A stretch of 64,000 nucleotides of DNA from Eledone cirrhosa (lineage: Eukaryota): positions 255,006,001 to 255,070,000 of the forward strand of contig OZ024743.1 in NCBI GenBank assembly GCA_964016885.1, read 5' to 3'. Numbering within the stretch: the stretch's first letter is position 1; each line of letters begins with the position of its first letter. This document shows, piece after piece, positions 1 to 64,000 of this stretch. The notes beneath the pieces were generated by a model that did no database searches, was not told where the DNA came from, and saw only the letters and a list, made by a program, of their open reading frames with translations. Both the position numbers and the translations under genes were made by a program.

Positions 1-345
1 TGTGTATATATATAGATTTATATATATCTATACATACATGTTTTCAACTTGTACAAACATTATTTGGTGACTCGCTCTCCCTAGGGACTGATTTTACATG
101 TTTTTAACCCATTGATATCAAATATTATTTGGCCAGCAGCCCCTGTGTATGTGTAACTATATATATATATAGATATATATATATATATATAATGTAGGAG
201 GTGAGTTTTATTGTAGTACAATAAAGCAATGCAGATATCGGATAAGAAGCACTCTACAGTTTGTAGGACTGGAGTATACATATATAATATATAATATATT
301 ATATTATATATTTATATATATTATACTATATATTATATTATATAT

Positions 346-391
<46 letters not shown>

Positions 392-395
<4 letters not shown>

Positions 396-475
396 TCCAA
401 ATATTTGTTGAGTGCTTTTATATCAGTTATAAATATTTACTCGTTGTAACCCAACAATTTAAATAAAACTTTGCA
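392..475 (+). repeat. Solo 3' tail of the foldback/hammerhead element at 38059-40702
   Basis: tatactccaaatatttgttgagtgcttttatatcagttataaatatttac...aacccaacaatttaaat is a near-identical match to 40618-40702; flanked by (TA)n on both sides. Confidence 0.85.
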
Positions 476-1057
476 TATATATATATATATATATATATTC
501 GTGTGTTTGTGTCCATGTATGTATGCATGCATGAATGAATACAGTAAGCCAGTGACTCCAACTGTTAGCACTAATATATATTTTGGTTTCTATTAATTCC
601 CTAGGGTATTGTTTGACCAAATTCTTTGCTTGGTTGTTTATTTATTTTTAGAAAAATTTTATTCTTTCTCTAAGACAGTTTTTAAACATATTTTTTTAAA
701 GTAAATCATTGGCCCCTAAAATACTACAGAGGACCCCTGCAATGTCACCATGGGCTCCCTGGGTCCCACTTGCCATTGGGCAACCTGGCCAGTCCAGCAA
801 AGAGAGGACAAGACAAGGAACAAAAACAATTTTTTAAGGAGAAACCTTAGAAAATTATTTCATAAAAATATGAACGAAGGACACAGAACTCCAGGGTCAT
901 TGGCCATTGAGGTGGACTTTGGAAACCTCCCCAAATCCCACACATCTCCCTCCATCCAAGTCCCTAGCCCACACTATAAAATGGTTGTGTAAGTGACACA
1001 CAAAAAGCGCCCTGTCCACACTGTAAAGTAGTCATGTAGGTTTGACATGGTCTAGAA

Positions 1058-1355
1058 CAGGTATGGACAACGTTTTTCAAGAAACGGGTCACATGCGATG
1101 TGGTTCATCATCAGGCGGGATGCAAGCGCTAATTTACATTTGTGCCCCCATTAAATAAAAGGGGTTGTAACTCAGGTTGTTTTGATTTGTTTCTTCAGAA
1201 TTCATACACATTGTTTTCCTCGATCGTAAAAATGATAGAAAGATAAATTACGACTTAAAAGTTGGGGTAAAAAAAATAGAGAGTTTTCACTTAGGTGATT
1301 TAGGAGAGCCCTTCAGAAAGCTTGCGGCCCACAGGCCACAGGTTGCCCATGACTG
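1058..1355. mobile_element. hAT (Charlie-like) MITE
   Basis: Terminal inverted repeats CAGGTATGGACAAC...GTTGCCCATGACTG; 8-bp TSD gtctagaa (1050-1057) / gtctaaaa (1356-1363), matching the NTCTAGAN target preference of Charlie elements. Confidence 0.8.
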
Positions 1356-2717
1356 GTCTAAAACATTGTCTGGAACAGAAGGAAACTTTGAGGTTAGGTT
1401 TAATTATTTCTAACACTTACTCGTCTGGAACTATGCTAGCTGAAACCAATCAAAGTTCTATAAATACACACACATATAAGAAATCAGTTTTGTTTGAACC
1501 TGGTAAAGAATAGGTTCTGCTAGGTTTAAATATTCAAGATGTACTGTATGTCAGTGCCCTTCCAACTCCATCAGGAGTTCAAGGCTATGGATGTTTTATT
1601 TTTTATTTTTGTTTGCTCTTCCAATGTCAGTAACTCCTCATTTTTTAATTTATGCCATGCTGAACTGAAAGGTAACTTCCCTGTATATTTTTTCTTTCAT
1701 AATATTACAAATCTCTAATAGTTTGATTTATTGATCCATCCTGAAATTACAGTGAACTGATTAGGAACTTTTATCACATGGAATTTCATGAGATAAACAG
1801 AAGAAAACTTTGAGGTTAGGTTTAGTTATTTCTAACACTTACTGAGTTCTTTTTTTAAGAGATTGTACTTTCTAGAAGGTTACAATAATGCAAATAAGAT
1901 ATTTAATGTCTTATTTGCATTGCTATAGCCTTTAAAACAACAGAAAGAAAACACTATTTTCTACATTTTCAACAATGCTTGAGGCAAACTACAACTTATG
2001 TAAAGAGATTTTATATTTTTCTTCACATGTTTAAAGTTCTATTTCAATGTATTTTCAGCAAATATATTTTCAGCAAACGTGGTTCTTTTTTCTATCTAAG
2101 TTTGTATAAGGGTATTTTATATCATTGGCTGTCTGTTTAACCAGCTTTCTCTTCCACATAAGCATTTTTCTGTTCCTAGGATTCATATTCCTAATATCAA
2201 TACACTTTTTCTCAGTGTAGTTCGCATTGATGGAGTGTGTAGAATCTGTTTAAACAATTGTATGTTATGAAGAAGAAATTCTTGAATAACCAAATAAAAT
2301 CTTGCATAAATGGGGGGTGGAAATCTCACACAGTGATTCCATCTCTTTATTTCAAAATGAACTACAAATGAATAAAAAATGTTTAAACAATTATTAAATT
2401 ATTTTATTTCATCATGTTTATATTATTATTCAAGTCATATGGTAGTAAGTTTTGTAGTCTCTAAAAGCTTTGAAGATGTAAACGGTGTTAGGTAATTAAA
2501 TAATACTTTTCTAGAGTAAGCAAGGGGCATCTTGCATCAGAAATGTGTGTATGTGTATCTGTGATGTGTCTTGAAAACATTCTATGGTAAGCAAATAAAA
2601 TGTTGCAAATTTGAGGGAGAAACATATCAAACAGTGATAGTATATCATTAAAAAACTATTCTAGTGGATTTGTAAAATGTTTATACAATTACTAATTTAT
2701 TATATTATTCCAAAATT

Positions 2718-2853
2718 AATTGTTTCTACTTTAGGCACAAGGCCAGCAATTACCCAGTGCATTACTGGTACTTTATTTTATCGACCCCGTAAGGATGAAA
2801 GGCAAAGTCAACCTCAGCGGGATTTGAACTCAGATCGTAAAGGGACGTAACTA
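2718..2853 (-). mobile_element. tRNA-derived SINE family A (partial)
   Basis: Reverse complement of gagttcaaatcccgc...ctttgcctttcatccttacggggtcgataaaataaagtaccagtaatgcactggg. Confidence 0.85.
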
Positions 2854-3033
2854 TGTCATTATTCAAGTATTATGATAATGTATCTAGTTGTATGTAAAAT
2901 AGTGAAATACATTTTATGGGGTATTATACAGTGATACCATTTCTCTCAAACATATGAAAGCAGATTTCAAAAATGTTTATACCATTTTCAATTTATTATA
3001 TTATTCCAAAATTCTAATGTCATTATTTAACTA

Positions 3034-3248
3034 TGGGCAGTGGGTTGGCAGTATAGGTAAAGCATCAGACAATATGCTTAGCAGTATAGAGTTATGGCCT
3101 TTACATTCTGAGTTCAAATCCCATTGAGTTTAGCTTAACCTTTCATCTGTATGGGGTCGATAAAATGAAGTACCAGTAATGCACTGGGGTTAATTAAATC
3201 GACTTTCCCCTCCATCACAGTTGTTGGTCTTGTGCCTAACTCAGAAAC
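3034..3248 (+). mobile_element. tRNA-derived SINE family A, full length with TSD
   Basis: B box GAGTTCAAATCC and family body; 13-bp TSD cattatttaacta at 3021-3033 and 3249-3261. Confidence 0.9.
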
Positions 3249-3839
3249 CATTATTTAACTACGATGATAATGTGTCTGGTGGTCTACAAAATTGTAAAAC
3301 AGAGAAAATTGGTTATGTAATTATTATTTAAGGATTGCAGGTTTGGCAGAAGCCAGGGTAGAGAGTAATAGTAGTAAAAGAAGAAGAATACTGGGCTATG
3401 CATATTAACCTATGATCATGCCTCAAGGCTTTTAGGTATTTTTATAATCCCACTATAGCAAAAAGGAAATAAAAATAGATAAATAAATAAGTGGGCCCCT
3501 CATATCTGTGTCGCCCATAGTCCACTGTATGAATACAATACAGCTCTGACTCTGAATTTACATTGCTCAAATCTATATCAAAATGAATCATACTCAGTGA
3601 TAGTAACAAATATTATTGATGTTACATTCCAGCACCTCAATGTTTTTGACAATATATTAGATTATTCTGAATCATATTTATATGGTTTTGCTGGAAATGT
3701 GAGGGAGTAACATAAGTTAAATTATTTATTTTCATCTTATATCTGGCAGTTATTATGTTGTTTACAATATATACTCATGAATATACTGAGATATATGTGA
3801 TAAAAAAAGAAAAATCAATGATAAAATGGAGGGAAGGCT

Positions 3840-4012
3840 CATATTTCAACCAATCAGCTACTCCTCACGCCCAAGTATACTTCAACTAATTATCCCATCT
3901 TTCCACAAACATATTTCAACCAATCATTCCATCTCTTCATAGACATCTTTCAACCAGCCATCTCATCTCTCCACAGACATATTTCAACTAATCAGCTCAT
4001 GTTTTCACAAGC
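3840..4012. repeat. 34-bp minisatellite, about 5 units
   Basis: Units resembling CATATTTCAACCAATCATCCCATCTCTCCACAGA start at about 3840, 3876, 3910, 3944 and 3978. Confidence 0.8.
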
Positions 4013-5959
4013 CAATGTTTCAGGCGACTTAAATGTTTAAATAGATATTAAAACTGTTGTTATTTGGAGTTATTTCTCCCACTTCAGAATCCCCATCATT
4101 CTGAATCATAAATCCGACTGAAAACATTATATCTGTTTGAAATATGTTCGTTCCTTTACATTTACATTTTAACACCTTATTACATACATATATGTGCTAT
4201 AACACTGCTTCTATTTAACAGGGACTTTAAACAAAAGACTGTCATAGTCATGCACAAGGGATTCAAACAAAATTTAATTCTTTCTGTAGAGACATTTAAA
4301 TAAGAACAGAAGTTATTTAATAACTTGTGTCTTAATCAAATGGTTAGCATATTGGGCTTTGATCATAAAGCTATGGATTCGATTCCCAGACTTGATAATA
4401 CATTATGTCATTGGCACCCATGAAATTAGCAATATTTTCTTTCCATATATAGATACATAAGAACAATTCAGTGAATAAAATTATGTGAACGTTAAACACC
4501 TGAACTCTGTATGTTTGAATTAAGAATGTATTAGGAAAGATAATACAATGCAAAAAGAAATAGTGGAAATAGAGTAAAGTAAGAATGACAAAAGAATACA
4601 ATAGTGTTTACCCTATATTTCATATTTTGAGGTTAGAACCTTTTAATCAAATGACACAAATTAGATCATCTTGTTTGTGACTGACCATTGATGGAAGTAA
4701 GTCAATAGAAAGGTGATATATACAGACTATTCACAATAGCCAGTTAGCCACATGTAGCTTAGAACTTTTAATAATAAATATATACTTGTTGATAAGATGA
4801 GTATGAATTATTTTCATAGTGTCAACAAGACTGATTTGCTACTCCAGCAGGAGAAATAACCTGAAAATGTTTGTTTGTGTATATGGGATTATGTATATGT
4901 ACACCTGTTTCTACATATGCATGCATGTAGGTGTGTATGTGATTGTACACACATGTGAATGCATATGTGTGTGTGTATGTATGTTTTTGTACACACGTGT
5001 ATGATTTTAATAAATCCACATCATTTTTCATCTAATCATCACTACTACTGATGCTATCAACAACAACAACTACATTATAAAGACAGTGTTGTGTTTTCTT
5101 TATGAACTGTGTCAGTGTGAATGCATATATGGATATGAGTGTGGGAATATTTACACATATGTTCGTATGTGCATGTATTTAATAATTCTACACCATTATA
5201 AATCTTATAACCATAATCCCTACTACCAATGTCATTACAACATCAATGTCACCACCATCACCAGTTTCATAACACTACCATCAATGTCATTAAACCACTA
5301 CTACTACTACCAATGTTATTATACCAACATCAATTATTTTGGAGGGAAGTGTGCTGGTAGGCATTAACTGTGCACCATATGTTTGACAATAATGACAATG
5401 TAACTAAATCTGTGATTAATTTTGTCATTCAATTCATTGAAAACCACAGCTTAGCTCAATAAGACATTGTATGAAGTCACAGTTTGGAAATCCCTCAGTC
5501 CCTATATTAAGTGTTTTAACATAATGTTTGCTGCTTTCTGGAATTGAGGAACTGAAAACAAAGTCATTGAATCTCCTGCTGTATCTAGAGTCCTTGATCA
5601 GTGGAGATTTGAAAACATTAGTTTCTATGGCTTGCTTTTCTCTTCTTACTTAAGGCCTTGAACACCTGATGAAGTTGTAGCTGTGTCTTAGGTATCTAAA
5701 GCTGTTGAAGCTCATCATTTCTCACCATGTCTGATCACAACCAATGTATTCCAGAAAGAAAAAAAAGAGAGTGAGAAAACTCAACAAATACTTGTGTGGC
5801 AAAGTTTGACCTCAGCAGAATTTGAACTATATATGAGGGCAGAGAGCTGAAACAAACACCATCTAGCATCTAATCAATTTCTCTAATGGTTCTGCTACTT
5901 TTCTGTCCTTTGCACACTTTATCCACTGTGTCCCCACAAAAAAAAAAAAAAAAAATTCT

Positions 5960-6450
5960 ACCAAAGAAATGGTGAAACTATCCAAATATAAAGTTCTAGA
6001 GTTAGAAATAACCTGAATGTGAATGATGTAGAAAGAAACAATACCTATAATAATAGGTGCTCAGGGAATGAGGAAAAAAAACACACACAGACAACAGATA
6101 CATTACCAAAACACCAGGACTTACAGATATATACAGTATATAGATATTAGTATTATTAAGCACAAGGGCGGTTTGGCAATTTCGGTAGAGAGTCGGATAC
6201 CATGATTTTCAGTATAGAGTTACGGCCCTTTACGGTCTGAGTTCAAATCCTGCCAAGGTTAACTTTGCTTTTCATCCTTATGGGGTCGATAAAATAAAGT
6301 ACCTGTAATACACTGGGTATTTGATGGCCTTGTGACAAAAGTAGAAACAATTATTAAACACTACACACATATTATAAGGAGTACTTTCAATACAATAGAA
6401 ACAACAACACAAAACCACAATACACATACCCAAGGGGAACAGACTTACAC
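5960..6450 (+). mobile_element. Degenerate 3' end of an R4/Dong-like (restriction-like endonuclease) LINE, interrupted by a SINE
   Basis: Translates as KEMVKLSKYKVLELEIT*M*...TIPIIIGAQGM, resembling the EKxxKYxDLxxEIxxMW...PIIIGALG end of RLE LINEs; resumes after the SINE as HIIRST. Confidence 0.6.
6164..6355 (+). mobile_element. SINE family A
   Basis: B box and family body; flanked by ttattaagcac / ttattaaacac TSD-like repeats. Confidence 0.9.
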
Positions 6451-6475
6451 TTGCTAATGCAATGATGATGCACAA

Positions 6476-6668
6476 AATAATTGTTTCTACTTTCGGCACA
6501 AGGCCAGCAATTATCACAGTACATTACTGGTACGTTATTTTATCGACTCCGTAAGGATGAAAGGCAAAGTTGACCTCGGCGGGATTTGAACTCAGACCAT
6601 AAGGGGCCGTAACTCTTTGCTGTAAAGCATGGCGTCAGACCCTCTACCGATACTGCCAATCCACCACC
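6476..6668 (-). mobile_element. SINE family A
   Basis: Reverse complement of the family consensus; convergent with the 6164-6355 copy. Confidence 0.9.
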
Positions 6669-9647
6669 TGATGATGATAATAAAATAATAATAATAATGA
6701 TAATGATTTCATTTATTAGCCACAAGAGCCGACATGTAGGGGACAATACAATGACAGGGACAGTGGGGGTTTACAATAAGGTCGAGTAAAAGTGCACAAT
6801 GGCAAGAATAATTTAATGATGAAAATATAAAATAAACTATGCATAAATATAACAAAATAAATTCCCCTATCGGGGGTGGACGACCCTGGAGTGACTCGGG
6901 TACCCCACCAATCCTGAACCACCCTGCGCTTCTAGGGCACCCAGGGAGAACACCCCTCTCCTCAAGTTAGCTAGCCTATAGGCGCATGGTCAGAGTAGGC
7001 CCATTCACACAGACCATTCTCACCACATTCATCCACCTTTTAGCAAATGTATGGGGGGGGGGGTCATCACTTCTCTCTCCACCCTCACCTTCCTTTTCAG
7101 GTGAAACTTGAAGAAGTTGATGAGGGATTGGCTGAAGAGAAAAGTGTCTGTCTTCAGTCCTTTTAATCTGGTGCACCATATAACCTCTTTCACAACGGCC
7201 ACCAGACAGAGGAAAATTGCCTGCTCTTCCTGACCTAAGGAAGGCAGGGGATCGATCTTCACTATGGATTCGGCCGATAGCCGGAGCTGTTCCACACGCA
7301 ACAGTAGCTGTTCGACATAACTCCACAAGTCAGTAATGCACGGACATTGGACAAGTGCATGCAGAACAGTTTTGTCGCTCTGTGCGCATCTTGGGCAGGT
7401 CCATCTGACAGCACTTCCGTGCTTGTAGAGTATATTCTGAACTGGCTGTGCCCCCCAGTAGCACTGCCAAGCGAGGGATTTCTGGAAATTGTCCATCGTC
7501 TCCTGCTCGAATGTCCTCCCGCACAGACTGGTAAGTTCGACTTCGTCGAGGCCCAAAGCTTCTCCGAGTGCATCATCACACTTGCCCACCACTAATCCTC
7601 TATAGAACTTGAGAGTTGAAGTTCCACTGATCGCATTGCCCGCTTGGTAGAGGGAAGTGAGTGCCTTGCAACATTCCAGGTGCCAGTCACGCAGTCTCGG
7701 TTTCTTCTTGACCTAGAACTGCAGCTCAGTCAAAGAAACAAGCTATGGAAAGGCGTGTCTGATAAACGGTGACCACACCTGTTCACCATTTAGGCAGAAT
7801 ATCTGGAGATGTCGCAGCCTCAGCGCATGTCTGCGCATCATTAGCCATGGTATGCCCAGCCCTCCGCATAGAGGGTGCTGGCAGCAGATGGACTGCCTCA
7901 CCAACGGAACTTGTCCTTTCCACAAGAATTTGAAGAGGAGCTGTTCCAACTTGATGAGGCACAGACGGGGGCAAGGCACGACGGTCAGGTGGTAGTAGAT
8001 GACGGATGCGATGAAACCATTCGCCACCTCCGTGCGACCTTTCAGTGATGGCTTTCTCCCAGCCCATTTTTGGGTGAGACTGGCTACTCTGCTCGTTACC
8101 TCATCCCAATTCTTTTCCACCTGAAGGTCTAGTCTGAACCAAACCCGAGCAACTTTACTGGTCCATCCGTCCAGCACCCCACGACACTGTTGGATAGCAT
8201 AGGCTTGCCTCTCCAGGTTCCGAGCTGCAAGCCCACCGACTTTTCTGGGTTAATTTTGGCTCCTGTCAACCTTTCATATTCCTTCAATAAGGTGCCGACC
8301 ACCTCGATTTCTGAGGTGTTCAACACCATTATGGTGATGTCATCCGCATAAGCCGACACCTCCTTTCCACATCCCATTTCGAGTGGCATGCCCTGCAACA
8401 GCTCCAGCTTTCGCATAAAGGCTCGAGAGTCTATACGTACAGAAGGGAAGAGAGAGGCCACCCTTGATGGAGCGATCGGGGGAGCCAAAATGGTTCCGAG
8501 AGGTGGCCATTAACCTTGACCACTGAGCGTGTGCCGCTGTGCATTGTAGCGATCCAACTTCTGAAGACAGGGCTGAAGCCAGCTGCTTTGAGGACAGACT
8601 CCAGATACCGATGGTCGAACCTATCAAATGCTTTCGATTGATCTAAATTGATCAGTGCCCCACCGAAGCCAGGTTTACACCCTACCCACTCTATGATGTA
8701 TCGCATGAGGAGGAGATTGTCGTGTATGGACCTGGCTGGGATTGCACAAGTTTGCGCCTCCCCAACCAAATCCTCGACGACAAGCACCAATCTCTTTGCT
8801 AACACCTTGGCTAAAATCTTAAACTCTGTGTTGAACAGAGTTATGGGCCTGAAGTTGTCTAATGTATCCCTCTTGTTCTCGTCTTTCCTTATCAGCGTCA
8901 CCACTTCCCTGCTCACAGGACTGGGAATACTCCCATTCTGCTGCCAGTTGCAGTAGAGTGCTTCGAGGAGATCGGAGAACAAGTCTGCAATATTTATGTA
9001 AAGCTCCTAGGGCAGGCCATTCAAACCGGGTGACTTGCGCCTCATGCAGCCGACAAAGGCGTCCTGAATTTCGGATGAAGTAATTGGCCTTTCACAGCGC
9101 TCAGCATCGACCATCGAGATGCGCGGCAAGCCGTCAAGGTAGGGACTGAAATCCGCTACTCTCTCTGACTCGTCACTCTCCCCGAACAACCAAGCAAAGT
9201 GCTGGCGAAAGGCCTCACACATCCGCTTGGAATCACTCATGTCCGTCTCTCTCCGCCAAAGACCGAATTGTGGTTTTATTCCCACGCTGAGCCTCTGCCA
9301 TGCAGGCAGGCCCATTGAACAGCTTTGGTTCCCTCATTTCTCAGCACATGCGCCTTAGCTCTGACAATGCAACCTTCATGTTTCGCATTGAAGAAATGGT
9401 CTAATGCCATTCTTGCCACTAGCACGTCAAATAGCCTTGTCTAACTTATCTACCAGCTCCCCCTCCTTTCTATTTTTCTCTAATGCTAGTTCTTTGCTGA
9501 ACTCTATCGAAGTTACTCTAATCTCTCTTTTGAGAGCCGCCCCACTATCTGTTGTTGATGATCCCCTGTCAACTTTTGCTTAACTAAATGGTTGACTCGG
9601 TCCCTGTAATGTAAACCTTACGAGCCGGAAATGACATGTTCAGCATC
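6669..9647 (-). mobile_element. 5'-truncated Tx1/L1-clade LINE (RT plus CCHC zinc knuckle), frameshifted
   Basis: Overlapping minus-strand ORFs with KSPGLNGLP, RPITLFNTEFKILAK, LINLDQSKAFDR, QGWPLS, AYADDIT and C-terminal CPRC...HALVQC; 3' UTR with AATAAA then an (ATT)n tail near 6670-6710; clearly more GC-rich than the flanks. Confidence 0.9.
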
Positions 9648-10296
9648 AAAAAAAAAAAAAAAAAAATAATAATAATAATGGTTTTTGATTTAGGCACAAG
9701 GCTGGTACTGGAAGAATGAAAGGCAAATTCGGCTTTGTCAGAGTTGGAACTCAGAACTCAGGAAGACATAACTAAATGCTGCAAAGCATTTTGTCTGATG
9801 CTCTAATGATTCTGCCAATAGTAGTAGCCGTAAATTTGATTTGTAATGTATTTTAAAATTTGATTTGCTGGTAAAATTTTGGAAGGAAATTGTTAAAGTG
9901 TTAATGCAACTACTAAAAACTATTAGACACCAATTTATTTAAACACCAAATAACAAAAAAGATAAAAAGACAGTAGTATAAACATATAAAGGGGAGGAGG
10001 AATGTGTGTGCACATTTATGTGTGCATGTGTGTGTACATGTGCATGTGAGTGTGTGTGATATATGAACTAGTTTTGAAACTTGTCCACAGGGATGAGTGT
10101 GAGTTAATTGGCTTGAAAGAAATATTTTTAAAGTATTGAAATATGCAAAAAAAAAAAAAAAGTGAAACAAACATTAAATTATATATGTGTGTTTATTATT
10201 AATCTTATATATATATAAACACTGTATATTTATATATATTTGTGTGTATGTGTGTAAATATATAACACCAATAATACATGTATACACACACACAAG

Positions 10297-10344
<48 letters not shown>

Positions 10345-10744
10345 CATATATATATATATATTCGCACACATACATACTTAAACAAAATCAAATTTTCCTA
10401 CATTTGCGGAAACAGAGGAGAGTAATATAATAGATTTTAAAATATTTCTTTTAATTAATGTGCTACATTTTCTTCTGTTTTTGTTATACTTAATCTTTAT
10501 TATTTTTCTATGTAATTATTTCTATATCTTCATATTGTTGTTCATATATCTTGGGAGTTTCTAAAACCCATTATATAAACCATCGAAGTTTCATGGAATA
10601 ATTTGCTTTCAACCCCAAATCTGATTTCAGGAGAAAATAGAAACAATGTATTGTATAGTATCTGATAAGGTGTCTGAGTGTCTGATATGGTGTTTGTTAA
10701 TTTGTATGGAATTTGATAGATCATTTGTGTCTGATAGATTGTAT

Positions 10745-11235
10745 GGTGTCTTATAGATTGTATGATGTCTGATAGACGTGATGGTTTCTACATGAGAAGT
10801 GCAATGTTGTATGACAATGAGACATGGACAGTAAATGCAGAAGATACACAAAGGTTGGAGAGAAATGAACTGAGCTTGCTTCATTGGATGTGTAATGTTA
10901 GTGTGCATGAATGATGAATTATGGAGGGTCTTATAAAAAAATTAAGTATAAGAAGAATCTAAAGTGTAGTGCTGGAGAGATTTCACTTGTATGAATATGT
11001 TATGCATTTGGAAGATGATCTTTGTGCGAATGTGTGAAGAAGGGACAGGAATTCCAAGTGGAAAGAAGTTGTTGTAGAGGAAGACTAAAAGGTTGTGGGC
11101 AATGGTGGAAAATGTTGATCTCAAGAAACTACACTTCAAAAAGGATAGAACCAGCTGTTAGGAAGACGATTTGTCTAACCCACACAAGCCTGTAAAAATA
11201 AAAGACAAATGTAATGTATAAACAATAATAATGGT
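10745..11235 (+). mobile_element. Degenerate RTE LINE 3' fragment
   Basis: Similar to the RLERNE..MLRWMCN...WWAMVENVDLK region and the ctaacccac tail of the other RTE copies. Confidence 0.65.
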
Positions 11236-11285
11236 GATGCTGTTCATGATTTCTTCTTTCTCCCCACCCTTCCTCACATTTTCAG

Positions 11286-11321
11286 GCTGATATGTGATAG
11301 TTTTACAAAGCTTATTGCAAG
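11286..11321 (+). other. Candidate 36-nt symmetric micro-exon of an unidentified host gene (LICDSFTKLIA)
   Basis: Long polypyrimidine tract ttcttctttctccccacccttcctcacattttcag, then 36 nt open in the phase 2-2 frame, then a consensus AAG|GTAAGT donor. Confidence 0.4.
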
Positions 11322-12521
11322 GTAAGTAAGAAGGAAGCTTCATTGTTTGTTTTTATCAAAGGTGTTTGTGAAAATTGTTGGAGATTCTCAATGTTGATCA
11401 CAATCACTTCACTATCGGTGAAATTTTCTGCACTGAACAAAAATGTTAATGACTTTGCTGACATTGAAAACAAAAAGATACAGGTGATAGATTACACACC
11501 TGCGAAACATTGTGTGACTTTCTCAGAATTACAAAGGGAGTCTTTAGTTTATAAACATAAATACGACAAATAAGTACATAAATAAACCCTAACATAACCA
11601 TGAATTATCGTTGGCACACAAGTTTTGATGGATGATCTGGTATAGATGGAGGGATCATTGATGGTTGGCATGGAAGATGTAGGGGTGTTCTTTCCTTAGC
11701 ATTAGAACATGATAAATGGAAATGTCTTGTTCATTTAATGTTATCGTTGTGAAATGTAGGTAGAGGGGAAAGTAAAATATGTATCTATCCAATGAAATAA
11801 TGATGATGACGAAAACATGGGGATGGAGATGTTGACCATGATGATGATCATAGCAATGATAACCCCGATTGGACTGGTTCTGGAAAATGATTACATAAAA
11901 ACAATACAGAAGCTGTTTTGTTATTTTAATTTTTTAAATCTGTTGTATGTATGTATATACCAGCATCATTATAACTGTTATCTTTGTTTTTACATCCACT
12001 TTTCCATGCTTGTATGGGGTGGATGAGACTTTTTCAGGCAATGTTTTATAGCTGGATCCACTTTCTGACACCAAACATTTTAGTCACCTCGTGTGACACA
12101 ATATATATGTCATCATCATCGTTTGTATATCGAAACTTCCATGCTCGCATTAGTTGGACAGGAATTTTTCTGGCTATAATGTACAGCTAGATGCCCTTCC
12201 TGAGACCACTTCTTTTAGTTGCTTCTAACAACATGCAAAGATACAGTGCCTATTCTAAATAAATATATGATATATATATATATTTGTCTGTGAATGTCTA
12301 ATTTGTGTGTTGTGTGGAGGTCTGTTAGGTACATGTTATATATGTTTTGTATATGACCATTGTATATTCGCTTGTGTTTCTGAGTGTGTAAATGAGTGTG
12401 CTCCTTTCTTCTATCGCTGAGTGCTGCTTGAAGACAACCGGGCAAATTCAATTCATTCACGCACATACAGTCACAATTTCAAACACAACAGCATGAAAAA
12501 TAAATATCAAACAAATGTATA

Positions 12522-12860
12522 TCATCATCATCATCATTTCATTTTACGTCCGCTTTTCCCTGCTTGCAAGGGTGGGACGGGAACTGATTCTGGCTTGCTT
12601 TCTACAGCTGGATGCCCTTCCTAACACCAACCTCATTTACAGTGAGTGCTGGGTGATTTTTTTTCCGTGGCACCTCCACAACCACTTTGCAGTGGAATGA
12701 TAGGGACCCCAGTCCCTATCATCTCATTTCTACAGCTGAGTAAACTGGAGCAATGTGAAATAAAGTGTCTTGCTCAAGGAAACAACACATCACCCGGTCT
12801 GAGAATTGAACTCACAACCTTTCGATTGCAAGGCCAATGCTCTAACCACTAAGCCATATG
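12522..12860 (-). mobile_element. tRNA-derived CORE-like SINE family B with RTE-derived tail
   Basis: Near-identical reverse complement of 34718-35056: A/B boxes, ccttgagcaagacactt CORE-like motif, (ATG)n tail. Confidence 0.92.
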
Positions 12861-13169
12861 TGTGTGTGTGTGTGTGTGTGTCTACATATATATATATATA
12901 TGTTATGTGTGTGTGTGTATGTGTCTATATATATAAATATATTCTATCGCTTTTACTTGCTTTAAACATTAGACTGCCATGCTGGTGCACTGCCTTCATT
13001 CAATTGTATTTAAATCAGTACTTTTTTATAAATTCTTATATTATTTTTACAATCACTTTTTGGTTAAGCTGTTAATTTATGGGTCATAAACATAGATACA
13101 AACATATGTATAGACATGGAGACACATACATGCAGACATACACACACACATACATGTGATAGCTATGAC

Positions 13170-13790
13170 ATTTCCTGCAGTTGCCACATACCAAATTCTA
13201 CTCTGGAGAAGGTGAAATTCAGCTCAAGGTGTTCTTCTCCTTCATCTTCACCCACTTATTCAGGAGGGGGTCATGGGGGAAGTCCTCAAACATTTCTTCC
13301 AGTGGATCCTGTCAGAAGCAACCCTTTCTCACTGATACGGTTGGATCTCCAAGTGAGAACAGCCAAGCTCATGGATGTTATCCAACTATCTTGCTTGTTG
13401 TCTTCTCCACCTGCTTCAGAGGAACTCAATTCACATCACGAGTGCACTGCGCATGATTCCTTGAGGTATTTTGCAGCACTGATTTTCATTCCAGCCATGC
13501 AGCACTCAGCAGCAAACCTATCAATTGGAAATCATCTTCTGCTGTGTTAAGTAGCACCACGTCTGTAAATTCCAGTCGACTGATTTTACACCCACCAGTC
13601 GTGATACCACTTCCAATTCAGCTTTGCATGTCAATCCTGTTCATGCAAATAAAGAACAGGAGAAGTAATCATACACACCCTTTGTAGAGTTCAACTCTCA
13701 CATTGAATGGTTTCAATTTAGCACCATTTATCTGAACACAAATACTTGGGAATTTGTATAGAAACATCAGGGCAGCAAGAATCCTACAAT
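13170..13790 (-). mobile_element. RTE LINE (second family) 3' fragment with an internal deletion
   Basis: Minus strand encodes PFNVRVEL.KGCMITSPVLYL...DRFAAECCMAGMKISAAK...PLKQVEK, then jumps to the element 3' end. Confidence 0.7.
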
Positions 13791-13879
13791 CTTCAAATCA
13801 GTAATATTACCAAACCTTACTTATGGTCATGAATCTCAGGTAATGACCTACAGAGTATGATAGCAAATAAAAAATAGCC

Positions 13880-14215
13880 AAATTGGTTCTTACAAATTGT
13901 GTTTGGAGTAATGTTACTTGATAAAGTGCTTAGTTCAGGGATCAGAGAGTTACTCCATATAGAGCTGCTACTTCTCCAAATTGAGAGATCCCAGCACTGT
14001 TTCTATGGACATGTGATTACAATGTCTCAGGAAAGAATTGCTGGACATATTTTATTAGCAAAAGCAACCGGCTTGAGATCTAGGTGTAGAGCCTTAGCAA
14101 GATGGTTAAATAAAAACCATGAGCTTGACTGGTCTTGTTTGGGGATCCAGCTGGCTCAGTTGGAAAGGATTGCTTCTGACAGGACCTGCTGGAAGGATTG
14201 CTTGAGGAATAAGTG
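13880..14215 (+). mobile_element. RTE LINE (second family) 3' fragment
   Basis: ORF 13899-14267 IRELLHIELLLLQIERSQHCFYGHVITMSQERIA...RWL; inverted relative to 13280-13400. Confidence 0.75.
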
Positions 14216-14384
14216 GAAGAAGAAGATATATATATATATGTGTGTGTGTTTCTATGCATGTATATAAAAGTATTTACACACACATTCATATGTGCATGTT
14301 TAAGTGCTTGTTAAGCTTTGTTTGTAAATATATCAGATTTTGTAATGGTGGGCAGGGTGTAGTTCCTTATTCATTTGACAGTAT

Positions 14385-15055
14385 TGTTAAAGCATCGACA
14401 CCATGCTTTGCAGCATAGAGTTATGGCTCTTTACATTCTGAGTTCAAATCCCACCGAGGTTAACTTTGCTTTTCATCCTTACGGGGTCGATAAAATAATG
14501 TACCAGTAATGTACTGGGGTAATTGCTGGCCTTCTCCCTAAAGTCGAAATAATTATTACTGTTTGTTGTTTTTTAAAAAATGTTGTTATAGTCGTAAATT
14601 TTGGTTTTGAAAATCAGAATTACTATCCTTATTATTAAGGGCAGTGTTTTGGCAGTATAAGTAGAGCATTGCACAACATGCTTTGCTGCATATAGTTATA
14701 GCCCTTTACTTTCTGAGTTCATACCCCCCGAGGTTAGCTTTGACTTTCATACTTACAGTTTGATAATATAAATCACCAGTAATGCACTGGAGTCGATTTA
14801 ATCGACTTCCCCCTCCCACCTAATTGCTGGTCTTGTGCCTATATAAGAAACCATTATCATTATTAATAGAGCAGTGGCTTGGCAGAATTATTAGAATCCT
14901 GATGACATTCTCTGAAGTTCTGAGTTCATCTTTGCCTTTCATCCTTTCAAGGTCAATAAGATAAAGTCCCAGGCATGTACTGGGGTCAATGTAATTGACT
15001 TTTCCCCTCCCTCAAAAAATTGCTATCATTGTGCTTAAATTAGAAACCATTATTA
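14385..15055 (+). mobile_element. Three head-to-tail SINE family A copies
   Basis: Copies at about 14385-14556, 14636-14856 and 14868-15055, each with the family body and an (ATT)n tail. Confidence 0.85.
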
Positions 15056-15425
15056 TTATGATAATTGTTATTAATATTATTATCTAAATTCAATTTGAGC
15101 TGAAACATTACCAAAATCTGTCTAATGAAATATTTTCTGTGCATCATAATATGATGCAAAAATAAAATTTCATACAGCAGAATTAATTTTTTTTTTTTTT
15201 TTTGTGCTGGGGAATTAACGGTTTGTATGTTTAATTAATTTATATTAATTAAAATCTATATGTAGAGAGAGACCTGCTACAATAACATTCCAATATATAA
15301 AATATTGATTTGATTGCGTTTTTTCTTTAATTTTCTTTTTAATTATTAATTCCATTTTTATTTATTTATCTATTTTTTTGGACTTATTTTACTTTCGCAA
15401 TATTTTCATAAGGAGATGTACAGAC

Positions 15426-15562
<137 letters not shown>

Positions 15563-15743
15563 CAAAGTTTAGTATTTTATAGAGATTAAAATTGAAAAAT
15601 ATATTAATTGAATAAATTTATATTAACGTTCTTCATCTAAGTAATGACAAAGAAAAATAAACTAAAATATAAACATTTATATATATAGAAACACATACAC
15701 ATGTACCCTCACATGTATATGTGTGTACGTAAGTGTGTAGATT

Positions 15744-15796
<53 letters not shown>

Positions 15797-16119
15797 CTTA
15801 TTTTAAAGTTGTTCCAATATATTTAAACAATTAATTTTTACATATATGTTTATATTTGAGAGAAATATTGTTTTGTAAACTATTGAAAGGGAAATGTCAT
15901 TCCTAACACCACCCACCCACCCAATTTATATCACTACAGCATGCATCATTACTATTCAATTTGAACAACTAACAACATCCTTTTGCTGGTAATTTTATAC
16001 AATATTATGATACATTCTTTGGAATTTTTATATGGAGATATATATTAATAAGTTTGTATACACACAAACATATATATTGCATGAATTTGGATATATAGAA
16101 ATATTTATGTTTTTTCATA

Positions 16120-16412
16120 TACTGTTTTCTGTCATTAGATTACAACCATACTATGGTAATGCTGTGCTTTACTCAATCATATCAACCCAAGTATTTACTG
16201 TGTTAATGCCTGGTACTTATTTTATCAATCTCTTTTATATGAATATATACAATGGCCGACTGCCAATTATGTGTACCAAATTCCTTTCACAAGACATTGG
16301 TTAACCCCAGGCTACAGTAGAAGACACATGCTAAGGTACCATTCACTGGGACTGAACTCAGAATCATGTGGTTGCAGAGTGAACTCCTTAACCAGACAAC
16401 CATGCTGGTACC
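16120..16412 (-). mobile_element. Older tRNA-derived SINE family C
   Basis: tagaagacacatgctaaggt...gggactgaactcagaatcatgtggttg is the reverse complement of a tRNA head plus CORE-like motif; related pieces near 4330, 44400, 46140 and 46340. Confidence 0.7.
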
Positions 16413-16676
16413 TACATATACACGCATGGTGAATAAATACTTTGTGGTATTTCTTCTAATCTCTGCACCTGAGATTAAATCTTGCCTAGGTAAACTTTGC
16501 CTTAAATCATTTCAATGTTGATGCCAGTCAGTTCAGCAGGCTGGTAAAATTGTTATAGCATAATGCAAGATACATTGTTTTATCTGTTCCTAGTCTGTAT
16601 AGCATGAATTTAAATCCTACTTCTTGTCTCTGGAAAAGTGATGATATTCTTTGTTCCATGAGAGAATTATAACAGT

Positions 16677-16765
16677 CACTTGAAGAAGTCTGGAGAGTAC
16701 AAACGTTGTGACTATATCAACTAAGATGAGGTTACATTAGTCTGAATAAATCAGTGTATAATATA
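16677..16765 (+). repeat. Degenerate hammerhead-bearing pLTR-like fragment
   Basis: cac TTGAAGAAG tctggagagtac AAACGTT gtg: decayed CUGAAGA...GAAACGUU core closed by a CAC/GTG stem I. Confidence 0.4.
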
Positions 16766-17794
16766 TTAATATATATGAGTGTGTGCTGATGCCGCAACAC
16801 AATAATTCACAATAAAATGCTCACAGTACACAGCTTAAGGTTGATGGCATTAGGAAGGGGATCCAACCATAGAATCTGAGTAAAAAACTGAATGTGTGAG
16901 CAGGAAGTGGTCATCTAACCTGTCTAACCCATTCAACCATAATAAAAAATGCATTAAGCAGTGTTGATGATGATAACATATATATATATATAATTAAATT
17001 ATTGAGTGAGTGGGAAAGCGACTGAAGATATAGCGGTTCTATACGATAGCTTCATTTCAGTATTATATATATATATATAATACTGAAATATATATATATA
17101 TATCGACTCATTGTGCATATTCCAAATTTGGATCTAAAATACCAAAAACGGCGCACTTATACATATATTGTTATGGATTCAACGTTATTAATATCTTGTT
17201 TAAAAACACATAATCAAGTAGAACATTAAAATATTACATTACATTAGTAATATATAGTTCTAACAGGTAGGTTTTGCAATAAATGACAGGTTATATAAAT
17301 AAGAATATATATATATATATATCATTTAACATCCATTTTTTCATGCTAGTATGGGTTAGACAAGATGTCCCATTGTGAGACAAGTCAGATCATATGACTT
17401 TATTGCTCATCAAAAATCTTAAAGAACAACCTGGAAAATTGCAATGTATTAATTAGTTACAGAGAAAGCATATATACTACTAATTAGAAACAAGAAACAG
17501 ATACCCCTAATTAGAAACAAAGAGGAGAGATATTGTTAATTAGTGAGATAGAAGATATACTTCTAATTAGTAAAAGAGAGCAATGCTATTGTAAGAAGTA
17601 GTGACATTACTGAATATATAACAGTTAGTAGTAAATCAATTTGGTGCGTTGTCTCTAGAAACAATGCGTAGACACATGGTAGAGGATGATAGACAGATAA
17701 CAAAGAACTTTAGGTTGCCATGATATTAGAGAAGTAATTAGTTAGTAGTAGAAGTAGGAACTCTTCAGTCTGGCTGAGCATATAACAACATCTC

Positions 17795-18362
17795 TAAGGT
17801 TGGTGCCATGATAAAATATACTTAGTTCAATCTGTCATGTGATAGTGCTAGTGTCATGGTAAAATACACCCAGTACATTCTGTAAAGTGATAATTTTGGT
17901 GCTATGATAAAGTATACCCCGTTCATTCTGTAGAATTATAGGGTTAGTATGATAATGATTTCTAGTATAGGCACAAGGCCAGTAATTTGGGAGAAGGGAA
18001 AGTCGATTAAATCAACTCCAGTACGTTACTGGTCCTTTATTGTATCGACCCCGTAAGGATGAAATGCAAAGTTAACCTCGGCAGGATTTGAACTCAGACC
18101 ATAAAGTGCCGTAACTATGCTGCAAAGCATTGTGTCTGACTCTCTTCCAATACTGCCAATTCACCACCCTCAAAGGGTTAGAATAATAATAAATTTCACT
18201 CACTATACTCTGAAAAGTGGTAGAGATAGTGACAAAATAAAATGCACTCAGTTCACTCTGCAAAGTCATAGTGGTAGTGCCATTAATAAAATACACTCAG
18301 TAATTCATGTAAAGCGGTAATGCAGGTGACATGAGAAAATGCACCCAGTACACTCTGTTAGG
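17795..18362 (+). repeat. Tandem array of a ~48-bp RTE 3'UTR module, interrupted by a SINE A copy (17956-18170, minus strand)
   Basis: Units resembling ggtgccatgataaaatgcacccagtacactctgtaaagtg; SINE flanked by agggttagtatgataat / agggttagaataataat TSD. Confidence 0.75.
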
Positions 18363-19047
18363 TAAGTGGCCTTTGAATGGTTTTTCAGTTGTAGATACCA
18401 TGCAAAATATGGAGTGTATGAACAAGATGAGGCCTCTTTGACCATTCTAATCTTGGACTGTGACAAACCATCCAATCCATGCTAGTATGGAAAATAGGTG
18501 TAAAATGATGATGATAGTTTCTAGTTTTTGTTACGTACCTGAAGTTATGCATACTGTGTTAGTCTCTCATGATGATAGTATCATAGGTGGAATGAGGAAG
18601 AAGTAGAACATTATTAACATTTTGAATCTGCTGGCTCAATATTCTAGTCTCAATGTTGTTGAATATGTACACCTAGTCTGGTATTATTCTTTTCTGCCAA
18701 ACACTTCCCTTCTATTACCTACTCAGCTTTCTGCATAATCAGTAATTACTTTGCATGGTTGCTTTACCCTCAGTCTTGATTTTTGTCATGTTTGTACATA
18801 TATTCTCTTTTATTCCTTCAGGTTAAATCCTTTTGAGACCAACCCTGCCCTGATTTAATGAAATGAAACCATCCACTTTAATAAGGTTCTCTTTAATCAA
18901 AATCTTCCAACATAATTTTATGTAAAAACTTTTTGTTATGTTACAAATACTATCATTATAATGAAATAATAATTTGCGCAAATCCTGCTAAATTATTGAT
19001 TAATTGAAATAGAATGTATTTCTTTTGAAATCATCATCGTTTTTATT

Positions 19048-19472
19048 CTGAACGCCTTGCTTCCCTGGGCATGGATTCATAGAAGCTCCGACATCTTGCA
19101 ATGGACTTGGTAAACACCCACAAAGTTATTAACCATCTCGCCAACAACAACCCTGAGCACCTTTCTGATCTCCATGTGTCTAACACACATGGACATGCCT
19201 ACAAATTCAGAAAACAGCACAGCTCCCATGACTTTCTGAAACATTTTTTCACCCTTAGAATTGCTGAAGCATGGAACAAACTGCCTGCGTCAGTTGTTAG
19301 CTGCCAAGACACTGCATCCTTTAAAACCCTCATGATTCCCAAAATTCGCCAAAACTACACCTGTTCATTTTCCTGACGTTTGTACATTATCCTATGTACT
19401 ATACATACACTTTTGATGAGTTGTAGTGCACCTGAGCTCTGTACACAATATTTTCATTATTATTATTATTAT
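19048..19472 (+). mobile_element. CR1/L2-type LINE 3' end
   Basis: ORF 19101-19376 NTHGHAYKFRKQ...FFTLRIAEAWNKLPASVVSC..TASFK, a typical CR1/L2 C-terminus; (ATT)n tail. Confidence 0.85.
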
Positions 19473-20971
19473 TTACATTTCCATGCTGGCATGGATTGTA
19501 CAGGATGGATTGATACTTTATTTTACAGTTGAATGCCATTCACGAAGCCACCACTTTTAGTCACCTCATATGACACTAATGAATGTGGTGTACCTGTTCT
19601 AAAAGCTGGGATACATACGATACAAAAGAGTTAATATATGAATATCACTTTTCAGAGTACACTAATAAATTGCTTCAGTCATTGCTGGTGCTTCCCACTC
19701 ACTGGGGGTATGGTGGAGGCAATTGTCCACTTTACTCCCATTAAATCTTACTCTGGATGTAATAAAGCATTGTGTGGTGTAGTAAGGTGAGGTATAGTCT
19801 GTTGTACTAGTATAGTGTGGTGTAGTAAGGTGTGATATAATAAGGTATGAGTAGAAAGGTGTGGTATACTGTGATGTAGTCAAGAGTAGTGTAGAAGGGT
19901 GCTGTATAATGTAGTAAGGGGTTGTGTGGAGTAATATAGTCAAGTGTAACATGGGGGGGGGGGGGGTAGATAGAATAATTCATATATACTTAGAAGAAAA
20001 TTGGGGATGAGAAATTCAATATAGATGCTACATTAAAGCCATAGAAGAGATAATAACTTAACCAAAGAATGAAGAAAGACAAGAGATCATTTATTGAAGA
20101 AATAAAATGTATTAAATTCAACTAATTCATCGTTCGTCATTCTTCATTCTTTCCCATTAAGGAGGATTTGGCTGTCTTTTTATTTTTAGTTATTATGTTT
20201 TTTCTTTTTCTGCCTTTTCTTTCTGAAAATTCTTTCCTGGTACGTATTCTCTCATTATGGGTGTCAACTAAAATCTAATTTATTTTTGGCACATTCCTGA
20301 AAATTCCTGCAAAATTATTCAATTAAGGTATCAATAATTGGAATTTGATAATGATGGGTAATTAGAAAAGAGAAGAGCAAAAAAAAAAAAATGAACAAAG
20401 ATAAATATAAGAAAACAACCTAAAAATAAATAAATAATAAAAAATAAGAATCAATGATGAACACATAACGGAACCTATAGATATGTAAAAACAAAAAAAA
20501 AAAAATTGAAAAGAGAATATTGAATCGTGTTCTATTGAGTTTGGAAAGGCTAATATTTATTGGAAATAGCAGGTGAGGTCAATACATAATTATAGGTGAT
20601 AAATGTGGAAAATGATAGGAATCCACAAAAGTCAGGATTGTATTCAGAGAAAACAGTTGGGATAATTGGTGGTCGTCATTGTAATGTGGTAGGGATAGTT
20701 GTCACGGTGGAGGGAGGAGGGTAAGAGCGAAATAAGAAATATATAAGATAAGTAGAAATTTTCAGATTTTAGGACTCACAGGTTAGTAGAAACTTAATCA
20801 ATTAGATATATATATATATATCTTAATAATAAAAACAAAGTGTCACATGGCAGTAAATTTGTGATATTTTTTTTAAAATTCAGAGTTACTGTCATCTTAG
20901 ATGGGTTAGCTTCCTAATATGACTTTCTTCCTTTGTTGGCACTAAGTAACAATCTTTGTGCATACATATAT

Positions 20972-22290
20972 ATCATCATCATCATTGTTTAACGTCCATA
21001 TTCCTCGCTAGCATGGGTTAGACGGTTTTGTTCCATTTGATGCGGGAATGGTTGGGAGACCATGTCTCGCTTGCATAGAAGTGTCTCTGGCAGGTTACAG
21101 CTGGATGCCCATCCTAACACCAACCACATTTACAGTGTGGACTGGGAGCCCTTTTTATTATGTCTCCTACACGACCACCTTCCAGTATGGACGGAACGGG
21201 AAACAGAGAATGAGGTAGGGTGTACATTGGGTTACAAGGTGTTTATTGACTGTAGGTTTGTATGAAATGGCAGTCAGGTCTTCTGTACAACTGCATGGCG
21301 CCAAAGGTCTCGATCCAGTGTCATTGAGCAAGGTCAGTTTTTATCACCTCATCCCAGGTTTTTCTTGGTCTACCCACTCCATAGCTTCCATCAATTTTCA
21401 TTGCCCTGCACTTTTTTATACAGCTGCCGTCCTTCATACACATCACATGTCCATACCAACACAATCTCTTCTCCAGAACACAACATTTGATACCTCTTAT
21501 GCATAGTCTCTCTCGTAATTCATTTATGCTTCACTTTTCACACACATTACTATTACACATCCATCGGAGAATTCAAGCTTCATTTCTTTCTAATCTACGC
21601 AATTCTTCAGCACAGAACACCCAGCTCTCACTACCATGCAGTATCGCCATTTGTATACATGCATCATGCAATCTGCCTTTCAATGTTAGAGAAAAACTCC
21701 TTGTGGCCAACAGCAGTATTAGCTCTCTGAACTTTTTCCATCCTGCTCGAACTCTGGCTTCTATACTTTCAGAGCTCCCTCTTCCACTGCTGATTTTGTC
21801 ACCCAGGTAACGGAAAGTGTCTACTATTTCTATAGAACCATCTGGGTAGTTGAAGGAGATAGCATCCAGTGGGTCCTTGCTACTTACTGCACCTGAACAT
21901 CGGCCATATATAAAATCTACATTCTTAGATAGCTTCCCTGTGATCCCACTACATCTTTTATGTACCCATAGTTTCCACTTGAGACATAGAATGGAGTTTC
22001 TACCTAGTCCTTTCTTACACACTGAGCATGGCCATTTCCCAGAGGGTACCTGTGCCCTATTCTCTTTCCTACATACTAGAACCTTAGTCTTAGACAAGTT
22101 CATTCTAAAGCCTTTTGATTCAAGGCCATGCTTCCATGTTTGGAACTTCCTCTCTAGTTCAGCCATGGATTCAGCTATGAGAGTTAGCTCATCTGCATAT
22201 AGAAGTTCCCATGGGCAGCCAGTCTTAAATTCTTCTGTTATAGCCTGTAGGACAATAATAAACAGGAGGGGCCTCAGCCGGATGGCTGGT
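20972..22290 (-). mobile_element. RTE LINE 3' half with a PHD-like zinc finger inside the RT domain
   Basis: ORF 21573-22442: LLYADEL...WPCSVCKKG...WVHKRC...GRC...FRYLG...HGSESW...LERNE; 3' UTR and (ATG)n tail. Confidence 0.88.
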
Positions 22291-23082
22291 ACAGGTAAAA
22301 GAGTAAAAGAGTAATATATATTCAGAGAGAGAGAGGGAGAGGAGTAATAATGAATACAAATCCCGAATTTCAGAGCGGACTTGATAAAATTATTATATGT
22401 ATATACATACATGTACATTTTCTCATAACCTTTTCGAGGCATTTATGTTTGAAATATCTCAGTTTCAGCAGATCCATATATGGTTGAAAGCAGAAATTGT
22501 TTGTTTAAACTTTTAATCTGTGTTAGTAATGTGTGTGTGTGTGTGTGTATACCCATGTCCCCCCCCCCCCCCCCCCCATATATATATATGCATATATGCA
22601 TAATGTATACATATGTGTGCAGCATCTGTTTTGCAAGTTCGGTAGTAAAGATAGTAAAAAAATGAGAAAACAGTAAAATGAATGTTATTACAGGTAACCA
22701 TTTAAATGTATAAATGGATAAAGCTGTGAACTCAATATTTTGGACATTAGACCTTCCTCAAAAAGAAATGAATAAAATAGGGAACAAGGAGGTGTGAGAA
22801 GTAAAAAAAGAAATAAGATAAAAGAGGAAATATAGTTAAATGAGTTAAAACAATGAAAAGGAACAATGGTGGATATGGAATAAAGAGGGAGAGAGGTAAA
22901 AGTGCAGGGGTTGGTGAATATATTTGTTTTCTGGGTTGGCACAAGGATGTGGCCTCTCTCTGTGTTTTATGTATGTGTGTATATATATATGTTAAGTATT
23001 TCCGTAGAAAAGGTAAATGAAGAAGAGTGCTCTATGTATAGAAAAGAGCTATTTAATTACATAATAATTAACACAATATGAT

Positions 23083-23144
23083 TATTTCATTACCAAAGGT
23101 TTCAGGAAACTAGAAAATCCTTACCTTGTTCATCAGATGAAATA
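23083..23144 (-). ncRNA. Type I hammerhead ribozyme motif
   Basis: Minus strand reads TATTTCAT CTGATGA [stem II region] GAAACC TTT GGTA ATGAAATA: 8-bp stem I, intact core, GUA cleavage triplet; stem II partly deleted compared with the 26773 copy. Confidence 0.65.
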
Positions 23145-23777
23145 GTTATGTTTGATATATACATTTTGAAATTAATATCTATTAAAAATTAAAGTGAGGC
23201 TAAATTAAAATAACATCTTATAATGGAAAATATATATATATATATGCATATGCACAGATGCTTAAATATACATACATGCACACACACATAAACTTGCATG
23301 TGTGCATCTATGCGAACATCCATATATACACTCTTACATAGATATATAAATGCACCAGTGATATATACACATTCATACACATCCACACACGCACATACAT
23401 AAAATGAAAGACAGTATTTGGCTAGACAATCACAACATATATTTATTCACACACAAATATATAAACAGACACATTTATACAAACATACATACGCATATAT
23501 AAACACATACATACATATATATATATAGACACTCATACATCCATATATATAAACAAGTACATATATGCACATACACACACATACATACATATACAATGTG
23601 GACATACACATATATATATACATATTAGGCAGACAGGCATGCATAATATATATTTATAAATACACACAAGCATACATACAACACATTTACACATGCTTAT
23701 ATATATATATATATACATGCATACACTTACATATATGTACACATACATTCACACACACACAGATATATATATATACA

Positions 23778-23829
<52 letters not shown>

Positions 23830-23836
23830 GTATACA

Positions 23837-24966
23837 TATTCAATAAACATATATGTATACAAAATATACATATATACATATAAAAAACAGTACATACAAA
23901 ATGATATATTCACATACATATAAATGCATATATATACACATACACATGTAAGTTTATACATATAAAAAATAGATATATTAGCACTCAAAAATATTCATAC
24001 ATATCTATGAATATGTTAAGTATAATTTGCAGCGAGGAGTTTTCGATGCTATAATTAGGGATGACATAAGATTGAATAAAAATCATATGTAAGTGTCATA
24101 AGTATCTGAAATTAGAGAAAATTTAAACAACGATATGACGCACATGTCACTTCTTTCAGATATCCTGAAAAAAGAAAGCCATGGCACTGGCAAACAGAGT
24201 GTAGGAGATGGAACAAAGTGGAATACCATATGAAATTAATTGGTCCATTTTAGACCAATAAAAAAAAATACACAAAAGGTACAAAAATATACTTTATGCA
24301 TAAGCGAGAAATATAGAATTCTACAAAACCTGAAATCTCCAAATACTTGTCTTGATTCCAAAACTGAATTTTTCAGCGATTGCCTGCATATAAGATCACA
24401 TCTGTTTTCCTGTTGGATTAAAGATAGCATCAATTTTGACACACAACCACCCTGAACATATATTTTATTTATGAAAAAACATTAACACTAACTATCCTAA
24501 ATGTATATTCAATATGACCACATACATTTAGTTATACCCATAACACACAAAATACACTCACATTGACTATGATTACATGCTTTTGTTATACCTATAACTC
24601 TCATATATTAATTATTTTCAAATCTTTATTTCACTATGTGTACTCTATAAGACGAATCAAACACTCCTTCATTCTAATGATATATTTGACACATATAATT
24701 TCACATATTTATAACACTTACATATGATTTTTATTCAATCTTACTTCATCCCTAATTATAGCATCGAAAACTCCTCTCTGCAAATTATACTTAACATATT
24801 CATAGATATGTATGAATATTTTTGAGTGCTAATATATTTAACTTTTCTATGTATGAACTTATGTGTGTATATATAGACTTTTATATGTATGTGAATATAT
24901 TTTTTTGTATGTACAGTTTTTTATATGTATATATGCATGTTTTGTATACATCTAAGTTTATTAAAT
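23837..24966 (+). mobile_element. 5'-truncated Penelope-like element with inverted terminal segment (GIY-YIG C-terminal remnant, possibly Naiad-type)
   Basis: Inverted arms 23837-24114 and 24696-24966; internal frameshifted FKQRYDAHVTSFRY...YEINWSIL...TLCISEKYRIL...LDSKTEFFSDCLH. Confidence 0.7.
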
Positions 24967-25487
24967 ACTAGCCAAATTACCCACGCCTTGCTGTGTTTCA
25001 CACATTTTTTTTTTTGTAAGAAAATGATGATTGATTTTAAATCAGTGATATAACTTATGGAGAAAAACTCTGTATTTCAATATTACTCAATGTAAAATGT
25101 AATGCATGAAAAACTGGAAAGCATTATTTTTTGTAATATATCAATTCAAAATTACATTATCAAATCTTATTCTTATTTTCTTTCTTGTAAATAATTCTTT
25201 TTAAAATATCAATTGAAAACTTTTTGAATAGGCATCATATCTTGTCATTTACCTATGGTTTAAATTTCATATAAATCGAAGGGAAAAACTTTCAACAGGG
25301 GTTTTAAGCGAGGGTTTGAGTCCCCAGAGAACACTTTGTTTAAAATAAAATATACTTATCCAAGTACCTGGGCAATGTAGTTTCAGAATACATATGGTAT
25401 GGGGGTCTATCTCCAAAAGCATAGGAGAAGATTGTGGACAAACAAACAAACAGACAGGAACTACAACTTTATATATATATATATATA
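24967..25487 (-). mobile_element. Non-autonomous Helitron (Lep1-like layout)
   Basis: Minus-strand 3' end with a short GC hairpin followed by CTAG|T (24967-24971); (CAAA)n/cagac tract and (TA)n at the 5' end. Confidence 0.6.
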
Positions 25488-26414
25488 CATTGAACTAAAA
25501 CCTGTTGAGAAAGTGGCTTCCTTGTTCAATCATCTTACCAGAAGCCTGACATTATTTATGTAAGCGGACAGTACTTGATTTAGGAGCCGCAGAAACCCAA
25601 ATACTGGATTTTACCAACCTTCCAGGGGTCCAGGTAAATTTTCAAATCCCGAATTACTTGATCGTTTTTTTGGCTATGCGAATGATTGTTTAACCATAGT
25701 CTCAGTGTGTTTGGCGTTTAACGTTTGTTATAGCTCTGGTTCATCTGAACCATTGAGCACTTGCCTCACATCTCAGAGGTTGTTTTTCGTTATTTCGTGG
25801 GCCGAAATGCGAATCTCGATAATTTATGTTTGTATTTATCTCCGGACTCTAGCTATTGACCAGTTAATTTTCTTGATTTTTTAGTTGATTCTATTGACTG
25901 ATGAATAGCTTATGTTAATTTTAATCCTTCTGTTGAGAACTCTATTCGATTTGTGATGCTTTTGCATTCTTGCAAAAATATACACAACTGAATTTATTCG
26001 CCTGATATAGGGGCTGCCTCCCTTGCTGATCCCCACGTGGAGTCAGCAACATAGTCAGTCCTTGTATTAACATTGAACTAAAACCTGTTGAGAAAGTGGC
26101 TTCCTTGTTCAATCATCTTACCAGAAGCCTAACATTATTTATGTAAGCGGACGGTACTTGATTTAGGAGCCGCAGAAACCCAATTACTGGATTTTACCAA
26201 CCTTCCAGTGGTCCGGGTAAATTTTCAATACCCGAATTACTTGATCGTTTTTTTTGGCTATGCGAATGATTGTTTAACCATCGTCTCAGTGTGTTTGGCG
26301 TTTAACGTTTGTTAAAGCTCTGGTTCATCTGAACCATTGAGCACTTGCCTCACAGCTAGGAGGTTGTTTTTCGTTATTTCGTGGGCCGAAATGCGAATCT
26401 CGATAATTTATGTT

Positions 26415-26419
<5 letters not shown>
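25487..26419. repeat. Tandem 1.6-mer of a 583-bp unit inserted in (TA)n
   Basis: 25487-25835 is repeated at 26070-26419 with few differences; 235-bp unique middle. Confidence 0.95.
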
Positions 26420-26464
<45 letters not shown>

Positions 26465-26484
26465 GATGTATATATATATATATA

Positions 26485-26554
<70 letters not shown>

Positions 26555-26885
26555 GATGTGTATGTGTATGTATATGTGGCTGATGTGCTTATATATCTAT
26601 ATAAGAGTGTATATGGATATACGCATAGATGTACGCATGCAAGTTTATGTGTGTGCATGTATGTATATTTAAGTGTGCATGATATTTTTTTCAATTATAA
26701 CATGTTATTTTAACTCAGCTTCACATTCAATTTTAATAGATATTAATTTCAAACTTATATCCAAAACATGACTATTTCATCTAATGAATGAGCTGGATGT
26801 TTCTGTAAGGATCATCTAGTTTCTTGAAACTTTTGGTAATAGAATAATTATATTGTGTTTTTTATTATGTAAGTAAATATATATA

Positions 26886-27032
26886 TATTTAATATAGAAA
26901 TGGCTTCTACGGGAAGCCCTGATGATTTCCACGAATGAAACAGTTCTAGTCATGTAGAAGCCTTTTCTATATTAAATATTTATACTCAGCTATGTATTGA
27001 GTACCTTACATATTGTAGTTACCCCCTTGTAC
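26886..27032 (+). mobile_element. Mini palindromic hammerhead-like element (family P), left arm partly deleted
   Basis: atatttaatatagaaatggcttctac...CTGATGA tttc cac gaat GAAAC agttctagtc...gtagaagccttttctatattaaatat plus the family tail. Confidence 0.8.
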
Positions 27033-27034
27033 AT

Positions 27035-27069
<35 letters not shown>

Positions 27070-27284
27070 GTTGAGGATGAATGAACAAAACACAGGAGGC
27101 AATTGTACACAGTTATATAAGGTGGCGGAAGTGGAGGTTTAAATGTGTTGGACATAAGTCCTTTATTAGGAAAGTGAGGATGGGTGGGGACAGGAACTCC
27201 AAGAAGGAGTAAGGAGGGCTTTAAGGAGGGAAGTTACAAAGTAAAAAATACAAAATTATGATAAAAAAAAAATATATATATACA

Positions 27285-27357
<73 letters not shown>

Positions 27358-27378
27358 CACTATTTAGCCTTAATAAAA

Positions 27379-27412
<34 letters not shown>

Positions 27413-27417
<5 letters not shown>

Positions 27418-28348
27418 TATGAAGAGAGAAGAAACATTTAGATATAATTAGTAATAAAATGTATCATACCTAATGTATTGTTTTTGTTTATGCCACGAAA
27501 CTACGTAGTCGAGGAATCTAGGAGCAGTTTAGGTATGATACATTTTATTACTAATTATATCTAAATGTTTCTTCTCTCTTCATAATGTATTTTTAACTCT
27601 GATACTGGTTCAGTCTAGTTCAACCGGATTGGTCTGTCCCAGTCATTCATTGAGCAACATCGGTGAAGTTGGCACCCTTAACTCACGGTTGGGTGCGGAT
27701 GCATTCATGTATATGTGTGTGTCCGCATGTATCTGTGTGTTTCTAAATATATTGTTAATAACTCCCTCTGGTCGAGCAATCTTTGAGGTGTGGGGACTGC
27801 TGGAAAGCTTCCATTACTCATATACTTCTCGCCTCCTTCACCACCTCTTCTACGGCTTCGATATAAATACCCCCTCCGCCTCCATGGTATTTTCTTCGGG
27901 GTTATAAGAGGCTTAGCTCTGTTTCTCGACCGTTATATCGCGTGACTATCTCTCCCTCCGCCTTTTGGGATTCTTTCTCACGTCGTGTAGACGCGTTCTT
28001 GAGATTAGTAAAATGAGGTATCCTCTTGATAAGTCGGCAGACCTCGCAAGGACTCTATATCTTTATGATGTATTGTTTTTGTTTATGCCACAAAACTACG
28101 TAGTCGAGGAATCTAGGAGCAGTTTAGGTATGATACATTTTATTACTAATTATATCTAAATGTTTCTTCTCTCTTCATAATGTATTTTTAACTCTGATAC
28201 TGGTTCAGTCTAGTTCAACCGGATTGGTCTGTCCCAGTCATTCATTGAGCAACATCGGTGAAGTTGGCACCCTTAACTCACGGTTGGGTGCGGATGCATT
28301 CATGTATATGTGTGTGTCCGCATGTATCTGTGTGTTTCTAAATATATT
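27413..28348 (+). mobile_element. Retrozyme/pLTR-like element: 60-bp inverted 5' piece plus 1.5 tandem copies of a 595-bp hammerhead-containing unit
   Basis: 27413-27472 is inverted relative to 27528-27590; 27473-27753 is repeated at 28068-28348; hammerhead TCCTC ttgataag...tgccac(g/a)AAAC TACGTA GTC GAGGA. Confidence 0.85.
28021..28110 (+). ncRNA. Type I hammerhead motif with a palindromic loop III (core partly decayed in this copy)
   Basis: Stem I TCCTC/GAGGA, stem II GGCA/TGCC, stem III AC-TACGTA-GT, GUC cleavage site; the first repeat copy keeps canonical CGAAAC (27496-27501). Confidence 0.6.
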
Positions 28349-28380
28349 ATTATTATATATATATATATATACATGCATAC

Positions 28381-28502
28381 ATTCCTTCGAATGAAACAGC
28401 TCTAGTTCTGTAGAATCCATTTCTATATTAAATATTGTATATATTCTACTATGTATTGAGTATCTCACAAACTGTGGTTACCCCTGATTGAACCTGGGAT
28501 AC
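28381..28502 (+). mobile_element. Family P right arm plus tail
   Basis: ttcgaatgaaacagctctagttctgtagaatccatttctatattaaatattg...cccctgattgaacctgggatac. Confidence 0.8.
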
Positions 28503-28523
28503 ACACACACACACATACACAGG

Positions 28524-28562
<39 letters not shown>

Positions 28563-29117
28563 ATAATGTGTGTCTGTGTGTGTGTGTATAGAAAACGAAC
28601 ATACACTTATCTGTATATATGTAAAGATGAGCCTCATATGTAATCAAGGAAAAAACTATGGATATTTTTTAAAAAGATTATGCTATAAGAATACAATTTT
28701 AGGTTAGATTGAAGAGCAACCTCCAGTCGCAGAGATATATATATTGACTGAATTAACATTGGACAAACTAGGAACATATCTACCAACAAATGTTTGTAAT
28801 AATAGATATGTTTACATAAATATCTGTAGATTGCCAGACTAAAGAATGAGCTTTGATAATCCTGAAATATTTTCTGATTCTCAATATTTGGAATCTATAA
28901 TTCCACTGAAAGAATTATTATTTTGTTGTTTTTTTCCATTGAACAATGAAATGAAAATAATTCAATAAATTTCTTATGGATATGAGGGGGAAAATTATAG
29001 ACAATATCTCTATCTATATGTAATGTAAACATTCATACACACATACATATGTGTGTGTATGTGAAACATTCGTAACTACGCATAATCAATATAGATCTTA
29101 ATGTAAAACCTTCTTTG

Positions 29118-29254
29118 TTATATATATATATATATTACTTATATATATATATACATGAATATATGTATATATATGTATATATGTAGATATATATATGTAT
29201 ATATATACATATATATATATATGTATATATATATATACACATATATATATATAC

Positions 29255-29327
<73 letters not shown>

Positions 29328-29352
29328 CATATATACATATATATATGTATAC

Positions 29353-29401
<49 letters not shown>

Positions 29402-29433
29402 CATATGTATATACACATATATATACATATATG

Positions 29434-29507
<74 letters not shown>

Positions 29508-29508
29508 C

Positions 29509-29541
<33 letters not shown>

Positions 29542-29552
29542 GACACATATAT

Positions 29553-29595
<43 letters not shown>

Positions 29596-29608
29596 GACAC
29601 ATATATAC
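29118..29608. repeat. Long compound (TA)n/(TACA)n microsatellite
   Basis: Directly visible; source of spurious IY-rich ORFs. Confidence 0.98.
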
Positions 29609-29611
29609 TAC

Positions 29612-29680
29612 GACTGACAGGAAGGTATATGGTGCTGATGACAGCTAATAAGCTAGAAACTAGGTTATCGTTCCTTAGTC
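29612..29680 (+). ncRNA. Type I hammerhead motif in a short CpG-rich insert
   Basis: GACTGAcAGGA...ATGGTG CTGATGA c AGCT aata AGCT a GAAAC TAG GT TATCGT TCCT TAGTC: core, 4-bp stem II and extended stem I; cleavage-site register imperfect. Confidence 0.6.
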
Positions 29681-29992
29681 AGTGTTGAACAAAAGGGCAA
29701 CGATGGTTGCCGAACATTGTACGGCTACTAATTCGGGCTGTTTATTTACAAATAAACCGGGCATTATAATAAATGTTCAATAAACCCATACGTACATATA
29801 TATATGTGTGTGCATGTATGTATGTATATGCATACTAGTGTACGTCTGTATACATATATGTATGTACGTGTACATACTTATATTTAAGTATCAGCCGTAC
29901 TAAGAGTAAGAAATGAAATTTCATTTTTTCCATATATATATATATATATATACATACACAGACACATATATACATATATATATATATATATA

Positions 29993-30888
29993 GCTTTTGC
30001 TACCTAGGTGACCGAATTAGCAGCGGAGGTGGGTGTTCGGAAAGTACAATAACTAGGGTAAGAACGGGATAGAAGAAGTTCAGGGAACTACTGCCACTGC
30101 TAGCTGCAAAAGGCTTTCCCTCAAAATGAAAAGCAGACTGTAAGGTGCGTGTATACGAACAGCGATGTTACATGGAAGTGAAACCTGGGCGCTGTCTGTA
30201 GAAGACTTGTGCAGATTAAAAAGAAACGAAGCTTGCATGCTCCGATGGATGTTTAATAGTAAGATAATCGAACGGCAAAGTATAAACGAATTGAGAGAGA
30301 GACTGAGCTTAAGAGGAATCAAATGCGGTGTGCAGGAGAGGAGGTTACGTTGGTATGGACATGTGATGCGTATGAAGGATGACAGCTGCATAAAAAGGTG
30401 CAGAGCACTAGAAGTTGATGGAAGCCGTAGAGTGGGGAGACCTAAGAAGACCTGGGATAAGGTGATAAAGGCTGACCTTACGACCTTACCCAATTGCACC
30501 TCTCAAGAGCAATGACACACAATCGTGACCTCTGGCGTCACGCTGTAATACACAAGACCCGACTTCCCACAGGAACAAGCCGAAGCTGAAGCATATAGAC
30601 AATATGCCCCGACACCCTCTTACTGCAAAGTGGTCATGGAGGTGCCAAAGCAAAAAAGCACCCAGCCAACACTATAAAGTGGATGTGTAGGCACTACAGA
30701 AAAAAGCACCCAGCATTCACTGTAAATGAGGTTGGTCTTAGGAAGGGCATCCAGCTGTAGAAATCAAGCCAGAATCAGTTCCTGTATGAGCAAGGCATGG
30801 TTAGCTGACCGGTTACTGCCCACAACAGGACAACCCGTCTAACCCCTGCTAGCGTGGAAGAACGGACATAAAACGGTGATGATGATGA
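29993..30888 (+). mobile_element. RTE LINE 3' end (relatively young)
   Basis: FCYLGD...MLHGSETWAL...RLRWYGHVMRM...GRPKKTW; 3' UTR shared with the SINE B tail; (ATG)n tail. Confidence 0.9.
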
Positions 30889-31914
30889 TATATATACACA
30901 CACACACATATATATATATATATACATATCCATGTGATATTACCAGGTTTAAGAATAAGTATTCAATACCAAATTACAGTTAAACATTTTTTACTATTGT
31001 TAGGTGTTGAATTTGTTTACTCTGATGTTGTTCCAGCTGTGCAATCACTGGATCATCAGACAATGTTAAATAATTAGTGGCAGAAATATGTACGCACCAA
31101 TGCACACCACCCTCCTCCTCCTCTGTGTCTTCCATTACTTGTAATCTCTCTACCATCCTATTTTCAATCTTGTCTGTTTATCCTGTGACTTCATAGGTGA
31201 AACTCTTGAATAACCAGACTACCATCTCCCTATAGCTATATATATTCTAATCGGTACTCTATAACTTATTCTATGATCATTTTTCCTCTCTTACTCACTT
31301 GCAAGTTCCATTATCCTGTGTCCCCTCCACTATCTGGTCTGTTTACCTTTTTTTTCTCTTTCTTCCTCTCTCCTCACTACCTTCCCACTTTTTTCTTCTT
31401 TTTCCTTCCTTTTCTTTTCTTTCCCTCCTGGCCTTTTGATTGAGAAAAGGCCTTGGGCGCACCACTGATTGCTTATAGATGTCCTGTATTAGGTGCTGAA
31501 ACATCTTGATCTCGGTTTTACAGCTGACGCGGGATTTATTTTCTTCTTTTCTTTTCTTCTCTTGTTTCGTCCATACTACTATCTTAAACTTTGTTTACAG
31601 TAACCACACAGCTCCTTCCATTTCTTATATATATATGTGTGTGTGTGTAATGATGCACACATGCTATCTTAAAGAACATGTATTCAGTAATGACATTTGA
31701 CATTATATATGTGCATTCATTTGTGCATTTATTTCAGTGGTGAAAAGATAGGATTGGCATAAGATATTCTAATAAAAAATATCTTATTTTCATCTGTACT
31801 GAGAAACCAGGAGCATATTATACAACCGGAGGGAAGATTTGATTGCCATTTCTATCATATCTAACTAATGTTTAGAGTTTTCTTGCACTGATTCAATCAT
31901 AAATGCATATATTC

Positions 31915-32615
31915 CACACTGGATATAACTTTTTGATGGCACCCCAGGCTTTACCAATGCATGTGTTTACATCACTTTCACAGCTAGACGTTTCTATCCA
32001 TATAAGTAAATTCTTCTACACAGTTGAGAGATGTACTATATGCAGTTTTGATTGAAGCTAATGTATTCTGTTTTGTCTGAGTTAACATGGAGACCAATAC
32101 ATTTGGCTGAATGTTAAAAATATAGAGAAGGGTTTTTTTCTCTTGGTTCATTAGATCTGAGAGTAACAGAAAATCATCAGTGTGATCTGCATCTTTCATT
32201 TTTGTGGCAGTATATCAATTATTCTTTCAAGCAAATGTTACCTCTGTTCTAGTGTATGATTGCTCAGCAGGAATTCTTACCTCAAAACTGGAAAGAAGAT
32301 TAGATGGGACCTACATCCACATACAAATAGTGGCTTTGAATGTCACTTGGAGAGAGTGTCTGACTAATCCAGTATCAGAAATAATCAAAGAGTATAGTGT
32401 CAGATTTGCAGGGCATTGCTGGTGAGCTAAATACATTAGGGATGTTCTTTTGTAGGGGCCTATACAAGGAAGAGCTAGGAGAGATATATCAAGCAGATTT
32501 TTGACAACATAAACTGCAATATCTCTGACCTGCCAAATATGATGAACTATAGAATTGGATCATGACAGGCAGTCAAGGGAATCCGTGCAAGCAGTGTGAC
32601 CTATTGATATTGATC
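31915..32615 (+). mobile_element. RTE-X-like LINE 3' end with an inverted 5' segment
   Basis: Minus-strand 32200-31915 encodes DADHTDD...FTYM...IGKAWGAIKKL; plus-strand 32204 onward continues FFQANVTSVLVY...RFAGHCW; TSD-like aatgcatatattc / aatacatatattc. Confidence 0.7.
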
Positions 32616-34483
32616 AATACATATATTCATAGATAAATAGATAATTCATAAGCTACAAATGGTCATGATATCTAGAACCTTCAAAATCATAAATCATTCT
32701 GAAGATTCAAAGGACGAATGATTTCACAAGGTAGGATGATAATTTCCTTTTCTCTACACCCTCTCCGCCTGGAAATTGGCTGGTCAAAATATGCTCAAAA
32801 TTAAGAGAAAGAGACAATACATACATACATATATGAGACCACATGGTGTGATTTTAAATGAATATTTCACCTGTATCTATGGTGGTATCACAGGCATTAG
32901 ATTATACGTATAAACACATGTAATATAGAAGAATGGTATATGAGGGAGATGTGATTATAATTTCTTACAAAAGAAGCAACCATATAGAGGCTTGCTTGTT
33001 GGATGTGAATGAGTGGTGTAGCTTCTTGTATGTATTTGTTTGTCATGCAATGCATGTGTGTGTGTGTATGGGGTGGGGTGGGGGTGTCTACACATCTGAC
33101 AAACCATTGACAATTAGATTGTGAATGGCTTGTTTGAAATGGTGGTCAAATTTTGCATAATGAACTGTGCAAACACAGGAAATTGTGAAAGACCTTAGCT
33201 TTATGCATGTAAACATACATATTACCTTCATCATCATTAACATAAGTCGTCCATGCTAGAAAGGTTTGGATGGGTCCTCACAAACAATCAGTGCTCAAGA
33301 AGGGCTCCCTACTTTTCAGATGTGTTGTTCATTACTTCTCCTCGTTTTAGCTGAGGTTAGGTTTGTAACTTTGGTTACAACATTAAAAATTCATAGGAAA
33401 GGCTCACAAATCTTTTTCACAAACATCCTGTATATTATTGAATATACAATATGTACATGTGTGTGTAGAACACTTTGTTGGAGCAGCAATACAAATTTAT
33501 ATATATATATATATGTATACTCACATATCTGTATATACATATAACTATATATATATATGTATACACACCCTCACACATACAATATAAATCATTCTCTGAC
33601 TAATTTGTTTTCGTTTTGTGTACATTTTGCTACATCCCATTTCAAGGTATTGAACAGACAAAAGTGATTTCTATAAACATAATGCTTATTGCTAGCACAG
33701 ATCAATAATTATGATTTCTAACCTGAGCTATATAAATTAATGGAGCTAAACAGTGGTATATACATACAAGCATGCATCATACATACATACATATATATAT
33801 GTGTGTGTGTGTGTGAGTGTGGTATTTGATTTAACCTCCAAGTGGATTTAGCAATACAAATCTTTGTGTTAATCAATAAAACTGTTGAATAGACCAAATC
33901 TATAAGTTTCTATAGGCTTATTTTGTTGTAGATGCTGTTGTCATTATTGACGCCATGGTGATGGGGGTGGTAGAGATAGTGTTGTGGTAGAATAAGTTGC
34001 TGTCTGTACGTAGATATGTGTGTTGTTGACTTTTCTTATAATTCTACTTTTACATACTTACACATATTTACATATTGTTGTATGTATATATCTATGTGTA
34101 TGTATAAAAACGTTTAAATTAAGAAGCATTGGAAGAATTTTATATTTTAAATATTTGACTCACAACACCTATGATAATTTCTTAAACCCTTTGTTCACAC
34201 TTCTAGCAACAAAATAAGATTTTCTAAAACCATGGCAAGCAACTCATTAGTGTAATGGTTAATACATTAGTCTATATGGGAAATGCAGAATTCCATCCCT
34301 CACAGGCATTGCTGTCCATGATTTTCTGTCTCCAGTCCATTTGCTCTCAAACACAAATATTTCCAATGCTTCTTAAGTCAACCTCTTTGTTTATATATAT
34401 ATATATAAGGAAAAAAGATGGAATAGAAAATGCAACTGGAGTCTTTTAAAAAAAATATATATATTTATTTGGTTCCTATATAT

Positions 34484-34684
34484 AATATTTAATATAGAAA
34501 TGGCAAACAGGACTAGAACAGTTTCATTCAGAGGAAATCACCAGGAAAGCTTTCCTGATGATTTCCTTCGAATAAAGCAGTTCTAGTCCTGTAGAAGCCA
34601 TTTCTATATTAAATATTGTATACACTCTACTATGTATTGAGTACCTTACTTATTGTGGTTACCTCTGATTGAACCTGGGATACA
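34484..34684 (+). mobile_element. Family P palindromic element with opposed hammerhead-like cores and a 3' tail
   Basis: About 130-bp palindrome centred on caggaaagctttcctg; CTGATGA tttc cttc gaat on plus and CTGGTGA tttcc tct gaat GAAAC on minus. Confidence 0.85.
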
Positions 34685-34717
34685 CACACATATTTATATA
34701 TATATATATATAAATAT

Positions 34718-35056
34718 GGAGGCACATGGCTTAGTGGTTAGAGCATTGGCCTTGCAATCGAAAGGTTGTGAGTTCAATTCTCAGACTGGGTGATGTGTTG
34801 TTTCCTTGAGCAAGAGACTTTATTTCACATTGCTCCAGTTTACTCAGCTGTAGATATGAGATGATAGGGAATGGGGTCTCTATCATTCCAGTGCAAAGTG
34901 GTCGTGGAGGTGCCACGGCAAAAAAGCACCCAGCACTCACTGTAAATGAGGTTGGTGTTAGGAAGGGCATCCAGCTGTAGAAATCAAGCCAGAATCAGTT
35001 CCCGTCCCACCCTTGCAAGCAGGGAAAAGCGGACGTAAAATGAAATGATGATGATG
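34718..35056 (+). mobile_element. SINE family B, full length
   Basis: A box TGGCTTAGTGG, B box GAGTTCAATTC, CORE-like ccttgagcaagagactt, RTE-type tail and (ATG)n. Confidence 0.92.
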
Positions 35057-35291
35057 AAATGATATATTTATATATATATATTTTGTTTCTGAATTTGTTT
35101 AGCAAGATTCTTTATCTGAAAACGTGTGTTGAAACCGATATTGTTATACTTTGGGAGGGTCATGTTGCCAATAAGAAACACACGCACCAGTTGCTTTCAC
35201 TTCAATTTATTATAATAAATTTATAAATTTAGGAATTTATAAATTTCCGGTTGGTTGGTTGGTTCCACAACCGGATGATTGTTTATATATT

Positions 35292-35334
35292 GTCAAAGTT
35301 CTTTCGTCACACATTCTGTGACCTCTTCAGTGAC
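35292..35334 (-). ncRNA. Minimal type I hammerhead in the PLE pLTR
   Basis: Minus strand reads GTCA CTGAAGA G GTCACA gaatg TGTGAC GAAA G AA CTT TGAC: stem I GTCA/TGAC, 6-bp stem II, minimal stem III. Confidence 0.75.
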
Positions 35335-35533
35335 TGGGGATTATTTTTTTTGTTTTTGTGCCTCTCCTTTGTTCTGTCCTACACCATCTTGTTTTTGTGT
35401 GTGTTGTGTGCTTAGTTTGCGCATGTGTTACATCCGGGTGTCTGTGTGTGTTTATATTTGTTTATGTATTTGTTTATTTACATGTTACTGGTTGGTTGTT
35501 TGTTCTATGTGCGTGTGTGTTTTCATTTTGTCC

Positions 35534-37645
35534 TTAATTGTAAGTTGTGATGTTGCTGTTCCATTCATGTTTTCTACTTAATTTTAATTTTGGTTGGAGT
35601 TCATTTATGTTTATTGCCTCTGTGATTTGTCTAAACATTGCATCTTTTCTGTGTGTAGATTCTATTTTTATTTCTATGTTCTCTAATTTACCCTTATGTT
35701 CTATTTTAGCATGTTGGTAGAGTACAGATGATTCTTTACTATCTTGAAGGTCTCGCCAGTGTTCATTTATCCATTCTCCTATACTACGAGCTGTCTCACC
35801 TATGTACACTATATTCTCATCTCTACATTGTCCTTCAGTACATCTTATGCTATATACTACATTTCTAGTTTTACAGTTAATATGGGGGCTTAATTTACAG
35901 ATTATACATTTCTTGTCTATACAGGGAGGTCTTTGAAAAGGGTATGTATTGCTAATAAGTGTTTTTATGGAGGTACCTGGTCTTTCTACTATCTTAATAT
36001 TGAGTTTATGTTTATCTAGGGCCCTTCTAAATTTGTAAGCTAATTTACCTCTAGGGGTTGTATCGATGAACATTACACTCTGGTATTTATTGCTATCATA
36101 CCATGAGTTTATTCTATTAACCTTATTCCTAGTTCTTTCTATTCTATTCCAAAATTTGCTCCTATACAAGGGGCAAGTCCCATTTGTGTCATTATTTACC
36201 ATTTTTTCCCATTTGGTTCTGGCTCCTCTATATACTCTGATTTTATCTCTCTGATTGTAACCAGAGAACTGCATACGGTGGATGAAGTGTTGTATGTGTC
36301 TCTCTAGTACTTTGGGGTTGCACATGCGGGACACATTTCTCATCACCCGTACCAAATCCGCATTCAGTACGTTGATTTTGGTATGGTCTGAAACAGCTGA
36401 GTTTCGGTGGATCAGATATTTGGAAGTCATGGGTTTGGCATAATAGGAATGGAGGATTTTTGTTTTTAATGGTATCTAACCAGAGCTCTGTGTCTAGTAC
36501 AGGTAATCGATGGTTGGGGTGTTTGCTTGGGTAGTCTATAGTAACTCTAATACTCTGGTGGATGGAGTTAGCTATTTGCTGGATGCTTTCCATGGTGTTT
36601 TTCTCTAATTCCTGACTGTTCTCTAGTGGTAGTGTTTTTACTACGATGTTTATATCATCAACGTAGCGTGAGTACATTATCAGGGTTAAGGGGTCTTCTA
36701 ATTGTTCTTTAAGTTTAAGTTTAAGTCTATTGTCCCACCATACCATGAATAGGTTAGCTATGTCGCCTGCAATGCTAACACCAATGGCTGCTCCCTTCTC
36801 TTGGGCATATGATTTTCCATTAAATTTGAACATATGTTCCTTAAGGGTTAATTTTATGCTGGCCCCCACCGCATGTGCAATCATTTTCTTTAGTTCAACG
36901 TGGTTTTCGGGGGTCCGTATGGTTCTGGTCCACCTGTTCCATCTATCTGTGTGGGTTTTCTTGGCCATTGAGGTAATGGTAGGTGGTCTGCCTCTTGCTG
37001 GTCTTGTAGGGCATAGGTTGCTAAGGCCATATGTATCTAGATAATTATTACTATAGGTAAGTTTAAGTAGGAGTCCCAGTTCACTGGTATCAATCCCACG
37101 GAATTCAACATTGCTCTCACTGATCATTTCTACGCATTTCTCCACAGCAAAATCCACGTCAATAGATGGATACAGGGACACAACATCCATACTACCTATT
37201 ATGCAGTTTTTTAGGTCCCTATATCGGTTACTCTCGTCGATTCTGCTGAGGAGGTCCTCCGTGCTGTCATATATCTGGGGACATTTCAATGATGGGGTAT
37301 ATGATCAGGGAGAGGAAGTAGGAAAGTCTGTAGTTACTAGCAATATTAGCTCCACAGACTGGCCGTGTTGGTGGTCCTGTGATAGTGTCACTGCTCGTTT
37401 TATGGTCTTTTCGAAGCCCATACAACGCTGGCACGTCATTGTTCCAGGCCTGAAAGTTGTTGGCAGTCCTTTTGTTGGGCTGCATTATATTTGTCCACAT
37501 CATCATATGGGCATTGAGGGCTTTTTCCCTATCCTCATGCTCTTGTGGTGTTACTTCTCTTGTGTTAGTGATGTGGGGTTGCATTGCCTGGATGTAGTTT
37601 GACAGATTGTCAACCGACATTCTGCCAGATTTGTCTGTTGGAAAC
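35534..37645 (-). pseudogene. PLE reverse transcriptase plus GIY-YIG endonuclease, two frameshifts (about 37280 and 36430)
   Basis: PTDKSG, SMDVVSLYPSID, QEKGAAIG..IAGDIANLFM, RYVDDI, Cys linker CIDKKCIIC..NC, VVYSIRC...VYIGETAR, RQITEAINI. Confidence 0.92.
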
Positions 37646-37778
37646 ATGTAAATAAACAAATAAATAAACAAATATAAACACACACAGACACCCGAATGTA
37701 ACACATGCGCAAACTAAGCACACAACACACACAAAAACAAGATGGCGTAGGACAGAACAAAGGAGAGGCACAAAAAGA

Positions 37779-38038
37779 AGTGAGTGCTGTGTGCTTTTTT
37801 CTGTGGCGCCTCCACGTCCACTTTACAGTGTGGGCTAGGTGCTTTTTCTGCCGTGGCACATTCACGACCACTTTGCAGTGGAATGATAGGGATCCTAGTC
37901 CTATCATCTCATTTCTACAACTGAGTAAACTGCAGCAATGAAATAAAGTATCTTGCTCAAGGAAACAAAACATCACCCGGTCCGAGAATTGAACTCACGA
38001 CCTTTCGATTGCAAGCCTAATGCTCTAACCACTAAGCC
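37779..38038 (-). mobile_element. SINE family B, 3' part cut at the PLE junction
   Basis: Reverse complement of the tRNA head and CORE-like body. Confidence 0.88.
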
Positions 38039-38058
38039 TTCATATATATATATATATA

Positions 38059-40702
38059 TACGATATTAAATAAATGGAAACTATATTTATAAAACCATAT
38101 TTATTTCATTATATATATTTCAGGGATATCATATTAACAATATGCTATGCCTTCCTCAGACAAAATACAATATAAACAGTTTTATAGATTAATAGATTTG
38201 ACATACCGTACAACATCGACTTGTATTTGAAAAGTTGAATTGGCAGTGAAAAAATTGTAAACAGAAAGAAAGAAAGAAAAAGGAAAGAAAGACAGAAAAC
38301 GAAGAAAAAGAAGAAAAAGAAGAAATGCATGGAACAAAATAGAGAGATGGAAAGATAGATAAAGAGAAGAACTTCATGTAAAGAAACAGAGATATATATA
38401 TATATAGAGAGAGAGGAAATAGAGATAGATATATATATAGAAAACTAGGTAGTTGGACATCCGTTGAGTAAACGTATCAATGGTACATTTATTTATTTAT
38501 TTATTTATTTAGTTCTAGTATTAATGTAAGGGAGATATATATGGTTAGGAGAGAAACCAGCTGTTATATATAGAGAAAAATTAAAAGTAACCAGACATAG
38601 GCGAGGCATAAAAACTCTATGTTTTAGTGTAGAAGTATTACTATGTATAAAAAACCAGCCACTATATTGTAAATATCAGTATTCATGAATGAGACACGTA
38701 TCCATAATGTGTGAAAAGTAATGATCTTATGTTTAGTTTTAAAAAATTCATATGTTTATATGATAACTACAAATATCTATGTGAATTTACATGGTCAACT
38801 CTGCAAACCCTAGGTTCACACGGAAACCATTCTCATTGTGCTATAAAAAATTTAAGTATACATATATGTGTATATATATACACACATATATATAGAGTCT
38901 ATATTACTACTATTCTTGTCTTTACTCTACAAGATTATCTATCAAGCAGAAATAGAGAGCAGATTTCAATATTAATAAAAAAATATATATCAGAAACAAA
39001 AACCAAAAAATAACAATAATAATAATAATAAATAATAATAAAATAGAAAACTAAAAAATATTACGAAAAAATATTACATATTAAAAAATATTACATATTA
39101 AAATAAAAATATTAGAAAATACTACAATAATAAAAATAAACCACAAAGATCAACCCTTCAAAATTAATTGACAATATATTGCCAAGTTCATTATAAGCAT
39201 CAGAGTTGAAAACAGATAAAGCTAAACATTATTTATCAAATCGCATCTAGCAAAAATCATTTCAAAAAGTTTAGGATGCCCATTTGGTCTACATGTGTTC
39301 TTATATTTAATATAGAAGTTTATCTAGTGTAACGTTTATTCGAAATATTTGGAGCATCACCTTTTAGGGTAGTTTAATTTTTCATGAAGAATGTTTAAAT
39401 AAAAATAAAAATAAAAAGAAGAATAAAAAATGTTTAGAATAAATAATTTTTAGCTTTATCTGTTTTCGACTCTGATGCTTATAATGAACTTGGCAATATA
39501 TTGTCAATTAATTTTGAAGGGTTGATCTTTGTGGTTTATTTTTATTATTGTAGTATTTTCTAATATTTTTATTTTAATATGTAATATTTTTTTTAATATG
39601 TAATATGTTTTCGTAATATTTTTTTAGTTTTCTATTTTATTATTATTTATTATTATTATTATTGTTATTTTTTGGTTTTTGTTTCTGATATATATTTTTT
39701 TATTAATATTGAAATCTGCTCTCTATTTCTGCTTGATAGATAATCTTGTAGAGTAAAGACAAGAATAGTAGTAATATAGACTCTATATATATGTGTGTAT
39801 ATATATATACACATATATGTAAACTTAAATTTTTTATAGCACAATGAGAATGGTTTCCGTGTGAACCTAGGGTTTGCAGAGTTGACCATGTAAATTCACA
39901 TAGATGTTTGTAGTTATCATATAAACATATGAATTTTTTTAAACTAAACATAAGATCATTACTTTTCACACATTATGGATACGTGTCTCATTCAGGAATA
40001 CTGATATTTACAATATAGTGGCTGGTTTTTTATACATACTAATACTTCTACATTAAAACATAGGGTTTTTATGCCTCGCCTATGTCTGGTTACTTTTAAT
40101 TTTTCTCTCTATATAACAGCTGGTTTCTCTCCTAACCACATATATCTCCCTTACATTAATACTAGAGCTAAATAAATAAATAAATAAATAAATGTATCAT
40201 TGATACGTTTACTCAACGGACGTCCAACTACCTAGTTTTCTATATATATATCTATCTCTATTTCCTCTCTCTATATATATATCTCTCTCTGTTTCTTTAC
40301 ATGAAGTTCTTCTCTTTATCTATCTTTGCATCTCTCTATTTTGTTCCATGCATTTCTTCTTTTTCTTCTTTTTCTTCGTTTTCTGTCTTTCTTTCCTTTT
40401 TCTTTCTTTCTGTTTACAATTTTTTCACTGCCAATTCAACTTTTCAAATACAAGTCGATGTTGTACGGTATGTCAAATCTATTTATCTATAAAACTGTTT
40501 ATATTGTATTTTGTCTGAGGAAGGCATAGCATATTGTTAATATGATATCCCTGAAATATATATAATGAAATAAATATGGTTTTATAAATATAGTTTCCAT
40601 TTATTTAATATCGTAAATATACTCCAAATACTTGTCGAGTGCTTTTATATCAGTTATAAATATTTACTAGTTGTAACCCAACAATTTAAATATAACTTTC
40701 CA
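38059..40702 (+). mobile_element. Large non-coding foldback element: ~1.18-kb inverted arms, 200-bp spacer and 85-bp tail
   Basis: 38059-39236 is the near-identical reverse complement of 39439-40615 (mirror ORFs in the track); tail 40616-40702 also occurs at 392-475. Confidence 0.93.
40507..40572 (+). ncRNA. Type I hammerhead motif (mirror copy on the minus strand at 38102-38167)
   Basis: TATTTTGT CTGAGGA AGGcATAgCATAT tgtta ATATGaTATcCCT GAAA TATATA TA ATGAAATA: stem I, long stem II, palindromic stem/loop III, AUA site. Confidence 0.7.
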
Positions 40703-40721
40703 TATATATATATATATATAT

Positions 40722-40990
40722 TCAATTCTCAGACCGGGTGATGTGTTGTTTCCTTGAGCAAGACACTTTATTTCACATTGCTCCAGTTTACTCAGCTGTA
40801 GAAATGAGATGATAGGGACTGGCATCCATCTCATTCCACTGCAAAGTGGTCGTGGAGGTGCCACGGCAAAAAAGCACCCACCACTCACTGTAAATGAGGT
40901 TGGTGTTAGGAAGGGCATCCAGCTGTAGAAATTAAGCCAGAATCAGTTCCCATCCCACCCTTGCAAGCAGGGAAAAGCAGATGTAAAATT
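40722..40990 (+). mobile_element. SINE family B, 5'-truncated
   Basis: Matches 34775-35040. Confidence 0.9.
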
Positions 40991-41639
40991 ATTTATATAT
41001 ATCAGTCAGTGTGGTAAGGTACATAAATATATACATGTAAGTATGTATTTATGAATATGTATGTATTATGTTGACTCTCCTATCAAGGATGACATATAGG
41101 TATCTAACTGTTTGATCAACTGAATTACCTACTCATTGAAATAGCTTGTAAATGCCTGAGTACCGCTAATTTAATTCTAAAGTAGAATCCGTGTTTCTTG
41201 TTGTCCTTTTGCAGCACTTCTTCTTGTTTCCAATACCCATTGACCATTCCTTTATTCTTCCGATAATCTTCTTTCAACACTTCAAATTCTAACAGCTTCT
41301 TGGTAACAGAGAATTTCTTTGTCTATTTACCTTTAAGTTAACCACTTAACAGGCTACAAATTGCAAGCTGACAAAATACCAGCTGCTCTCTAATAAGGTA
41401 TTTGTTGAATCCATGGCAGTATAAACATCTGGTGTATTGTCTATCCAAAATCCCCACCTTTCTTGTTTTGATTGGAATAGAGATGTCCATCTGCAGGAAT
41501 ATTATTTGATTTGTTATATCTCTACATTCCATCTCACTCATCACAGTCAATACTTTTTCTTTTTTCATTCTTCCACATTGCTACAGTGATATAACAATCT
41601 TGAAAATAATTTGTAGGTACAGCATGTTTCCATAAACAC

Positions 41640-41960
41640 TTTCACCACATCTGCACATGTCTTCCTCTATCTAACTTTCCGATATGTTCTATCCACTTGG
41701 AATGTCTGGCAATTCTTTATCCAATTACCATCATCTATATGCATTATATGTCTATCCCAGTGTGATATTCCCTTTTGCATGCTGCATCTGATTTATTTTG
41801 TACCCAGTTTTTTTCTCAACTCCACTTGTGTTTACATCCCTGCACACAAACATAACACATCCAAGACTACATGCTTGATACATTTCTTTCTAGCTTTCTT
41901 CCTATATGTTCACTAACCCTTTCTCACTGCCATGTACCATCATACTTCATACAAATATTT
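41640..41960 (-). mobile_element. Degenerate RTE LINE fragment
   Basis: Minus strand resembles MMVHGSE...KLERN...WDRHIMHIDDGNWIKNC. Confidence 0.55.
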
Positions 41961-42639
41961 GTTTTTTAAAAAGGAAAAGAACACTGAAAGTAAAATACCA
42001 TTAATTTTGATGGCTTTACTTAGTGAGTTTATTAACTGACACAAACTGTATTTCTTACCATGTTAAGCAAGTTACAAGTGACATATTTCAATGGATTTTA
42101 TTTTAAATTAAGTTATGTCTAACTATACAACTCTGTAAATATATACAAATCAACACAATGACAGTTAAACAAACACAACAAACTGGCAATTGATAATAAA
42201 TTCTAAATATTGCAGTATAAGTAAAATAGATTTCCTACTTTTCTTGATATTTATCTTTTTAACATATTTACATTATCAATTTAATGTTTGTATTTTGTGT
42301 GTGTGTGTGTCTGTTAGTGGTAGTCAATATAGATAGATTTAAATTTGAATTGTGTTTACATATATATATATATATAGTTTAAAGACACCCTTCGGTCAGA
42401 AATAACCTAGGATTTTGCACCTAGAAATATCCCCTTCGAGACACAAAGGAAAACTTTGCACTAGAGACGTTGGAATTCATTTCTACAGCTGTGTGAATTA
42501 AGAAACATAAAATAAAGTGTCTTGCTCAAAGACAACACATTGCCCAGTCCAGGAATCAAACTCACAACCTCACTATTTTGAATCCAACTCTCTAAACATT
42601 AAGTGAAATGCCTTCACACACACACATATGGCCTACCCC

Positions 42640-44310
42640 ATGGAAATGCTACTGAAGGATCAACCATGCAAGTTGTCTGCATTATGATAGATAAAGCAAT
42701 TGAGGACATGAAGGTCGGGAAAGCAGCTGGACCATCTGGTATAGTCGCTGAGATGCTAAAAGCATCTGGCATAGTAGGATATGAGCTAGTGAAATGCATA
42801 GTTAACCAAGTAGTTTAGGATAGTGTCATACCCAACAATTGGTGCAGCAATTTTATTGTAAATTGCTACAAGGGCAAAGGAGAAACTCTAGAGAAAAGTA
42901 ACTACAGAGGCCTCAAGCTGATGGACCAGGACAAGAAATGTAGTGGGATTGCAGGCAGACTAATGGAAAAGATAGACTTTGTATGTGGCAGATGCACCGA
43001 GGACATGAGCACAAAGAGCACATGGGAAATAGACTCCCTCAGCTGCCAGGGGTGATCCATAGAAGTTGTTGACAGCTTTCACTACCTAGGTGATCAAATT
43101 AACAGTGTAGGAGGATGCACCGAAAGTAAGATAGCTAGGATAAAATCAGGCTGGAAGAAGTTTAGAGAGCTGTTACCACTGCTAACAACAATATGCTTTT
43201 CTCTCAGAGTGAAGGGTAGACTGTATGATGTCTGTGTGTGAATTGTGTGATGACTGTATGATGTCTGTGTGACGACTGTATGATGTCTGTGTGTGAAACA
43301 TGGGCCTTGACTGCAAAAGACCTGTTGAGGATAGAAAGAAATTAATTGAGTATGCTCCGATGGATATGCAATATTAGTGTGTTTGACTGACATAGTATAA
43401 GTAAATTGAGAGAAAAACTTGGCATAAGAGGAACTGGATGTAGTGTGCAAGAAAAAAGACTGTATTGATATGGACATGTGATGCACATGGAAGATAATTG
43501 CTGCATAAAGAAATGCAGAGAAACCCCAATTGCTAGATCCCATGGAAGAGGTAGACACAGGAAGACATGGGATGAGGTTGTGAAGGCTGACCTTAAGAAA
43601 CTAAACCTCACAACATAAATTACTAAAGATTGTGAGGGCTAGTGCTATGTGGTGCTAAAAAGACCCGACCAGCAACATACAATTTGGCCTGCTTTGCCCC
43701 CATTCCACCACAGCTCACCAACAGCTCTCCCAAAAACCTACTATAACTTTCACCAGACTCACTCCATGTCACCACCCCACATGCTCCTAGCTGCTGTCCT
43801 CTTGTTAAGTTGTTGGTGATGGGAAGGGAGTCCAGCAGTGGAGGGCCTGACAAACAAAGGGTTGGGTGGACCCTTCAGACACACCAAGGAATTACAGTCT
43901 CCCAGTGTTTGGTGATCTACATGATAAACACACCTAGTACAAGCTGTAATGTGGTTGGTGATAGGAAGGGCTTCCAGCCATAGAAAACTTGCCAAACTAG
44001 CGTTGGGAGGATCCTTCATTCATGTCAAGGACATGATAGCCTCCCTATTTTTTTGGTATCTACACAATAACTTCAAGCAGTACATGCTGTAAAATGGTTG
44101 GTGATAAGAAGGGCATCCAGCCATAGAAAGCTTTCCAAAGAAAAGGTTGGGAGGACCCTCACTTGTGTTGAAGCCATGACGATACATAAGCTAGATAACA
44201 GACCCATAGCTTGTCTGGGAGATCAGTAGCCACTGCTTCAGTACTGATTTGATCTACATAGACACCTTTGACCTTTGCTAACAGGGTAAATGGATGTTAA
44301 AATGATGAAT
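42640..44310 (+). mobile_element. RTE LINE with a large internal deletion and long 3' UTR
   Basis: MKVGKAAGPSGIVAEMLKA...YKGKG...NYRGLKLMDQ joined directly to KKCSGIAG...FVCGRC...FHYLGD...GRGRHRKTW. Confidence 0.85.
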
Positions 44311-44353
44311 ATGTATGTATATATATATAAACCTGTAAGGAAGCTTATCTCTC

Positions 44354-44387
<34 letters not shown>

Positions 44388-44794
44388 ATATGAGTGATAA
44401 GCTTCCTTACAGGTTTTATCTACCAAAATCACTGATCACGTAACGTTTAATCATAGAAATACTCTTCTGAAGTGCTATGCAGTGGAATAAAACCCAAGAA
44501 CATGTGGTTGTGAAGTGAACTTCAAAATCACAGATATGGTTTTCTCGCACTCACTCTCTTTCTCTTTAACACTTGCTAACAGCGAAAAGGAATATCAAAT
44601 TATAAGGATCAAATATATATTCATCTTCATCAATTGTGTGCTTGCTTTTCATTCTGACAAATGTATATTGTTGCAAACTTATGTACACACATGTATTCAT
44701 GCAAGTGTATATATGTATATACATATCCATCTGTATAAACATATAGAGAAATACATTTACATTTATATATATACATATATGCTTGCATACATAT

Positions 44795-45324
44795 ATACAA
44801 TTTATGTTGGATGGCTTAACTAGTGGGTGTATTTGTTCATTCCAGTTAGCAAAAACACTCAACTTTATACAAATCATCCATGTAGATGTAGTATCTTGTG
44901 ATTGGTGCAGGAATTAAATACTTCAAAGGCAAAACGATGCTGAATTCCAGATATTCCTTTAATAATGCAAACATCACAATATGTATTTCTATGGCCTGCT
45001 TACATCATCAGATCATGACTTAGGATTAAGTAATTGCTTTCAGAATTACAGTGAACATAAACAGAACAGAATATAGTAGAACCGAGGTGGTTCATCATTG
45101 GAGTAACACTGAGTGGCAATACCATCTCCAAATCTACAATATTCTCTGTTTATTTTTGCCGTAATCCAGTAATTGATTACTTAATCTTTGCAATTTACAC
45201 CTGATGAAGTCACCAAAGTCTTATATTGTTATCTGATAATGTAAGCACGCCATAGTACTATGTATTGTGGTTATTGTATTATTAAAGGAATATTTGGAAA
45301 TCAGCCTCCTGTTGTCTTTGAAGT

Positions 45325-45325
<1 letters not shown>
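44795..45325 (-). mobile_element. Family Q pLTR-like element with a partial inverted copy
   Basis: Arms 44919-45079 and 45134-45325; tail 44795-44918 matches 57740-57890; CTGATGA...GAAATACATATT motif on the minus strand. Confidence 0.7.
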
Positions 45326-45357
<32 letters not shown>

Positions 45358-45769
45358 CAGGCACCTGACCCAACCTGCCTCTAATGGTACAACCCATGTT
45401 TAACCCATGTTAGTGTGGAAAATGCACGTTAAATGGTGATGAATATATATATATATATAAATATACACATACATACATACACACACACATTATATTTGTA
45501 GGCTGCAGTTGTAGCAATAAATCAAAATGTGTGTCAGCTCATATTACATATTTAATTCAATCTAAAATTTATTTCTCGTTATAGCTACATCTCATTATTG
45601 GTAATTTAATAATTAAATACGATATTCAACACTCACACCTATGTATACTACTATATATTTGTTTATGATCAGTTATTTTTTAAACTCCTAATAAATGGGC
45701 CTCCATCAATTTCAAAGGTGGATATTCTAGTTGTTTTATCGACGTAACATCATATTCCTTCAATTAAAA

Positions 45770-46110
45770 TGTAGGTGGCTGAGTATTCCACATACATGTG
45801 TACTCATTAAGTAATTTTCAAGTATATTCTACATGACATAGCAAAGCTAGACCTTTGAGTTGCAGGAGAAGTCCCTCGTGTATTATAGTGTTAGTAACTG
45901 AGTGTTTCACAGATATATGCACCTTTAACTTAATTCTCATAGAGATTTAGTGTGACACAATATGTGACAAAGATGAACCTTTGAATGTCAAGGACAGGTT
46001 AAATTGCTAAGGATTGCATAGACATGTGTATCCTTAATCTACTTCTCAAGTAGATGCAGCATGATAAACTGTATAACAAAGCTGGACCTTTGAATTCTAA
46101 ATACAATCCA
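45770..46110. repeat. Three diverged ~110-bp tandem units of a SINE-associated module; inverted copies at 46515-46740
   Basis: gtggctgagtattcccacatacatgtgtac...acaaagctggacctttgaatt repeated. Confidence 0.6.
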
Positions 46111-47579
46111 GTCGATGAGCATCTGAACAATTTTCAATTGCCTTATTACACTCACATGGCATGGGTTGACCCAGTGTATTGTAAAAGACACTTGCTCCAG
46201 ATTCCACACAGAAAAACAAAATCAGGAATGTCAAGATTATGAAGCAAAGTTCTTATTCATTCATTCCTGCTGTGTCCAATCCAATTATTATTTAACTAGA
46301 AGTTAACAGAAACTCCCCATTCGTCAAATAGGGTATATCTTTGACACAAGACATGGCTGACTAGTTAAAAAGTCAGCTTTGAAATCATGAGGCTCTGTAT
46401 TTAGTCCCAATTCATAGCATCTTGGACAAGTTTCTTTACCATAGCCTCGAGTCAACTAAAGCCTTATAAGTGAAATTTGGTTGGTAAAAACTATATGCAA
46501 GTCTCTCAGAAGGCTTGTACTTAAAATTCAAAGGTCGATCCTTGTTGCAATATGTGTTACACTGATTCTGCGCAAGAATTATGTGAAGAATGCTCATAGA
46601 CAATATTACAAGATGCGTTGTATCTGTAATTCAAGGGTCAACATTTAAAAAAAATGTTTCACTCTGAATTTGTGACAATTATTTTAAGGTTATATGTCTC
46701 TGTGAAATACTTAGCCACTTTTATATGTTAGTTGCTCGAGTTTATCAAACCACTGAACACTCATTGATGAAACCGACGGAGGATCCCTCATATAATTGAA
46801 ATAAAAGTGTCGTAAAAACTACCAAATGCTAAGTTAGTATATGAACAGATAAAATGAATAATTAAAAACATATATATCTGCCTTCTACTTCACCTACAGG
46901 AAAAATATAGTGTTCGATTAAATTTCTTTAAATTTACTTCTCAAATACGAATTTACAAAATGTGTTATAAAAAATCATATTTTGAAATATGAAATATTTA
47001 CTACTGCCAGGCTACATATGTGAGTTTTAAAAGTATACAACGCCTTATAGAGTAAGTAGAGTAAAAGTATGAGCAGCAGGTATATTTTTCTAAAAATATA
47101 TGATGTGCAAAAATCTCCCAGTTTTCATGATGAGTCTTCTTGAGGCATTTGTTGCTTCTCATGGAATATAGATGACCTGTGAAGTTTTTATACTGAAGAG
47201 GTATGATTGATTAAATGCACAGAGAGCTGCTTTTAATCAATATAACAACAAAAAGACACCATTTAAAAAAAAATTCAAATGTTAAAGATAACATTTAATA
47301 TGTCTTTAAATAAATAGTTTCATTTTAATGTAAATTAAGTTATGTATTGGATTATTTTGTTAAGAGAAAAATCAAAATGTTTACCAGGTAAAGCACTTTG
47401 AAATATATATGAGTAATAAGGACAAAATGATAGGGAAAAGAAGTGTTTTTGTGTTGGAATTGGGTCCCCTTTAATGTAATTGTTAAAAGCACCTGCCATT
47501 CATGTCACCCTCTCTCTCTTTCTCTCTTTGAATGTGCAATAGCAATATATGTGAACAGCAAAGTATAAATACATTGAAG

Positions 47580-48355
47580 GATCAGTTGTTGCATGCAGGA
47601 GAGGAGATTGCATTGGTATGGACATGTGATATGTATGAAGGAAGACAGCTGTATAATAAGGTGCAGAGCGCTCAAAGTCGATGGAAACTGTGGTGTGGGC
47701 AGGCCTAGGAAGACTTAGGATGAGGTAATAAAATCTGACCTTGCACAATTACACCTCTCAAAGACAATGACTCAGAATCGTGACCTCTGGCACTATGTAG
47801 TTTTACGAAAGACCCACCCTCTATTCTTCTCAGATGAGGCTTATACCTAGTAGGCAACACCTTCCTCAACCTGCTATACCCTCCCATCCATCTTCCTTAG
47901 CGGTAACCCTACCTCCCCTACTACTCTGACCACATATTTTTCCCCCAAGCCCCTCCACCATCCCTAGTCCCCACTGTGTTGTGTCAGTGACACAACAAAG
48001 GTGTCCAGCCCACACTGTAAAGTGATCGTGTAGGTGTCATGACAAAAAGTACCCAGCACACACTGTAAATGTGGTTGTCATCAGGAAGGGCATCCAACCG
48101 TAGAAAACCAGCCCCAAAACACCCAGCCCACACTCTAAAGTGGACATGTAAAAGACACGGAAAAAGCGCCCAGCACACACTGTCTATGTGATTGCTGTTA
48201 GGAAGGGCATCTAGTTGTAGAAAACCAGCCAGAAACTCTCCTATATGAACGAGACACGGTCACCCAACCCAACTTGCTCCTAATTGGATCAAACCCATCT
48301 AACCCATGCTAGCATTAACCCATGATAGACGTTAATTGACGACAATGATGATGAT
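47580..48355 (+). mobile_element. RTE LINE 3' end with several tandem 3'UTR modules
   Basis: MQERRLHWYGHVICMKE...GRPRK; repeated aaaaagcacccagcacacactgtaaa modules; (ATG)n tail. Confidence 0.85.
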
Positions 48356-48444
48356 ATATATATATATATACTTATATGTATGTAAAACGTAAAGAGAAAT
48401 AACAACACAATTGGTACAGTACATGGAAGGAATATATTAGTTTA

Positions 48445-49205
48445 ACGCTTGTGTATACACATATACTTCTTGGCAATACTCCCATGATTTCTCGAATACC
48501 TGTGCAGTGTGGATATTTGATTGGCTGTGCTGCATCTGGGGTGAAAACCACACTGTTCATCAGCTAGCTTGGACTCAACAATCTTCCTGCACGTCTTTGT
48601 CAGACACTTAACATGAACTTTACCAGGGAGGCTTAACAAAGAGACCCCTCTGTAATTGGAACAATCTCTCTTATCTCCCTTTTTGAAAATTGGTACAAAT
48701 ACTGAATCAAAAATAGTGAGTTTGGTTTTTACACATATACCCCTACTTCTGATTACCAAAAATTCTGAAACTGACACCAACTCTTGCAATTCTTGCACTT
48801 AATTCAGCATCCTGTCTTCCATCACTCGTGAACATGGCCTCGAAATACATGAGCTCATGCCTCAGTGAAACTCCACTGACAAGTAGAGTGCACTATGCAA
48901 GCTTCCTTGAGAAGATGAATGTCTCAATCTTCGCAGTACTCATTTTTAATCCAGCCATGCAGCACATGGCATCAAAACTATGAAGTGCATGTTGCAGATC
49001 ACATGAAGTAATAACATGTCGTCTGCAATTTTCAGGCAACTGATCCTTCACCCATCAGTCATTATCGATTTCCATCCTGGCTGCATATTTCAATCCAGTT
49101 TTGGAAGATTATAAACAGCAATGGTGACAGTATGCACCCTTGGCGTTGTTTGACTTCCACACTGAATGGTTTTGATTTAGCTCACTTTATCCTAACACGA
49201 ATATT
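48445..49205 (-). mobile_element. RTE LINE (second family) with permuted segment order
   Basis: RT core (RQGCILSPLLF, ADDML) through KLTIFDSVFVP, then a jump to the upstream IFKKGDKRDCSNYRGVSLLSLPGK...EQCGF region. Confidence 0.7.
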
Positions 49206-49874
49206 AGGGAATCCATATAGATACACACACAAGCATATATATATGTACACAATGTAAATGATAATCAAAGCGTGTTTAAACATTCAAACATTTAATCATT
49301 GATGATTGTTTCATCCTAGCACAAGGCCGGAGTCATTAGAGTTGATAACAAGACAAACACAAATATAAAATCAGAACTTTGTCACAAGAACATTAGGACG
49401 ATACATAATATGGGAGGTTAGATAAGCATAGGCGTCAACATTTATATAAGGTAACTGAAGCGGAAAAAAGATATGAAAAATAGGGGCAGATAAAAGCAAT
49501 AAAATTGATAAAACATGCTGCTAGAGATAAATTAAGTACAGTGAAAATCATATATCATAAATAGTTAAGAAAGTTAATAAGAGAATTAATAAGAAAAAGA
49601 ATACATTTCAAATATGAATTTTAAAAATATATTTAAAAAAAATATATTTAAAAAAAATATATTTTTAAAAATATATTTTTTAAAATATATTCTAAAAGGG
49701 GTAGATGCACGTGAAGCATAGTCAGGGATTACAGACAGGAGCAAGACATTAATTTTGAGTACATAATTAAGTCATAATAACAATTTTTTCCGGAACGTCA
49801 TATTTTGCCTCTATATTTTACTTGTTATTTTACATCAAGTTATTTTCATACTTGCAACTGGATAATATCTATTA

Positions 49875-50062
49875 TTGGATTGGCAGTATCAGTAGAGGGT
49901 CGGATGCCATGCTTTCCAACACAGTTACATCCCTTTATGGTCTGAGTTTAAATCCTGCTGAGGTTAACTTTGCCTTTCATCCTTATGGGGGTCGATAAAA
50001 TAAAGTACTAGTAATGTACTGGGTAATTGCGTGCCTTGTATCAAAAGTAGAAACAATTATTA
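49875..50062 (+). mobile_element. SINE family A
   Basis: Family consensus match. Confidence 0.88.
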
Positions 50063-50114
50063 CCCACCATATATATATATATATTTATATATAGATATAC
50101 TTATATATATATAT

Positions 50115-50282
50115 ATATTTAATACAGAAGTGGCTTCGAGAGGACTAGAACTGTTTCATTCAGGAGAAATCATCAGGAAGCTCTGATGATTTCTCTCGAA
50201 TGAAACATTTCTATATTAAATACACTGCTATGTATTGAGTACCTTACTTACTGTGGTTACCCCTGATTGAACCCGGAATAAA
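50115..50282 (+). mobile_element. Family P palindromic element
   Basis: ggactagaactgtttcattcaggagaaatcatcag gaagct ctgatgatttctctcgaatgaaac plus tail; intact CTGATGA...GAAAC on both strands. Confidence 0.85.
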
Positions 50283-51319
50283 CATATATATATATATATA
50301 TATAAATGCATATCTATATATAAAAAATTGTATATATGTATAAAAGTATATATAGAATAAATTTGAACAAAGTCAAGTGTGTAGATTCCTAGTAAAGCAA
50401 TATAAAATATGAAAACTTCACCAACCTAATTGTAGTTTCTTGGTTCCTGAAACTGCAATAAAAGAGACAAAATGAAGACTAGGAATCTCCCTTTTTGTGA
50501 CTTTGTATTATAAATGAATATGCTTCCCAGAAATAGATATATTTTAGCAATATTGAAATGAGATGTTCTGTATATTGGTGACATATATATATATATATAT
50601 ACACGTATATATATATAGTTCAAGGAAACAACAAATCAGAGGTACAAAAAGTCTTATTAGTTTCAGGCTTTATATATGTATATATGTTTGTGTTTGCATA
50701 TGTATGTATACATATACATGCATATATATATATATAGAACAAATTGAAAAAATGTGCTGCTATATATGAAGTCGAAATATCTAAAATAGATTTGGGGGTG
50801 GTGTAATAAAAATATATCTCTACTAGAGATTGAAAAACATGGTTATGAAGAACATTGAACTTTGTAATCATATTCATTGAAATTCACACATATATTTGAA
50901 AACTATTTATATATGATAGATAGATAGATAGATAGATATATGTATTCCTGAATGAATAATAATAATATTATATTATCAATATCCAGTTCCTTTTCAAGTA
51001 AACGCCCTCATAACACCATATGTCTTTTTTCGATGACTGATGTCATTCTTTTGTACCAGAGAGAAAGTAGTTGATAATTGTTCTGACTATGTATCTCTTG
51101 TCGCTGCTACTTACTGGAAATGTTGAGAATACATAGTATTATCAAAAGTATACATGAGCCGATTGGGCTAATTTGTGTACAGAGCGATTTTAATGCCGGC
51201 CTTCCTGAAAATCAAAAACAAAATTTGTTTTTGCTCTAGCATGGTGGATTCAGACTTAATAAGGGATGGCCGCAACTAGGTTTAAAATATTTAATGTATG
51301 CCATATGTCACCCTATGAT

Positions 51320-51712
51320 CTTGCATGGGCAGATGTAGGCAACATAAGTCATGCAGGATGCAACCCTTATAGGAGGGTAGTTTCTCCAAATAAAAAATAT
51401 GAGTACATGTGAGCCTTGAGAAGGCAGCCCATCTAGGCAGGCAGTGAATCTAAATAAAAGAAGACTGCACGGGCTGATATGGGCTCCGTAATTCATGAAG
51501 AATGCAGCCTGTATAGGAGGGCAGTGGCTCCAAATATGATGAGATTGCACAGAATAGATGTGGACTCTTTAGCCATGCAGAAGGCAGCCCATCTAGGAGC
51601 ACAGTGACTCCAAATAAAATAAGACTACATGGGGATGACGTGGACTCTATAAGCAAGGCAGAAGGCAATCCATCTTGGAGAGCAATTGCTCTGAATAAAA
51701 ACTGCTACAGGG
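51320..51712 (+). repeat. About five ~80-bp tandem units upstream of an RTE endonuclease remnant
   Basis: Unit resembling catgcagaaggcagcccatctaggagggcagtgactccaaataaaa...; starts near 51349, 51415, 51494, 51574 and 51654. Confidence 0.8.
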
Positions 51713-52039
51713 TAGAGAGAATCCTTCAATCCAGCAAGACAATTTCTCTAGTACTGGTGGCAAGAATAATGCACCCAGTCCATTTTGTAAAATGGTTGGT
51801 GATAGGAAGGGCATCAAGCCAGTAAAACCTTGCCAAAACTATGCAAAGTACAACACATGAATCTCTCACTAATTGTGTATACATGACTAACAATTGTTAT
51901 GTTAGTACTGTGCATTGTAGTAGGGTGGCTAACTTTGCCATGTGTGAGAATCCCTGACTTTCATCAAGCAATCGCAAACCCTTATTCCCTTGCCAATAAA
52001 AAAACTGCAAAAAGACCAAACCACCATTACCAGGTATTT

Positions 52040-52700
52040 TATCTCAAAGCTGCTACACTCAGTGTGGGCACAGTAAAAGGGAGATCATGCAAAATTGTGG
52101 AGTTGCTTGAGAGGTGAGGAATGAATGTATGCTGTGTTTAGGAGGTGAGATGGAGAGGCAGATCTGGAAAACTTCTCACAGGCAAGCAACATAGATAAAA
52201 GTTCTTCTAGGTGGGTAATGGTTAAGGGGTAAGTGGAGTAGGCATCTTCTTGCAGAGAAGTGGGTAGATAAGATAATCAAAGTAGTTACAGTAAGCGAGA
52301 GCATTATCAAATTTAGAATAGGCATAGACAATAAAATGATAACAATTATCTCTAGCTATGCACCATGAGTAGGACTAAGTAAGTAAAAAAAGGTTTTTAT
52401 GAACATTTTCTACAGACAAGCTCAGTTATTGATGACAGACTTCATCATCCTAACAGATGACTTTAATGGACATGTTCGACAGCATAAGGACGGTTACACT
52501 GGTGTATATGAAAGCTATGACCCAAGTAATGGAGAGTGAATGAGACTCATGGAATTCTGTGATGCAAATGATTTAACCATTTTCAACACGAAATTGAGGA
52601 AACAGGACAGCTACTGGATCACCTACTAGTCAAGCGAATGCATAAGCCAGATTGACTTTATGATTGTTAGAAAGTGAGATACACAGATAGTTGATTTTTA
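52040..52700 (+). mobile_element. RTE LINE AP-endonuclease remnant
   Basis: ATLSVGTVKGRSCKIVELLER...EVRWRG...GVGI...SYAP...DDFNGHV...ITY*S...SQIDF. Confidence 0.8.
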
Positions 52701-53015
52701 CATCTTCAAAAGCTTTTTGATTAAGATGGTCATAGGTCTCTTAGCTCGATGATGAGAGAGCTCAGCTGGAATCTGAGAGATACGAAGTCCGATTACTTTT
52801 TCCATCTCTATGGGTCTTTACCCATTTTGTATCAGATATTTTATACCAAATGACTGTAATTTTAAATACTTTCAGCACCTGAGAATCTAACACTGATCAA
52901 TCCTTCCATCCTCTTCTATTCAAAACCTTGTCTTCAGCAGCTGGACTAAAGTGTCATATAAGATGAACTGAGAAGACTGTTGGATGATATACGATGGGTG
53001 AGTCCATCATATATG

Positions 53016-53087
<72 letters not shown>

Positions 53088-53335
53088 CAGATGTGTATAG
53101 ATAGATATACATATATATAGATATGTGTATGTGGGTAATGTACGTATATATGTGAGGTTACATAGCTATATGTGTTTTTTAATGATAAAATTGCAAGGTG
53201 TTGCCATGTTGTTTTCTTAAGGAAATCGTTCTTCATAGGAATTCCTGCAAACTATTAAACATGTAACTGCCAGTCTCGCAGTCCTCTTAAATGTTATATT
53301 ATATTACATTTTTTATATCATGATGATGATTTATC

Positions 53336-53340
<5 letters not shown>

Positions 53341-53426
<86 letters not shown>

Positions 53427-53457
53427 ATCTATCTATCTATCTATGTATATATATATT

Positions 53458-53512
<55 letters not shown>

Positions 53513-53515
53513 GTA

Positions 53516-53554
<39 letters not shown>

Positions 53555-53876
53555 ATATATATGTATGTTTGTATATATATATATATATGTATGTATGTAT
53601 ATATATATATATATATATCACTCGTTAAGCGCATCGGTAGGAGTTCTCCTACATGGATATAAAGTTGTGGTCGTACTCTAAAACGAGTTGGCAGCCACCA
53701 TATATATATATATGTATGTGTATATATATATGTATATATATATATGTATATATATTTATGTATATATATATATGTATATATATATATATGTATGTATGTG
53801 TATATATATATATGTATGTGTATATATATATGTATGTATATATATATGTATGTATATATATACATATATATATATG

Positions 53877-53948
<72 letters not shown>

Positions 53949-53990
53949 TATATATATATGTATGTATATATATGTCTAAATATATATATC
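53341..53990. repeat. (CT)n followed by long (TA)n/(TATG)n microsatellites
   Basis: Directly visible. Confidence 0.97.
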
Positions 53991-54734
53991 CTCGCAACCT
54001 AAATGGTGCTGAAATATCTTTTATTTTTGTTTCCACAACCAACCATTGCCTTAAAAATATCGACTTTGAGAAAAGATAACAAAAAAATACAAAACACAGG
54101 CAGAATATTTGAAGGGATGGAGAGGCAGAGGATGAGAAGAGTAAAAATAATAAAACATTTTTTCTTCATTTTTACAACCTCTGGCTTCAAATTGAAAATA
54201 TATCACAAAAATGTAATCTGAGGGGAAAAAAAAAAAAAAAACTGAAATACAAAATATATGTTGAATTAAAAAGAAAATAGAATGATGGAGAAGGAAAGGA
54301 AGAATGTGAGAAAAATGCAAACATAATATGTACCATTAAATGGTGGTGGTGTTGCTGGGTGGTGGGTATTACAAGACAGGCAGTGATGGTTGGGGAGAAA
54401 ACCAGGAAGGCTATATCACTTATATTAAGATTTCAATAAGGACGTTGTTAAGTTTGTAGATAAACGAAATTGCTGATGTGACATTCTATATTACTGATTT
54501 TTCTTGCTTAATAGAACACCAGAATTTCTGTAATTACTTTTCATAAGCTATGTCCAGCATTTATCTGTCTGCTTGTATTTTAGATTTGTTTTTGTTGAAA
54601 AAGTAGATATATATAAAGACATACATATGTATGTGAATGTTTATGTGTATATACATGTATGATGCTGTCTATAATCTAAGGTCAAATCCTGTTGAGGTTC
54701 GCTTTGCTTTCCATCCTCATATATCTATGAACAC

Positions 54735-54962
54735 CCACCACAGCTGCTAATTCAGTCACCCAGCCCACATTGTGAAGTGGTTGTGTAGGCATCACAACAA
54801 AACACCCACTACCTAAAGGAGGTTGGCATTGGGAAGGGCATCCAGCTGTAGAAACAAAGCCAAAATAAGTCCTGTATGAACAAGACATGGTCACCAACCT
54901 TGCATTGCCCACAACAGGACAACCTGTCTAACAAATGCTAGTGTGGAAAATGGACAGAAATA

Positions 54963-55044
<82 letters not shown>

Positions 55045-55056
55045 ATTATCATCATA

Positions 55057-55093
<37 letters not shown>

Positions 55094-55293
55094 ATGTTAT
55101 GTTGGTACCACAAAACATCCAGCTCACACTGTAAATGTGGTTGGCGCTAGGAAGGGCATCTAGCCATAGAAAACCAACCAGAAACAGTCCTATATGAGCA
55201 AGACATAGTCATCCGACCCAACTTGCCTCTAAGTGGGACAAACCCGTCTAACCCATGCTAGCGTGGAAGATGTACATTAAACGATGATGATGA
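54735..55293 (+). mobile_element. Two RTE 3'UTR / SINE-tail fragments separated by (TA)n
   Basis: ggaagggcatccagctgtagaaa...aacccgtctaacccatgctagcgtggaa...gatgatg. Confidence 0.8.
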
Positions 55294-55817
55294 TTTCAAT
55301 GAAAACAGATGTTGGTTTCCTTATATTCCTTTTATGTTGAAAAATCACAATACATATTTCTATGAAATGCTTACATCATCAGATCAAGACTCAAAGCATT
55401 TGGTGATGTCATTGGGTGTAAATTGCAAATATTAAGTAATTAATTACTGGATTATGGCAAACATAAATGGAGAATAAAATTGGTATGCAGGTAGCCCACC
55501 AGTCAGTGTGACTGCTATGACAAATGGCGTTTGTATGCCACACACTCGAGAATACTATACATTGTGAGTTCTTAGGCACAACCAAGGGATGGGGTTATAG
55601 CCAGTGACAGAATTCTGTCATACACTGATATGTGATACTATCAATCAGAGCCAATGAATATGATCAGATGAACCAGCACTCTAGGCCGAGGTGACCTGCT
55701 CGAATAGATTCCGCATCACAGCTTCAACCTGATTGGGAATGGTTGCCAATGACCTGATGAATTATTGTGATACTATATGGACATTTTATACTTGTATCAT
55801 GATTTATACTTTAAAAT

Positions 55818-56020
55818 CAGTGGATTGGCAGTGTCGGACACCATGCTTCAGGGCATAGAGTTATGTCCCTTTACATTCTGAGTTAAAATTACCCCAGAGT
55901 TAGCTTTACCTCTCGTCCTTACGGGGTTGATGAAATAAAGTACAAGTCATGCAATGGTGTTGATTTAATCAACTTTCTCCTCCAAAATTGCTGGCCTTTT
56001 GCCTAAATCAGAAACCATTA
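55818..56020 (+). mobile_element. SINE family A
   Basis: Family consensus match, diverged. Confidence 0.8.
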
Positions 56021-56089
56021 TGATTTATAATTTAGGTATACTGTGTATTGTGTTATGGCATATAACTTATACTTTATATCTTTAATTAT

Positions 56090-56520
56090 ATTTTATTTCA
56101 TATTTTATATTATATTTCATATATAATTTGTAATTTTTTGATATTACGTCAGTCCATATGGACTCCGCATCAATACCTAATTAATTAGTTAATTTTTTCA
56201 ACTAATTCCCTACATTTATTACTTATTGTAATTATCTACTCTTTATAATTTATTTACTTTTTATAATTCATCAGTATTAGGATGTATACCATAGGTATTA
56301 TGTATTATGGTGTATTCTTTAGATTTCTATTTTTCTATATTTTATTTTTTATTTCATATCATATTTCATATGTAATTTGTAATATTTGATATTGCATGAC
56401 ACCTCTTGACCCCATAGCATCTACCAACTTATTTAATTAATTACTTTCAACTAATTACTTAATATTATAATTATAATTATCCACTCTTTGTAATTTATTC
56501 ACCTTTATAATTCACCAACT
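56090..56520. repeat. Diverged AT-rich tandem duplication (period about 250 bp)
   Basis: atatttcatatataatttgtaat...ttcaactaatt...aattatctactctttataatttatt occurs twice. Confidence 0.7.
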
Positions 56521-56860
56521 CAATATTTATGAGTCAATATAATCTATCATGCCATGAATGCTACTATTGCTTGCTCTTATCTGGTATGCATTACATCATG
56601 GACTGACTATCTAGCTGTCTTTAGGGTTACTTGTTGGGATGCCAGGATTTGGCTCTCTACCTAGCGTGCTTGAAATAAATGTGACATAATGTACAAGAAA
56701 GTTTTCATATATTGAATCCATTCGATTGTAAAAAACCTTCTGAAGCCTGGGGACTAGAGAATGATGGGGTCAGTCGCATTAATAAGGCCACATCATTGAA
56801 TTTTTTCGCAATATAAACTCATACTGTAAATAAGTTTGTCAACCAGTTACTACTCTTTAA

Positions 56861-57077
56861 CCCTTTAGCATTTAAACCAGCTGTATCTGTCAAGAATTCT
56901 CTCCACTCTTTATGTTCAAACCGGCTGTAACTGGCCACTCATACCGACTTTAAGGTTTTCAAAATAAATAATATCAGAAACCACATAGATTCGATATTCT
57001 GTGCGATAATTATGTGAGATAAAGCCTTTACCATGAAAATACTATAGTCTATAGAGAGTAATGTAAATTTTAAAGAG
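56861..57077. mobile_element. TTAA-flanked piggyBac-like MITE
   Basis: TTAA CCCTTTAGCATTTAAA ... gtaaattttaaagag TTAA. Confidence 0.65.
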
Positions 57078-58002
57078 TTAATTGATTATTTACTTTACAA
57101 ATACTTACTTACATTAGAATCATAATTATTCACTTTTCGTAACCTTATACTTTTTATACTTTTCAAAAGTCTTTACAACTTTTTACTTTTCTTGATTTGT
57201 GTAGCATTATAATTATTGACAATTATTTACCACCATTTATTCCTTGTATAATCTGAAAAAAATTATAACATTTTGCATTAGTAATATTCATTTCCTTTAA
57301 GAGTTTCACCATGATGCTAAGCTGGTTTTCGACCAGAGACTGCTATTACAGAAAATGATTCTGATTGATAGCATCACATATCGGTGCATGGTAGAATTCT
57401 GTTGCCACCAAACACAACCTCCTTTATCATGCCTATGAATCCACAATGCATAGCATTCTCTCGTGTTTGGCATACAGATTCTCTCGTATGTGGCATAGAG
57501 AGGCCGTTCCTTATTATAGTCACACTGACAAGCAGACTGCCTCCATATCAATTCTATTCTCTGTTTATAATTGCCATAATCCAGTAATTGGTTACTTAAT
57601 AATTTATGATTTACACCTGATGGCGTTGCCAAATGTCTTGCATCTTGATCTGATGATGTAAGCAAACCATAGAAATACGTATTGTGATTTTTGCAACATT
57701 AAAGGAGTACATGGAATCCGGCCTTCTGTTCTCATTAAAGCATTTAACTTCATTCCTGCACCACCCACAAGATCTAAAATGTTCGATGGATGATTCACAT
57801 AACGTTAAATGATTTTGTTTATTGCATTATGGTCTGATGATTGGAATGACCAGATTTACCTATTAGTTAAAACATCCAATATAAATGGCATATATATATA
57901 TACTACCCAACATGTGATGGACCTTGTAACAGCATTGAGTTCTTCGATTGGCACATTGCCTGTCACTGTAATTACACACACACACATATATATATATATA
58001 AT

Positions 58003-58105
58003 TAGTTCTGCATGACAAGAACTGTTTTATTCAGTTGAAATCGTAATGATTTCAAACAAATGGACCTGTTCTAGTCCTGTAGAAGTTATTTCTATATGAA
58101 ATAAA
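58003..58105 (+). mobile_element. Highly decayed family P palindrome
   Basis: gacaagaactgttttattc...aatgatttc...tgttctagtcctgtagaagttatttctatat. Confidence 0.6.
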
Positions 58106-59570
58106 TATGTATTTACTTTACTAATTTTATAGGAACCATAAGGATGAAAGGCAGAATTGGCCTTAATGGGATTTGAATATTATATGTAGAGATCCATGAT
58201 TAGATATTACATTACAATCGTTTCTCTTGTTTTTGTTTTTGATATTTTCATCTGACCTGACTCACCCCCAAATTCTACCAGCTTACACATGATTCGATGT
58301 CTATATGGATCCATGACTCCTGGTGTATCTCATCCCTCACCATATCTCAACAAAGCTGATTTTTCATATAGAAGGAGGGAGAGAGAGTGGTAGAAAATAA
58401 ATAAGAAAGAAATATAGAGAAAAAATTGACTGGTACATTTTATTTTACCATTCAAGGATGAAAGGCAAAGTTGACATCAGCGTGTTTTGAACTCAAACTG
58501 CAGCAAGTAAAAATGAATACAGTGTATCATTCTATCTAACATTCAAACGACTCTACACATTTGTCGCCTCCATAATTGTAGATACATTACTATGTATCTA
58601 AGCCAGCTAACAATGTTAGCAACATTTACATGTATAATTCTACCTTTGTCTCCAGGTATTGTTCACAATCAAACTCAGCAGTCCACATCACAGTGGTCAG
58701 CTATACATCACTTTACATCACGCCTTTGTTATATATTGTAATGAAGCATTTTTTACGGTAATTTATTGCAAATCAATGTCGACTGACTGTTGTTTATACT
58801 CTCCTGAAAGATTTATATCAATACATTCAACCACTTAGCACCACTTCTAGCAACAATTAAACCAACTAAACATACATATACATAACAAGCAAAAAACAAA
58901 ACAAATAATAATAGTAAAACAGAACAAAAAAATGATATAAATATTTCAGGGATCTCTGTTTTGTTATGACATGTTTCAATTTACCTGTCCTAGCTCTTCG
59001 GTTTACCTGAGCTTGTGTATTTTTTTTTTCCAATTTGCCTGTCTGTTGTATTTAGGTCTGTCTTTCTTTTATGAGAGATGTATGGCAAATTGAATTAAGC
59101 CACCAATATACATGTTGTGACCTGTTATAAAAAAAACTATGACATCAAGTGCTGCAGTGTGGTGCAGTGTCCTGTAGTGCATTAGGGTGAAGTGTGGTGC
59201 ATTGTGGTGTTACTACATGTTAATGTAGTAAGCTGTGCTATGAAGCATTGTAGTATGTTGTAGTTTGGTGTAGTGGTGTGATTTGCTGTGGTGTGGTTTT
59301 GTGTAATGAGATGTGTTGTATTGTGGGTTGGTGTAGAGAAGTATGTTGTGGTGTGGTGTAGTGCAGTAGAGCAAAGGAAATATTATTGTTGCATTAAATT
59401 AAAACCTAACTGTTGTAAATCTCCATTATTTCTCTTTAATTTAAAGTACCTAGTAAACCCAACAATAGCTTTCAAACTATATATATATATCATCATCATT
59501 GTTTAACATCTGTTTTTTCTGCTAACAAGCATGCAATTACAGATGTACTTATATATGTGTGTAATATGTA

Positions 59571-59771
59571 AAAGAGTCAGTTGAAAAGTTCATAGGCCGA
59601 CCAAGATTCTCTCATGAAATTACCAAATGAAGTTTATTTTTAAATGTAGTCCCTGGAAAGAAACAATGGAGTTATTGATAAAAGAAAGAGTTGAAATTAA
59701 TGCATGCAAGATTTTACAGCTCTCACATCAATCCTTCATAGTCAATCTATAAACTTTTCAGCTGACCCATG
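59571..59771. mobile_element. Mariner-derived MITE
   Basis: Inverted ends gagtcagttgaaaagttcataggccgacca / tagtcaatctataaacttttcagctgaccc; TA on the left side. Confidence 0.65.
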
Positions 59772-59774
59772 TCA

Positions 59775-60960
59775 CATCATCATCGTTATTTTTACATCCG
59801 CTTTTCCATACTTGCATGGTTTGGATAGGTCCTTCTCAGCATGGCATATTTTCACACATCACGATTCCTTGTCATATGCTGTGTGAGTCACAGTGATTTG
59901 AGGGCAACTCTCACAACCTCTGCCCAGGACTTTCTTGGTATACTTCTACTGCAGTTTCCTTCCACTGCCTACTTCCTTTTTACATATTGAGCAGACACAC
60001 TTCCCTGAAGGAATCAGGGTCCTATTTTCTCTCCTACTTATAGCACTTTAGGTTGGGCTAAATTTACTCTCAGGCCTTTTGATTGTAAATTCTGTTTCCA
60101 TAGATTCAGCTCTATGGACCAGATCATCTGCATAGAGTAGTTCCCCTGGGCAGATGGTCTTAAACTCCTCTGTTTAGCCTGGAAAACTATAAAGAAAAGT
60201 AGTGGGCTAAGAACCGAACCATGATGAACTCCTACTTGTACCTTGAATTACTCACTAAACTCATTTCATACTCTCACTTTACTGACAGCTCCTTCGTACC
60301 ATTCTTCTACACTTAATTTATTTAACGACCATCAGGGTACTCTGTCAAATGCTTTATCTAGGTAAATGAAAGCTAGGTATAGTGGATTATTTTTGGCTAA
60401 TAACTACTTTTGTAGTTGCCTCACTAAAAAGAGGGCATCCGTAGTATTTTTTCCCAGGCATGAAACCAAACTTCATGTCATCTGATTTGACTCTTTCTCT
60501 ATATTTATAACTTGGTCCATTAGTTTTATTCCTCTATAGTTGCTCTTTTGTAGGGCATCACCTTTGCCCCTGTAGCAATTTATGATTGTACTGCTGAGCC
60601 TGTTTTTGTGTATGACAATGTCCTGTATTACTTGATTGATTATGCAGCTTACTAGTTTGACTCCTACTTCTCCCAATGATCTTAGCATCTTAGCATCTTA
60701 GCAGCTCTCTCTCTGATGGTCCTGCAGCTTTACCATTTTTCATCTCTTTGATTGTTTTATTAACTCTATAACTGTCAACTTCAGTGACTAGCCCTTCTGT
60801 TGGATAGGTTGGGGTAGTTTCTGTTCCACCCATTCTTGTTCTATTTCATATTTATTTTGATATTACTAATAACTAAGTTGTACTGAGCAGTGCATTCTTC
60901 CCCAGAGAAGGCCTTAGTATGTATTACAGTCCATTTGTCTTGTTGCCGAACAAATAAATA
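59775..60960 (-). mobile_element. Degenerate RTE LINE
   Basis: MLRSLGEVGVKLV...YRGKGDALQKSNYRGIKLMDQ, AFIYLDKAFD, VGVHHGSVLSPLLF, LLYADDL. Confidence 0.85.
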
Positions 60961-61146
60961 GTCAATTTGGCTTTTGTGTTCACCTGATTGAAATGAGATC
61001 AGGTGGCTGGCTGGCTAGTTGCCGGAAATTTGTGTTACAAATTTTTAGTTCATTTGCATCACAAATTCCAGGAATCTCAATTCCTCCTCATTTCTTGTAT
61101 ATATAATACACACATACACATATATATATATATGCACATATGTATG

Positions 61147-61200
<54 letters not shown>

Positions 61201-61387
61201 TATGTATATGTTTATATATATGCACATATGTATGTGTTTATATATATATATATATATTTATATATGAAATTATAAATGTGAGGAAAAATTAGACAATGAA
61301 TTACCTATTTTTTCTTCAAAGTCCCAACTACAGTCTCATCGACTGGCTTGCAGCAATGATGCACCAGAGAAGTACACCAGCACTGTG

Positions 61388-61425
<38 letters not shown>

Positions 61426-62984
61426 TTACACAAACATAGTGGGCTGCTCATTGAATTAAACATCTGTCCACCTATACATGTATCACACAAAAATAACACT
61501 AGTTTTTATAAGAAATTACTATATATGATGCAAGCTTATATCAAGTTTTTCAGAAGATATTTTCAAGCCATTGTTGAAGCATATCAATTTTTATTCTTTA
61601 TTTTATATATGTATATTTTATCTTGATACTAAGTACCTATTTAACCTGCTATTTTCTTTATCTTTATTTATCATCCTAGCCATCCTCCTTATCTCCTTCA
61701 CTCTATCAATCTAACCTCAAACCAACCACCTCCAACACCACCACCATCTTTATCACTGACATTAATTGTAAGCATTAAAGATATTATCTCAAGAATTAAG
61801 CTGTCTCATTCAGCAGTTTTTGAACATAATTACATATTCATTCTTTTGTTGACCAAAAATAAAATATCATCTGCAGAAATAAATAACAAATAAATTAAAC
61901 AAAATATAACAAAATAAAATACATAAAAATATATAAAACAATTCAACAAAATCTCTTGGATTGTTTTGTTAGGTTTTATAAATAAATTCAACTTTCATTA
62001 AATTCACTTTTTTTGTATTGTTTTGTTTCTTCCCCTTAAAACCAAACCAGTTGAGTAAGATTGTCTTTGAAAGAATCTGTAATTAAAGATAGAGACAATA
62101 CTGAATTAATTACTAAGTAGGGAAGGAATGTGTCAAAATATTTAAAACATTCGCAGACAAACATTTAGATATCTTTCGAAAAAATCTCCACTTTACAACA
62201 AGAAGAATTTATATTGCTAAGAACATGGTGAATATAATGGAGTTTAGATTTTATTTTTTGCTTCTTTATTTTTTTATTTATTCCAGTTTGGGTGAAGTGG
62301 CCTTGGTAGCAAGTTGTTTTCTTCTATTTCTTCTATTTCTCTGTAACGTTTCATTCTGTAAGACATATCTGTGTCCTTGACACTTGTAGCACCTCTCCAT
62401 CCTCACCAAAATATGTGTAGTCATTCATATCTCAATGCTAAAATTCTTATTACTATTCAGAGTTGAATCTTTATAACCCGTTTGATAGCAATCTGCACAA
62501 AACCAGTTCTTTGTCTATGAACAAAACTACCCATTTTAGATAGTCTTATTTAACTCTTAAGAACACGTAATAAGTTAGCAAAAATCTCCAAAATATTGTT
62601 AATTTAAATGTTTATAATATCTTTACTAGTAGCCAAACCATTGGGAAAAGTTCAGTTATTTAAAGCTTTTAACTTTTAATATGATGATGCCATAATGCTG
62701 CTTTGTGCTTTTCAAGAATGTCTTGCTAATGCAGGTTCATGTGGCACAGAAATTTTATGTGGGACACCTTTATTATTCAATTGCTAGACTCTTTCTGCCA
62801 GAGCAATGCTGGTCTTCATATCAGGGTTTCTAAAGCAGTGGAGATGTGAATGAAACCATTGTCGAAGATATAGTACATAGACTGAGATGAAAAACCCTAC
62901 ACCTCAGTTGGGAAATGGCCACCACTGCCACCAAGTAATTCAACATAAAATCATTTAATTATCCTCCCACAGTTAAAAAAGTCA

Positions 62985-63155
62985 ATCCTTGATAATCTAA
63001 TAAGTACCAGAAAATCAAACCTAACACCTATAGCATGATTAATGATGAAGCCAAAGATATTGCCCAAAATGTTAAAATCAATGCTAGTGTAGAATGCTTA
63101 GTTAAACTTGATGCCTTCATTATCCTGAAGAATCACAAACTTCACTTTAAAACAT
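62985..63155 (+). mobile_element. PLE N-terminal/RT fragment (possibly Naiad-type)
   Basis: KYQKIKPNTYSMINDEAKDIAQNVKINASVECLVKLDAFIILKNHKLHF resembles the INxEAKxIA...AFITLKDHK motif of PLE RTs. Confidence 0.6.
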
Positions 63156-64000
63156 GTCAGGGCGGGACTACATTGGTTCTTCGACTTACTGGTGGAGTAC
63201 ACTTTTTTTTACTTCAGTGGAGAGAAGAATTAAAGTGTCTTGCTCAAGAACACAACGCACTGATGGGATTCAAACTCTCAACATTACAATCACGAGACAC
63301 ACACACGGACATAAACGCACACACATACACAGATACAGTAACACACATATGCACACACACACATAAGCAAACAGATACACACACACATATACATACACAT
63401 AAAGACTTATGCACACACACAGATACACACACATAAACACACCACATATACATATATATATACACGTGTGTGAGTGAGTTTATGTACTTATGCAATGGTA
63501 AAAAGAATATACACCTGTGGATTGAATCATTAGTACTGTAGTAAATTATCCTTTCCTTATTTCCACATCTTCACATATATACACACAGCCACATATACAG
63601 ATAACCAAACTATCGTCTATCTTTCTATCTATCTACCTGCCAACCTATCTGTCTATCTACCTCACTCTCTCTCACACACACACACACAAATATATCTATT
63701 CTAGAGAGTGTGTCAATTATATGTATTATTGCATTTCATGAATTACGAAGAATTTGCAAGTTACTTCACCCGGGAAGAATTAATAAGATCTTCACTAACT
63801 TCGCAAGACGATTTGTGTGTGGTGTGGTATGTATGTGTGTTTATATATATAAATATATATGCGTGTGTGTGTCTGCATCGGACATAATTTATATGCTATT
63901 ACATTTACATATATCTAATCAATGGGCGTACAACAGTGCTTAATCTAAGAAGCACGGGACTGCGTATGGTTTATAATTTTTTATCCCCTTAGTAAAATAA

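What the first reader, a model, noticed from the sequence alone, without database searches (positions are those of the whole stretch)
22990..57890. One architecture in at least six unrelated families: partial inverted copy + hammerhead + 3' tail, usually in (TA)n
Seen: the layout recurs at 22990-26880, 27413-28348, family P (26886, 34484, 50115), 35085-37776 (coding PLE), 38059-40702 and family Q (44795-45325, 55295-57890). The inverted copy stops short of a unique 3' tail in each case, and most carry a CUGANGA...GAAA core with a tiny, often palindromic stem III. Established: Penelope-like elements often have an inverted 5' pLTR piece and carry minimal type I hammerheads. Inference: this genome holds a diverse set of mostly non-coding, ribozyme-bearing foldback elements mobilised in trans by PLE enzymes and directed to TA microsatellites. 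Standard repeat libraries would probably leave most of them unclassified.
Basis: partly seen in the sequence, partly recalled or inferred. Interest (0 to 1): 0.75.

Follow-up and report, generated by a model that had tools for sequence, protein, structure and literature searches.

The report
Penelope retrotransposon ends in TA repeats
The fold-back repeats with hammerhead-ribozyme patterns are really there, but four of the six families are cut-short ends of protein-coding Penelope-like jumping genes, two are protein-less repeats that likely borrow those enzymes, and the layout is a known mark of this group.

Summary
The layout is real in all six families. The inverted arm has a fixed outer edge per family (D -81, B -162, P -71, C -56, A about -62, Q about -148), 3' ends abut (TA)n above a 9% background (weakly in A), and each family consensus holds one type I hammerhead pattern. 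Only four window copies keep it intact. The families are mostly not non-coding: A, D and P are ends of Hydra-clade Penelope-like elements whose longer copies carry RT-endonuclease ORFs, and C has a Neptune/Nematis-type linker. Only B (593-nt tandem unit) and probably Q (about 2 kb) lack an ORF. Inversion, tail, TA targeting, minimal hammerheads and non-autonomous forms are all published, and two reverse-transcription start sites explain the tail. Added here: 150-nt P copies begin 31 nt behind a TATA box, at hammerhead stem I, so they look like start-to-tail products of an uncut RNA. B is a retrozyme-like tandem with Penelope integration marks. A bulged hairpin follows most start sites. This scan found the same system on other DNA of this genome many times. 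Cleavage and expression are untested.

The parts
22990..24114 (-). Family A, tail-bearing arm (3' UTR of an old Hydra-type element); 3' end at 22990 next to (TA)5
23083..23144 (-). Family A hammerhead pattern, intact (core at 23136, predicted cut after 23091)
24110..26879 (+). Family A tail-less arm (24110-24967 and 26406-26879; outer edge -61), longer than the tail arm, with a relic of the endonuclease C-terminus at about 24110-24410; interrupted by insertions at 24968-26405
   Evidence: profile hit E 3.6e-6
27412..27473 (-). Family B tail-less inverted piece (-224..-162)
27473..28347 (+). Family B, 1.47 units of a 593-nt non-coding tandem repeat; TATA box at 27862; leader hairpin at 27761
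28020..28112 (+). Family B hammerhead pattern, U3-A8 variant with palindromic stem III; this copy has G12>A at 28092
26886..27045 (+). Family P copy with a very short inverted piece
28382..28511 (+). Family P copy, 5'-truncated, no inversion
34477..34693 (+). Family P copy: inverted arm 34477-34550 (outer edge -71) plus sense arm 34549-34693; bulged hairpin at 34624
50106..50290 (+). Family P copy: inverted arm 50106-50179 plus sense arm with an internal deletion
35082..37651 (-). Family C, 5'-truncated, frameshifted coding element (RT plus C-terminal GIY-YIG, CX4CxxC linker); intact hammerhead pattern with core at 35330
37643..37779 (+). Family C inverted piece (-405..-268), cut off at a SINE
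38053..39429 (-). Family D tail-less arm (-1517..-81), hammerhead core at 38159
39439..40702 (+). Family D tail-bearing arm (-1320..0), 3' UTR of a young Hydra element; hammerhead core at 40515, bulged hairpin at 40621
44796..45325 (-). Family Q short copy: tail arm 45018-44796 (-), tail-less arm 45140-45325 (+, outer edge -148)
55295..57890 (+). Family Q long copy: tail-less arm 55295-55650 (-), sense part to 57890 with nested repeats; hammerhead core at 57617 (mutated here)

Best explanation
The six families are ends of Penelope-like retrotransposons, four with protein-coding parent copies in this genome and two without a detected gene, and the layout likely arises because the element's enzyme nicks both strands of a (TA)n target and starts copying its RNA at either of two fixed sites. 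A copy begun at the outer site carries the tail, one begun at the inner site lacks it, and two such cDNAs joined head to head give the fold-back (inferred). Shown here: fixed edges, TA junctions, linked ORFs, and arms of D more alike than separate copies. When copying starts at the tail near the 5' end of the RNA it would run off at the transcription start and leave short promoter-less stubs (P about 150 nt, D about 275 nt; inferred). The stubs keep the whole hammerhead, so the template was likely uncut. B and probably Q are non-autonomous units that keep promoter or leader, hammerhead and both start sites, and likely use Hydra enzymes in trans.
For: ORFs: D 745/747 aa with RWR, DKT, YRDD, CxCX5C, CxxC, CxH. 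A: RT-EN upstream in longer copies and tail running into an ORF start in L034. P sister subfamily: leader-ORF-leader in L368 and L369. C ORF 1239 aa. Two independent starts: tail-less solo copies abut TA, and the tail-less arm reaches further 5' than the tail arm in 3 of 7 long D insertions and in window A. D arm-arm divergence is 0.04-1.6% against 0.6-3.1% to other copies, with 0-11 shared private alleles. P: exact TATAAATA 31 nt before stem I in 24 of 30 long copies, counted by eye; 40 of 57 arms or copies start within -6..+12 of stem I and 8 reach past the TATA box; 1 of 37 tail-bearing pieces starts at the predicted cut. D: 11 of 14 inverted arms of short copies stop at -270..-275. B: exact 593-nt period up to 2.8 units, no ORF match. 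Literature: a Poseidon protein cuts and extends both strands, starts at two internal sites that bound the tail, and does not need hammerhead cleavage in vitro (PMC11167929).
Against: No RNA, cleavage or protein test here. The transcription start of P is inferred from TATA spacing only; D has no TATA there, only an initiator-like motif. B's 5' ends are spread over -414..-501 (16 of 29, modulo the unit) and that sample was selected for length. In C the arms are barely more alike than separate copies (1.6-2.7% against 1.8-3.1%); in D, gene conversion between arms could give the same likeness. For main-subfamily P no copy with a full ORF was found, only the ORF start in L394. No enzyme donor was identified for B or Q. 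The in vitro work is on Poseidon, not Hydra.
Confidence: 0.82

Rival explanations
1. One reading: most families are independent non-coding ribozyme fold-back elements moved in trans.
For: Most individual copies are short and non-coding. B and Q show no ORF. Short P copies are abundant (28 aligned pieces in 10 of 60 random stretches) with a sharp 5' edge.
Against: A, C, D and P (sister subfamily) have coding parents. Short P copies lack the TATA box and the sequence behind the tail. The inner junction of the fold-back differs from copy to copy, so the fold-back is made at insertion and is not an inherited unit.
Confidence: 0.1
2. The inverted arm is made by snap-back: the tail-bearing cDNA folds on itself and is recopied, then the endonuclease trims at a fixed site (self-priming, as proposed in PMC3846280).
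For: D arms share private alleles. Many junctions are near-perfect palindromes.
Against: The tail-less arm holds sequence absent from the tail arm in 3 of 7 long D insertions and in window A. Solo tail-less copies exist.
Confidence: 0.2
3. B spreads through a self-cut circular RNA (retrozyme rolling model), which explains more-than-unit copies.
For: Exact 593-nt tandem period. The hammerhead pattern is kept in 27 of 29 copies. Circles are shown for other animal retrozymes (PMC7229834, passages).
Against: Read-through transcripts of tandem loci give the same copies. 5' ends cluster near the TATA box, not at the cut. B is longer than the 150-450 bp repeats described.
Confidence: 0.35
4. The fold-backs are MITE-like DNA transposons with terminal inverted repeats in TA sites.
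For: Inverted arms and TA flanks.
Against: Ends are asymmetric, 5' ends are variably truncated, many copies have no inversion, and long copies carry RT.
Confidence: 0.01

Closest known systems
Hydra clade of C-terminal EN+ Penelope-like elements, including Hydra-1_Obim (Craig et al. 2021, PMC8557442; section 11, passages and supplement rows read)
   Same: Single RT-EN ORF with RW(K/R), DKT, CxCX5C, CxxC and CxH; hammerhead near the 3' end; (TA)n insertion; inverted 5'-truncated copy and tail. The A-family RT resembles the printed Hydra-1_Obim protein by eye.
   Different: Tails here are 60-160 nt, against the 30-40 bp described. D is about 3.8 kb, longer than the 'generally <3 kb'. Non-coding units with Hydra-type signals were not seen in the parts read.
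Poseidon element PAc of Anolis, in vitro (Frangieh et al. 2024, PMC11167929; parts 1-2 of 4 read)
   Same: Two start sites bound the tail, both strands are cut and extended, the target is AT-rich, and uncut RNA serves as template.
   Different: Different clade. The start region there is an AC-rich stem-loop inside the ORF; here a bulged RCUC...GAGY hairpin follows the starts in the Hydra-type families and is absent from C.
Metazoan non-LTR retrozymes (Cervera and de la Pena 2020, PMC7229834, passages; Li et al., bioRxiv 10.64898/2026.07.22.740005, parts 1-3 of 5)
   Same: B is a non-coding tandem unit with one type I hammerhead per unit. A link to Penelope-like elements is already proposed from pLTR homology.
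   Different: B is 593 nt, has a U3-A8 core with a long loop II, and shows the fixed 3' end, fixed inverted edge and TA junction of Penelope-type integration. RNA circles are untested.
Minimal hammerheads of Penelope-like elements (Cervera and de la Pena 2014, PMC4209133; parts 1-2 of 4 read)
   Same: Short stem I, extra nucleotide before stem II (B, C), palindromic stem III, U3-A8 variant, pairs on opposite strands 100-700 bp apart.
   Different: A and D have A-U at the base of stem II, P has U.U (precedent: axolotl HHR_Amex2) and Q has C.A in the consensus.
Non-autonomous Chlamys elements such as MRC1 (PMC8557442, passage)
   Same: Non-coding Penelope-type units with pLTRs and head-to-tail multimers.
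   Different: [quoted passage not shown]

Membership tests
Hydra clade (family D) | Single ORF, RT followed by C-terminal GIY-YIG-type endonuclease | tested here: met
   745/747 aa ORFs with YRDD and a C-terminal VY..YVG region; Pfam gave no supporting hit
Hydra clade (family D) | RWK motif, DKT in place of DKG, CxCX5C linker, CxxC and CxH motifs | tested here: met
   RIRWR at 43 (R for K), DKT 126, CNCRDRSKC 604, CDLC 702, CKH 729 (features)
Hydra clade (families A, P) | Linked Hydra-type ORF | tested here: met
   A: decayed RT-EN at 25-45% identity to D in longer copies. P sister subfamily: ORF between two leaders. Main P: ORF start only.
Hydra clade | Hammerhead near the 3' end and insertion into (TA)n | tested here: met
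   A is weak on the strict TA test (6/27)
Hydra clade | Placement in the RT phylogeny with reference Hydra proteins | not tested
   Reference proteins were seen only as printed text; no tree was built
Neptune/Nematis (family C) | [quoted passage not shown] | tested here: met
   CIDKKCITC at 1113 and VYSIRCTEGQC..YIGET at 1135; the two clades were not told apart
Penelope-like insertion structure | 5' truncation, partial tandems, inverted 5' copy lacking a tail | tested here: met
Non-LTR retrozyme (family B) | Non-coding tandem repeats with a type I hammerhead in each unit | tested here: met
   593-nt period, up to 2.8 units, no ORF or profile hit, motif in 27 of 29 copies
Non-LTR retrozyme (family B) | Unit size of about 150-450 bp and canonical loop 1-loop 2 contacts | tested here: inconclusive
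   593 nt is above that range but within 51-972 bp of the 2026 preprint; tertiary contacts were not assessed
Non-LTR retrozyme (family B) | Self-cleavage and expression as circular RNA | not testable with these tools
   No RNA data were available to test it
DNA transposon with terminal inverted repeats | Symmetric terminal inverted repeats and fixed 5' end | tested here: not met

The most novel reading that the evidence does not exclude
Hydra-type elements carry a compact cis-code: TATA start at hammerhead stem I, an uncut hammerhead, then two bulged RCUC-stem-loop-UN-GAGY hairpins that set the two reverse-transcription start sites. Any RNA holding this code plus the second hairpin, such as the tandem retrozyme-like unit B, is copied by Hydra RT-endonuclease from a linear uncut transcript. 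That would name the enzyme and signal that move animal retrozymes, and make tens of thousands of 150-nt hammerhead stubs a start-to-tail by-product.
Probability: 0.4. Interest if true: 0.62.

Novelty: new member of a known kind. Interest (0 to 1): 0.36.

Why it matters
As an architecture it is known. Its value is as material. The genome holds roughly 140 hammerhead motifs per Mb above shuffle background (91 in 600 kb against 3-8; a rough extrapolation is about 400,000), and young families (D and B, about 99% alike) give exact start sites. The role of the hammerhead in these elements is called unclear in PMC8557442, and the enzyme that moves retrozymes is proposed but not shown (PMC7229834). 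The D protein with B and P RNAs would test both directly.

Tried and rejected
Rfam scan of the window: no hammerhead among the 150 rows shown of 228; the rows were microsatellite-driven miRNA matches and the tRNA head of a SINE. Pfam found only weak RT hits for C and nothing useful for full D and C ORFs. The strict CUGANGA scan missed A, B, P and C, so the descriptor was relaxed after I had seen the families; the shuffle counts use the relaxed form. My early reading of P as an independent SINE-like element was dropped once long copies with a promoter and an ORF turned up. The search for a coding parent of Q found none: shared sequence runs about 810 nt upstream and about 900 nt past the tail, the longest open stretch is 65 aa, and there is no Hydra profile hit while the A relic control hit. 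An extra G at P 5' ends (cap copying) could not be told from junction microhomology. No RNA holder listed for B. Runs X5 and X6 (organisms B, C) hold the B unit at low depth with too few differences to show covariation. The C arm analysis failed on a bad reference and was redone. Target-site duplications could not be read inside (TA)n. Paper searches for octopus + Penelope + hammerhead (3 listed) and Hydra + Penelope-like + pLTR + hairpin since 2021 (none) found no description of the hairpin or of these families; subscription papers and Repbase/Dfam were not searchable, and the preprint's supplements were not read.
Full report
Setting. The window lies in a 3.0-Gb animal genome rich in (TA)n, SINEs and RT fragments. 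That it is a cephalopod is my inference from the likeness to Hydra-1_Obim. I name the families A (22990-26880), B (27412-28347), C (35082-37779), D (38053-40702), P and Q. Positions with a minus sign count back from a family's 3' end.

The observation. All six show an inverted arm and a unique tail, and all are repeated genome-wide. I examined the 30 best loci of each search, and 60 evenly spaced 10-kb stretches as an unselected sample. The inverted arm has a fixed outer edge and a variable inner junction. In D the edge is -81 in 21 of 30 rows; of the rest, one is at -83, one at -199, four run out of the locus and three have no inversion. In B it is -162 in 13 of 17 inversions, and contigs of a public run break into TA at the same place. 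In P it is -70..-72 in 20 of 66 pieces, and in C -56/-57 in 6 of 19 random pieces. A (-61..-65) and Q (about -148) rest on fewer cases. 3' ends are followed by (TA)4 in D 29/29, C 28/29, B 23/28, Q 18/28, P 12/27 and A 6/27, against 9% background; window copies and duplicates were left out, and 0-2 loci per family did not reach the end. A tRNA-SINE (5' ends 5/10) and an RTE-type end (4/6) also touch TA, so TA contact alone is not diagnostic.

Hammerheads. With a relaxed descriptor (extra nucleotide, U3-A8 core, long stem II, one mismatch), five consensus sequences give one sense hit and no antisense hit, with 0-5 hits in 2000 shuffles. D fails there because its stem I has two G-U pairs, and passes when these are allowed. 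Copies keeping the motif: B 27/29, C 25/30, A 10/30, P 10/29, Q 8/30. In the window four true copies and one probable chance hit pass. The stems differ in sequence between families yet pair, which is covariation across families. The random sample holds 91 motifs against 3, 7 and 8 in block shuffles. No cleavage was tested.

What the families are. D copies extend to about 3.8 kb with an ORF of 745-747 aa bearing the Hydra motifs listed by Craig et al.; the window copy is its 1.5-kb 3' UTR. A's longer arm holds an endonuclease relic, longer copies carry decayed Hydra RT-EN, and one tail runs into an ORF start. P has longer copies with CCAAT and TATA motifs; a sister subfamily flanks a Hydra ORF on both sides in L368 and L369, and main P shows the same ORF start once (L394). 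C is coding, with a Neptune/Nematis-type linker. B is an exact 593-nt tandem with no ORF match. Q shares about 810 nt upstream and about 900 nt of read-through with no ORF or profile hit, and two loci tie that read-through to the interior of the window copy, which suggests a non-coding unit of about 2 kb. So four of six families have coding parents.

How it likely works. Frangieh et al. show for a Poseidon element that both target strands are cut and extended, that copying starts at two internal sites bounding the tail, and that hammerhead cleavage is not needed. The genome fits this. Tail-less solo copies abut TA. The tail-less arm reaches further 5' than the tail arm in 3 of 7 long D insertions and in window A, which simple snap-back cannot give. 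D arms are closer to each other than to other copies, pointing to one source per insertion or to later conversion; C arms show this only faintly. In P the TATA box lies 31 nt before stem I in both subfamilies; 40 of 57 arms or copies begin within -6..+12 of that point and 8 reach past the TATA box, while 1 of 37 tail-bearing pieces starts at the predicted cut. In D, 11 of 14 inverted arms of short copies stop at -270..-275. I infer that copying from the tail nearest the RNA's 5' end runs off at the transcription start, leaving promoter-less stubs that keep the whole hammerhead. For B the clustering near its TATA box is loose.

The hairpin. I had noted a CTC...GAGC motif behind the tails before reading earlier scan notes; those supplied the reading of a bulged twin hairpin marking start sites, which I then checked. 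A strict match lies within about 10 nt of the D inner, D outer, A inner, B outer and Q outer sites and the P inner site (window 34624). Near variants are seen by eye at B inner and Q inner. It lies about 50 nt away at A outer, and is absent at P outer and both C sites. Inner stems differ between families while staying paired. The random sample has 18 matches against 1-5 in shuffles, 5 of 18 with a hammerhead core upstream against 4.9% background. The record printed just before Hydra-1_Obim in the supplement (header not shown) ends in the same kind of hairpin. Its function is inferred.

Against what is known. Craig et al. 2021 (passages, section 11, supplement rows) describe the inverted 5' copy, the tail, (TA)n insertion and hammerheads of Hydra, and non-autonomous Chlamys forms. 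Arkhipova et al. 2013 (passages) describe inverted pLTRs with tail and mobilisation in trans. Cervera and de la Pena 2014 (parts 1-2) describe minimal, U3-A8 and opposite-strand hammerheads. The 2020 paper (passages) and the 2026 preprint (parts 1-3) tie tandem retrozymes to these elements. Goubert et al. 2022 was read in passages; other papers were seen only as search listings. Eight earlier notes on this genome report the same system; they are not independent support.

Verdict. The feature is real, the kind is known and the members are new. Interest 0.36.

Noticed in passing
window 25487-26423: Separate repeat with 354-nt direct repeats between TA runs, nested in A; weak Hydra-like peptide on the - strand; 95% copy in L278; no hammerhead hit with my descriptor.
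   Followed up: partly
window 357-475: Another D-family tail, starting just behind the predicted hammerhead cut, between TA runs.
   Followed up: partly
window 29635 and L302:455-3365: Decayed window copy of a hammerhead family that forms a 482-nt tandem of seven units in L302; L283 has a 311-nt tandem with another hammerhead. Both look like retrozyme arrays.
   Followed up: no
window 44329-44416: Near-perfect 30-bp inverted repeat around (TA)13, not one of the six families.
   Followed up: no
window 12497-12914, 34715-35062, 37779-38038, 40721-40989: tRNA-headed SINE whose 5' end often abuts (TA)n (5 of 10 in the random sample), at times directly behind a Penelope-type 3' end.
   Followed up: partly
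window 62778-63151: Weak Hydra-like protein fragments in both orientations.
   Followed up: no
L001 (G000:C4:366450323-366453473): A second place 111 Mb away holds the window's P copy at 100% with the same downstream SINE but a different upstream flank: local duplication or joint mobilisation.
   Followed up: no
L184:2625-6341: Full C ORF of 1239 aa with a long Asn/Thr/His-rich insert, recalling the N-rich inserts in rotifer Penelopes; 19,470 first-look candidates for its RT.
   Followed up: no
L186: A D insertion forming a 6-kb almost perfect palindrome, with 1 difference in 2795 compared sites.
   Followed up: partly
window 6353-9006: GC-richer LINE-type RT fragment on the - strand (Pfam RVT_1 E 9e-14), not part of the finding.
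   Followed up: no
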